64,000 nt of DNA from Amoebophrya sp. A120 (GCA_905178155.1 CAJINV010000002.1:2512226-2576225), one strand, 5' to 3'; counted from the stretch's first letter, positions 1-64,000 are shown. Notes: a model not told the origin generated them from the letters alone. Program-made: numbers and translations.

Positions 1-206
1 TGTCGCGGTCGCTTTGTTTCGGCCTTGGCTTTCTCGCATTTGGGCCCCAGCTTTCTCAAATGGCCTCCCTTCGCGCCTGGCCGCTGGCGCTTCCTTCCTT
101 CGCCCCCGGGGCCTCGGCCTGCTTGGCCTCACTCGCCCACCTAGGGGCCCCGGCCTACGGCCCCATAGCCTATCGCGTCGGGGCCCAGAGAGGTGGCCGG
201 GGCTTC

Positions 207-1274
207 CTAGGTTGCAAGCCTCTCCCTTTTTCTCGGTTTCCCGATTCTCGTTGATCGAGGCTCTGTGGCGACAAAAACTGCCGACTTGTAGGGTATTGTA
301 GCATCGCTAGTATTTATCATGTTGTTGCACAACAAGAAAATGAGAAAATTAACCAGTACTGCTTTCTTCAGCGCGTCGGACTCCGCAACGCCGATATGGA
401 AATGAAAAATCCCCCCTCCCCATATCAAAACGGAAATTTGTGATGCTGATTTGTGGCCACAAATCATCTTTGTCTTGCATATAGGGTCATAGTAGCCATT
501 TGACGCATTCCAGAGCAAGTCTGTCATGCGCTTTCGACTACTGCAAACCTGTTTGCCATGCGCAATTGCTAGCCTTCTGCATACCCAAACAGGGTCAGAA
601 AATGCCACCAAGCACTTTCTGCAAGACAGATCTGATTTGTGTACGCAAATCCAGCATCAAAAACTTCGTTTCGATATGGGGAGGGGGGGTTTTCCTCTCA
701 ATAGCCGGCAAAGAAAATCAACGCGGCCACCAAGGTTCCAAACAGCATCAGAAGGCAGGCCCGACCTCCCGTCCCGGCGCTCGAGGGTTTGCTGGTGCTG
801 TGCGGAGGCGGACCGCCAGCCGCCTTCCACGTCGCATGATTTCCGGCAGTGCCCGCGTCGATGTCCCGGAGCAGCCGCGCCGTCACCGAGGCACTGTCTT
901 CGCCGTTTTGATGTTCCGACGTGGTGTTTATGCATGGAAAATATGCCTGGGTCTGGAAGATTGCAACTTGTCATGCTAAATCTCAACCATCCAAACATCT
1001 GTGTTGCATGACGGCCACAAGCTGTCCGCTCTTGACCAAGTTCTTGAGGGGGAGTTTCTCATGCAGGCAGGATAGGCAGGATACAGACCTCACAGAGTCT
1101 ATCATGCTTGGCCCCGCATTCCAGACTTATTTACGGGTCATGGAAAACCTGCATGACAAACCTTGCACTCTTCCAGACCCAGACCACGCATTTGCATTTG
1201 ATAATGTTCGTCGTGTTTTCGTTGCCATACACGGCCACGAATTCGGCCGTGCCGTCCAGATTTTGCCGCAGCAT
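207..1274 (-). CDS. Hypothetical spliced protein with a hydrophobic segment (ends uncertain)
   Basis: Removing inserts 929-1203 and 395-703 (+5 nt each) gives MLRQNLDGTAEFVAVYGNENTTNTTSEHQ...LLMLFGTLVAALIFFAGVAESDALKKA. The true start and 3' end are unresolved. Confidence 0.45.
395..703. mobile_element. Introner-like intron, family B
   Basis: TIR TATGGAAATGAAAAATCCCCCCTCCCCATAT; DR GCCGA/GCCGG. Confidence 0.85.
929..1203. mobile_element. Introner-like intron, family A
   Basis: TIR core CTGGGTCTGGAAG; DR GTGTT/ATGTT. Confidence 0.85.
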
Positions 1275-2804
1275 TTTTCCTTCACGGTTGGTTCTTCTGG
1301 TGTGTCAGCTCGCAAAGTCGAGAGTTTGGTTTATTTCTCGTCTTCGCTACGGATGGAGAGCGGCGTCTTCTCGCGGTAGCTTCAAGTAGTAGAGTTTATT
1401 TTTGTCGCAGAGCTTTTCTTCTCGTAGTTCTCGCCCTCGTGGAAATAATTTGTGCTTTGTGAAGTTATGGGAAAAGTTTTTGATAATTATTGTAACAATA
1501 GACATCAACAAAAAAAGGGTGCAGTTCGTTAAGTGGCGAGAAGTGGAGATGGGTGGTTCTTCTTCTTTGAATTCAGTACGTCGGAAATATAGTTCTTTAA
1601 GTGTTGAGGAGGCGTTCTTTAGGTGATTTAATATTTTCGGCAGTTCTTTAGGTAGTTGATGATGCAAAACAAGAACAACAGTCAGAGACAAAAGCAAATC
1701 TTAAAGCTAAATGCGGCGGGGGTGGAAAAATTATGCAAAAACAAAACAAAAATTTTGGGTTGTGACAAAAACCACCGATCAGTGCGGGGATAGCAGTCAC
1801 TGTGAGCAGAACAAAGAGAAACAACGTGTCAACTACATCAATGCGATCATATAGTCAGTTCTTCCAAATGGCCGGCAGCGGACTACTAGTACGTAGTACT
1901 CAATTTCTATTCCTATCTCCACCGAGGAACGAGGTAAGATCGCATACTAGACAGACAGAAGATACCTCCGTACTAGACGAACGAACGTTTAGTAGGCGCA
2001 CGATAATATGTTGTGTACGAGGAAGAGGTATACTGGTGCAGAAAACGATCACCAAACCGACGCTGGCGCGCATTTTCATGATGTTTGTCCGGAAATAAAA
2101 CCGAGGGAACTGCGACGCCATACGGCGCGACCGAGGCTGCTCGGAGTTGCAGTACAGAGAAGTTGTGCCGCATTAGTTCTTTTCAACGAAACCGAAACGA
2201 AGGGAGTTTTAAAGGTAGAGCTGTGTCGGCTTGCGTGTCCTTAGAAATATGGACGAATTTTCTTCTTGGACGATACGGGAAAGCCACACCACCGACAGTA
2301 GTGCGTGGGAGAGAAATCTTTCTCAAGAACCTCGTGCGATTTAATTGTTCTCTTCATCAGAAGGGGATAGTACGTACTACCACCAGCACACCACCTACGC
2401 AATAAATCCCGTTGCAATTTTGTATCGCACGGCGTTTAGATGAATCATATCACAGCACCGACAGAGAGCTGCCACGACAACGACCGAGATACAAAAAAGA
2501 TCAATCCTAGCTCGGGGTAACACGGTAACATGCTTTCATTTTTCAGCGCAAGGTGATGCTCCACCTTTCATGCGCTTTCGCAGAAGGAATGCTGCCTGGT
2601 TGTGAATGTTCGCTGTAACAAGAAACCTATCTTTACTCAGGTCGCGGTCGTGCTGCCCCACAATAAATGATCGGGCGGAAAAAATAAATTATGTGCAAGA
2701 TCAACTAGAGAGGGCCTTGCAGATGATGTCAACCCCTTTCTGAAACAGCACCTTCCTTATTTATTTCGAGATAGTCAGAAACGACGAATATACGAATAGC
2801 ACTC

Positions 2805-5800
2805 TTATTCGTCCGGCTCCAGCATTTCCAGAGCGATCTCCATATCCCCAAGAAAAGCACACCCATAGAAGCACCAGAGAGAAAAAAAATTTGTCGGGCT
2901 GTTTCTTGTGCTGTCGCATGACAAGTGCATTTGATGTTGTTCTGGGTAGATTTATTGTCATGCGGATTCGCATTACATTCTCGATTATGCATGACAAAAA
3001 ACGAAAACCGCTTCTCTTGACATCAATCAGCATCATATTGTTTTTGCGCTACCAGAAAAACAGCAACACAAATTCGATCTTCATCTGGTATGGGTACACG
3101 TGTTTTCTGTAACATATTTCAGATTCTCGATATCCTTCGCCCGTTTTTCTATCCTGTGTAAAAACAACGTCCCCACCCCAGAGTCAAGATGGCAATTCTG
3201 CAACACAAATCCAGAAGTTTTGGGAGTCCCGCATGACAAGTTGTTCTCTGTACTTTAATGGTGCGGGTTGGCAAAGACAGCCGCATGTTCACAAAACCAT
3301 CCTGGTATTCTGTTCTCAGCATCACAAATTGCATGATAACGCGATTGAAAATAAAAATGCCTCTCATGGGGATACCCATTGCAAGTTTTCCTGTGATTGT
3401 AATTCTGTATGACAACTCTTGGGAGGTGCGGACGTTTTTACCCAGGATATTTTCCTTCTTTTCCTTCTCCAGTTTCGCCGCCACCTCCGGGTTGGAAACT
3501 ACCTCGCACTGCAGCTCCAGCTCTTGCTTCTGTTTCTTACAGCTTTCGATTTCCTCCAGCGCTATCCAAGAGAAAAAAGTGATGTTGTAGAAGACTGACA
3601 TGTTGACCAGTTTCACGAAACTTTTTCCTGCAGGACGACAGGAGAGGTCTCAAAAAGATACACACGTCAGTTCTTTACACTTCTAACCTACAACATAATT
3701 TTCCTTGGTTACACGTTGCCGCGAGTTCATTTTCCAGTTCTGTCAAATCGGCGTTTGAGTTCGCATATCAAATGCAAAAGTGTCTGGGTCTGGAAGATTG
3801 CCATGTTTGTCATGCACATTTTGCTTGACTCCTGATGTCTGTGCTGCATGCTCTAGCATCACAGAGTTTGTGAGGGCTTCCTGATGCCTATACCGCATGA
3901 CAAATGCTCTTTCCGTGGAGCAAAACTTGGACTCTCTTTGCTGCTCATGCAATACAGATTTTTATTTTTTTGAAATCCAAAATCAGCATGACAAGCTGGA
4001 TTCTTCCAGACCCAGACATTTTTACAGTTGATATCGCAACGCTTCGCTTCAGGTTCTTCTTTTCCGAGTCGAGTACGGCCTGCTCTTCTTTCATGGACTG
4101 GACATTATGCACTGCAAATATGTGGTCTCCGGCGTGCAAGTTTGAACTTGTAATGCTCGTCCATACATTCCTGTGACATCTGTATTGCATGACCAGCTAG
4201 AGCCGTAGCCTCTTTTGTCACACAAAAAACGCAGTTTCTGATGCGGAATGTGTACGGGAAAAAACCGTTCTGAAAATTCTGGAGAGTTGTCATGCTTGAC
4301 TGCATTCGAGAGTGTTTTCGCCATCCACTTTTTCGCATCACAAGTACTATCCAGACGTCCAGGGTGGAGTTTTGCAGTGCATAGACATTTTCTTCGAACA
4401 TTTTTTTCTCATTCTCCTCCCCCGCGGTCAGTTCCAGCAGCTGCTTGGAGTAGTTATGCATTGCAACTATGTCTGGGTCTGGAAGGATGCGAACTTGTGA
4501 TGCATGTGGCGGATCATACCAACATTTGTGTTGCGTGACTTGCAAAAGGCGCCCATTTTTGGTTTATGCCGAGAGGAAATTTGTCATGCAGAACAGGCAT
4601 CACCAAGGGGTTGCAGATCGTGTGATGCTAGGCCCTGCTTTCCAGACTTGGCGGAGCTTGGAAAAACTGCATGACAAATCTCGGACCCTTCCAGACCGAG
4701 ACAATTTTGCATCTGATAGTAGTCCAGCTCTAGCTTTTCCAGCAGGGAAAAAATCTTGTCTTTGGTCGATACAACAGTTTCTGACTCCTGCGAAGAGGAA
4801 GAAGAAGAGGAAGAAGAAGTCACCGCTTCTCCCGTCCCGTAAAACTTTTCCAGCACCACCCGCGCCCTCGCGACCGCTTCCCCGGAGGCTTTCGCATTCG
4901 TGGTTTCTTTCTCGTTTTCGTTCTTCTTCTCCGTGCGGAGAGCCGTCATCTGGTCCTTGTCCTCGCTGATCTTTTTCATTTTCTTATCAAAAGGAAAAAT
5001 CCCCCCTCCCCATATTGAAAACAGTAAAGCGCGTCCTTGTGATGCAGATTTGTGGCCACAAATCTTGTCTGTCTTGCCAGGAGGCAAATCCAGAGAGCCC
5101 GCCGCGATATGCAGGCAGTTTGTAATGCTGCAAGGCCTACAGGGCAGACGTCTGCCATGCTAGGCCCCTACACCAAAAAGCCCCCCCTTAGGCTTGGGAT
5201 CTGCGTGCAATGCTTTCCTGCAAGAAAAATGTGATTTGTGTACACAAATCCCGCATCACAGATTTCCGTTTTGATATGGGGAGGGGGGATTTTTCATTTT
5301 GATATTTCTCCGCGATACTCTCCAGCTTCGATGCCATCTGCTCCAGTCTCTATCCTACGTAGAAACGTCCCCAACCCATGGCTGTCATGCAAATCTGCAT
5401 GCTCAGAATGTTTCTCATGCGGAGCGCCATGAGAAGCATTTCCGATTCGTGTTTCGGAATTTGCAATGCTCCAATCAGCAGAATAGGCTAGATCTGTCAC
5501 GCTGCTGGACGACCTAAAGAGCACTACACTATGAGGCTAAACTTGTCATGCGCAACAGCCTAAGCTTGAGGATTTGTATAGCAGATTTCCCATTTTGACT
5601 ATGGGGCAGGGATGTTTTTACTCAGGATAGACTTGCTTCCAAATTCTCTTTTTTGATCCCCAAGTCCGCTTGCTTTTGGTTCGCGGAGGCAAGTTCTTCC
5701 TTGTTGTTACCCAATTGCTCGTATCAAGTGCAAATATGTCTGGGTCTGGAAACTTGTGCTGCTGGATTGTCAATAGTGAATGCTCTGCAATGCACAGGAG

Positions 5801-8800
5801 CCAAGCATGAGAAATAATCTTTGCGCGGCTTAGTATTGCGCTTTTCTTTTTCGCATGACAAATTGCGTTTTTGCATGACAAGCAAAAGGGTCTCTTCCTG
5901 GACACGCATCACAAGCTCTTTAGTCATGCCAGACAAGCATGACAAACTTTGCACCCTTCCAGACCCAAACATATTTGCAATGCGTAGCTCCGTGCAGAAC
6001 TGCTCCTTTTTCAAATTTTTCGCCGCCTCTTTTTCCAATTTCGCAATCATGTCCGCGATCATCTTTTTCACGCTGTCAAAAGCATCGTTTCCGCTGCGGA
6101 GACTGAGGTTGACTTGCGTCCCGTATCCTGTGTAAAAACGTCCCCACCCCATAGTCAAGGTGGGGATTTTGCAACATACACCTAGAAGCTTTGGGACTCA
6201 CGCATTACAAATGGCAGTCAGTAGTGTAGTGCAGGTTAGCAAGGACACCCGCATCACAAATCCATCTGCTTATCCTGGTGACAGCATTACAAATGCCAAA
6301 ACACGACTAGAAACGCCTCTCATGGAGATACGCATTACAAATGTTCCTGTCATTGCAAATCTGCATCTCAACTCTGGGGTGGGGACGTCTTTACAAATGA
6401 TATTCCGGCTTTGCTCTTCATCAGAAACTTCGCCGTGTTCCGGAGTTTCTCGGCCAGAAAAGCGACGGGAGACGAGGCTGGAGAACGACGAAAATGATTA
6501 TAATTTGAAGAGCTTTTATTGCTCTGCCCCAGTACTATTTCATCCACTTGCGACTGGCTAGTCCTGATCTTATTTCCTTCGTCAGAAGGAGCGCTTTCAC
6601 TTTGTTCCTGCGCAGTGTCAGCGTCAGCAGAAAAAATCACGTCGGCCGCTTTTTGCAACAAATACGGCAGCTGCTGCGCTCTCGATGGCTGTAGCTGTTG
6701 TGCTTTGGTGAGTGTTCTTGAAGCTGCCGTTTGCAGGAAAGTAGAGGGGGGTTCTCCTTCTGTGTCCGGTGTTGCTGCGGAGGTGCTATCAGCAGTAGAT
6801 GAAGACCCCGCATCAGAAGAAGAAGAAGTGAACAAACTGTCCACGTCAATGATCGAAGCAGAAGCTCTTGCACCAGATTGCTCAGCGGCATTGGAAACCA
6901 GAAAACTGGCCTTCTGCCCTCCATCAGGATTTTTTTCCGAATTAGTCCCTGCTAAAACTTCTACCGCCTCCTTCAAAGCTTCCGCTTCCTCCTGCTTCAC
7001 TTTGATCTCTTCCTCGTACTCCCGCGTCCGCACCCGCAGTGTCGTCTTCGCCTGTTTCGACGCCTGCTTCGCCTTTGCGAACTGGACCGTCTTTTCCTCT
7101 AATTCTTGCTCGAACTTCGCGGACTCAGTTTCCTTCTTCCCGATGCGTTCCTCCAAATCCGCTTGTTGCTGCTTCAGATTTTTCACGCGGGTGCGCATCG
7201 AGGATAACTGCAGCTCGCAATTGTGCGACCGTTCGTTCTCGGCCACAAGGCGCTGCTTCTTTTCTTCCTGCAACTTGTCCGACATGTCGGTCAAGAGCTG
7301 TAGGATGCGGGAGTAGGAAGTTGTGGGGGATTTTTCTTTCAGCTGTTCTTTTCCTCGTAGACCAACAGTGGAAAAGTTCGACAAGTCCTCTCGCAGCAAC
7401 TGGGTTGACGACGCCCTTTCGACTTCTACCCCTGCTTTCTCTGTATTAGTGCTGGTCGAAGCTGCAGCCTTAGCTAACTGGAGAAACAACGACGGCGGCC
7501 GCTGCTGGGTGGAAGGAGAAGACGAAGAAGTACTAAATGACTTCTCCTCCAGTAGCATTTTCTTTTGAAATCTCTCTTCCTTCTCCAACCTCGCGTTGAC
7601 TTCTTGCTTTTCTTGCAAAACTTTCTTGTCCTCCATTTTTTTCTTCTCCGCAACCATTTCCTGCATTAGCATCTTGTCCGCGGAGGTTATGAGTGCGAAA
7701 TCTAAACATGGCGAATCAGCATGCGAAAAAACCGACATGCAACTACTCCGTGTTGCGATAAAAATCTAGATGAACCTGCATGCTATTGTGTATGCCGCAA
7801 TGCAAAGTTGTTTTGTGAACCACGCCATGCAACACAAATTGTTCCGACTCATCTTCCCGATTCACACATCATAACCTCCTCCGCGTCTTCCGTTTTCTCC
7901 TCGTTCTTCTCCATCGTCTCCATCTTGGAAATCAGCTGCCTCTTGGGGTTTATGCATGAGAAAAGTGCTACATGTAGGCGACTACGCAATACAAATTTTT
8001 TCAAACAAAATCAAACTTGTTATGCTCGGAGCCGTATAATCTGTTCACATAATACTCTGGTCGTTGTACTCTACAAATATGAAACTCTTTTCCCCAACCG
8101 GATAACCTTTTCAATCGTTTTGATCGACTTTTCCGTTTTGTCAAAAGCGGTCCGAAACTCCCGCAGCTCCGTCTGGCACTGCCCTTTTTTCTCTTCCTTC
8201 TTCTGTTCGAGCGGCCCTAATTCTTCACTTCCCACCTTTTCCAGAGCGAGTTTTGCTGCTTCGCGGTCACCGGTCGTTTTCTCGCGCAAAGCGGACAGTT
8301 CCACGAGGGTGGTTTTCAGTTCCTCCAGATTTTGTTCCGTATCTGCGACCTCGTGTTTCAGGAGTTGCTCCTCTTGCGCAAACTGCTTCTCCGCTTCGGA
8401 GGTCGCGGATTCGTTATCCTGTGCAAAAGCACCATCGCACTCGTAGTAGTTGCAGCCATGCATGACAAATCCAACTTTCTACCGGGACTAGCATGACAAG
8501 TTGCGTTTTTGTTCGTGAGAAAATTTGTGATGCACCAAATCGTACTAGTGCGATACTTTTGCAATGCGTATTCGTTCTCGGTTTCTAACTTCTTCAACAG
8601 CTCGACCACTTGCTGCACACCCGCTGCCGTCGCGGCAGATGCGCTATCGCTTCCCAGTCCCTCCGCTGCGGTCGTCGACGCGACCAGCCTGATACCCTGT
8701 ACCGCGAACGAATTTGTCCGGTGGCCGACGAGGAGAGCGAGGAGCAGGGGCGTTGAACAGCCGGCAGAAGTGCGGAGGATGGACTTGCAATTCCTCGCGG

Positions 8801-8885
8801 TAGATGAGCCTAGAGGCGGTCCTTCGCGACGGCGGGACCGCCGCCGTTGCGGCGAAGGACCCGCAATTGGTAGACGTTTCATCAT
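2805..8885 (-). CDS. Multi-exon coiled-coil protein with an N-terminal hydrophobic stretch, resembling dinoflagellate-type secreted coiled-coil proteins
   Basis: 12 TIR inserts plus one GT-AG intron (8085-7942) join in frame: ..GVQQVVELLKKLETENESAT..; ..GNDAFDSVKKMIADMIAKLEKEAAKNLKKEQFCTEQLGNN..; ends ..EKRAKDIENLKIALEMLEPDE* (TAA at 2807-2805). Start codon uncertain. Confidence 0.8.
2843..3116. mobile_element. Degenerate introner-like intron
   Basis: Weak TIR; DR CTCCA/TTTCA; frame restored. Confidence 0.65.
3150..3449. mobile_element. Introner-like intron, family C
   Basis: TIR TATCCTGTGTAAAAAC..GTCCCCACCCCA; DR TTTTC. Confidence 0.9.
3563..3711. mobile_element. Degenerate introner-like intron
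   Basis: TIR TATCCAAG..ATGTTGTAG / CTACAACAT..CTTGGTTA; DR decayed; frame restored. Confidence 0.65.
3766..4033. mobile_element. Introner-like intron, family A
   Basis: TIR TATCAAATGCAAAAGTGTCTGGGTCTGGAAG; DR TCGCA. Confidence 0.9.
4106..4383. mobile_element. Introner-like intron, diverged family A
   Basis: TIR TATGCACTGCAAA; DR GACAT. Confidence 0.85.
4455..4718. mobile_element. Introner-like intron, family A
   Basis: Family A TIR; DR GTAGT. Confidence 0.9.
4985..5304. mobile_element. Introner-like intron, family B
   Basis: Family B TIR; DR TTTCT. Confidence 0.9.
5351..5629. mobile_element. Introner-like intron, family C
   Basis: Family C TIR; DR GTCTC/GACTT; frame restored. Confidence 0.8.
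5722..5986. mobile_element. Introner-like intron, family A
   Basis: Family A TIR; DR GCTCG/GCTCC. Confidence 0.9.
6124..6402. mobile_element. Introner-like intron, family C
   Basis: Family C TIR; DR TCCCG/TTCCG. Confidence 0.9.
7682..7879. mobile_element. Introner-like intron with atypical GGAGG termini
   Basis: TIR GGAGGTTATGA/TCATAACCTCC; DR TCCGC; frame restored (EDADKML). Confidence 0.8.
7942..8085 (-). other. Canonical GT-AG intron
   Basis: Minus strand GTTTCAT...CCCCAAG joins RLGKR|RQLISK in frame. Confidence 0.6.
8415..8570. mobile_element. Introner-like intron, family D
   Basis: TIR GCAAAAG..ATCGCACT; DR TTCGT. Confidence 0.9.
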
Positions 8886-9339
8886 CTTCCGGGCGGCGCA
8901 GCGGGTAGTAGTCGAGAGAGGACGCTGGTGTTAAAAGCCCGACCAGAAGATGAAACCGCCGGCGGTCGGAGTTGTACTTGTTCCCGCACTTATTCTTCAC
9001 GTCCGCATGGCGAGCTCGCTGTGTCGGCCGGGGCGGCAGCCGTGCCGGCTCGAGAAGGCCGGAAAGTTGCTGCGCGGGCACTACATTTTGCGGCGCCGGG
9101 TTCTCTAGCGCCGGCAGTTCGAAACGAAAGGAGGACGGGGCTTGCGGGACGTGTGTGCGACAGGAAGTAGCTACTCAGTGGAGTGGCAGAAGTCATTGTA
9201 GCGCGTCTCGATAGTGCATGCTCTCGCCCCATCGTTGTTGGGGGCCTATCGAATGCTAATTCTTACTCTCGTTCCACCCGTCTCCTCTCAACTCCGTGGC
9301 GCCCCCGTGTGGAGCGACCTCTACGCGCTCCTTTCGCTC

Positions 9340-11620
9340 TCGGGCATAGCCTCGCGCCGGGGTTCGCGGCGTCGCCACCTTTCCGGAGGACCACCGGCGC
9401 GAATGGTAGGGAGCGCGCCCGCTTCCGGCCCCCGAAAAAGCCTCGGCCGATCGGCGCCCCGCGTGTGGGGCCCGGCGCAGGTATGGCGGGAAGAGGCCGG
9501 GCCGCGCGACGCGCCGCCCGGGGTAACGACCCACGAGATGCGCCGCGGACCCGCCCGGCGCCGGCCCGCGATGCTGGTTTTCTCTTACCACACCTGCGCG
9601 CGAGTCGCGGCGCCGTGTGGGCGCCGCTTCAGCTGCGGGGCGAGCAGTGTACCAATGCTTGCGGCGCTGTCCGGTCGCGCTCCTATAGTTAGGGCGGCCC
9701 GGGCCCACGGTCTTCCACGATTCAGGCCTGGGGGGCCGGAGGCCCGAATGCGGGGCGGTACCCTATGCGGCCAATGCGGAAAATGTGCGCAAGCCAGCGG
9801 TCGCCGCCGGTGGATATAGAGGCAAGCCACAATCTGAAGGGTGCTGTGCACTGGCACACTCCCAATCCTGAGGGGGTCTGCCCCTCGTGGCTTGATCTGG
9901 GAGGTGCAATTTTTTCCAATTTTTTAAAAATGACGGAAAACAAAGCAAAACAGATCTGAGCGGCTCAATGTCTGGAGCAAAGTGCGTAAATACTAGATGC
10001 GACGTCTTTCACTGCTTCAAAATGTGGCATCTTTATGGTCTTACATCATAGTCAGAATTTTTCAGAAATTGCAAAATTTTTCAAAATGGAAAAAATATGG
10101 ACAAAGTGGGGAGAAATCAGTATGAGCATGCTTGGAGACTTGCAGAAATAGTAAAGCACTTCCCACACACATAGCGCGACTTGTTTTTTCCAGTCATTTT
10201 CCAGGAAAGTAGTTTTTTTAAATTTTTTTGAAAAATTTGAAAAATATGAAACCAGTGCAATTCTCCATGGTGATAAGCTTTTATAAATGAAGTCCTGGAA
10301 TTTATGCAAGTTCAGGCTAAGTGTGGAGCTTTTCAGATGCCGTCTGTCGATTATTTTTTAGAAACTGGAACTTTTCAAATTTTTCGAAATTTTTTTAGAT
10401 TTCAAAAATGTGTGGAAATGCCCGAAGTTTAATAATGTTTCACCTTACAAGTGAAAAGCTACACCATGCCCGTACTGTATGAGGGTGGCAGCTGTATTAT
10501 TAAGAACATTTTGAAGAATCATTGCCGTGCTGAAAATTAAAATTTTTCAAATTTTCGAAAAATTTTAAAACGCCTAAAAAAGTGCATATTGTTGCAATAT
10601 CCTGTCCAATGGAGAGAGTCTACGTGTGCCACTATGCAGATTCTCTATAATATTACCACAATTTGCGCACTTTCATGATATTTTCCCACATTTTGAGTTT
10701 TGCCGATTTTTTGAAAATTTCCAAAATCGTTGAAATTTGCAAGATTCACAGGGCCTGGCATCGCTGAAATGATAAAAGAAGGCACATTTATAACAGAGAC
10801 ACACTCTCCCAATGCTTTGTCTTGTAATTTTCACGAATGCCCTTGCGTGTGCATTTTTTTAGATTTTAAAGAGGTCGGTCCGGGGGTCCCTATGCCCAGA
10901 TCTGACGCAATCCCCTCCACTTGGTGCGCGGAAGGTGTGTCAACATGGCTCATGTGCCTCCTGTCAGTGGATTCCACTGCTTCCGCGCGGCGGGCGGCCG
11001 TTGATGAGTGCAGGCAATGGCATTAGATTCGGCCTCTTTCCTCCAATGCGTCAGACCCCCTTGGGGGCGCCTCCGCTTGGCCCACGCTTGGGGAAAAGTG
11101 GCTGCAAAAGCGCAGGCACAGCGCGTCGCGGCAGCATTTTTGGACCGGGTTCGGGAGGGGGTCCGGCAGTGCGGTTCCCTTCCGCGGCGGCCGCCCCGCG
11201 GCGCCGTCCGCGCAACAGTTGTTGCCATGCAAGCCCCTCTCCACATGCACCTAAACAAAGTGCGCAATTGCCGGGCGGGCGGCTCTGCTGCCGCTTCCTC
11301 GCAAGGCCACGTCCCCCACCTGGAAAGGGGGCGACCCCCGCAAGCGAAAACAGCCCCCTGCCGCGGAAGATCGGTTTGGTGCGATCAGGACCCGCCCGCG
11401 CGGCTCGCACCCGTCGCAGAAACTACATACGCGGTCCGTGCTGCGCACCCGGTCCCGCAGGGCAGTATTGCTAGTAGTAGATATTGCGGACCCGCCATCG
11501 GGCCCGCAAGCTGCGGCCCGCGCCGCCGATGCCAAAATGGGGGTACCGCGGGACCTACTTTCGGGCCGGTAGCTTCGAGCAGCGCGCCCTGACGCGCTGC
11601 GGCCGGCCGCAACTTTCCTT
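9340..11620. other. Divergent strand-switch intergenic block: AT-rich core (~9.9-10.87 kb) between two very GC-rich arms
   Basis: Sharp compositional shifts; A/T-tract clusters recur every ~150-165 bp; the flanking genes diverge. Confidence 0.6.
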
Positions 11621-12039
11621 GCCTAACCTAGAGCAGAAGATAGCGAAGAAGTAAGCGCCGATCTTCACGGCCACCACGGCTTGTTCCCTCCATCCCATCC
11701 CTTTTTGCAGGTCCGATCAGAATTCCATTTTACAGCGTTCCGAGTTCTTTCAACATTGTGCTACTCCAAACCATCTGCTCAGCGACCAGTGCTCTACTAC
11801 TAGACAGCGACACCTAAGTTCAAAAGCCGTTTCCTAAAAGGATCTTTCACACGCCCACAACTACAAGCTGCGTACCCGCGCCACAAGTTTAATATTTTTC
11901 ACAAAACGAAAAGCGCAACAACCGAGGCTGTAGTAAGTAGCGACAAGCCTTTCAACCTCCCTTTATTCTGCGGTAGAACTACAATTGTTCCTTTGACGCT
12001 AATTTACTTCTAGAAATCATCCACAACCCGCACAAAACT

Positions 12040-15000
12040 ATGGTCGTAGAAGCGCACCAAGTCTCGGAGGTTACCGAAAACCGCAAGCTCGCCCGGGAGC
12101 AACGGCCCGCCGCTGTACCGATGGAAGAAATACTTCACAGCTCGTTGTATCAGTTCCTTTGTTATGCACAAAACAAAAATGGAAACCGCAGAAGTGTTTG
12201 CGTTTGGTATGCATATAATTAAACCCTTTCAACATCAACCCACGTTCCTTGTGTCCACCCAGTGTAGTAGTTCAAAACAGACAAACACTTCTCTGCAGAG
12301 CAAACCCCGTAGAAGTGCTCCCCTGTAGACTGTCATCCGCGAGTTGTACGAAAGGTTTCTCTTCCCCCTGGATATGCCAAGGCGCTGCTGGAGAAGAAGC
12401 ACTGTTACCCCGTGAAAGCGGAAGTTCTGCTTTCCTCCGCGGAACCCGAGGTCCGGAGCCTGCTCGACTACGTCGCGGAGAATGTATCAACTGCAGAAAT
12501 GTCTGGGTCTGGAAGATTGCCAGGTTTGTCATTCTTGTCTGGCATGACTCGAGAATCTGTGTTGCATAGGCACGAAAAGGCCCTCGTGCCTGTCATGTAA
12601 CAACGCAGTTTGCCATGTGGAATACGTAAGACATGACAGCCAAGAAATTTGTCATGCATAGCTGCGTACTGCAGTGCGTCTATTATTCACTTTTAGCATT
12701 ACAAGTTTCCAGACCCAGACATTTTTACATTTGATAGAATGCGGACCTGTACGACACGCCCCCGGTGGACAATTCCTTCGGGAACAAGAAACTACAGGAC
12801 CGCGTTATGACCTGCTCAGGTGTTACAATCTCAAACGTTACAATGGAATGTCGAAATCTGTGATGCAAGAGTGCATGAGCTAGCCAACTCTCATAGGATC
12901 GCGCATGACAAGTTCCGGAGCGTCCGAAACCCCACTACAATCTGACGAAATTTGCGTTGCAGAAAGTGGAACGCTCAGCGAGTCTGTCATGGTCGTCATG
13001 CAAGACAAATCTCAGACTCTGTTGCAACGTTTGAGATTGTAACAGCTGAGCAGGTTATACGCGTGGCGCTCGCGTTGCAGGCCTGCTTGCACCAACTCGA
13101 TTTCCCGGAGGATCCCCGCGTCGCTGTTTCGAAGAAGCCGAAAATATGCATTGCAAAAGTATCGTACTCGTATACATGCATTACAAATTTCCTCAGCATG
13201 AGAAATAAAAACTGTAATGCGGTTTTTGCTTCAGCAAAAAAAACTTGTAATGCATGATCGCAGTTACTACGAGTACGGTACTTTTGTACAGTATAGAACA
13301 AAAATCGCAGCAAGTCCGCGGACGCGGTCCTGCTTTTCGACCGGAGTTTAGATGAAGAAGCAAAAGCCGCGTATAAAGTCGCGATGGCCGCCGTGCGGGA
13401 GCAGCGAAAAACACAGGCCGCCTTGCGGAGCCGGTCGGCACGAGATCTTCCTCGGCGGGGAAATGACAATAACCGGAGGAGCCCGGGACCGCGTGGCAAT
13501 TTCCGCAGCAGAAATCGGGGCGACCGGAGCAGAAACCGAGTATCAAATGCAAAAATGTCTGGGTCTGGAAGGTTGGAACTTGTGATGCAAACTCTGGAAC
13601 ACACAAAAATTTGCGTTGCATGAGCGCCAAAAGCTGTTCATTTCTTGGCACGCAAGTAGGAAGTTTCTGATGCGGGACAGGCATCGCGAGGCGTGCTCAA
13701 AACCTGTGATGCTTTTGCCTGCATCAGACGCCACTTGCGTGATCCGAAATATGCACGACAAATCTCGCTATCTTCCAGACCCAGACACTTTTACATTTGA
13801 TACCCAGGCGACCGAAGCAATCGCCGGGAAAACCGCCGGGATGGTGGTGGTGACCGGGACAGGAGGTACGACGATCGCGACAGGAGATTTGACGACCGAG
13901 ACCGCCGGGTGGATGCTGGTAGTACCCGCGACCGGAGATACAACGATGATCGTGATAGAAGAAATGACGATCGCGACAGAAGAAATGACCGCGAGGAGCG
14001 TGGCACCAACGATCGGAGAGGCGGGGATCGCGACCGCAATTTTGACCGCCGGGGAGATCGGGATCGGAACTTCGACCGCCGGGGAGATCGCGAGAACCGC
14101 AATGCGGAGGGCCGACGAGAGGATCGCGATCGCAATTTCGACCGTCAAAACAATGACCGCCGCGGCCGGGAACAGGCAGACAATCGCCGGGAACAACCGA
14201 AAGATAACCAGCAGGTTAAACCGGAAATATCGAAGATGGTGACGTCGTCACAGGTGACTTCTTCTGCACAGCAGCAGCAGCAAAAGCCACCCACAGTAGA
14301 TAAAAACAGGTTACAAGACGGGAACGACAAGAAGGAGGAAATGATAAAAAACACAACGATGCTGGCAATGAAGACGCAAGTCAAAGCCACAACCGCAGAG
14401 GGCAAGCCAAAACCCACTAGTTTCAAGCCTCCAAACCTATCCAACGTGCGGAAAAAACGACAGGTGATTGTGCATTTTATCCGACACGGGGAGGGCTTAC
14501 ACAACGTGGCGCAGCGAGAGTGGCGGAACCGCCGAAATTTCGGGGTCAATCGAAACGAAAAGTGGGACGGAGTGTCGGAGCCGTATAATTCGTGATGTTC
14601 ATTTCCAAGATCTGTCTTTACCTTTCGCAAGCCCCATACACATGCTGCATCAGAAAGATTTATTAATAAAGGTAAAGCGTGATTTTTTCGCATGACAAAT
14701 TCAAATTCTAATATCAGGTACACAATCGACAATGATCCCCAATATGTTTTCCTCGATGCGAAACTGACTAACACGGGAAAACAGCAGGCAATGGATTTGC
14801 AGTTTCTGCTGCACGCGTGGTGTTATCCGAGGCAAAAGTACTGCCGTAGTGGTCGTGCTGATATATAATTGCATCAGGGACTGGCATGATGTGATTCCAC
14901 ATGACAAAATGCATTTTCCTTTCTGAAAATGAAATTTTTTTATGCGATCGCTTCGATTTTTTATTACACCACTTCGCGCGTACAACTTTTTGCAATCCAT

Positions 15001-16789
15001 ACCTGCACGGAAATGACGAAACTGAACGTGAGAAATTCGCCGCAGAAGGACAACCCTGAGCTCCGAGTGCTGAAACCCCCGTTTATCGAAAAGGTTCTGA
15101 CCAGTCCGATGCGTCGTGCTGCAGAGACGGCAGTGATCGCGATCGGGCGGGTCATCAATTTTGAGAAGACGACGGTCAAAATGGTAGAATGCCTGCACGA
15201 GCTCGGGGGAAGACACACCTGTGATGTATGGAGGGAACAGATGCGGGGGTACGGTTGTTCGATGAGAATCAAAAGATGAAATAGAAGTGCTTGATGATGA
15301 TGTGCAGAAAAAGTTCCATTGGTTTGCAGGATCATATGTACAGTTAAGTAGTGCGAACGGTTTAACGGAAAAGTGCTGCGCAGAAACTAGCCGTTTAGTA
15401 GTGCGAACGACTTAAGGGAAAAGTGCTGCACAGAAACCGCTTCGCCCTTTAGTAGTGCGAACGACTTAAGGGAAAAGTGCTGCGCAGAAACTGTTCGGCT
15501 TTAAGTAGTGCGAACGACTTAAGGGAAAATGCTGCGCAGAAAACGCTTCGCCCTTAAGTAGTGCGAACGACTTAAGGGAAAAGTTCTGCGCAGAAACCGC
15601 TTAGCCGTTAAGTAGTGCGAACGACTTAAGGGGAAAGTCCTGCGCAGAAACCGCTTCGCCTTTAAGTAGTGCGAACGACTTAAGGGAAAATTGCTGTGCA
15701 GATGAAACCGCTTCGCCCTTAAGTAGTGCGAAAGACTTAAGGGAAAAGTGCTGCGCAGAAGCCGCTTCGCCCTTAAGTAGTGCGAACGACTTAAGGGAAA
15801 GTGCTTCGCGAAAACTGGTCGGCCTTAAGTAGTGCGAACGACTTAAGGGAAAAGTGCTGCGCAGAAAGCGCTTGGCCGTTAGGTAGTGCGAACGACTTAG
15901 GGGAAAAGTGCTGCGCAGAAACCGCTTGCTCGAACCTACTTCCCCCCGGCCTCTCCTTTCATACCGGAAACGGCTGGATTACCTGGATCTCCGCATGTTC
16001 TGGGACACCAACTATCAAATGCAAAAGTGCCTGGGTCTGGAAGGATGCCAGATCTGTCATGCAAGATTTCCGTGACCCACGAGGTCTGGAATGCGGGACC
16101 TAGCATGACAAACTCTGCGAGGTCTCTTTCATGCCTGTACTGCATGAGAAATCCCCTCCCAACTTGGCCGAAAGTGGGCAGCTTTTGGCACTCATGCAAC
16201 ACAGATTTTTGCATGAATCACGTCTAGCATGACGAGTTGCAACCTTCCAGGAGACGCAGACATGATTGCAATCCATACCAACGCAGACGAGTATCTGAAT
16301 CTGGACAGCCTGGAAGCCACCGGGGGCGGGCTGAAAAAACGGCGCATGTTGGACCCCTATGCGAACGAGGAGGAGGAAAAAGAAGTATTACTGGCGATGA
16401 AGGAGCAGAAGAAACAGATCAAGCGGAAATTGAAAATGGACTTTTGGGATGTGATCAACACGCGGCAGGATCCGTTGTGGGACGAAAAACGGCGGGAAAC
16501 CTGGGAGTCGTGCGCCATGCGGTGCGCCACACTGGTGCGGGAGATCGAAAGCTTTGTCTTGGAGAGGGACAACCGCCGGCTATTCAAAACGCCGAAGTCG
16601 CACGTGGACAAAAACAAAATCGAGCACATCGTTGTGGCCAGCCACAGCGCGTTTCTGCTCACGCTGTTTAACACCGTTTTTCAGTACGACAATGACCAGG
16701 AAGAGGAGCGCGCGTGCAGTTGGTTTGGCACCGGGGAAATGCGAAGCGTGCTGCTCACTTTCCCGGACATCCTGCCGCCTGGGAAGTAG
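12040..16789 (+). CDS. Histidine phosphatase superfamily (phosphoglycerate mutase-like) protein with an Arg/Asp-rich low-complexity region
   Basis: HFIRHGEGLHN (RHG at 14482-14490), DAKLTNTGKQQ, LTSPMRRAAET, LHELGGRHTCD, VVASHSAFL and WFGTGEMRS occur in order across exons. Stop at 16789. First exon and the junction across the 15.2-15.9 kb intron are uncertain. Confidence 0.85.
12485..12736. mobile_element. Introner-like intron, family A
   Basis: Family A TIR; DR GAATG. Confidence 0.9.
12806..13059. mobile_element. Introner-like intron, singleton family
   Basis: ~38-bp TIR TATGACCTGCTCAGGTGTTACAATCTCAAACGTTACAA; DR CGCGT. Confidence 0.9.
13145..13295. mobile_element. Introner-like intron, family D
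   Basis: Family D TIR; DR GAAAA/GAACA. Confidence 0.85.
13541..13802. mobile_element. Introner-like intron, family A
   Basis: Family A TIR; DR CCGAG/CCCAG. Confidence 0.9.
14583..14717 (+). other. Canonical GT-AG intron
   Basis: GTATAA...ATCAG joins VSEP|YTIDNDP in frame. Confidence 0.7.
14790..15001. mobile_element. Degenerate TIR intron (exact junction unresolved)
   Basis: ATGGATTTGCA..GTGGTGT / ACACCAC..TGCAATCCAT inverted match between two PGAM exons; the +5 nt rule does not restore frame here. Confidence 0.55.
15343..15927. repeat. Intronic minisatellite, ~11 copies of a ~54-bp unit
   Basis: Unit AGTAGTGCGAACGACTTAAGGGAAAAGTGCTGCGCAGAAACCGCTTCGCCCTTA; unit starts at 15347, 15397, 15451, 15504, 15557, 15611, 15665, 15722, 15776, 15828, 15882. 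Confidence 0.95.
16013..16277. mobile_element. Introner-like intron, family A
   Basis: Family A TIR; DR CCAAC. Confidence 0.9.
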
Positions 16790-17851
16790 AAATTTCGAAG
16801 TGTTTTGTTGTTACACGCTGAAGGAGTTCAGGAGCAAAACTACACGACGGTGAATTACCTTTACACGAGGACCAATCATCATGCGCTCAGCTGTGGCGGC
16901 ATGGAAACCGCTACCTTGTAGACGACAACATCACTTTATTTTGGAAATAAATAATCGATGGAAACAGTGGCACTTGAATTGAGATTTTTTCAACGTCCGA
17001 AACATATCCGTACGAAGTAGAGCGTTGCTCGTGCGACCTCAGCACTTTGGCGACGTAACTCGTCACGTCTCAATGTTTTGCGCAGAAGATGAAATGGTCG
17101 CCAGCCTGTTCGTAGATGACATGACACTCGTTTCTAGAAGACACAACTGTTCATCTTTACAAAAATTTACTCTGTCTCTGTGTCTTTTCCTGATCTTCGG
17201 TTTGCGCTCCCGGGAAATTTATTTTTCATGCAAAAGCAAAGTTCGAGTTCCCGTTCGGTTTCGTAGAAAGAACGTTCGGTTTTCGTAGAAAGAACACAAG
17301 GCTCCTGCCAGTATTTGTCGGTTTGTTTTACGGCGTGTGTGTACTTCTTTGGACTTCGGTCATTGCCAATAACTCGTCCAGACAAATGTAGTATCGTGCG
17401 TAATAACTTCTTTCGTCCCTTCCGAACTTTCGTACACAAGAACTCGGAAAAAGAGCTCGTTCTCGTGCGTCAACACCCCGTATAGCTTGTACTATTATAC
17501 ACTGCTATTGTGTGCAGTAGTTCATTCAAATTACGTGCAAGAATTTCCTAAACCCCAGGACTCACATCCCGGTATTGTGACGTGAGTACTTAAATTCGTT
17601 TATTTACCCTCAATTTCTCTATCTTTTTTTCTATGCTCTCATCAAGGTTCTTGAAAAGCGAAGTGCAGTTTTCCACACATCAAAACGTACTTGTGCAGTA
17701 GTTATCTAGCATATCATCAAGGCGAAGAAAAATACGTAAGAAGTATTAAAACCGCGGTACTACTCCAACTTTTTCCTGTTCTTAAAATCAGCGCGCAATA
17801 CACAAGAACTACATTTTCGAGTTTATCTTTATACACAACTACATTTTCGGG

Positions 17852-19070
17852 ATGATCTTCCGAGCCTCCGTATTGGCGTTCCACGTGCACAAGCGGTCGC
17901 ACCTCAACCCGGAAGCCGAACAAAACAGCGGGTTTGTGCAAGCCCAGCGGCCGCCGCACCTGGCGCCGCTGGCCCCGGATTACGCGACCGCGCAGTGGAC
18001 GCAGGGGGCGGCGTCGCAGCACCCGCGCTGGGACATCCTGGCGTCGTCCATGTTGCAGAAAAAATTGCAGTTGAAGAAGAAGAAAACGGAAACGAAAAAG
18101 CAGCAGCTCGCGGAACAAGTCGCGAAGCAGCAGCAGCAGGAGAAGATGGCGAAGACGCAGGAAATATCAAATGCAAAAATATCTGGGTCTGGAAACTTTC
18201 CTAGATTTGTTATGCAGATTCTCCATGATCCATGATGTCTGTGATGCATGCCGTAGCGTCACAGTTTTTTTGAGGGGTTCTTGATGCCTATTCCGCATGA
18301 CAAATACCCCCACTACCGCGTAGCAAAAGTTACATTCCCTTTGCTGCTCATGCAACACAAATTTTTTTGGAATCCAAACGCAGCATCACAAGTTGCTTGT
18401 TCCAGACCCAGACATATTTGCAATGCATAGGAAATGAAGCAGCAAGTGCAGGAAAAGCCGGCCCCGTTGGAAAACGACCCGGGGAGCACCAGCAACCAAG
18501 CGCCGATATCAAGTGCAAAAAAAGTAATTGTAAAGCTGTAAACGCAAGAACAAATTTATTTTCGCATGGATAACATGCATGACAGATTTGTTGTCAGATG
18601 AAAAGTCTGCATCACAGATTTTGGATGAAGTCAAGAAGTCGTCCGCAAATTGCTCCAGCTGGTGTGCGATACTTTATACTCTTGTACTGCATATCCCGCT
18701 TCCGTGCCAGGCGAGTGGTGCGGCTGCTGCTGCTATGCATTGCAAATATGTCTGGGTCTGGAGGGTTGCAACTTGTCATGCTAAATCTGAATCATGCAAA
18801 ACATTTGTGTTGCATGATTACCAACAGCCGCCCTTTTTTACCAAGTTGAGAAGGAATTTCTCATGCAGGATAGGCTTGAAAGAGATCTCACAGAATCTGT
18901 CATGCTAGGCGCTGCATTTCAGAAATCATGGGTTATGGAAAACCTGCATGACTCCAGACTCAGACACTTTTGCACTCGATAGCTGCGGCGGGGAAACGCC
19001 GAACCTGCAGGCGAAGCTGTCGACTAGTTCGAGCTCCTCCTCCTCCTCTTCTTTTCTCTCGGCTCACTAA
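17852..19070 (+). CDS. Hypothetical K/Q-rich protein, 4 exons
   Basis: Three inserts removed (+5 nt) give ..KTQEMKQQVQEK..NQAPTSVPGEWCGCCCGGETPNLQAK..SAH*. Confidence 0.6.
18165..18429. mobile_element. Introner-like intron, family A
   Basis: Family A TIR; DR GGAAA. Confidence 0.9.
18507..18693. mobile_element. Degenerate introner-like intron
   Basis: TATCAAGTGCAA / TTGTACTGCATA; DR decayed; frame restored. Confidence 0.65.
18734..18981. mobile_element. Introner-like intron, family A
   Basis: Family A TIR; DR GCTGC. Confidence 0.9.
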
Positions 19071-20995
19071 GAAGAAGAAGAAATCGGGTAGTCTTTACTA
19101 CCTTTTCGGACCACCACTCCCGTTCAACTTCAACATTTCATGCACGGGATCAAGCATCGCTTTGGTCCTGGTTCGCAACGATTCTAAAACCGGTGGAGCT
19201 GCTGGTGCCGACATCTTTTTCACGCCGTTGCACTGGGTGGTCTATGTAAGTACGTATTCGTCAAGAAAGCCTCTGTACAGTACGTTTTATTGTGTTTTTC
19301 TATGAAATATTATCGACCTGAACATCACACCTAACGAGAAGAAGTTTCGCACTGCTCATCCACTTACTACAAGGCGCATTAAGGTAGAAGTACAAGAGCA
19401 GCTATGTTGTGTACTATGTCGGTTTGAGGTTATTTTCATTTTTCTGCATAATTTTGATGAAGGCGAGAAGGGTCTGATCCCTCGAGTTTTTTCTCAGTGC
19501 GGAGAAGTTTTTAGCCTGAACCACGGTAAGGACCACACATTTCTACTTTCTAATTTTGAAAGGGAAAGAACGGGGTGATTTTTACTCATCCCTACTACGC
19601 GTTGCAGATTTTGATCCATTTCAACACAACTCCGCTCTGATAAAGAACAGTCGCTTGTTGCGCAAGACGGCTTCGCCAGTTTGCGTGAAAATAAGAAGTG
19701 CTGTAGATTTATTGTCACCGAGCGCCACGACACAACTTCAGTGGTCACTATCTGCAACCATTTTGGCGGCCTTTTTGGCATCAAATTTCGCTTTCGTACC
19801 TTTAAGAGTTCTACTACAACCTGCATTTGTCTGGATTTTTTTTCGTTTTATTTTTACAGTTTTTCTTTTTTCATCTTCACGTCATTTTTCAGCTATGATT
19901 TCCATCTGATTTCTACGCCCACCCAAAATAGAGCTCGACCATAATTCAAGAGAGTTTATTGTCCTATTCTTTTTTCCGTTCCGCATCTTTTCTCCCGCAA
20001 AAATACTGAAGCACTTTGAAGATTTTTGTCCTGTTGGTTAACTTTTTTCCCCCAGAACTCAAAGATAAGCGCGTACTACTACATTACTGAGCCTTTCTTT
20101 TTTCCTCGCAGCTGCCAAGAAGAGACGGACCTTTAATATCCAATACTTATGGGGTGATTATGTACTTACCTCCGTGTTGTAAAACAAATCGAAGTCAACA
20201 CCGTGAGTAGTTAGGTTGATTGCGGCGCGCTAGAGCTGCCGCTTCCAGAAGCTCTCGCTAAGGGAGGTGCGACGACAGTGTGGCGCGATTGACAACTTTA
20301 TTCTGAAAATATAATCACGACGCTCAAAAACAATATTACGGCCGCTGTTTGGAAACTAGGAGAGGAGCACTAAACACAGAACAATCGGAGTAAAATTTTT
20401 TCCTATTGGTGAGAAACGAGGTTTCTCTTCTTTTTGCTGCTGTTCCAGAACTTCAGTTCTTCGCGGTCGGTTACCTCGTTTTTTCGTTTTGGAAGTACTC
20501 GTTTCATCGTTACTCGTTTTTTCGCAAAAAAGTGCCTGAGAGAGGTTTTCGCATTTCCGAGCGGCGTTGTTATCGAAGAAGCAAAGATTTTGATTTTCTC
20601 GTCGTGCTGTCGGACAAAAATGCAGGGTTTGACGAAGTCTTTTCGCAGTTTGTGCACATTTTCCCCTCTCTTTCGACAAGAATTTTGGAAACCAAGATTT
20701 CTCTTGAAACTGGAAAGTAGGCGCAAACACCGTGGAAACCAAAATTGTTGCTCCTCAAGAACTGTGGACCACAGTAGGTTTTTTTTGTGAACTACGCAGA
20801 ATTTTGAGTTTTTTGTCCCAAGAATACTGCATGGATTTTTAACACTAGACTTGAATGTAACTAATCAGAACTGCTGTATCTTTGTTTGTTTCTTTTCCGC
20901 CACCTCGCATCAACACTTTGCTTCGAGTCAGGAGTACTTACTACCTACAACGCTTCAGTACCCTTAAGGAAAAAAGCAAAATCGCACATTAGTAA

Positions 20996-23900
20996 ATGGC
21001 GTCACCTGCATCGGGAGAGCTGCAGGCAAAACAGCCCCCGCCCGCGGCCGGCTCGGTGGACTCACTCCCGACAACTCCCGGGTCGTCTGTGGTAACACAG
21101 CCCCCGAGTGTGGCTGCCTTGCCGGAATGCGAGTCTGTTATCAACTGCAAATATGTCTGGGTCTGGAAACGTGGAACTTGCAATGCGTCTCTTGTATTTC
21201 TAGAGAATCTGTGTTGTTACGTGAGCAGCAGAAGAGCCGCATCCTCTGTCATGCAAAAACGCAATTTGTAATGCGTGCTGGACATCCGAAAGCGTTTCAA
21301 CAGCTTGTCATGCGTGGCTGCCAACGCAAGAGCTGCGATCAGCTGCAAATCAGCAACACAGGTTTTTAGACCAAGATATATTTGCAATGCATATCTGTGG
21401 ACAAGGAGCAAGGCGCGGCCGTGGAGTGTCCGCTGTGCCTGCACGCGCTCGCGCAGCCGGTCGTCGCGCATTGCTGCGGCAAGAGCTATTGCGAGCACTG
21501 CGCAAAGAGAGCTACGGCCGCGGCAGGAAGAGGCTGCCCAAATTGCCGCGCGGACCCCTGGACCTACACGGCGAATCTGGCCCTGCGTGAGGTAATGGAC
21601 AAGAGCTGGGCGGTATTAGATGGAAAAATCCCCCCTCCCCACATCAAAGTGGAAACTTGTAGAGAAGGCTGCTACAGATGCGGACTGTCGTGGTGGCTGG
21701 CGTGAGAAACAGGCCTTGCATCTTCAGCATGACAGGAGGCAACAGCAAGTGGTCGGAAACAGCAGGACAATTTGCCTGCAAAAATTCAGGCCACGACTCT
21801 GTCTCTTGGCCTTCTAGCAATACAAGTCGCCTTGTGTACGCGAATCAGCATTACAAATGCCCTTTTCGATATGGGGACGGGGTATCTTTCCCTGCAATAG
21901 GTGCGGTGCCAGGGGTGCGGGGCGGAGATGCGCCTAGAGATATCTTGTGTAAAAGTATCGCACTCGTATTGCAGTCATGCGTTACAAAGTCTTTTGTTCA
22001 GGTAAATCCGCATTACAAATTTTATTTCTCATGCTGAGGAAATTTGTAATGCATTTATACGAGTGCGATACTTTTGCAGTTCATAGGAGAACTTCGCGAC
22101 CCACTGCGAGGCCAGTTGCACCGGCACGACCGTCCAGTGCTTTCACCGTCTTGAGCGCGGGTGTACGTGGGTGGGCAAACGCGGGGACTACGAAGCGCAT
22201 CTACAGCAGGGCTGCAAGTGTACGGACGCCTACCTGGAACGCGAATTCGAGCGGATCCTCAACCGTGGCGAGGATCCTGCACAGCGCGAAGCGGGGGTGG
22301 CGTATCTACGGAGGGTGATAAAAGACACGAAGAAGCCGGCGATCGGAAGTAGAAGCGTGTTCAGGAGCATCCACCCGATGGCGCTGTGCCACGTGGTGAG
22401 AGACCTTGGGGTGTACCTTCGTCGGGAGGAAGCGGACGAGCTCGCGACACTGTGCACGGAGCACTGGCGGTACCGCGGTACCGATATCAAATGCAAATAT
22501 GTCTGGGTCTGAAAGAATGCATGTTTGTCATGCTTGTCTGTCATGACTCTTAAATCTGTCATGCACATTACCCAAGAGCTCCGCTTTTCTGTGATGCAGG
22601 AACGCAGTTTGTCATGCAGAATAGGCAACGCCTAGAATCTCAGAAACTTGTCATGCTGAGCCAGCATTTGTGGCCTCATCATGCGACAACACCCAGCATC
22701 ACAAGTTTCCAGACCCAGACATTTTTACATTTGATACCCGAGGGGCCAGTGCAAAACGAAGATGACCCCGTGCTCCCGGTGACCGAGGAGGGAATATCAT
22801 TGCCGGATCGCGACGCGGAGTCGGATTTTGTGGAGGATTTTCCCAGGCCAACATTTCAGTACGACGAGGACATGTTGAAAAAAGAAGAGGCGTTGGAGCA
22901 TATTCTGAGTAAGACCGTCTCCACCCCAGAGCTGTCATGCAAATCTGCATGCTCAAAATGTTTCTCATGCGGAGCACCATCAGAAGCATTTGCTAGTCGT
23001 GTTTCGGAACACCTGATGCTCCAATCAGAATGGTGTCTGTGTGGTATGGGGACGTTTTTGCGCAGGATAGAGGAGCTATTAGACCCCTGTGGTAGCTATG
23101 GGTTAGAATCTAAAGTCAACTATAAAAGGCCGCCCTCTTCTAGGAGAAGCAGTTCGTCCTCCTCCACCGGCATCGGCTCAACATCTTCCAAAACCAGTTC
23201 CTCATCCTCGTCCACCAGTGCGTGTTCATTGTCGTCAACTGCAAAAATTGCTGCGCACCTACAACTGGTCCGCAATAAACTGCGCGTTCCCCTGGAAGCG
23301 CTGCCGACCATTCCGGCAACGGACCTGCTGATGCGCTTGGCGTTGCATGGAATACGCGAGTCGCGGCTCGAGTACTTTCAGTCTTGGGAGCTGAGACACG
23401 TTTGGGCGATTCGCACGACGATGGGCGTCTTCCTCCCTTCCCTAGTCGGGATTGAGCGACTCGAGAAGGACATTTACCTGCAGGCGCTGCGGCCCTTTGT
23501 GTGCAAGAAGACGGACGGCCGTACCGGCCGCCTGCTCTGTCCGATGCGAAAGCCAGATTGCGAGAAGTACCCTTTCTGCGAGTTGGAGGCGTCTGTCATG
23601 CGCTACGAGGGCGAAACAAAGAAGAAGTACGACGTCGCCGATGCGCTGGTGAAAAAGTTGAAGACGGAGCTCGGCTGGTCTACGCAAACGAATGCGCACG
23701 AGGATCGGTCGGAGGACCACAACATCCGGGAATTGCTGCGGCTGTCCGACTTGGCCAGCGGTATGATACACCAGCCCGGCGCCGAGTACCGGGCGGTCGA
23801 GGTGTTGTCGACGTTTTTGAAGAGCACCACGCAGGACCAGTTGCGCATCGCGTTGGCGACTTACGGCTGGGGCTGCTCCTCTGTATTACGCGCTGGCGGC

Positions 23901-25340
23901 TTACGGGTAACACACGAAATAGGGATTTTGTTACAAAATGTTGTGCGCGAGTACGTATGCAGGAGGGAAGATTCACGCTGTTCTAACCAGGCTTCCGCAG
24001 GAAAAAAGTGAACATATCTGTCATGCAGATGCATGGTCGATAGAAATCTTCAGTGATCTCGTGATCTTTACAGCACAAGGCTGCGTCACTTTTGTGTCGT
24101 GTGGTTTTATTTGCTGGAGCCCTGGTCTAGAAGCAGGATTTTTTTGGTGTGCATAGTAGACGAGGGACCGCGCGATGCGACGAACCCTGCTTGGCAGCTG
24201 GAAAGGGGAGGAGAGCGTGTTGGTCGCCACTACGTCCAATTCAGTGCCGCGTGTGCTGCCCCGCTTCGTCCGCAAAATCATTCTCGAGGACCAACCCTCG
24301 GGGCGGCAGGAGGTAATACATTCGCACCTTTGTGTTTCTGACCGACCTGCTGATGGGATTGCACTGACGGTCCTTCCAAAGCCAAATAGAGCAGGCCGGT
24401 CCCTTGCAACCGTGCGAAGGACCCTTTCAAAACCTGCTCTAGCGTGTCGTGCGAAGGACCCTTGCAACCGTCAACTTTATTTGGAAGGCCTCGGTGGTCT
24501 AGGTGTTCTAGCGCGTCACGGGAATTCCTGCGAAGCCTGCGAGGACATCCTGCCCGCTGCCGAAAAGTCATTCCTGCGCCCGCGGTCGAAAAGTCTGGTA
24601 AAAGTTACTGTGTTTGGTTTTTGAATATAGGAGGAAGCCAGAAGACGATACATTCTCAGTACTGTTGCAACTCGCACCAGTCGTGCGACACATTTTCAAA
24701 ACAAGGGCTTCGGTAGCATTCGCTTATCGTTCTCACACTTCAAAAATAGAATGAAACTATCACAACAAAGGACGACGACAAATCACCGATCTGGTTCCAG
24801 TATACTACTTTGGGCGATTGGAAGCTAAGGGTCAAGAAATCAGTCGGCAAGGTGAATAAGTTTTTTGACTCTTGCCTGACGATGCAGGGTCTGTGTTTCG
24901 AGTATGGCTTCGGCATAGCGACCGAAGGAAGCGAAGTCGAGCTTTATCTTGTACCGCCGCTGTCACCCTTCCTCCATCCCCGTGGCATTCCCGCCAGCCT
25001 TCCCCTGTGCGAAGATTCTATTATACACTACCGTTTCTACAAGCATCCGCTCGGCAAATTTCGACCGGCGAACACGAAGTTGGATCAGCTCGCGATGTCT
25101 CATTATTACGCAAGCGAACTTTTGACGGGTGAATGTCAATTGCAAGTGCAACACCAGGAAAGTACCGCTCATCGTGACGACCCCAGTTGTGCAGTACTCT
25201 TCGTTGTACTTGTTGGCGCCACCTCGTCAAAAGTTCGCTTGGATACAAGTTCCCCCAGGGTTTACGTCGGACGGCCCAGGTTTGAAGACTACTTTTCCTC
25301 CGGCGATCCCACGACAAAACCGGACGAGTTGAGTTGGTAA
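20996..25340 (+). CDS. RING finger + TRAF-type zinc finger protein (putative E3 ubiquitin ligase); 3' end uncertain, may extend to ~26.6 kb
   Basis: Spliced sequence ECPLCLHALAQPVVAHCCGKSYCEHCAK..GCPNCR (RING-like, no central His), then CQGCGAEMRLENFATHCEASCTGTTVQCFHRLERGCTWVGKRGDYEAHLQQGC (TRAF-Zn-like). Confidence 0.75.
21139..21393. mobile_element. Introner-like intron, family A
   Basis: Family A TIR; DR TCTGT. Confidence 0.9.
21614..21899. mobile_element. Introner-like intron, family B, with possible GT-AG ends (21613-21900)
   Basis: Family B TIR; DR decayed (GGCGG/GGTGC); G|TATT...AATA|G. Confidence 0.85.
21941..22085. mobile_element. Introner-like intron, family D
   Basis: Family D TIR; DR AGAGA/GGAGA. 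Confidence 0.9.
22485..22736. mobile_element. Introner-like intron, family A
   Basis: Family A TIR; DR ACCGA/CCCGA. Confidence 0.9.
22901..23069. mobile_element. Internally deleted family C element, open in frame
   Basis: Matches the first ~130 bp of 5351-5629; DR GAGCA/GAGGA. Confidence 0.8.
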
Positions 25341-27319
25341 AGGTTGGTCTCGAATCAAAACTGCACAAAGAGTTGACCAAGTAAACGGAAATTGTCATGC
25401 AGGAAGATATTGTTTTGCATTCTCAATAAGCGTATGATGTATCTATTGCTGCACGAAGCGCAAATGAGATTTTGGTCAAAAGCTTTTGCCAGTTTCGATT
25501 CAGGCGAAATTTTTCCGAGGATACTATTCATCGGAGAGTAATGACCCGAAGAGACGGCGCATCGACACGATTTCCGGTGGCGGTGGTCGTTCCTCATCTT
25601 CTTCCGCAGCGTAGCAGAGTAGTTCAATCAGGAGCGAATAAGTCAAGATTTCATCCGACACACAACACTGACAAACAAAAAGCAACTGGAGCGGGGGAAG
25701 CTAACAGCAAGAAATCATCCGGGGGACTGGAAGAAGAGTTTTTTGGTATACCATTCGATGAACAGCGGTGGTTTAGGATTGGAAACGAAATTGATACAGC
25801 AACGGTACAGATCCGCATCTCAAGTGAGCAGTCTGCCAGGAGGGATATACTCTGTTTTTTTGTACGATTTGAAAGAAAATTGAGCTTCCGCCATTACCAC
25901 GGCAAATCAGCAGCAGGTGATGTCGATTTTGGATAGCTGCAGGAGTTGTAGAAAAAAACGACTTTTGGTTTTTGCTGGAAGGAGAGAATGATGAAACGTG
26001 CGCAATTAACTGCGTTTCCTTAATAATTCTACGGTGCAAAATGAACACGAACCCGTCACGAGACCAGGAGAATTGTCTTGTGTAGCAGACGAAAATTCTA
26101 CGTGAGTCAGGTTTTAAAGCAGACATTGCCACCAACGAAAGAAGGTTTTTGTTGCTAGGTGTTCGCGTGCTGCCACTAGTATAAGAAGCTGACTGAACAT
26201 CAACATTTAGGTCACTCCGGTAGCTGCCGGGGTTGTTGAAAGAAAGTTCAGATTCACCCAAGGAAAGAGCGCATAGAAAATGCTACGGCCGAACGAAAAA
26301 ATTCGGTGCAGAGCATAGGCCTGGTGCAGGTGGGTAATGATAAAATCTATTGTAACACGCTAGCCGCATCGTGCGGCGCGTCTGTATCGGTGGGCTCTCT
26401 TCCTCTGAATCGGAGTTGCCGATGTTGGGGGAAACGAGAAAAAGCCTGTACTTTTGTGCCTACTTTGCTACACAAAGTGCAGCTAGAAACTTTCGGTCGT
26501 GCGGTCGGTTGGATTTGAAAAAGGCATCTCAGAAAGGAAAAGCTGTCTCATTCCATCGGTGTGCCAAAAATGTTGCGTCTCGTGCCTTGCTAAAGATGGT
26601 TTTGTAGTTGGCAGACTAGACAATTCTTGGGGGCCATAAGCTGATCCATAAAGGGGCAGGAGGTCGCGTCAGGAGTGACTCATAACAAGCGGAGTAGCAG
26701 CAGAAGGAAGGAGTCTGCACTTATCCATAAGAAGGACTCACAACAAGCGGAGTCTCTACTTACCCATTTGCTGCAGGAGATAGCTCTTGCTTCATATTTT
26801 TTTTGAAGTTTGAATCTACATTTGGCGTTTTTTTTTTTTGAAATTGTAGAAAATGTGTGATGGCATAAAACGTCCACTCAACGATTTTTCTGCGACTTGC
26901 TGATGCCGAAAACGAAATGTAGGTTTTTTTCCGGAACTACAGGCAGCACCGGATTGCCTTGTCCATGTCGTGAAAATTATGTGACGTCATTTTATTGATA
27001 ATTTTAGCAGCTGTCTTGAAACGAAGAACAGCTGTCTTCAAACGAAGAACGTTTCAAGGACCGACGGGTAGCCGCGGTTTGCTTTCGTTGTCCATTGAAT
27101 CGTTGCTGTGTGCCGGTACCATTGCCAATTCTGATTGACAGCATGCTTCACCGACAATAAATCAGTTTCCCGTCGTCTGTCTGCACCCAAGGGTAAGATG
27201 TTGAAGGAGAACGACGACAACGTCCTTCTTCTTTTTCAACGAAAAGTAGTAATCAGCAAGTGCAGGAAGAGCATCTTCAGACTTGCAATCTAACCGGGCC
27301 CGCAACCACAACCGTACAA

Positions 27320-30300
27320 ATGAGCAGAAACAACTCAGGTAGTAGCGGCAGCAGTAGCAGCGCCGGTGGCAACCGACTACCGGAAACGCTGGCGCAGCAG
27401 CAGGGGCAACTCTTCATGGCCGGTGACCTGCACCAGCTGCAACACGGACAGCTGTTGTGCGGACAGGGTACGCCGGGTACGATACAAAATTCAGTTTCGG
27501 CTGCATGACAAGAAACCGAATTATGCATGCGCTATCGTGGGTTCGTCTTTGTCGCTGCACCCGCCTTACAAATGTGAGGGCGTATTGCCAGCGTAGCTGG
27601 GAGAGTGAGTGTTGGCGAAGTTTGCATAAATCTGTTGCAGCAGCTTGTTGAAAAAGTCCACGATGTAGAGAACCAACGGACTTGCAGGAAAAAATCGGGT
27701 ACTTCCATCTGGCCGAAAGCATCTTTCCCTGGTAGGACTTGGATCACCAGCACCGTATCGGCTTGGCAGCAGCACGGTCATAGTCTGGCTGGTACCGCTC
27801 CTCAGCTGAAACACACCAAGCTCGAGCACCAGCCAGACCATCTATCAAACTCTGCGCTGGCTCAGGAACAGCAGTCCACACAGATGGTGGATGACATAAG
27901 TCTTCATATTCTTTGTAAAAAGCGATGCCCATACCCCATACTGATGATCGGAAACCTGCAAGATAATGTATGAATCCGGAACTTTTATTGCGAATCCTGC
28001 ATAGCACGTGTGGATAGGCAGTCATTAGAGCATTACAAATTTGCTAACATCAAGAGTAGGAAATTGCTCCCACGGGGAGCCGCGAGGAGACACTTTGTAC
28101 TGCTCATGCAAATCTGCATGACAAATACAAGTTTGGGGGAAGTGGAAACGGTTTTACAGAGGATACTTCAAGATTCCTCGTATCTGGAGAAAATTTTGGT
28201 TGAAGACATGTTCTTTACTGCATGCAGTAAAAGAAAACTTTACTTCTCCACTTTTCATCTGCGACCCATTTGCAGTTTTGGACCCTGGAGCCATGTTTCA
28301 GTATGTGTTGCCCAAAGTGCACGTGCAAAAAATAGCTGGGTCTCAACACAAATTTTATCGGCATGCGCGGAATCTCAGCTGTATCCTCGTCGAACAGGAC
28401 AGTGGTTTGGGAAGTGATAATGATGCGGAGCTTGTTCTGCAGCGCCTTGAAGGTCGCGCACATGCTGCTTTATGCATTGCAAATATGTCTGGGTCCGGAA
28501 GGATTTTAATTTGTAATGCGTATCATGCATGGCCAGCAAAAGGGAGAGGCCTTACTTCTTTTCAAAGAAAGAAGGAATTTGTCATGTGGATCGGACATTT
28601 GCGGGATACTTGTTCGAAACCTGTGGTGCTAGGGCTTGCATGCCAGACCATCTGGGTCACGTTCTTCAAGACGCAGACATCGTTGCATTTCATATGCTTT
28701 GCCACACGACCACGATACGGCCGACGATCCAATGGGGGCAGAGGAGTACACGCCCGCCGAGCCGATGCAGGAAAATACAAACGAGTCCGGCTGGCGGGGA
28801 ACGAACGGGCACGGCGGTGGAGCCAATGGGGACGACGCGCGAACGGTGCGCGGCGACTCCAAGACGAGCAGCTACACGAGTAACAACGCGATGGGGGATC
28901 AAACGGATGATAGCATCATAAACCACATGCAGGACTTACACGTGCACACGTCCTCGAAGCACAGCAACATTGATGTGCCGATGGTATCACCAGAAAAGAA
29001 CGCAACTGCGCAAGCCGCGCTACCTGCTGTGTCCGCTGTTCCACGGGCAGTAGTGCTGAAGTCCGAAAAAAACGTACAGGAGAAGGGGGAAATTGACGGG
29101 ACTAGCGGTGGACAAGAAGTGTCGCGGGAGAATCTTCTTGGCACGCAGGATACTAGGACAGGTGCTGACACCGCGCTGCCAGCAAAAAAGAAGTCGGCGA
29201 TTTCTGGAGGAAGAAATGCAGAAGCCGCGGGAGCGCTGGAAATACTGCATCAACAGGCAAAAAATAGTTCGGGGAAAACTTCTTCTAGCAGAACGACCAC
29301 AGGACCTGTCGTTTCCTTCAAGTCTGTATGCATTGCAAATTCAGTTCATTGAGTCATGGGGAGGTGTAGGAGCGGAGGACGCACTGTATTTGCTGTGTTA
29401 CAACGTCCTTAAGAAGTGCAATTTGTTTATGTGCTGTCCAAAGTTAGCATCGGGCTGAGGCGTCGTGGTGAGCGAGCGCTGCAGGGAAGAAGCACCTTTG
29501 CACCCACCAAAATCAGGTTCTCGGCATCTGCTACACTGCACATGACCAATGAAGTGTTTGCATTGGATACTACAAGATTACTGCTACCAGTGGGTCCACC
29601 AGTATGATTCGCAACAGCAAATGCAGCACGACAACTACTACAACTGCGGTAAAGAAACGCGACGGGATGCTGTTTCGGAACACCAGGAGTTACGCTGCCT
29701 CTCTGCAGAAGAAAGAATCACAAGCGAGCATTTTCGACACGCGGCCTTCGTTGAAGCCGTTAGAGATCAAGTTCGACCTGACGAGGATTTTAAAAGCAGT
29801 TATCGGGGAGGATTTCGCTTGGTGCGTCAATAACGACCACGCGTTGGAAGTTGCGAGACAGGTTGCGGAGACGAAAGGCGGGGCATGCGCACAGAAACTG
29901 CAGACAGAGCTGGACAAAGCAATGTTCCCAGAGTCCCAAACGAACGGCATGATCGCTAAGGACAACAATAACAGTAGAAATCACGCCTTGACGGAGGCGT
30001 TGCAGTCCGCTCGGGGAGCCACGAGTGCGGGTTCTTCCCGGGACGCACGAGTTCCGCAGCTTGCCCTGGATGGCCAACGGGCATCGCGATCGCAGGAGTC
30101 CGACAGCCACACCAAGCGGTTCCAATCCTCAACCACCGCGAGTTTTTCCGGCCCAGACACGCGCACTGGGGTCTCTTCGGCCGGTGAATCGGTGCAGCGT
30201 CAGAGCGACAGCAATAGAGCAAGCAGCGTGCTGGCCGGAGCAGCGGCTACTGGAGACGAAGAGACGAGCGGTATTCCACATACGCTGCGTTTTGAGGCGA

Positions 30301-33300
30301 AGCCGACCAGACTCTACGTGCTGCGCACCTCCGATCCAAATCCCCGGGACACGGCGAAGGAGGGGCCCCCGGTGGCGAGGCACGTGGTTACGTTCTCCTA
30401 CGCGGATTCGAACAAAATGGAGAGATCAGAGCGGAAGCAAGTGTATCATCGGCGGGAAATCCGGCATTCTTCGGAGAACGGCGGCGGGAATGCAGGGCTA
30501 CGAACCGACACGGTCTGTTACAATCGTTGGGGCGAATACCGCAACAAAATCTTGGGTTTAGGAGTTGAGAAATGTATTTGTTAGGATAAAAAATAGACGA
30601 GGACGCTTTTTGCATTTGTTTTCTAGAAAACTGATGCAAATGCTCGCGGGACCTCTGATCTCGGTACCGGTGCATAAATGTCAGTGATGAAAGTAGTCAT
30701 GCTGCAGTCTCGATTGTGCGTGTTGAAGGACACATTTCGTGTATGACTCAAGATTTTGTCTGAATATCGAAGTGATCAAAACGCGACGAAGTGGTGATAA
30801 CCGCAGGGAAGAAGAAGTGTTAATTGACGGACTAACGGAGTCACAGTGGTACGGGAACAGTACTGATGCCGTCCGCGGTACTGCACAACCGGGTTGGGTG
30901 AAGCCGCTTTGTGAGAAAGCGTTCCGGCAAGCGAAGCAGCTGATCAGCGAAAGCCCACTGCTGTGGCCGGACGGCACGAAGGTTTTGGATACCGCAGTGA
31001 AGCTTGCGTATCTGGGCTCGGTGCGGAAAAGTAGTTTTCTGGAGCAGTTGAAGTCAGCAATAACCGAATGCAAGGACGCCGCTGCGGCCCGGCAAGGATC
31101 CTACTGCAGTGACACCGCGTTGCATGACCAGCTACCGGTGGAGATCACGGACTGGGTACGAAAGTGAACGCTGCGGTACTGTTGCAGCACACTCGGCTGA
31201 TGAGATTTGGTGTCCTGTTTGAGTATAGTTTTTGACTTGCAATTGGAAGCGGTTATACAGTGTGCGAAGCACAACTGTTCATCGCCCTGTATTACATGTT
31301 TTCAAGAATCAGATAGAAAAGGGTCGTACATCAAAGATTTTGATTGAAATACATGGTCTTCAGAGACACGAAATACTAGTAAACGCGTTTGCTTTCTTCA
31401 TAAACCGTGGTGGAGCCGCTCGAATTTTGGAAAGTGCGGTTTCGAGAGGAAGAGCAGCGACGCGCGGTCCCGGAGCCTTCCGAGAAGAAACCGTATGAGC
31501 ATCCGTCGATAATGTTAAAGGAGAAGGAGTTTTCGTTCACGCGGCCCCTACCCAGTACTAGCAACGCCAGCCGCGGTGAATCCGGGGAGGAGGAGGTGTG
31601 TAGATTTAAGCTGGAGTTTTTGTTGCCGGACTTGAATAGCGATGAGCAGCTTGGACAAAGGTGTGAAATTCACCGGCAGGAAGCTGTTCCACGGACCGAC
31701 AAGCACGTCTTCGTGAACCAGTGGATATCAAACAGTGCGCCCTGGAGTTTGGTGTACACGATAGTTCACTTCGTGCAGGATGGTCTTGCATGGGGAAAAA
31801 TGCAGCACGAACACTGGAGGTCACACCTTTAGAAATTGTCATGACGATTGTGTGCTGCAGTGGTGCACAGCGACGAAAGTAGGTTTGCATGAGGAACTTG
31901 CTGCATCATGATCCATTTCGTTTATGTATGTACTCGTTCAGAGGATTGGCAGTGAACGTGAACTAAATTAAATACAGCACAGTTTCGTTCCATACTAGCA
32001 AGAAGTGGTGGAGAAAGAGCTCCACCAGGGGAACAGGACCGTGGTCAAGATCAATGGCGTAGACACGAAGGGTCTGCGCGAGCAAAACGACCGCGAGGCG
32101 TGGATGGATCGCGCCATGCAAGATGTGTTCAACTCCGCGAAGGAGGTTTTTCTACGCGAAGCCACAGCAAGTCAACGCAGCGAAGATCATGACGCGCATC
32201 TGAGCCTTGCGTTCAACGTGATAAACCAGTCCACGGCTTGTTTGGAGAGGGATTGGGCCGTCTGGTTGCAGCGCAGGAAGTCGGAAGACGAAGAAAAAGG
32301 ACTTTTTTGTGGTCCTTTTGCCACCAAGTACGGAATGATTCCGGTGCTGGCTGGCTGGAAAGCGGTTCCAGATACCGAGTCGCGAGCATTGCGGCAGTAC
32401 ATGGACCTTCACAACTACCGGAAGGATTTTTATCACGATGAAAAAAGAACAGTTTTTTCCACCACACTCGATGCATCTGCTGTTCGAGACAGTGTCTTTA
32501 TGTTCGCATTGTTGTCAAATCCGATGTTGCAAATCTTATTTGCAATATATGCATTGTAACAAGGGACAACTAACATCATTTTCATCGTGATACCCTGCAC
32601 GTCAAATGCTTGACTTATGCGTGGATGCGCTTCCCGCCCAAGGACGAACTGGAGCGCAACCCCGACTATGGTCTACTCCGCTCCCAACCCCGACTAGACC
32701 AGCTCCCCACGCAGTGTCGGCTCACGAGCAATGGCGAGAACGACCCCTACCCGTACTACGACGAGAACCACTTCTGGCCGAGGCCGACGCGCGCCGTTAC
32801 ACAAACCAAGCGGCGGCAGCGGTTCGGCGCAGCGTTCGCCGGGGGTGAGGATCACCTGGCGCAGGAGGAGAAGGTAGGGGAAGCGGAGTTCGAGTACACC
32901 GTCCGGATTCCAGATGCGGCACAGATGCCGCGCGAGAAGCGTCTATGTGGATACCGATGGACCAAGGTCGTGAACGACGAGCGGCCCCGGTCTTCGATAC
33001 GAAGATCCTCAGTGGAGCGGAAAGAATCCGTCATCGAGCACGACCGGTGGGGGGAGGTGTTGGAGCGGGATGCTGAACTTGGTTCTGTGGTCCGAGTAGA
33101 CGGGGTTCCGGTCGAACAGCTGGAGGACGAGGAGTACTTAGTCGACGCTTGCGTCGCCGTGGCCATGGAGCAGTTTCGAAGTGGTTTTGTTCCCCGCCCC
33201 GCGATCGGGTTCCGGCCGACTACCGCGGCGGAAAGAAGTCCGGAGCTGCTCGAGGAGGAGAAGAATTGCTTTTTGGACGGGCTCTTAGCAGATGTTCTCG

Positions 33301-36300
33301 CACTGAAAGAAGGGGAAGCGGAAGTCCGCCGCTTGTGCGTCACGGATGCGCGCAGCAGGAACGAAACGAAACAGGAAGAGCAGGCAAAAGAGGAGAAGTT
33401 TTGCAGTTTCTTCTGTACCAAGTACGGCGTGCCTGCTGTGCTGGAAAATTGGACCTGGCCCGGAAAACCGAAGCTGCAAGAAGAGATGTTGGCGGAAGAT
33501 GATGGAGCAGTGCCTGTTGTTTCACCTGCTCCCGCGGAAGATGAATCAGAACTGCTGGCGGAACAACGACCAGCAGCCAGCGAGCAGGAAAATGAAATTT
33601 TGAAAACAACTGTTACAACGCCACACGACAAGCGTGTAAACAGCGCCAGTGGTAAACGACCCTGTCATGCTGGTACAGCCCGGAGTAGTTCGAAGTCATC
33701 CGGCGCGGCAAGGCTCTTACCGAGCGGCCGTCGGACCGCAGACGATCTTGAAGCGCTGATCAAGTCGTTGCGGGCATCACGGCAACGGGCGGCCGCGGAA
33801 AGCAGAGACGTAGAGAGCGAGTATTCACCGGAAAAGTTTCGCGAGAAGGACATCATGCTGCATGATTTCGTAGCCCCGGTAAATCTCACTTCGTTCGCGC
33901 GCATATTTGCAGATTACAGGACCAAGTTTCATGAATGATCTTCTGAAACCAGTAATTTGTCATCTCTAGAACTTACTTTTAGAAGGAGTGGCACATCCAC
34001 CTCACGCGATTCTTTTTCTGGTCATGATGAGCAACATCAATGCACTGATGCGGAAGCCGGAGTCCTTGCACCCCAAGAGCAAGGCGACATGTCTCCGATT
34101 CAGCAGTTGCAAAGCTTGCAGTCCAAGAGCAAGGAATCAGCTTCAGCCGGCGAAGCCGTTTCTGCACCACACGCCAACTCAAAAACGGACGTGCTGGAGG
34201 AACAGGTTGAAAGGAGAAGCAGTGGCAGCAAACGCGGAGCGACAGAAAAAAGTGGCGCGGTTGAGGAGACGAAGTCACGCTTGGTTGCGGGAAGCACGGG
34301 AACTAGTAATGCTGATCCGAAGCCGATCGCTGGAGCGGAGGTAGTTTGTAACTCGAATGCGCCGGGCGGTGGAAACTCGAATTCGGAGGAAAATAACGCG
34401 GATACAGGCGGAAATGAAAACCAAAACGACACCGCGGGCAATAATCATTCCGACGGGAATAATTCCGGAGCCAACGGCGGAGGAAGTTGCAACCCAGGAG
34501 GCGGCTGCGGGGGCACCGCGGGTGGGGGCGACGGTCGTGGACCCCCTGGAGGAGGTGATGATGACGACGGGAGCGGGGACGACAAAAAGGGTGGTAAAAA
34601 AGACGATCCAGACAAGAAAGTAAACGGCAAGAAAAACAACAAGAAAAATCGGAAGAAAGATGATACTACCTCCTCCGACGAGGAACAAGAGGATGAAAAT
34701 GACGATAAGGAAAAAGTTCCGGCTTCAAAGAAACAGAAGAAGGAGACCCTTCTTCCACAGTCCGCGTCGGACGACGAGCTTCCACAGGAGAATGCGAACA
34801 TCGGCGAGCAGTCGCAGGCGTACGCGAGTCCTGTGCGTCACTCTGATCCGAACAACCACCGACTCGACCGAACGGCCAGGTTTGGTCACACACCATCCTC
34901 CGAACGGAAGCGACGCCGTAATGAAGAGGAAAAAGAAAAACACGCGGAACGAGTGCAGGAGCAACTCGCTGCCAACAAGTCGGTTTCCAGCATATGCACT
35001 GCAGAAATTCGAGTATAATCGTATACGTGCACCGACTTCGAGGTCCAGGCATACCCGAAGTTTTTTACTTGACAAAAAAGGGAACAACTACTCGATGTTG
35101 TGATGCTGAATCAGCCAGGAAATAGTAAATTGCCTTGCATTAAGATTAACTTTAACATCTTGTAGTTGTGCAGCAAGAAGTACGTATACAACGTTACTTG
35201 TTTTCTTCCAGTTGATACAGCAGTCCTGGGGAATACGCAGCTGCGGCCGCAGGACTCAGTGATGATTCCAGCGAGGGAGCAAACAACCCGAGTGGAAGTC
35301 CCCAACTCGCCGCGGTGACTCGCCGTTCCGTGTCGCACTACACGAGCGGTCCGGAGCGACGCTTTTTGCCGTCCGTACAAATGCGGGACCTGGCCAAGCT
35401 CCTGTTCCCGGCTTCCGGAGAAAGCACTGAGGCCTTTTTTGAAACGTCCAGCGCGGGAGGTGGGGTTTTCCCCACTCCGGACGCCCGAGCGGAGGCGTTA
35501 GAGGTGCAAAGGGAAATTTTGGAGGAGACCGGAGCCCGAGCGGAGTTCAAGAAGTTGTTCAACCGGGTCCGGAAGTACAAGGATGATAAGGGGCGAGGCG
35601 CAACCGCGGCGGGGTTCTTGGACGTGGTGCAACCGTGGACAGACGAAGTGAACATGTCGGCCATTACATACGCGGAGACGAAAAAACGGAAAAAAGACCA
35701 AAAAGCAAGGGCCGGCCGCACCTACACGCCGCGGGAAAACGCGCGGGAGGTGGCGCGGTTGCTCACGGAGCGGTACTACGGGGAAAAAGAGGGGAGTGTG
35801 ACGACGGTGAAGCTGAGTCTGATTTCGAATGGCATCCCCTACCAGGTATTGCGCCGAGATCCGAGTCGAGGCGAACCCGGTTGGTTTCTCAAGAAGATGA
35901 AAAGCGCGGAGGTCGCCCGCAAGGCTGCCCAGGAGCGCGAGAAGGCGGAAGTACTGCTCCGGAAAGCGGAGTCGGCCTACGAGTGCCAGGACGAGCTCGA
36001 GTACTGTGTGGTGTACTGTGTGGATCCGGGTGCCGTTGCGGTCTATTGGACGCCCAAGGTGGCCGAGGGCGAAGTGCAAGCCGAACTTTATCCCGACGGA
36101 ACGGCCTTAACGATCGAGCAAATCTTTGCCGCTGTCGACGACCAAATTCCGGCGGGGCACCAGCTGCAGCACCCGCTACTACTCGATCCGGATGCGCTGA
36201 GGCGGTATGAAGGGCGAAAATTTATTCCCGTGCATGATGTAGGAGAATACTTGCAGATGGAACCACGCTTTTTCTGCTTCGAACATAATTTTATTGCATA

Positions 36301-39300
36301 AAGAGCTTTATTTGGAAATTACGCATGCGAAATTCTTGCGGCCTGCTTTGGTTTCAGCGACATTGTTAGCACAACTAGAAATAAACAGACGTACTTAAGT
36401 GAGAACTACGGAAAAAGTATTTTTTTGCCCTGCATAGGGAGAGGGAGAACGCACAAAGCTGGCAACGCGCGGCGGGGGAGATGCATGCGGGACACCAGTA
36501 CAACACCGTGAAGCGCATGTTTGAAACTCTGAACCACGGGAAGAATCGCATGATGGAGCTTCGGTCCGTAGCGCAGAACTCCTGCGAGCGGGACACTACC
36601 AAAATGAAAAATACGCCCTCTCCATATTCAAAACGAACTTTCTGATGCTGGATTTACGTACGCAAAAAACCCCCCTGCAGTTGTAAGGGACTGCGGCCAG
36701 ATGCAAACTCTTAGTCTGTGTGTGGGCGTTTGGGTCTACTCATTTACTAGCATGGCAAGCAGTCGCCTCGAAAGCCGCCCAATAGCATGACACATCGGCG
36801 CCATATGGTGCTGAAGCTTCTGCTCCTCGTGCCTTCTTGCAAGAAGACAAAATACACACTTTGAATACGAGGAGGGGGCGGCTGGGAGGTTTTTCATCTT
36901 GATAGACACATATGTGAGACTGAAGGAAACGGCAATGAACGTCGCGAAAGACTTTGGGAAACAGCTGCAGGTCCAGCAAAAAGAGCAGAAGGAAACGATG
37001 GAGCTTTTTATGATGCTGCTGAACCTCTTCGACTCCCTATCCTGTGCGAAAACCTAGCCGCCGCCCCAGACTCAGAATGCAAACTGGACATGATTATATG
37101 CGGTAAGTGTTTCATGCGGTGCTCCATAAGAGGCACTTTGTCATCATCGTGTTAGTGTTTGGGAAGTTCCTGTCATACTCTAATAAATAAGGATAATCAA
37201 GTGGAGTTGTTGTCACGCGCCGGCACTAGCTATTTAAACTTTACGGGGCCCAAATTTCAATCTGTCATGCCTGTGTCCGAAAGTAAGGTGCTCCTTGACT
37301 TGAGTGACATTGAGAACCTGATTTTGAGGCGGGTAGGTGTTTGCCCAGGATACGCGATTCTCGCGCCCGAATCCATGGGAAAATCGGTAAGGGACGAGAA
37401 GGCGATGGACCAGGGTGCGATGCCGGTGGAGCTTTACGGAAATCGCGTCATCCACGCGGAAATCAAAAACCGCCCGGGTTATATCGAATAGGAAATCTTC
37501 GTTAGCAAACTATAGTGTTTTTTCTGCACTCCTATCGATGGCGCAGCGGGTATCGTACTATCAGTACCTCCTACTTTGTCATAAATGCATGGCAAATGAT
37601 GTAAGAAATATCATTCATTCCAAACTACTGTTTGACCAACACGATCATGCTAACGGCAGTTCTTCCTAGGCATCCATCCCGAAGCTTCGCTTTACCAGGA
37701 ACGTCGGCAGCTGGGGGAGAACGAGAAGACGGTCATGGCGGCCGCCCGAAAACTATTCGAGGACGGGTGCCGGCTGACGCCGCACCAAATGATGACGTGT
37801 GTCACGGAGCTCCAGAACCAGCTCTTCCAACAGTGTTGCGACGACCCCTACCTGGAAGACGTGTACGGGGGCACCGAGCCGCTGCAGGACTGGAGCCAAA
37901 TCCGGGTGTCCCGCTGGATGCTGCCCAGCGAGGAGATGACCCCCGACGACGTCCCGGAATCCAGCGTGGACTTGGCCGGCAAGCAGGAAAAGCAAGAGAT
38001 CGCGAAGGCGCTCGGCTGGGCCCTCCACCACGCGTCTGACGGAGAGAAGAAGGAGTTTGCCCGCTCCACCGACAGCGTCAAGTTGGAACTATCAGAAGGG
38101 AATGATGAACTTCTACTGGTTCTTCGAGTACAGAAGTCGTGTAGTCCGTTATTGCGCAGCCTGCGCCGCCAGAGCGGTAGGCAGGTGTGGTTGTTGTTTA
38201 TATCAACAACGAAGATGAAACGAAAAATCTGCACTCTAGTGCAAGGCGGGTCCTTTGATGCAGTAGATACTGTAATAAAAGTCTTCATTTTATTTTTTTC
38301 ACGTTTTGTCCTGTGCTAAGGTGGTAGTTGTTCATCTTCCGTCCGATAGAATCTCATCCGCGCCCAAACCGGCGGGGGCTTCAACCTTTTCGCCAACTGT
38401 CTCGATCGTTCTGGCTTGATCGACTTTGTCAACGCGACGCTAGAGGAGAACGTGCCACGGCAACTGGACGGGGAGTTCTTCGCCGATGCGCGCCAGCAAG
38501 GTCTTGTTGACAACCACGAGCAGAACGTTCAAGCAGCTTTGCAAGAAGGGCCCTCGTCCTCATCTGTGCCAGCGTCGCACGGAGCTATGGCTAACGCATC
38601 AGGACGAGGAGTACCACCTTCTTCACGCGCGACGGGACAGCAGCTCCGAATTCAAGATAGTGCGCAGCAGACTCATGGTGAAGAGTTTCCACATCCGATG
38701 AACGTGAGCTCGTCCTCAAACTCCGCTTCCTCCAGTAGTTCATCCTCAAACCACATTTTTTCGGGAGGGGACTCCGCTGCTCTGGACTCGGAAGTGGGGT
38801 CGGTTTCGTACTCTCGACACAACGACGAGTCCTCCTCCTCGTCGTTTCTGGTAGGGAAGTCGAGCAGTTCCTCCTCATCTTTCGTTCACGTCGACCAGGA
38901 TCACGACAAAAACAATACTTCCTCTTCGTCCTCCGCACAACAAATTAGAAATCAAAATTTGAATAATTTCTCCTTCTCATCCTCCTGCGCAAAGGTGAAC
39001 TCCTCCTCATCGTCATCGTCCTCATCTTCCAGTGTAGTCGAGTTTAACAAGATAAGGAAATCGATCCAGATCAGACCTGAGTTGCGGAAACGGATGGCAG
39101 ACGCCCGCGCGGAGAGGGAAAAGAACAAGCAGAACCAGACCACAAGTTCGTCGTCCCAACAAGTGTCGCAGGTTGATAGCAAGGAAAGTAGTAGCAGCCA
39201 CGGGAAAGTGCATCACCCTACTGGGAGGTCTCGGAAACAAGAACATCAAGAAGGGTCAGGTCCTAACGTTGATGATTTTGCCGTTCGTGACCCATCCGAA

Positions 39301-42300
39301 GATGTGGAGATGAGAGACGGAAGCACAAGCGAGGTAGTTTCCGGCGCTGGTGCGAGGGTACTACTTCTAGAAGGAGGTGGCGCGCCGGGGCCGAGTCAGG
39401 TACAACTATCCGTGGCCGACGTAGTACCTGGGGCACCGTCATCTTCCAAGCAGTCCTCAGTGAAACAGTCCTCCAAACACTCTTCCAAACAAGACTCTGC
39501 TTCTAGACATTCTTCGCAGCAGGGGCAGGAACCAAGCTTGCTCGCCTGGGACAACAGCAGCATCATGATGGTGGACAGCGAGCACAACCATAATGTTAGT
39601 TTTTCCAGCGGCGCCGAAGAACAACTCGCTGCCATCACAGGTGAGAAAAAACCGGCGTTCCAGCCCGCCAGCCCGGACTCCAAATTTTTCTTCAATGTCG
39701 CCAACGCAATCACCGCTGCCATTCAGGCGGGCCTCGATGCCCCGGCTTATCCGGTGGGAGAAGAAGGAAAAGTCGGAGAAATTTTGCATGAAAATAATGA
39801 GATCGAGGAGAACGAGAACAAAGACAAACCACAGTTGGGAACTTCGAACCTGGAAATTTCGCTTGCGTTTGCGAAGGACGAATTGCAGCAGCTGGCGCTG
39901 GTGGCCAAGAGCCCGACATCGACACCACGGAAGAAAAATGACCTACACCGCAGTACAAAAGACCGCGAACAAGAAGAAGTTGAACAATGTTCTTTCTCCA
40001 ACCTAAAATGGTTCCGCAACAAGCAGTTAGAGCAGATGACGCAGAATTTTTTGAAACAGCTCGAAAATGGTCCTGCTCCAGTTGTCGAATATAAAGCAGC
40101 TGCAGCATGGCAAAATGGTGCGAATAATCACAGTGATGATTGGAACATGTGGTATTGGGGAAGTAGCTGGGAAGCTGTTAATAAAGACGAGGAAAAGGAC
40201 GAAGCCGTACAAGAAGACCGGGAGGCCTTGTTGGACGCAGTCCTCCACTTCATCGCGCGCGATGAGCAGGTGGACGCGTGTCTGGAGCAGCTGAAAGTAG
40301 AAGAGAAAAGCTTTCGCGAGGAAAATGAACAGTCGTCACAAATTAGCCACCTGCAACCGGCGGCATCAACAAACGAGTCGTCTTCATCCGCCGCCGCGGC
40401 AAAAGAAGCTAACTGGGCAGCAAAATCTTTAAACGAGGTCACCGCGTTTCTGGTTGTCAACGGCTTCGGACCGGTGGCGGTGTGCTCAACATCTTCTAAT
40501 GAAGAAAAGGACAGTTATGGTGCGGATAGCAGTAGAGAAGAGTCTTTTTTCGTGAACTGGCTGGATAACGAAATTCGGCAGCACGATGAACAGAGCGAAG
40601 TAGAGAAGATGAACAATCAGGCTGTTGCGCGTTCCTCCGGCGCCGAAAAAGACGCCGAAAAAGATGAGAAGGTGCCGGAAGATCTAGAGGAACTTGAAAT
40701 GAACTTGCAGAAGGAGTTGCATTTTTTGCCGAACTTCCTCCGGTACCGCAACATGCGGAACACCACCGTGAAGGAGGGAACCCTGTGGCGGCTCATGTTA
40801 GAAAACTGCCGGGATGCGACGCTGAGGACTCTGCTATCTTGTTCGACGTTCTTGCAAAACGTCGAGACGGAAAAGGATAAAGAAGTGGATCAAACTGGTG
40901 CAGTTCTTGATGACAACAACGACCACAGCGGTAAGGCTGAACAACAAGCCCCGGCGGAGCAGGTTCTCAATACAACTTCCTCCCGACGACCGCCAGCAAT
41001 GTGGACCGTGGACGACATACGGGACTTTGTTGGACAAGAAGCTTTTTTGCAAGAGCTTTGCAATGCTGTCTGCTACGGATTGCAAAAGCAACGTATTCGT
41101 AGAGGTAAAATCGCATTAAAACTTGGCTCAGCGTGCCAAATGGAATTTCTCATGCTATAATTTGCCTCGAGAAAGAGACTTGCCCTGCAAAAGTGCGATA
41201 CTTACTACAACGAGTGCGATACTCTTGCACCGCATATCATCGCACAGACGGAGGTGTTCGACGCTGTGTCCGCTACGAGTAAGTCCGCGGCCATCGTGCG
41301 GCTCAACGAAAAGCACGAGCGGCTTCGGAAGCCGGCCAAGAAGCGGGAGATCAAGCTGCGGTTGATTGCCGTGCTACGGGCGAGGAAGAACCTGTTATCA
41401 ACTGCAAAAATTTCTGGGTCTGGAAGAATGCAAGTTTGTCATGCTTGTCTGGCATGACTCGAGAATCTGTGTTGCATAGGCACGAAAAAGCCCTCTTACC
41501 TGTCATGGAAAAACGCAGTTTGCGATGCGGAATACGTAAGACATGGCAGCCAAAAAATTTGTCATGCATAGATGCGTATTGCAGTGCGTCTATCATTCAT
41601 TTCTAGCATTACAAATTTCCAGACCCAGACATATTTGCATTTGATACCTGTTGCGCAAAAGCAGAAAGATCGAGCGGATGGAGTGCGAGGAGTTCTTTTC
41701 CAAGTTTCACCTCATGGACCCGACGTTTTTTTACACCGAGAAGGAAGTGCCCGCGTATCCTGTGTAAAAACGTCGACGTCCCCGCCGCAGACTTGTCATG
41801 CAAATTTTCAAGAAGAAGATGAAGTTGAAGACTAATAGGTGTTTCTCATGCGGCGTATAGCCCGCGGATGACGTGGAGCTCTGTTCTAATGCTGTCTGGC
41901 AGTTTCTTGTCATGCTAGAAATGATAAAATCAGGCTAAAATGGGCAATTTGTGATGCAGCTGCAGTAGCTCAAGTAGGGCAAGCCCAAACCCAAACTTGG
42001 CATGCGCAACAGCGAGAACTTGCTGGTTTGTGTAGCAAAATTATCCAACCATTGGCTTTCGGATGGGGACGTTTTTCCTCAGGATACGTCCGCCGCGGAA
42101 ATCAGTGCCGCGCCGATACTACGAATTTGAATTGTGTTGTCTGTGTTGGGAACAAATCATAGACTTGCCATGAAGTTTTTACATGTAGTGCACACAAAGC
42201 ATGACAGATAGATTCTGCGGAGGCTTCTCTATGCAGAGTCTGTATGAGAAACGCCCATCTTGGAGACACAGCTCACATAAGTACTTAGTACAGCCTTGTT

Positions 42301-45300
42301 TTCCCTGTTCCGGAAAAATGCGCATCACAAATGTGGGTTCTTCCAGAGGACCCAGACAACATATTTGCAATCCATAGCTGCAGGACTACGGAACGTACAA
42401 GAGGGAATGCCGGAGAATTGTCGACATTCTGGACTTGGATTTGACCAGCACACGGCAACTCCGCAAGCAGGTTCGCGCGTTCGAGACCGGGCCCGCGTTG
42501 GCCGACGCAAACAACTCCGCAAACAACTCCGCAAACAACTCCGCAAATGACAGCTCCGCGCACGACCGGCCGGGTCCGGAAACAGTTCCGCAATCAGCAT
42601 CGCAAACAAACACGACCGGGCCCGAGTCGGCCTACGAGAGGGCGCGCCGACACGAATTCATCCTCAACTGCATGCGGGGAAACGGCGGGAACGGCATGGA
42701 ATACTGGATCGAGTTTCACCGGATAGGTATCGAACGGATAGAAGGTGTTGAACTGCTCGACCAGCGGTTATATACGGTATCCAATTTGTAGTCTTGAAAA
42801 TGTGCTGCAAATAGAACAACACAAAATTAGAATTACAACTACAAAGCGGAACGACAGTAATGCTGTAGATAATTGCCTCGTGTAGTACTTCATACAACTA
42901 ACGAGCTGGTGTAGTTTGCAGATCAAAGTGCATTACGTGGTCCTGCAGGTTAACTGCAAAGATGCTTTCGCTGTGGCGAGAAATAAAAGTTCAACCCTTT
43001 TTTTTTCTCTGCGATATCGGAGGAGACCTTTGTTCTGATGGAAGTGTTCAACGAGATGAAGAAGAACTACAGGGACCCAGCAGTGCGGGCTGCAAAGTAC
43101 TTCATCCCCACCGGACTCCGAAAATTACTGAAGAACATCGACCTGATATGGTGAGAAAAAAGTTTGTCACAGTCACTAACTTGCAGGTTTTGCATTACAA
43201 ATTTTCTCAGCATCACAAACTTTCCTTGTATTGCAGAAACACTAGGGAAATCCCTGATAAAGTTTGGCTGTGATGCATTTTTACGCATGACAAACAATTT
43301 TGTATTGCAAGAATGCGCATGAGTGATCGTGACGCACTTTTTTTCTTTGATACCTGAACAAGGATAGGTTCCGGGACCAGTATATGGATGAGTCAGGATC
43401 GAAATCGCCAAAGTTGAAATGATTTGTCATGCATAATAAAATGCAAGGCGTGAAGCGCCTGTCTTGACGGGATGGCAAGTGAGGCAGATTGTGAGCCTAT
43501 TTAGGGTTTGGGACAGAGCTGCTAAGAGAGCATGACAGAAGCAGGCTTCTGTTCCTAAACAGCATGACAAATTCGATTCCGGTGCTCCGAAAATTTGTCA
43601 TGCGCCGCTTGAAAATTGGGCTTCCGCATGGTATCCATTGTATGCATGACAAATCATTTCAACTTTGTCGTTTTCAAACCTGACGCTTCGATACAGTACG
43701 ATAGGCTTTTCCGTCTTGATGTTGACGGCGTGGTGCCTAGTACAAGAACCCACGACGGTGCGGAAGAAGCGCATGCGACAGACGCGGCTCGGCAGGATCC
43801 GGTTGCAGTGCAGCCGCTGTTTCATTTCATTCCGGACATGCTGGACGACCAAATGGCGCTGGAGGAAATCGAGTGGATTGAACACAGGGGGAGGAAGAAC
43901 GGGAAAGACATGAAAAGGCGTTTGTTTGAAAGAGCCGAGTACCATGCAGTTGCTATGGACCACAACGAACCGGGCAACAGGTCTGCTCTCCTCGACGGGG
44001 CCGCGAACGGGACAAAAACAAAAAGAATGCAACAGAACGGGGAAGAACCACAAGCACTGACGGCGGACGCAAGGGGAATTGTTTTGGAGTCTTTGGAAAG
44101 GCTCGGACGGTCAGATATCTCGATCGAATATGACTATTCCGGTAGAAAACTCCGTTTTGCTAGAGCGGCGATGAACGTGGACTCTTCTTTGGATGAAGAC
44201 AACCGACACAATCGGATGCAAACGAACCCGGCGGGGACATCCAACAGCGGTAGTAATAACAGCAGTTTGATGAATGTGTCGTCCGAGGCAAGTAGTGCAG
44301 TGGACGGGAGTTGCTTGATGCAAGGGGCTCCGGGAAATAATAACGAATCGAGCCTAGTAATGTCTTCGAGCAACCTGCTCCAAGTTCAGCAACCACTGTC
44401 ACAACCTGGATTGATGCCACTGACAAGCTCGGATCCGTCGGGTAACGCGGGTGCTTCGATTTTCGACGTTTTACCCGAAAATTACCTGCCCGCAGATGCA
44501 CAGATAGAGAACACGACATCTTCGGAGGCGCTGGAAGGAAGTGTTTCTGATGGTGGTGTACTACCGGAACTACAAGGCGGGGTCTCCGGTTTTCTTGCAC
44601 AGCAACCTCAGCAAGGTCCTGCTTCCGATCATATGCAACAGGAGCCACCAGCAGTTCTCCTCTCCGCCGCGAACGGGGCCGCTCTCCTGGCGCCGTCGTC
44701 CTCCTCCGCCAGTACCGGCGGCGCACAGAACGCGCCGCCGACGCAAGATCAGGGGGGAAACAGCAACAATCAAACTTCGTCGTCTTCATCGTCCACTGGC
44801 AATCGTGAAAATGTCCTCTCGGGAGGAGCACCGCCGGGCGGCAGTGTCGGTGGTCTCGGGTCCGGCGGCGGTTCGGACGATGGAGATGATCCAGACAAAG
44901 ATCAAGCGATAGTGCTGCGCCAGCTCGACGGAGCTGCGGCGGAGGAAGAGGAGAAAGACGATGATGAGCAGGAAGTAGAGGAAGATCAGCCGGAAGGTTC
45001 TGGTCACCAGCAGATGGTCGATCAACACCAGGTCGACGGGGAGATCGAAAGTGAAAACGCTGCTGAAAATGGTGGAGTTCTAGCCGAGGAGCAGGCCGGC
45101 GCAGCACCACTTTATCTCAACACTAACAATGCGTCAAAATCTTCATCGAGCAGTATACTAAAACACGAAAATTCCTCGTCCCGCAAGCGGGCAGCGGACG
45201 GTAGCGTCGAGTGGAAGACAGACCTCGAACCGTCTGTGGAAATGCACGGCTCCAATGAGCGGTCGATTTCCTTTGAGGTGAAGAGGGCAGTGCCGAAGTC

Positions 45301-48300
45301 AAACCGCGGCCAAGACCACTCACCGTCATCGAAGAAACCGCGGCTGGGCGGCGGTACGGACGACGAAGCACAGGCTCAGCAAGACGTTCCGATTTTAGAA
45401 CAAGAACAGGGGGTTGGTCTTCAAGAACAGCTGGGGCAGATTCCGGTCCTGGCGCAGGCAGCAGATCATGGCCCTCTGACTGCAAGACCTGCTGAAGAAG
45501 CAGTAGGAGCAGGACAACTCTTCCCTGCAGCAGCAGCAGCAGTGCCCGGAGTAGTATTGCCGGAACATGAAGCTGAAGCAGCTGCGGCCGGGAGTAGTCC
45601 GTCCAGCGATTTTAATTTTCTCCCATCGCATTCTTTAGGTTTGCAACCCGCAACATCTTCCTGTCCTCCCCCCGCATCCTCCAGTTGTGACGAGCACGCG
45701 GGGGCTATGACAGTGCACAACTCCCCCTCCCCTTCATTTGTCATGCAAAATACCCCATCCACCCTTTGTCCCTTGACACTGTTCGCATGACAAGATCTGG
45801 TAGCCCAAATAGCACTATACTCCAGTGCAAATTTGTCATGCAAAACCGGCATTCTTGTTAATCAATGCTTGCGTTCTTGCCGTTCATGCTGCACAAATGA
45901 GGGGGAGGGGGAGTTGTGCACTGTTATAGGGGCTACGAGCACTTCGGTGGCTGGTACGGGCGACCAGCCGGCTCAGCAGAACGCTTCCAGTAGTTCTGCG
46001 GGCGAGGGCGCGACGAGCGACGCAGCCTCCAGTCCCCAGTTAGTGCTCCCGACGGCGTCGAGCATGGTCCTTGGCAGCAGTGGGGATCCGGAGCCACCTG
46101 TGGAGGAGGTGCAGATTTTTACGGGGGCGGCAGGAGCGTCATCTTCGTCTTCGTCGTCTTCCGCTCTTTTTTCGCAACCTACGAATGCAGGTCCAGGTGT
46201 CGTTCCATCAGCAGCTGCTGGAGCAAATACAGGTTCGGCCGGATCTCCTGTTCTTTCTGCAGAGTTTTTAGGTGTTCATCTACCAGCACATCTACAGGGA
46301 GGATCTTCCCCGGCGGAGTCAACTACAGTCAGGTTGCTCAGGAAACAGAGCCCCTTTTATAGCGAGTATCGTGCTAATGCTAAAAATCTTGACAAAAATA
46401 AAATTTCTGCGCCGAGCGCAGGCACTGAGAACGATCCGGTCACTTCTTCTCGGGGTCAGCAGGTACCAGGCGAGAGCACTGATGGTCAAAACGATGTGAT
46501 TCCTCCTCATGCCACGGTCGTCGATCTTCCTGAAGCAGAAGATGCTAATCTCGATGATGCTGCCCGTGCGTCTGGAGCTGGTGCGATTTTTCCCCGATCC
46601 GGAGATGCACTTCTTCCATCTCCCCGAAATGCAGCAGCACAAGATCCTCCTCTTCGAGTAGACGATGCTAGTCCTAATCCTGAACTACACCAGCCGGGGG
46701 CGGCGGGTGGAGACGGAGATCGTGAAGCAGCGGTGAGTCATTTGTCCCCAAGGGGTGGCGATGAGCCCCCAGGAACTGTCGCAGACAATAGTGGGAAAGT
46801 GGCGCCGGTCGCTACAGCGGATCACCCAGAGGGAGCAGCACTAGCAGCAGCACCAGGTTTCTTGCCAGTAAAAGGTGCCCTACCAGCCGCGGAAGTGCTT
46901 GTAGAGCAGGTGGGGGAACAAGGAGGTCTTCCATCTTCAGATCCAGACCGGGCGGAAGAAGAAGACGCAGACCTACAGATGAAAGACGAAGAAGCGGAAC
47001 AGCATCTTCAGGCAGGCGATGAAGGTATCAAAGATATAATAACCGCTCATGACGCGCGGGACAGCGTCGCTGACGTACAGGAGGAGGTAGCAGAGAAATC
47101 CCAATCGGCTTCTGAACTGGTGGAAGACAACGACGACGAAAGCATGCACCCAGATTTTGGTGACGAGGAAGCCGAAGATCATCACAACGTAAATCAAGTA
47201 CTTCAGGCTGGTGGTGGAAGGACCAGCGACCGCAGTGCAGAATTGGTTGATCAAAGCAGGAGCTCCGACTGGGACAGTAGCCGGGACAACCGGGACCAGG
47301 GCTCGGCGGACAACTCCCACTTGAACCTGTCCCTTCCCTTCGGCGGAAAGCAAGACCCGCCCCCAGCGAGGCCGAAGGGTGTCGCGCCGCGGCGCTCCGA
47401 TGATGCAGACCCGGCTGTTTCTTCTTTTTCTCTTTCGCAGAACACCAACACTTATCAGCAGTTTAGCGACGTGCTCCTAGGTGGACCTGCATCGAGTCCA
47501 GAGCAGCACCCGGGCAACGCGGCTGGTGTAACCCATGTTTTTCCCCTCGGTTCCAGTCCGAAGTCCAACAACATTATCGTGATGGAAAACTCGCCGCATA
47601 ATCCCGCACTTCCCGCTCTGCAACAGCAGAACCGCCGTTCGGGAAGAGGCTTGTCCGCAGGGAGTGTCCGTTCGGGGCACTATCAACAGGAACGGAACGA
47701 TCGGCAGGAGCAAGAGTCGCCTGCACAAGAGTTGTCGTCTGTAGTACGAAGCAGCCCCCCGCATCCGCGTGGGCTTCCTGCGGGAGAAGTTTCCGGCGGG
47801 AAGGAAATTTCACCCGCGGAGGATTCTGTTTCGGAGCGTGGTGACAGTGATTCAGGGGAAGTAGATTTGCATCAAGACCCCGGTGCTGGAGGTGTGGAGG
47901 AAGAGGAATTTTCAGTTGCCCAGCATGTGATCGAAGAAGACAGGAGCGAAAGTAGTGCGCACCAGGTCGTGCATCCCGGTGATCAGGAGCAGAGCAGCAG
48001 TTCTTCCAAATTCTTTTCGAAAAATTCTAGCTCGAGGGGGCCGCCCGCGCTCTCGCCGGCTGCGGGTAGAAGTAGTAGCAGGCCATCTATTCCCTCCGCG
48101 CCGAGCCAGCTTCGGGATGGACAAGGAGAAGGGCTAGAGCGTAGTAGTCGTGGCTCTTCAGTAGAAGAAGTTGTGGCGCCACGGCAATCAGTACAGCAAG
48201 AACCGTCAGTACCCGGGCAACAATCTGCGTCCTGCTCTGCAAGCCAGTCCGAGGCTGCTGCGTCGCCAGAACTGGGCCGAATTTTTGCTCCACCTTCGCG

Positions 48301-51300
48301 ACCGGAGAGTAGCCTTCCTTCGCAGCTCGATGATTCTTCCCTTTCGCTGCAGAAAAGCGCGCCGGCGTCCTCCCCACCGAGTTTGGCAGATATAGGAGTT
48401 GTACAATCAACGGCAATATTAAATCAGGAAGACCGTCGAGACGACCGGAACCCCGACTCGCAGCGGCGAAGTGGCAGCGGAGGCGAAGGTAGTCTGCTGG
48501 TTCCTGGTGAACCACAGCAGGAAGAACGACGAGCAGCCCAGGAAAGCCGTGAAGACGACCCTTCGCAATTGTCGCACCAGGCATCTTCATCACCACTGCG
48601 GGGGCGGCAAGATGAACCACCGCTAGTTGATGCACCGTCAGCAGCACAGAGCGGCAGTGACAACCGGGCGGAGGAAGAGGAACAGCAGCAGCAAGAATTA
48701 GACCCGCCACGGAACGATGCTTCCGCCATCCCGGCCGACCAAAGTTATGCTTCCGCCATCTCGGCCGAAGCCGAAGAAATAAATGAAGAGGTGGCGGCTC
48801 AAGAACAGCAAGACACGTCTTTCGCCTCTGTGCTCTCTTTAGAAGACGAGGGGGACAGAGGACAGCAACATACCTCCAGCCAGAGATTGGAAGAACAAGA
48901 AGATGAATTTTGCCCCGGTGAAGAAATAGATGAGGAACACAATGGGTCCGCTTTGAGCAGCAAAAAATCAAAATCTTCGCTTGACTCCGACTCTTCTTCC
49001 GGCGGTTTTCGTAACGTAGCTGGGGACGGAAGTGGCGGCGCGGTTCCCCCCGTGGGAGTAGCGCCGCAAGGACAACGACAGCGTCAGGCATCATCAGTCT
49101 TCAACACGAGCGGAGGCCCGGCTTCGCCAGTGCAGCAACCGGCGAAGCTACTGGCAAGTTCGCGTATCCACCGCGAAAATGTTCGGTGCAGTGGGTCCTC
49201 ATCTGGATAAATGTATGCCCGGGCAGTAACAGGCTGGCGAGCCTGTGAGTCCAGGCTGGGGCTGGTCGGGCGGTATTTTATAGACGTCCGCATCCAGCCA
49301 ATTACGGTAGCCAGGACTTGAGATGATCAATGGTGCGAATCTCTTCCCTGAGAGGGTTGAGCTTTGTTTTCCTTTCTCGAGTCTTCAGGGAGTAACGCCC
49401 CTGCCGTTGGTAGTAAGTATGGTCCATCCGCCTAAGGAAAGTCTCTTTTATCCGCTTGTCGGAAAGTCTGGTCTCATCCGCTTTGCGGAAAGTTTGGTTA
49501 TCCGCTTGTCGGAAAGTCACTCTCCATCCGCTTTGCGGACAGTTTGGTTATCCGCTTGTCGGAAAGTCGGGTCTCATCCGCTCTGCGGAAAGTCTCATCG
49601 ATTTTGGATATTCTCGCTCCTACGGGAGGCTACGGGAATACGCATATCATGCGGTCTCGCCTTGCTTTGGGAAGGAGGGTCGTTTGGCACTGGCGGTTCG
49701 AACCCGTTACCCTTGCGAACTTTTTCCCAAGTCGAGGCACTTGGTTCCCTCTGATACTATTGGTAGTAGATCCTCTGATCCCATCGCAACGCGAGGCCGC
49801 GCGGCTACGGATCCAAAAATTATACTCTGCGCCAGCCTTACGGGGCCGGTTGGAGCTTGCATTGCCATTAGTGACTGCGCTTTTGGATCCGTTATTTTGG
49901 TTTGCCTGCGGGCTACTTGGAATTTTCCTGGGTCTCCCCCCTGCTCTTCATTTTCTCGCGTATCCACCGCAAAAATGTTCGGCGCAGTGGGTCCTCATCT
50001 GGATAAAGTGTAATTACACGTACTCGGAACAGCTTACATCTCACAAGTAGAAATGCATTTTTGTGCACTGTGCTGTGCACGTTGTGAGTATTTTCAGGTC
50101 TTCTCGAAAAAAACTTCTTCCTTCCTCGCCTTGAGCGCTAGCCTAAACCCAGTCTGTCATGCTGAGCCCATATATGTGCGGCGACTCTGAAGCCTGTCCT
50201 GTAAGATGCTCGAAGTAAAGTCCATCGCGTTTTGTTTCAACTTTCTAAACTTCACACCATGCACACCACTAAATTCTTCTATCACCACCTGATTTTTTGA
50301 TCAGCATGATAAGCGCAATTTTGCCAATGAACTTCTTTTTCGATCTGTCATGCGATTTTCAAAAAGAGTAAAAAGTAAAATTTGTTGATCACGGATCCGG
50401 GGCGTAAAAAATACCTTCGACTTTTTGATCGATGTTTTTTTAAAACCCCGGTCCGTGATCATAACGAAATCAGGGTGGTGCTACTGTAGTGGTTTCCTTA
50501 AGCTTCGTAAATATCAGTTACTTTCAGTCCTTACTTTTCTTTTTGCATTACCTTCCGAAAAAAACTGTAGCATTACACTTTGCACTTGCGTTGCTGTTCG
50601 AAAAGTTTCATCTTACACGTCTACTATATACCTCTTTCTGGCATTACATTTCTACCAAACCTTCGTGACAATAACTTTTTTAGCATTACAAACCTACTGA
50701 GCCTTTTTAAAAAAACCGTCAATAATTATGGACTGATGTAACTGTTAATTTTTGCAGGACAGACGAAGCTACTCGTGTGAAGTTTCCATCTATAAGAGCT
50801 CATAGTCCACTTTACTTCGAGCTTCCTCCGTTCCTGGTTCTGCTTTGTTGGCGTTTACTACTGTTCTTCCTGTTTCTTTTTGCTGGTTGGTCTTCCCGTG
50901 CTGCTACTGCTCCAGTTGTTGTCTGCTGCGGGTACCGTCCGATCGAGGCAGTGACCGTGAGTGCACGATCACTGCACCCCGAGGGGTGTCCTAGGCCGGT
51001 ATATGCCCCTGGCCCGTGCGTGTCCTCTAGTATTTTACTGCAATGAGCTCCCCCAGGAATTGATAACGGTGAAAAAGCTTCGAGAAATTTATCCGCTCCA
51101 TCTGCTTGTTCCAGAGCGTCAGGATTATTCTTTTCGAAAATCTCACTTTCGTCGCCTTTTTCTTCTCCTGGTGCCAGGCTTCGTCTTCGTCTCTCAAGCT
51201 GGGAAACCGCGCCACCAGTCGCAGCTTCGCCAGGTCTTGCAAATCTTTCTTTTCTCCCGGTATAATTTTTTCCACGTTTCTGAAAAAATACCGCGCTGCT

Positions 51301-54300
51301 GGCTTCTTCAGTCCGTGGACTAACCTGCGAAGGCCTATCCGGACCCTCGGCAGGTTTTCCTTTTTCATTAGCTGCCTCGACTCTTCGAAAAATCTGAACA
51401 GTTTCGGCGGGGAAGTGTGGCGGCTTGGCTTTTTTGTTCCTCTTTTTTGTGGCGCTGCCTTTGCTTTCACTTCTAGTTTTTTTGTGTATTCGATCGCGTT
51501 GTGCTTCGGGAAGTCTCTGTATCCACCGCAAAAATGTTCGGTGCAGTTGGTCCTCATCTGGATAAAGTGTAGTGTTTTGTCCTGCTTTAATTTTCACACG
51601 ACAAATGACAGGGTTGGGACTGCAGGAGGCAGACAAGAATGTTAGGTAGTTTTCAACATTGAAGCGGTAAATTCTTATCCTGTAGTGTGGCGGAGGCTCC
51701 TTACAATCACACACACCAAACTGAATTTTGCATGATAAACAGACAGTGCCATCCGGAGTCCGCAACATGCTGCATGGTAGACTTCAGGGCCGCTTGCGTG
51801 CGATTTGATCGTCGTGATATAGATCGCAATCTATCTTCCAGACGAGGATCCAAATCACCAAACTTCTCATTTGATATTCCAACATCCCGAAAATGCCACG
51901 CCCTCGTTCGGGCAGCTGCACTATCAAATGTAAAAATATCTGGGTCTGGAAGATTTTGAGATTTGTCATGCTTGTCCAGCATGACCAAAATGTTTGTGAT
52001 GCGTGTCCAAGTAGAGACCCTTTTGCCTGTCATGCAAAAACCCAGTTTGTCATGCGAAAAGCGCAACACAAAGAAGCGCAGATATTTCTCATGCTTGCCT
52101 GTGCATTACAGAGCATTCACTATTCCCAACGTAGCATTACAAGTTTCCAGACCCAGACATTTTTACATTTGATGTGCACAGCGAAGGCTCGTCGGCGGGT
52201 CGTGGGCAACCCACACCGGATTTCGGCGGGGGAGTATTGAGAGGAAAATTCCCCCCTCCCCATATTGAAAACGCATTCGTCTGAAAATTTGTGATGCAGA
52301 TTTGAGGTCACAAATCCTGTCTGTCTTGCAAGAAGGCAAAGCCTTAGAGTCCGCCGCATTATGCCGGCGGTTTGTGATGCTGTTGGGCTTACAGGGCCGA
52401 CGTCTGTCATGCTAGTCCCCTACGTCAAAACCTCTCGACCCCGGCTTGTTATATGCCTGGAGTCCTCTCCAGCAAGACAGACTGATTTGCGTACGCAAAT
52501 CCAGCATCAGAAATTTCGTTTCGATATGGGGAGGGGGGATTTTTCCTTTTGATAGGGACAACTTCTACACCAGGAGCCTTCTGACCAGGCAAGTGCACGT
52601 GAAGAGGAACAAGAGCGGCATCAGACTCGGTCTTCGGAGGAGGCGGAACAAGAGCAAGAAGCAGAAGAGGTTTTTTTGTCACCGGACTCCGCCGTGGAAG
52701 AGGAACCAGCCGAACCCGCTGGAGATGAATCTTCATCACATGATGACGCGGGCGGCGCCGGCGATACGATGGTGCAAGAGCAGCAGCGCGCCCTCCCTGC
52801 GGCCGCAGCGCCCCCTGCTGGCCCGGCCCCGAGGAGTCTCTCTCATCCTGCTGTCGACCGGCGCGGGGAGCGCTCACCCGCACCAATTCCGAAGACAGGA
52901 GCAACTGCTGCGAACAACAAGAACCACCATCCGACGCTATTGGGCGGGGCTGCCAGGAGAGAAATCCCGCAAGGCGGATCTTCGGGTAGCTCCAAGGATT
53001 CTTCGTCCTCGTCGAACAGATCAAAAGTGTCGTCGAAATCGCTACAAGGTGGTGGTCGTCAAGAGGAACGCGAGGGGCTTGTTGTTAACCCGCATTTATG
53101 TGCCTTCTACAACAACAATAACAATGTAGTTCCGCAGCACGACAGTTCGTTCCAGTCGAACCATGCTCCGCTGAATAACTCTTCTACCCGACAGAAAAAA
53201 GCAGGCAGGGCATGCAGTTTGATGTAAATGCAGAAATAGACTAACAGAAAAAGCTGCCACGGGCGAGTCCACAGCGCCGTCCTGCTTTGGATATAATCCT
53301 TGCAATACACATTTTATTGTTTATTTGTGTTTGCATTACAAAATGAAAATGCTCTGTCTGTCTTTTTCTTTGGCATATCTTCCTCCGATTCGGGCCCACG
53401 ACCGGTCAAGCTGGTTTTGGATTCCTCATCCAGCAGCCACAATGCCGGGCCTGTAGTTCTTCCCGCAGCGGAAGGTGGTGAGCAAAACGCAAACAGTTTC
53501 GACGCGGGTCAAAGTGTATCAAGTGCAAAAATGTCTGGGCCTGGAAGGATGCAACTTGTGACGCTGCATTTGGATTCCAAAAAAAACTGTATTGCATGAG
53601 CAGCAAAGGGAGTGTAATTTTTGCTACGGGAAGAGGGCATTTGTCACGCGGAATAGGCATCCAGAAGCCCTCAAAAGATTTCTGACGCAGCTAGGGCGTG
53701 CATCGCAGACATCATGGCTCATGCAAAACTTGCATGACAATAATTCTCAGAATGTTCCTGATCCAGACCCAGACATATTTGCATTTCATAAAGTGAGGTG
53801 GAGGAGCTGGAGCACCAGAACTTGTCCAGCATCCTACCCCAACGGTCTTCCGTGGCCGCGTCCTCCCGGGAATCCTCGAAGCAGGAGGTGGTATCAACTG
53901 CAAATATCGATCTGGATCTGGAAGATTGCAAGATGTGCAATGCTATTCCGGCATGACTCTGAACTCTGTATTGCGGGGCCGCAAAGTAGAGCTTCTCTCG
54001 CCTGTCATGCAAAAATGGAGCTTCTCAATCTCATGCGGAGTACGCAACTCAGAACTACGGAAATAAAGCTGGTTGTGCTTGCTTGGCAGCGCATTGCAGT
54101 GCGCATGCATACTCACTATTCCCTTTCTTTCATCAGACCCAAATCGATATTTGCAGTGCATATAATTTGGAGGTGCTGGACGACAACGTTCCGCAGTTTG
54201 TGGAAACTGGTGCAGCCGCGCATGCAGGTGTCGCAGACGACAACATTTTTGATCAGCAAGAAAACGCCGGCTCTTCTAATCTTGTGGTCCCTAACATCAA

Positions 54301-57300
54301 CCAGGAGGAACAGCAGCAGCAGCAGCAAATTCCACCAGGAGCAAGTGTGGAAGCTCCTGCAGCCTCCTCTACATCGTCCAGAGGTAGTCAGCAGCAAAGT
54401 CTTCAAAATGTTGGTCCGCAGCTGGTGCTACCGCCACCAGCCTCTGCACAGCGATCGCATCGTAATGTCGACAACCACGACCACGCCGATTATGATCCTT
54501 TTTCAGCTGCGAGCCCGCCCCTCGGGGCGATCCCAGCCACCAGCTTAGCAAAGGACCACGAAGATGAGGATGACGAGGCGCTGGAGGCGCCCTTGGCGCA
54601 GCAACCTCCGCCGCCGCCGCCTGCGTCGTCCAACGAAAGTTCGCGCCTGTTGGAGGATGAAAAAAGAGCAGAGGAGGATCCCCTGTTGCGAATGCGGGAA
54701 CCGCGCCAAGGCCAGCCGGCTGGGGACGAGCTCGTCGAGGATTTGGAGAGGGAATTGTGGCCCGAATTTCCAGTTGAGGTTGGTCGCAACGTCGATGAAA
54801 GGATGAGGAGGGCGAGGGATGCGGCCGAAAGGCAAGAAGTGTTGCAAGGTGGTGGAACAACAAACGGAAATGATGGGAACAACGAGAGACTTGCAGCTCC
54901 GGAACGAGACGAGTTACACGACTCTCCTTCGTTTCTTTCCGCCGTGGGGCACCCCGACCACAGCCGTGAGGACGAAAATTATCGCAGCAGTAGCAATCTG
55001 CAGAGTGGCGCTGGCTCGTCTCAACACTGGAATCAAAAGGACGAGCCGGAATCCCCTGTGGAGCAGCAGGACCACCGAGAAGACCTTCATCCGGTATCAA
55101 ATGCAAATATGTTTGGGTCTGGAAATTGGTGATGCTAAAATGTGCATGATGAAAGCACTTCCTCATGCAGGAAAGCATGACAAGTTTGCAGAACGCTTTC
55201 TCATACGAACTTTGCATGAGAAACTGCGTTCTTGTATGACAAGAGAGGCTGCCACTTTTGTTGGTCATGCAATACAGATTTCACTGGAATACAAGACCAG
55301 CATTACAAGAAGTTCCAACTGTGCAGTCCCAGACACTTTTGCAATGCATATCCGAGTGACCAGGACCGGAGTCAGGTGGAGTTCCATTCCTTCCAAAACA
55401 CCAGTTCCTTCCAGAACACCAGTTCCTTGTTCAACAATTCCCAGCAGCAAAATTTCCACCATCACCAGCCACTTCTACCGGCAGGTTCCCCGCCGTCTTC
55501 CTCTTTACCCGCGAGTTCCCCCTCAGGAGGCGGGTTGCAGGCAACCGATATGGACACCTACCCCGGGCCGCCGGCTCCGCGCCCAACCACTATCCGATGT
55601 AAAAACATCTCCACCCCGTAGTCAAGATGGGGAGTCGGCTAGACAAATCCGCAAGTTTTGGCTGTTTGGCATGGCAAATTTGGACCCGTAGTGTAGGGCT
55701 GTTTGAGGTACTGTTCAGCAGCATCGCAGATCTAGTACATCATGCTGATTAAAGCATGACAAAACACGAATAGAAAACGCTTCTCATGGGGCTCCGCATG
55801 CGAGACATTTTCAGCATGCGTTTTTGCGTTGCAACTATGGGCTGGGGGCGTTTTTAAATACGATAACCACACCCGCAGAGTTTGTCTTGCCGGAACGGTC
55901 GGACGGGCAAGAGTTTGGCGTGGAGTTGTTGGACGAGGAAGTATCCCGTGCAAAAACATCCCTACCCCAGGATTGTCATGCAGTTCTGCATGCCAAAAAA
56001 GTTTCTCATGCCGACCCCTATGAGAAGCATTTTCTGTTCGTGTTTTGGGATTTGTCATGCTAGGATCAGCATGCTGTGCTAGATCTGTGATGCTTCTGAA
56101 CTTACTACCTCAAACAGGATCACACTACGAGGACAAACTTGATGTTATGCCAAACAGCCAAAGCTGTGTGATTTGTCTAGCAGATTGACTCTGGTGGTGT
56201 GGGGACGTTTTTGATCGGGATAGGAAGAGGAGAATAATCGTACGAACTGGCTGGTGGATATTCCGAACGGAATAAATGAGGAGGGGCATCAAAGCTTCCA
56301 AAGCAACGAGCAAGAAAGCAGCGACGGGCGGGAACGAGAAGGACAGGAAGGACGGCAAGTGCAGGGCTCGTTATTTGTTCCGCACGAGCAGGGGTCGGAA
56401 GCAGATGACATTAACCCCAACAACCACGGTGCTGTTGGCGAACAAATGGATCGACAAGGAGATGAGGAGCCTTCATCTGCCGCCCCGCGTGATGGTAAGA
56501 ACAGCGGAAATACTTTCCTGCTGGGCTTAAAAATCAAACCATTTTCGCTGCGATCAGAAGCAAACAGAGGTCGAAACGTCTTCCTGAAGCCGGAGGAACA
56601 ACAGGAACTCGCGTTTAGAAGTGGAGTGCCTGCAAGTGCTGGTGCTTCAGTACTATCTGGTACTACAGCGACGTCGAGTGGTTTAGGAGTAAATAATGAT
56701 CTCACTGCAAACAATAATAACTACATTGCCTCGACGTCGTCTTCATCTTCATCGCTGAACAGTGCGGGGGCTGCTCTCCAGCAGCGGCAGGACCCACACC
56801 GAGCTGCTGGGACAGTGGCAGGAACAGGAACTTCAACGCTGTTATCAAATGCAAAAATGTCTGGGTCTGGAAGAATGCAACTTGTGATGCTGTATTTGGA
56901 TTCAAAAAAAATGTGTATTGCATGACTAGCAAACGGAATGCAATTTTTGCTACGCTGAGAAGGCATCTGTCATGCGAAATAGGAATCAAAAAATCTGTAT
57001 TGCTAGGATATGCATCACAGACGTCATGGCTCATGCAAAACGTGCATGACAAGTGTCAGAATCTTCCAGACCCAGACATTTTGCCAGTTGATAGCTGTTT
57101 GGGGTGCCGACCGAATCGAGTAATCTGTTCAAACGGGGATTTATTGCCAACATGCCGGGATCTCAGCCGGCTTCGCAATTTAACGGTATAACGCCGGGAA
57201 CATCGGGAATTGAAACTGGCGGCAATAGTAACAACCCCTTAGTACCAACGGTGGGGCTTTTCTCTAGTCACTACAGCAACGGCGACAATGCTACACCAGC

Positions 57301-60300
57301 GCCGCCTGTCGCGGGGGGTTTTAGGTTCAATCCCGATCCCAAAGCGAAAGCACCCCCCCTTACTCTATCCAGCAAGACGTTTGACGCAACACAGTTTGCA
57401 GCGCAGTTGAATGCAGCTGACACAGCTGCCGGTAAGCCGCCGACGAGTGGCAGTCAGGCGTTCAACGCGCTGCTGGGGCTGCGCGCGAATGCTAATAGTG
57501 CTCCATCTCGACGACCTCCACCTCCTGCGCAACCGCAGAATTTGAAAGATGCCGCTGGACCGACAGCACAAAATGGTCTTCTTGCCGCTGCTGGACGAGG
57601 AGGGACAGCACAAAATAGTAGCAGTAATCAGGTCGTACAAACGACCCAAACCCAAGCGACGACGTCAGGAAATGAGAACCTCACCGGACTTGTTGATGTT
57701 TTTCCTGCTTCAGCAGGAAATAATCCCAGCGTACTTGATGTTCCTCCAGCCTCGTCGAGCTCCTCCGGGCGCCGCAGCTCCCCCGCGCACCGCAGCTCCT
57801 CCTCCGCGGGACCGAATTTACCCGATTTGAGGCCGGTTGCTGGCTTCGATAATGGAGTTGCAGGAGGTTCAACGTCAGAAGCGGAGCCGCGGCAACAACT
57901 GGAAGGCGAAGTTGGCAGCGGTGTTTTGGGTCCTCGTCGGCCAGGGGAAAGTTCTCGTCGTCAGGAAAGTAGTTCTGCAGATGTGACGAGCAAGAGTACC
58001 GGCGCGGCAGTGGATGTGGAAGCAGCAGCAGCAGCAGCAGGAACATCAGGAACCCTTCCTACGCAGGGTACTGGTTCGGCAAGTTCTTCCAGTGGTAGAA
58101 CAGCGCAGGGAGCAAATGCGGGTGGAACAACAAACAGTAGGACAAATCAGCTTGAAGATGAGGATCCGAAGAACTACACAGAACAAGTAGTTGTATTGCC
58201 AGCAGGACGCTCGTCGTCCTCGTCTCCGTCGGAAGGTGTCTCGATTCGAAGAAAAGTTATCTACGTGTGAACTTTTAGATTTCCCATCGCATTAGACACA
58301 CATTTTGTACAGCAGGATGAAACTGTGGTCTTTTCGCCTTGCAGGAGACATCAACGGATGAGCACGATTCTGTAGATCATCATCCTTCAACACCATTACT
58401 GTTGTAAACCCGAAATTTATTCTTGACATTTTGTACTTGTTGTACACGAAATGTGCAGTGTACGATGGCAGTTAAATTTGTACCATTGCATATCCACGAT
58501 CGGCAAGGACGATTGCCGGGAAGGAGCGCCTACTGGCACGAGGCAAGAAAAAACGATCAAAGTCGGCGGCATGGAAATGCCGACGGAGGAGGTGCAGATT
58601 GCATTGGCTATGGAGCTGTCACGTCTTCCAGCTGCAAAGGCCGCGGGTCAGAAAGAGCATGACCGTCCCTTAGGCCGCGTACAACATCAACCCAGCGCCA
58701 GTAGCAGTTCATCTTCGTCGGCTGCTAGACGACCTGCTGCCCATGTACCCGGCGCCAGTAGCAGTTCGTCTTCCGCTAGAGGTCCCCACGCATTGCTACC
58801 GCAGGGAGGTCGTGAAAGTAATAATCTTCTTCCAGCATCTGCATCTCGAGGGGCAGGAGGCAGTAGTAGTTCTTCCTCTAGGGCGGGGCCGGGTTTTTTT
58901 CCTAGTTCGCAGGGGCCGGGAAACCAAAACGCGCCTCCAGCAGCCCCATTTTCATCTTCGTCAGAACTCGTCGCGCAAGTAGAGGTGCTTGGAGGAAATA
59001 ATGAACAGGAAATAGACCAAAAAAACCTAGAAAACGAACAGACGGCGATCGCGCGCTCGATAGATGACATGCTGGAAAAGGAGCTTCGGGAGAAAAATGA
59101 TGAAGAAGAAAATGACAAACTACTGGAACAAGAACAGCAATCGCAGGAGGATCTAGAATTGGAGCGACAAGCGATTGCGCTGTCATTAGAAAAAGAAGAA
59201 GCAGCTCCTGCCGAGGAGGTCAAGAAAACTGGTGAGTCGGATGAAGTACGAGCTGGTAGCAGCGAAAATCAAAATTATGTCGAAGATTTTATTCCACAGC
59301 AACAGCATCAGCAAGTCGATCAACGGGAAGAAGATGATGAGGATCTTCAGGTACAGCTGCAGCCGAACGATCAAGAGGTGAGAAATAGAAGGAGCCAAGA
59401 AGAAGTGGAACAGGACGAGCGACGAGAAAAGCTCGCCGCAGAAGTAGAGGAGCAGCGACGGAGAAGAGAACTTGCAGACGAGGCCCAGCAGCGGCAGTTA
59501 CGGATGCGGGAAGATGAAATAAGACGGCAAGAAGATGAAGAACAGCGAGAACGAGTAAGGAATGAAAAAGAGGCGGGAGAAAGACAGAAGGAGCAGCAGC
59601 GGCAGCTTGAGCACTTGGAGCGGCAAAAGCAGCTGGCCGAGCAGGAGCGGCGTGAGCACTTGGAGCGGCAAAAGCAGCTGGCCGAGCAGGAGCGGCGTGA
59701 GAATTTGGAGCGACATCAAAAGCAGCTGGAGCAGCAGCGACGTGAGAATTTGGAGCGCCAGAAGCAGCTGGAACAGGAACAACAGCGGCTCGAGAAGCAG
59801 CGAGCGGCAGCAGAGGAGGAGGAAAATCGAAGGAAAAAAGAAGAAGAAGAACTACAGCAGAAATTGCGGCTGGTGGAACAAGAAGAAGAGATGAAACGAA
59901 AGCAGGAAGAAGAGCTGCAACAAAAGGCTCGAGAACGTCTTGCAGCGCAGGAGCATCAACAAAGAGCAGCCCGGATCGAAGCCCAGATGAGACAACACGC
60001 AGAAACCCGCCGGGGTTTCTCTCCCGAGACCCAATCTGCGATCGCGAAACGAAGGGCCGAAGTCCAGCAAGAGGGGCGGAGGGTGTCAGAAGAACAGGAG
60101 AGGGGAAGTAGTTTGAAGCGGAGAAGAAATGAGGAAGATGAAGCTTGTGTGCCGAAATTGATGTCCTCGCAGCAACATGCGGTTGTTCCTTTGGCGTCGT
60201 CACAACAGCAGCTCCTGCACGACCGGCAGCAGCAGCAGCAGCAACTCTACTCACCCCCGCCACCGCAACTGCAACTGCAGAATTCGGGCAACAGATTTCC

Positions 60301-63300
60301 TCCACCTCCTCCTCCCGTGGAATCTCGCCGTTCGGCGTCCGCGCCGGTTTTTTCATCTGCGCAGACTAGTACCAGAGCTGCTGGTGGCGCTAAAAACTAC
60401 ACCCCAAATAAATCTCCGCCACCGGGCTATGGAAAAGTTGGGAAAAATCAACAGCCTGTCAGACCTCGGCCGGAAGTAATACGACGACATCAGCACGACC
60501 TCCTCCTGCAACAGCAGCAGCCGCAGCCGCAACAGCCGCCGGTCTCGTCGCGACCAAACAACGAGCGTAATGATCGAGTAACGAGTCCCTCTCCGATAGC
60601 AGAAGTGTCTCTCCCGATTTTGCAGCCTGGAAGTAGCGAGAAAATATTAGTAAATGCTGTTCGGTCTTCTGCTCAGTCTTCCTCTTCCGGAGCGGCCGGT
60701 GGTGCTCAGCAGGGTGTTGGTGTCTTGCAACAACAGCAGCAGCAGCAGCAGCAGCAGCAAATACAAGGCCAGCTTCAACCAGCAAACCCATCACCCGAAC
60801 AAGAATCGTCGCGTGGACGGTTCGGCCAACAAGCCTCCAAGGACGTTTCAGTCGTGGTTCCTGATTCCGTCAACCGCAGTAAAAGTTCACGGAGTCGGAG
60901 GCTGAGCGTCGAGCGAAAAGTTTCCGCCTACGATATCACCGCCGCATATTGAGAGGAAAAATCCCCCCTCCCCATATCGAACAGGCATGCTTTCGAAAAT
61001 TTGTCTTGCTGATTTGAAACCACAAACCACGTCTGTCTTGCAAGAGGACAAATGCAGAGGCTTCCGCGCCATTACAGAAACGATTTGGCATGCTGTTTGG
61101 CCTAGAGGACAGCCGTTTGTAATGCTGAGCACCTAGACCCAAATGTCCCTCCCTAGGCTGCGGATCTGGCTGCGATGCCGTATTGCAAGACAGCGCGCAT
61201 TTGTGTACACAAACCCTGCGTCACAGATTTCCCATTTGATATGGGGTGGGGGCTTTTTTCATTTTGATACCGCCGCCGGGCTCACTCCCCTCGACACCAT
61301 GGAGAACCCGTTTATTGATTTATCCAACCCTCGTATGCAAGAAAAAAACTGTGTAAGTGTAAATTTGTGTTGCAGAACATGCAACAGAGTTGCGCCTGTC
61401 ATGCCAGACAGCCATGAAGTCCTCTTTTCATGTGTGTTTTCCCTTACAAGCCACGCATGACAGGTGTTCTCTGTCATGTAGAGCAAATTTGTGATGCTGT
61501 TTCCCAAAGAAAGTTATACTTACACACTTTTTTTCTTGGATACCTCGACGTGGTCTACCGCGCTCGAAATCGGAGAGTGCAATTGGTTATGCCTTGCAAA
61601 AGTACCGTACTAGTATGAATAGCATCACAAAATTTTGCAAGAACATAAAGTGGAATTTGTAATGCTGTTCCAGGTTTGGAAAGAGATTTATCATGCATGA
61701 CTGCAAGGATAATTTCTACGAGTGCGATCATACTTTTGCAGTGCATATTGGTCGCCTCAGCGATTTGAACAGGGGTAGCAGTAGCGGCGAAAAGATGCGT
61801 CTGTCCTCGATGATTCGAATGGGTATAATGCTCCTCTCGTCGTCGTCGGCGAAAAATAATGTTGACAAGAATCTGCTTCGAAGTGGTCAACAACACTTGC
61901 GCTCGTTGTCTTCGCGCAACAGTCGCCAAGGACGAGAAAATAAAACAAATCGTGACTATTCGTTTGAAAAAATAGCACCACCGAATTTCGAATCGATTGA
62001 TCCTTCGCAGCACAACATCGATGGAGGAGAAGTAGGTGTAGTCCAACCTTCGAACAACAGTAGAAACTTCGATAGCAATTCGATCAATCCTCGACTCGTG
62101 AAAATATCTTCGCCGCTCCATCGTCGCATCGAGCCGAAGCGTTCGTCTATAGCGGCGGAGGTCGGCATGAAGCGACTTTTTGCTGGGGAGATAAATAGCA
62201 AAGAAACTGTGAGGTCAAGAACCTCTAGTCAGGATCAGGAAGGAGCTGGTAATAGTGGAACAGTAGGAATAACTACGCATTCGCAGCATGGACTAGCGCA
62301 AGAACAACACGAGGACCAAAGTTCTTCTGTGGCTTTTCCAACTGCGACCGAAAATGAAGACGAGCTGTACAACTTCGGGACGAGAACTAATACTAACAGC
62401 CAGAACTTGGTGAGAAACGACCTTCACAGCGGCGCTCGTACGGGACGATTGTTCTTACCACCTGCCCGTCCTGTTGCAGCGAGTTCTAGCTCGGCCGCAG
62501 CAGAAGTCGCACAACAACTACCCCAAGCACTATCACCAGACCGCTCTTCCGAGAACAACCGGAGTCGGCACGCTATCGTACCGGCCCAAGCTGTGGATAA
62601 CGAGGCAGGTGACTGGTTCAATCCGTTTGTGAAGTCAAAGGAGACGAGTGTCAGTAAGAGCAGTGACAGTAGTTGTGACAAATCATCTGGCGATATCGCA
62701 CATAGTAAACTGCAGAAAGATGAAACAGAATTTCTGGACACTGAAGAAGATTACTCGAACACCATCACTGCGGGTTCTCGTGCAGGAGTAAATCAAGCAG
62801 GACAACTACAACATCAAAGGACAACTACAAATACAATCTCTGCTGCTGCCGTTCCGAAGAACCATATCAACCAAAACGTTCAACCAATTGCGAGTGCCAC
62901 AGGACCACGAGCAGCAGCATCGTCACCGACCAATCAATCTTCGTCATCTGCCGCGGCGCATGATCCTCGCGTTGGGAATCTACTAGACCCGCAACAGCAG
63001 GTGCAGCAATCGAGCAGCGCAACGAGCGGCGAAGAAGACCTCGTCCACATCAGAGAAGAAACGCCTTTGAGCCGCAACGCGGTTTCGAAGCATCCCAGTT
63101 TTGCGTTAGCTCCGCAGAGTCGGAGTGTAGTAAATACAACAGCTCTTGTACTTCCTATCACAGCGGCATCAAATTTTGCTGGTGCATCTTCCACAGCAGC
63201 AAATCCCGCTGTACTACTCCTCGCCGCAGCCGCTCCTGCGTTAGGAGGTGTACAACTACCAACGGGAGGCAAAGGCGGCCAAGTCGTGGCTACTGATACG

Positions 63301-64000
63301 ACCCTAGGAACTTCTGCATCTTGTTCCCCTAGTGCAGCCACGAAGGGACTAAACCTACAACAACCATCAAGCTGGACCTCCAAGGGGACAGGGAAAAAAA
63401 TGACGGCCGGCTATAATTTAACATCCCCAGCTTTTTCTGTCCAGAACATTTACCAATCCCAGCTGGATACCGAGGAAGAGCGAAAACGCATCCTACAGTA
63501 CCAGCAGGCCATCCGCGCAGAGGATGAAAGAAGACTCCGGGAAGAAGAGCGGCGGGTTGCCATTGAAATGGCGGAAATCCAAAACAAGGCCTGCCCGGCG
63601 CACATCTACGAGCCGGGGAGCAATAGACTGCAGTTGGGAGGTGATGGAGAAGTATTGAATCCAGAGCCGGACAGCGATATCCTGTGCAAAAGTATCGTAC
63701 TCGTATTGCAATCATGCATTACAAATCTTTTGCGTAAGGTAATTCCGCATTACAAATTTTATTTCTCACGCTGAGGAAATTTGTAATGCATTTGTACGAG
63801 TACGATACTTTTGCGGGGCATAAGCGAGAGGAAGCGCCGGAAAAAAGATTTGAACGAGCGAGAAATGCATGAACTGGAAGAAAAGGGATTTATCAGGAGT
63901 AAACCGCCAATGCTGGTGGTGGGCAGCAGCAGCAGTAGTAGTCTTGGTGCCGCCGCGCCGCGGTCGAGTTCCGTGCCGGTAGAATTACTCTTCTTGATAT
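27320..64000 (+). CDS. Very large, mostly low-complexity S/Q/E-rich protein with UIM-like motifs and a coiled-coil; runs off the window
   Basis: One reading frame traced by hand from ~34 kb to 64000 across more than 25 inserts. Several junctions between 27.3 and 34 kb are unresolved, so this could be more than one gene. UIM-like EEVQIALAMELSR and EDLELERQAIALSLEK lie in the 58.5-60.9 kb exon. Confidence 0.65.
27907..28165. mobile_element. Introner-like intron, diverged family C
   Basis: TATTCTTTGTAAAA / TTTTACAGAGGATA; DR CTTCA. Confidence 0.8.
28471..28694. mobile_element. Introner-like intron, family A
   Basis: Family A left TIR; DR TGCTT. Confidence 0.85.
29327..29569. mobile_element. 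Degenerate introner-like intron with possible GT-AG ends (29326-29576)
   Basis: TATGCATTGCAAA..TTCATTG / CAATGAA..TTTGCATTGGATA; DR lost. Confidence 0.7.
34993..35217. mobile_element. Degenerate introner-like intron
   Basis: TATG..GATA; DR CAGCA; joins ORFs 33957 and 35315 in frame. Confidence 0.8.
36248..36436. mobile_element. Highly degenerate TAC..ATA intron
   Basis: Frame restored by removing insert +5 nt; TIR weak. Confidence 0.5.
36597..36904. mobile_element. Introner-like intron, family B
   Basis: TACCAAAATGAAAAATACGCCCTCTCCATAT; DR GACAC. Confidence 0.85.
37038..37352. mobile_element. Introner-like intron, diverged family C
   Basis: TATCCTGTGCGAAAACCTA / TAGGTGTTTGCCCAGGATA; DR decayed; frame restored. 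Confidence 0.8.
38090..38348. mobile_element. Degenerate introner-like intron
   Basis: TATCAGAAGGGAATGATGAAC / GTTCATCTTCCGTCCGATA; joins KLE|LIRAQ. Confidence 0.75.
41074..41236. mobile_element. Introner-like intron, family D
   Basis: Diverged family D TIR; DR TCTGC/TCATC; frame restored. Confidence 0.8.
41396..41646. mobile_element. Introner-like intron, family A
   Basis: DR CCTGT; near-copy of 12485-12736. Confidence 0.9.
41756..42086. mobile_element. Introner-like intron, family C
   Basis: Family C TIR; DR decayed; frame restored. Confidence 0.85.
42120..42376. mobile_element. Introner-like intron, diverged family A
   Basis: TGTTGTCTG / CAGACAACA inverted; DR GATAC/GCTGC; frame restored. 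Confidence 0.7.
43147..43352. mobile_element. Introner-like intron, singleton
   Basis: TAT..AGAAAAAAG..GTCAC TIR; DR CCTGA. Confidence 0.85.
43383..43693. mobile_element. Introner-like intron, singleton with ~53-bp TIR
   Basis: CAAAGTTGAAATGATTTGTCATGCATA perfectly inverted; DR CAGTA. Confidence 0.9.
45706..45928. mobile_element. Introner-like intron, singleton
   Basis: TIR TATGACAGTGCACAACTCCCCCTCCCCTTCATTTGT; DR GGGGC. Confidence 0.9.
49165..51876. mobile_element. Expanded (2.7 kb) family-A-like intron with triplicated left TIR and two nested inserts
   Basis: Left TIR at 49165, 49961 and 51520; matching right TIR ends at 51876; removal +5 nt gives ASSR|HPENATPSFG in frame. Confidence 0.7.
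49427..49597. repeat. Tandem array of ~7 units (24-26 bp), TCCGCTTgtCGGAAAGT..., each a mini-hairpin
   Basis: Directly visible; two alternating unit types give a ~50-bp higher-order period. Confidence 0.85.
51922..52174. mobile_element. Introner-like intron, family A
   Basis: Family A TIR (right end GATG); DR TGCAC. Confidence 0.9.
52235..52554. mobile_element. Introner-like intron, family B
   Basis: Family B TIR; DR GGGAG/GGGAC. Confidence 0.9.
53185..53377. mobile_element. Introner-like intron, singleton
   Basis: AGAAAAAAGCAGGCAGGGCAT / ATGCTCTGTCTGTCTTTTTCT; DR TCTTC. Confidence 0.8.
53517..53790. mobile_element. Introner-like intron, family A
   Basis: Family A TIR; DR AAGTG. Confidence 0.9.
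53892..54162. mobile_element. Introner-like intron, family A
   Basis: TATCAACTGCAAATATCGAT / ATCGATATTTGCAGTGCATA; DR lost; frame restored. Confidence 0.85.
55095..55350. mobile_element. Introner-like intron, family A
   Basis: Family A TIR; DR TCCGG/TCCGA. Confidence 0.9.
55591..55865. mobile_element. Introner-like intron, family C
   Basis: Family C TIR; DR ACCAC. Confidence 0.9.
55942..56222. mobile_element. Introner-like intron, family C (inverted paralog of 55591-55865)
   Basis: Family C TIR; DR GGAAG. Confidence 0.9.
56843..57093. mobile_element. Introner-like intron, family A
   Basis: Family A TIR; DR GCTGT. Confidence 0.9.
59607..59775 (+). repeat. Coding tandem repeat (EHLERQKQLAEQERR-like, ~45 bp, ~4 copies) in the coiled-coil
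   Basis: GAGCACTTGGAGCGGCAAAAGCAGCTGGCCGAGCAGGAGCGGCGT repeated. Confidence 0.8.
60947..61269. mobile_element. Introner-like intron, family B
   Basis: Family B TIR; DR CCGCA/CCGCC. Confidence 0.9.
61334..61542. mobile_element. Introner-like intron, singleton
   Basis: TATGCAAGAAAAAAACTGTGTAAGT TIR; DR CCTCG. Confidence 0.9.
61588..61747. mobile_element. Introner-like intron, family D
   Basis: Family D TIR; DR TTGGT. Confidence 0.9.
63678..63822. mobile_element. Introner-like intron, family D
   Basis: DR AGCGA; near-copy of 21941-22085. Confidence 0.9.

What the first reader, a model, noticed from the sequence alone, without database searches (positions are those of the whole stretch)
395..63822. 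One internal motif (TTGTNATGC / GCATNACAA) is shared by introns with unrelated TIRs
Seen: families A, B, C, D and most singletons differ in TIR and internal sequence, yet carry several copies of (T/C)TGT(C/G/A)ATGC in both orientations. There are about eight degenerate copies in 12485-12736, and the motif forms the inner end of the TIR in 43383-43693. It also persists in introns with decayed TIRs or GT-AG ends (near 14690, 24020, 25392, 27503) and appears rare in long exons. Inference: a common cis-code, either subterminal binding sites for one shared transposase or a protein-binding or pairing signal that marks the segment for excision.
Basis: partly seen in the sequence, partly recalled or inferred. 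Interest (0 to 1): 0.78.

Follow-up and report, generated by a model that had tools for sequence, protein, structure and literature searches.

The report
Helix-phased motif inside transposon-born introns
Unrelated families of small transposon-derived introns, in what is likely the marine parasite Amoebophrya, share a short internal DNA motif spaced in step with the DNA helix; the motif is absent from some introns that are still spliced, so it likely marks docking sites for the enzyme that moves these elements rather than a splicing signal.

Summary
Observation confirmed. YTGTVATGC occurs 132 times versus 3.3 expected; 124 lie in 55 TAT…ATA elements with 5-bp target duplications, 2 in 23.6 kb of exons. 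These look like the published Amoebophrya A120 introners. Their TIRs are not wholly unrelated: nearly all share TAT-N7-AAA.

New: the motif recurs in eight unalignable backgrounds, diverges four times slower than its flanks, and is rotationally phased (same-orientation copies typically 31-33 bp apart, opposite copies half a turn off, best period 10.4-10.6). This replicated in 435 metagenome elements, more weakly in singletons.

The splicing reading fails most tests. In likely-RNA contigs 13 of 15 listed joints follow an end rule, N|TAT…ATA|NNNN; 4 of 15 spliced introns lack a strong motif; 13 of 47 elements carry one orientation only; density falls as target duplications decay (21 to 9 per kb).

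Best reading (0.68): subterminal binding sites for a shared transposase, as in hAT Hermes. No transposase was found. I found neither motif nor phasing in print, but this scan noted both before on another piece of this genome (e1-10627506).

The parts
395..703 (.). Family B element; motif centres (element-relative, > forward, < reverse) >48 >80 >131 >163 <231 <264
929..1203 (.). Family A element; >44 >75 >132 >175 <192 <227
2843..3116 (.). C-like element; <78 >117 <151 <225
3150..3449 (.). Family C element; <55 <86 <174
3766..4033 (.). Family A element; >46 >78 <95 <134 <188 <225
4106..4383 (.). Family A element; >47 >79 >135 >186 <234
4455..4718 (.). Family A element; >45 >76 >131 <219
4985..5304 (.). 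Family B element; >57 >89 >140 >172 <240 <273
5351..5629 (.). Family C element; six copies in one orientation >36 >66 >115 >148 >197 >228
5722..5986 (.). Family A element; >37 <88 <136 <156 <189 <220
6124..6402 (.). Family C element; <83 <132 <165 <213
7684..7874 (-). Old unique intron, TAT/ATA ends kept (element 7688-7873), one strong motif; fits N|TAT..ATA|NNNN with no ambiguity
7947..8105 (-). Old unique intron (element 7951-8104), one strong motif; fits the end rule with no ambiguity
8415..8570 (-). Family D element, spliced (161 nt skipped = element + 5); <50 <81 >115
12485..12736 (+).
12806..13059 (+). Family E element, spliced; >57 <102 >151 <199
13145..13295 (+). Family D element; <38 <56 >72 >105
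13541..13802 (+). Family A element, spliced; >44 >75 >129 >168 <217
14583..14717 (+). GT-AG intron = G + decayed TAT..ATA element + TCAG; motif at 14690
14821..15003 (+). Old spliced intron with TAT/ATA ends and no site scoring 10 or more (one at 9.7)
15226..15967 (+). 742-nt spliced intron (GT..GG) filled by a tandem array; TAT/ATA ends kept; no motif
16013..16277 (+). Family A element, spliced; >46 >78 <95 <134 <188 <219
18165..18429 (+). Family A element; >47 >79 <135 <192 <223
18507..18693 (+). D-like older element; <75 <107
18734..18981 (+). Family A element; >44 >76 >129 >168
21139..21393 (+). Family A element; >44 >112 >132 >171 <219
21614..21899 (+). Older family B element; <118 <153 <208 <239
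21941..22085 (+). Family D element, spliced; <43 <74 >90 >108
22485..22736 (+). Family A element, spliced; >45 >76 >109 >129 >168 <216
22901..23069 (+). Internally shortened family C element; >36 >66
23955..24159 (+). GT-AG intron = G + TAT..ATA element + GTAG; single motif at 24018
24598..24770 (+). Ordinary GT-AG intron without TAT/ATA ends and without motif (control)
25106..25249 (+). Spliced non-canonical intron (element 25107-25245) with no motif
25329..25527 (+). Spliced intron with decayed left end; motif at 25392
27503..27511 (-). Isolated motif in a putative decayed intron; no RNA cover
27907..28165 (+). Older family C element; <128 <214
28471..28694 (+). Older family A element; >45 >113 <172
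29327..29569 (+). Old singleton TAT..ATA element, no internal motif
30537..30766 (+). Old singleton element, no motif
32431..32592 (+). Old singleton element, no motif
34993..35217 (+). Singleton element; >110
36206..36436 (+). Old singleton element; one site <122
36597..36904 (+). Older family B element; >48 <158 <193, no exact copy
37038..37352 (+). Old C-like element; >229
41396..41646 (+). Family A element; >45 >76 >109 >129 >168 <215
41756..42086 (+). Family C element; >42 >92 >156 >198 >246
42120..42376 (+). Old A-like element; <84 <207
43147..43352 (+). Singleton element; <50 <68 >84 >126 <143 >158
43383..43693 (+). Family F element; motif is the inner end of a ~53-bp TIR; >46 <152 <184 >217 <266
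45706..45928 (+). Family G element; >37 <84 >132
51923..52173 (+). Family A element with nine sites; >45 <61 >76 >109 >129 <145 >168 <185 <216
52235..52554 (+). Family B element; >59 >91 >142 >174 <242 <274
53185..53377 (+). Singleton element; <122 <153
53517..53790 (+). Family A element; >44 >75 >129 >168 <188 <220
53892..54162 (+). Older family A element; >79 >115
55095..55350 (+). Family A element; >37 <85 <124 <179 <210
55591..55865 (+). Family C element; <83 <135 <168 <210
55942..56222 (+). Family C element; >36 <51 >66 >115 >148 >236
56843..57093 (+). Family A element; >44 <82 >129 >157 <174 <206
60947..61269 (+). Family B element; >59 >91 >143 >175 <276
61334..61542 (+). Family H element; >36 >67 <126 >142 >160
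61588..61747 (+). Family D element; <39 >74 >105
63678..63822 (+). Family D element; <43 <74 >90 >108

Best explanation
The motif (consensus RYYTGTVWTGC) is a conserved, helically phased array of sites inside otherwise unrelated MITE-like introners, and it likely serves as the subterminal DNA-binding sites of a shared, still unidentified transposase complex that moves them, while removal from RNA likely depends on the TAT...ATA ends instead. Shown: enrichment, sharing across families, conservation, 31-33-bp and ~10.4-bp phasing, preferred first-site distances from the ends (36-37 or 44-47 bp for inward-facing copies), 5-bp target duplications, the end-anchored splice rule, and spliced introns without the motif. 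Inferred: a protein binds the sites on one face of double-stranded DNA; that protein is the transposase (a multimer that wraps the 150-320-bp element and pairs its ends); sites are selected in mobile lineages and erode after a copy stops moving.
For: Phasing near the B-DNA repeat holds in each window group separately (A, B, C, D, singletons; p = 0.0005-0.0075) and in one-per-cluster draws. It holds in 8 sequence-independent groups with correction for period choice (9 of 9 representative sets p = 0.005-0.010, best period 10.4-10.6). A 31-33-bp direct pair occurs in 7 of 10 TIR groups versus 1.35 expected. In 435 metagenome elements scored with the window-trained matrix the period again peaks at 10.2-10.4 and all 11 multi-copy groups are positive. 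Core divergence is 0.048 versus 0.200 for other interior bases in 336 copies with perfect target duplications. Density falls 21.3, 18.3, 14.1, 8.7 per kb for target-duplication matches 5, 4, 3, 2 (n = 319, 86, 22, 8). In 32 older copies the added divergence of cores (0.030, CI 0.008-0.058) overlaps that of flanks (0.049, CI 0.009-0.088). Eight unique spliced introns keep TAT at 14 of 16 ends but have 3.5 sites/kb versus 23.2 in six spliced family copies. Sites are 120 sense and 96 antisense. In the 1.1-kb element L090:505-1608 six of seven sites lie in the first 214 bp. The terminal 13-mer is itself a weak outward-facing copy (p = 0.016). Precedent: Hermes subterminal repeats are interspersed, in both orientations, include one inside a TIR, and their 'exact phasing is crucial' (PMC10368747 passages); the Emigrant MITE's subterminal motifs bind the Lemi1 transposase (PMC1636448 passages).
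Against: No transposase was found: 14 ORFs, including the long element's, gave no Pfam hit, and Farhat et al. report none in A120. No binding was measured. Phasing is imperfect: family F scores 0.02-0.08 and C 0.18; recurrent spacings of 18, 33-34 and 48-49 bp are off phase; a second peak appears at 6.25; among 23 metagenome groups including singletons only 16 are positive, and without the 30-33-bp pairs the signal is weak in random draws (p = 0.0025, 0.03, 0.15). The period and half-turn offset were chosen after seeing the window data. In the older copies TAT ends also gained divergence (0.030, CI -0.002-0.067), so that test does not separate ends from cores. Old introns still hold 15-30 times the exon level of sites. 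Contigs show that splicing occurs, not how efficiently.
Confidence: 0.68

Rival explanations
1. The phased sites bind a host DNA-architectural or chromatin protein (or bend DNA themselves), which the elements exploit for mobility, insertion or transcription through them; the transposase reads only the ends.
For: Helical phasing fits any double-stranded-DNA binder. One motif spans families whose inner TIRs differ, which a single host factor would explain simply. No transposase was found.
Against: The motif is nearly absent from non-element DNA: no site scoring 10 or more in four non-coding stretches totalling about 7.2 kb and 0.1-0.2/kb in exons. It is tied to preferred distances from element ends and weakly resembles the terminus itself.
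Confidence: 0.15
2. The motif is an RNA signal (protein binding or internal pairing) that marks the segment for excision, alone or as a second job.
For: It is confined to introns and persists as single copies in GT-AG and decayed introns. In some families opposite copies are predicted to pair (65 of 212 sites with probability above 0.5; families B, F, G). Old introns retain more sites than exons.
Against: 4 of 15 spliced introns have no site scoring 10 or more. The cut position follows the ends in 13 of 15 joints. 13 of 47 elements carry one orientation only, and the family C consensus is six direct copies. There is no clear strand preference, and one subfamily sits both ways in transcripts. 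A 10.4-nt period has no obvious meaning in single-stranded RNA. Density falls with age.
Confidence: 0.09
3. The motif is a functionless relic of a common ancestral element or of repeated internal duplication.
For: All families share the end signature and the 5-bp duplication, so common ancestry is likely; groups H, I and J show residual homology.
Against: Cores diverge four-fold slower than the bases around them across 471 copies, spacers between 31-bp pairs are unrelated between families, and spacing is conserved while sequence is not.
Confidence: 0.05

Closest known systems
Amoebophrya sp. A120 introner elements (Farhat et al. 2021, PMC7789003; Gozashti et al. 2025, PMC12130899)
   Same: TAT-N7-AAA inverted ends, short direct repeats, non-canonical splice sites, ~150-320-nt lengths, many families. 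One A120 family is annotated '5-bp TSD, TA/TA termini'.
   Different: The passages and supplement text I searched describe only the terminal repeats. No internal shared motif, no phasing and no fixed N|TAT..ATA|NNNN cut rule was seen there (figures not seen). That the window is A120 is inferred from these signatures.
hAT subterminal repeats, Hermes STRs bound by BED domains (Lannes et al. 2023, PMC10368747)
   Same: Short repeated sites interspersed inside the ends, both orientations, asymmetric between ends, one copy inside a TIR, phasing important.
   Different: Hermes has a 4-bp core (AAGT) and an 8-bp target; here a 9-11-bp motif, a 5-bp duplication, TAT ends, unrelated inner TIRs, and the element doubles as an intron. 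No transposase tested.
Emigrant MITE / Lemi1 pogo-like transposase (Loot et al. 2006, PMC1636448)
   Same: A MITE with subterminal repeated motifs related to part of the TIR, bound cooperatively by a transposase supplied in trans.
   Different: One family with a TIR-derived motif; here one motif spans at least eight unalignable backgrounds. 'Helical' and 'spacing' do not occur in that paper's main text.
IS3EU/GingerRoot and Ginger2/TDD integrase-like DNA transposons (PMC10045372, PMC6839031, PMC2836005)
   Same: IS3EU/GingerRoot have TA..TA termini; TDD-4/5 make 5-bp duplications.
   Different: IS3EU/GingerRoot duplications are usually 6 bp; Ginger ends are TGTNR; 'subterminal' does not occur in the GingerRoot text.

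Membership tests
Amoebophrya A120 introner elements | Inverted ends starting TAT, seven variable bases, then AAA | tested here: met
   (terminal profile); families E, F and G lack the AAA
Amoebophrya A120 introner elements | 3-5-nt direct repeat at the boundaries | tested here: met
   5-bp duplication, 0.92-0.95 match per position in 200 elements, about 0.25 for other lengths (partly ascertained); RNA skips equal element + 5
Amoebophrya A120 introner elements | Removed from transcripts at mostly non-GT-AG sites | tested here: met
   15 listed joints of 23 in likely-RNA contigs of one sample; ORFs restored
Amoebophrya A120 introner elements | Host is Amoebophrya A120 | not tested
   No genome held; run names are coded; inferred from signatures only
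MITE | Short, non-coding, TIR and target duplication, high copy number | tested here: met
   summed depth of run X5 is 10^4-10^5 over most young elements versus about 30 on unique DNA
MITE | Cognate autonomous transposase | tested here: inconclusive
   None in the window or among five long TIR pairs in 156 metagenome loci; a tiny sample of the genome
hAT superfamily | 8-bp target duplication | tested here: not met
   5 bp. A 5-bp 'hAT5' group is named in an earlier scan note and recalled; my search did not verify it
hAT superfamily | Interspersed subterminal repeats in both orientations with set phasing | tested here: met
hAT superfamily | BED-domain DDE transposase that binds the repeats | not testable with these tools
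   No transposase sequence in hand
IS3EU/GingerRoot | TA..TA termini | tested here: met
   terminal profile; definition
IS3EU/GingerRoot | 6-bp target duplication | tested here: not met
Ginger1/Ginger2 | TGTNR termini | tested here: not met
   Ends are TAT; definition
Splicing signal (RNA cis-element) | Required for excision | tested here: not met
   4 of 15 spliced introns have no site scoring 10 or more; efficiency not measured

The most novel reading that the evidence does not exclude
One multimeric transposase reads a single helically phased internal code shared by many introner families with different inner TIRs, wrapping each 150-320-bp element. The elements thus carry two separate codes: an internal DNA code for mobility and a terminal TAT..ATA code that an unconventional splicing machine reads with a fixed 1-nt/4-nt offset. 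This would explain how a genome reported to lack a transposase gained tens of thousands of new introns.
Probability: 0.45. Interest if true: 0.8.

Novelty: new variant of a known kind. Interest (0 to 1): 0.6.

Why it matters
How Amoebophrya's introners move and how they are spliced are both open: the describing paper found no transposase in A120 and no U1 snRNA. The motif gives a concrete DNA bait for finding the mobiliser, a signature by which to recognise autonomous partners, and a phasing prediction (a 5-bp shift kills, a 10-bp shift rescues). Showing that splicing follows the ends, not the motif, narrows the splicing signal to about 14 bases at each end.

Tried and rejected
Whole-genome test: no genome held, so 156 metagenome loci (703 kb, overlapping) were used instead. 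They share no long unique sequence with the window, so whether they are the same strain is unknown. Viral-contig scan for three clustered motifs: the 68 loci were tandem or coding repeats and phage-like intergenic repeats, with no TAT..ATA elements seen. The first RNA lay was swamped by paralogous copies from run X5; raw-read run X8 covered only element fragments, no exons; no RNA cover beyond about 26.7 kb, which says nothing about expression. No RNA holder was listed on record as RNA; X1/X2 are taken as RNA because they join across inserts that X5 contigs contain. The first clustering of metagenome elements left short D copies unclustered and so over-weighted them; it was redone by TIR type and by subfamily consensus. 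A pure 31.5-bp lattice fits worse than 10.4-10.5 (0.21 versus 0.50). Searches for an autonomous element found only a non-coding 1.1-kb element. The hAT5 definition could not be verified. A word search of earlier findings returned nothing, and so did the 'near' look-up.

Full report
WHAT THE WINDOW IS. Coding frames are interrupted by 140-330-bp inserts that begin TAT and end ATA, with inverted ends and a 5-bp direct repeat. [quoted passage not shown] Element lengths match families in a later table (PMC12130899 supplement 8). The organism is inferred from these signatures; no genome was held. I curated 55 elements: 52 of 63 candidates plus three added by hand. The 11 dropped scored low (the null gave 23-26 hits at that cut-off) and had no motif, which flatters the enrichment slightly (9.1 versus 7.6 per kb if they are added back).

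OBSERVATION. YTGTVATGC occurs 132 times against 3.32 expected: 124 in elements, 2 in 23,558 bp of long exons, 6 elsewhere. The matrix consensus is RYYTGTVWTGC, with common variants such as TTCTCATGC and YTGTRTTGC. Trained without a family, it still finds 10.6-24.5 sites per kb in that family versus about 0.2 per kb in exons. With motifs masked, ten TIR groups align no better than shuffles, except H, I and J with one another, leaving eight independent backgrounds. A metagenome scan gave 169 stretches, stored as 156 loci (703 kb, overlapping), holding 435 distinct elements at a null rate of 1 per 413 kb. 403 of 435 have an exact copy; density is 11.3 per kb versus 0.11 in masked long ORFs. These loci were found with a family-A pattern, so A is over-represented.

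PHASING. In the window, 50 of 117 adjacent same-orientation spacings are 31-33 nt; opposite-orientation pairs cluster at 15-17, 35-39 and 47-49; the best period was 10.2-10.5 in each of the three orientation classes. With period 10.4 and a half-turn offset for opposite pairs, each of A, B, C, D and singletons beats random placement (p = 0.0005-0.0075), as do six one-per-cluster draws. These parameters were chosen from the window. In the metagenome elements the scan peaks at 10.2-10.4 and all 11 multi-copy groups are positive (0.08-0.78), but only 16 of 23 groups once singletons are included; after removing 30-33-bp pairs three draws gave p = 0.0025, 0.03 and 0.15. On subfamily consensuses (window and metagenome copies pooled) the best period is 10.5 (p = 0.003, corrected for period choice); 7 of 10 groups have a 31-33-bp direct pair versus 1.35 expected; a residual signal remains after removing the 31.5-bp lattice (p = 0.005); F (0.02) and C (0.18) are weak, and a second peak lies at 6.25. 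With H/I/J merged, 9 of 9 representative sets give p = 0.005-0.010. Outermost inward-facing sites sit mostly 36-37 or 44-47 bp from the end, about one turn apart, and almost none lie closer than 36. So the robust core is a 31-33-bp direct spacing plus a looser ~10.4-bp rotational preference, with recurrent exceptions (18, 33-34, 48-49).

SELECTION AND DECAY. Across 471 copies aligned to 20 subfamily consensuses, motif cores diverge 0.048 versus 0.200 for other interior bases in the 336 copies with a perfect target duplication, so the motif is under selection in lineages that were moving. In 32 copies with 2-3 of 5 duplication matches, the added divergence is 0.030 (0.008-0.058) in cores and 0.049 (0.009-0.088) in flanks. 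That is compatible with neutral decay after insertion but imprecise, and TAT ends gained 0.030 as well. Site density falls 21.3, 18.3, 14.1, 8.7 per kb with duplication matches 5, 4, 3, 2.

SPLICING. Contigs of runs X1 and X2 (one sample; RNA is the tool's guess) skip inserts that contigs of run X5 contain. Fifteen of 23 joints were listed. Joining by them restores ORFs of 640, 612 and 548 codons on the expected strands. Thirteen of 15 fit N|TA(T/C)...ATA-type end|NNNN on the sense strand, i.e. element + 5, on both gene strands; four of these have no positional ambiguity. The exceptions are an ordinary GT-AG intron and one with a decayed left end. Four of 15 have no site scoring 10 or more (14821, 15226, 24597, 25106), and three of those four have TA(T/C)..ATA ends. 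Eight unique old introns keep TAT at 14 of 16 ends with 3.5 sites per kb (6.1 without the array-expanded one), versus 23.2 in six spliced family copies. Folding gives mean in-register TIR pairing of 0.66, but only 65 of 212 sites pair with another motif, 13 of 47 elements have one orientation only, and sites are 120 sense to 96 antisense (strand assumed for the two elements below 1.3 kb). The motif is therefore not required for excision; a contribution to efficiency is not excluded.

MECHANISM. Shown: a shared, selected, phased, orientation-free, end-anchored array that erodes with age. Inferred: a protein binds it on double-stranded DNA. The transposase is the likeliest binder because the motif is confined to elements, lies only in one subterminal arm of a 1.1-kb element, and weakly resembles the terminus read outward (p = 0.016, but not in four of the groups). 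Precedent: Hermes subterminal repeats, whose 'exact phasing is crucial' (PMC10368747), and Emigrant/Lemi1 (PMC1636448). No transposase was found here. Unreviewed notes of this scan describe giant elements with the same ends carrying hAT-like genes. I did not test them; they moved my closest analogue from integrase-like elements towards hAT. By ends and duplication length the elements fit no checked superfamily fully: hAT 8 bp, IS3EU/GingerRoot TA..TA but 6 bp, Ginger TGT ends.

NOVELTY. The elements are published. I found no report of the internal motif or its phasing: Farhat et al. main-text passages and supplement text (zero hits for the motif string, 'subterminal', 'internal' and 'MEME' in the supplement), and library searches for Amoebophrya/introner/subterminal, TTGTCATGC with dinoflagellate (0 papers), Amoebophrya splicing motif and introner periodicity. 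Subscription papers, figures and theses are not covered. This scan noted the same motif and helical spacing on another piece of this genome (e1-10627506); I saw that note after my own tests, and it is not independent support.

PAPERS SEEN. PMC7789003: abstract, passages, sections 12 and 16, supplement search. PMC12130899: passages, and supplement 8 rows 1-41 of 58 for A120 (files 13-14 not searched). PMC11282704, PMC1636448, PMC2836005, PMC10045372, PMC6839031, PMC10368747: passages. PMC6004678: one search with no hit. Others: listings only. The B-DNA repeat of about 10.4-10.5 bp and the hAT5 label are recalled knowledge.

VERDICT. A real feature and a new variant of a known kind. DNA-level transposase sites 0.68, host DNA-binding factor 0.15, RNA splicing signal 0.09, relic 0.05. 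Interest 0.6.

Noticed in passing
window 49153-51876: A ~2.7-kb composite insert interrupts the long + strand ORF. It has three 59-nt direct repeats (49153, 49949, 51508) each holding a tiny TAT..ATA unit, a 50-nt tandem array (49448-49593) and 8 motif sites at 50158-51734; no Pfam hit. Possibly nested insertions.
   Followed up: partly
window 15226-15967: A 742-nt intron made largely of a tandem array of about 45 nt (read from the sequence) is cut at the end rule (GT..GG) with no motif.
   Followed up: partly
window 14583-14717 and 23955-24159: Both GT-AG introns are G + old TAT..ATA element + NNAG, suggesting introners turn into canonical introns through their target duplication without moving the cut site.
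   Followed up: partly
L090:505-1608: A 1.1-kb family-F element with perfect target duplication: the left 270 bp align to the short F consensus, the interior is GC-rich and non-coding, and the right arm lacks the motif array.
   Followed up: partly
window 13541 and 18750-18801: Raw RNA run X8 (another study) holds reads like family-A element pieces but none on exons at 90% identity, hinting at a related introner family in a diverged relative.
   Followed up: no
L015, L030, L047, L056, L057: Phage-like viral contigs carry a non-coding repeated AGTTTGTGATGCT at about 26-27-bp spacing; judged unrelated.
   Followed up: partly
window 27300-64000: A very long, low-complexity + strand coding region with about 30 inserts; the three of its ORFs scanned had no Pfam hit.
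   Followed up: no
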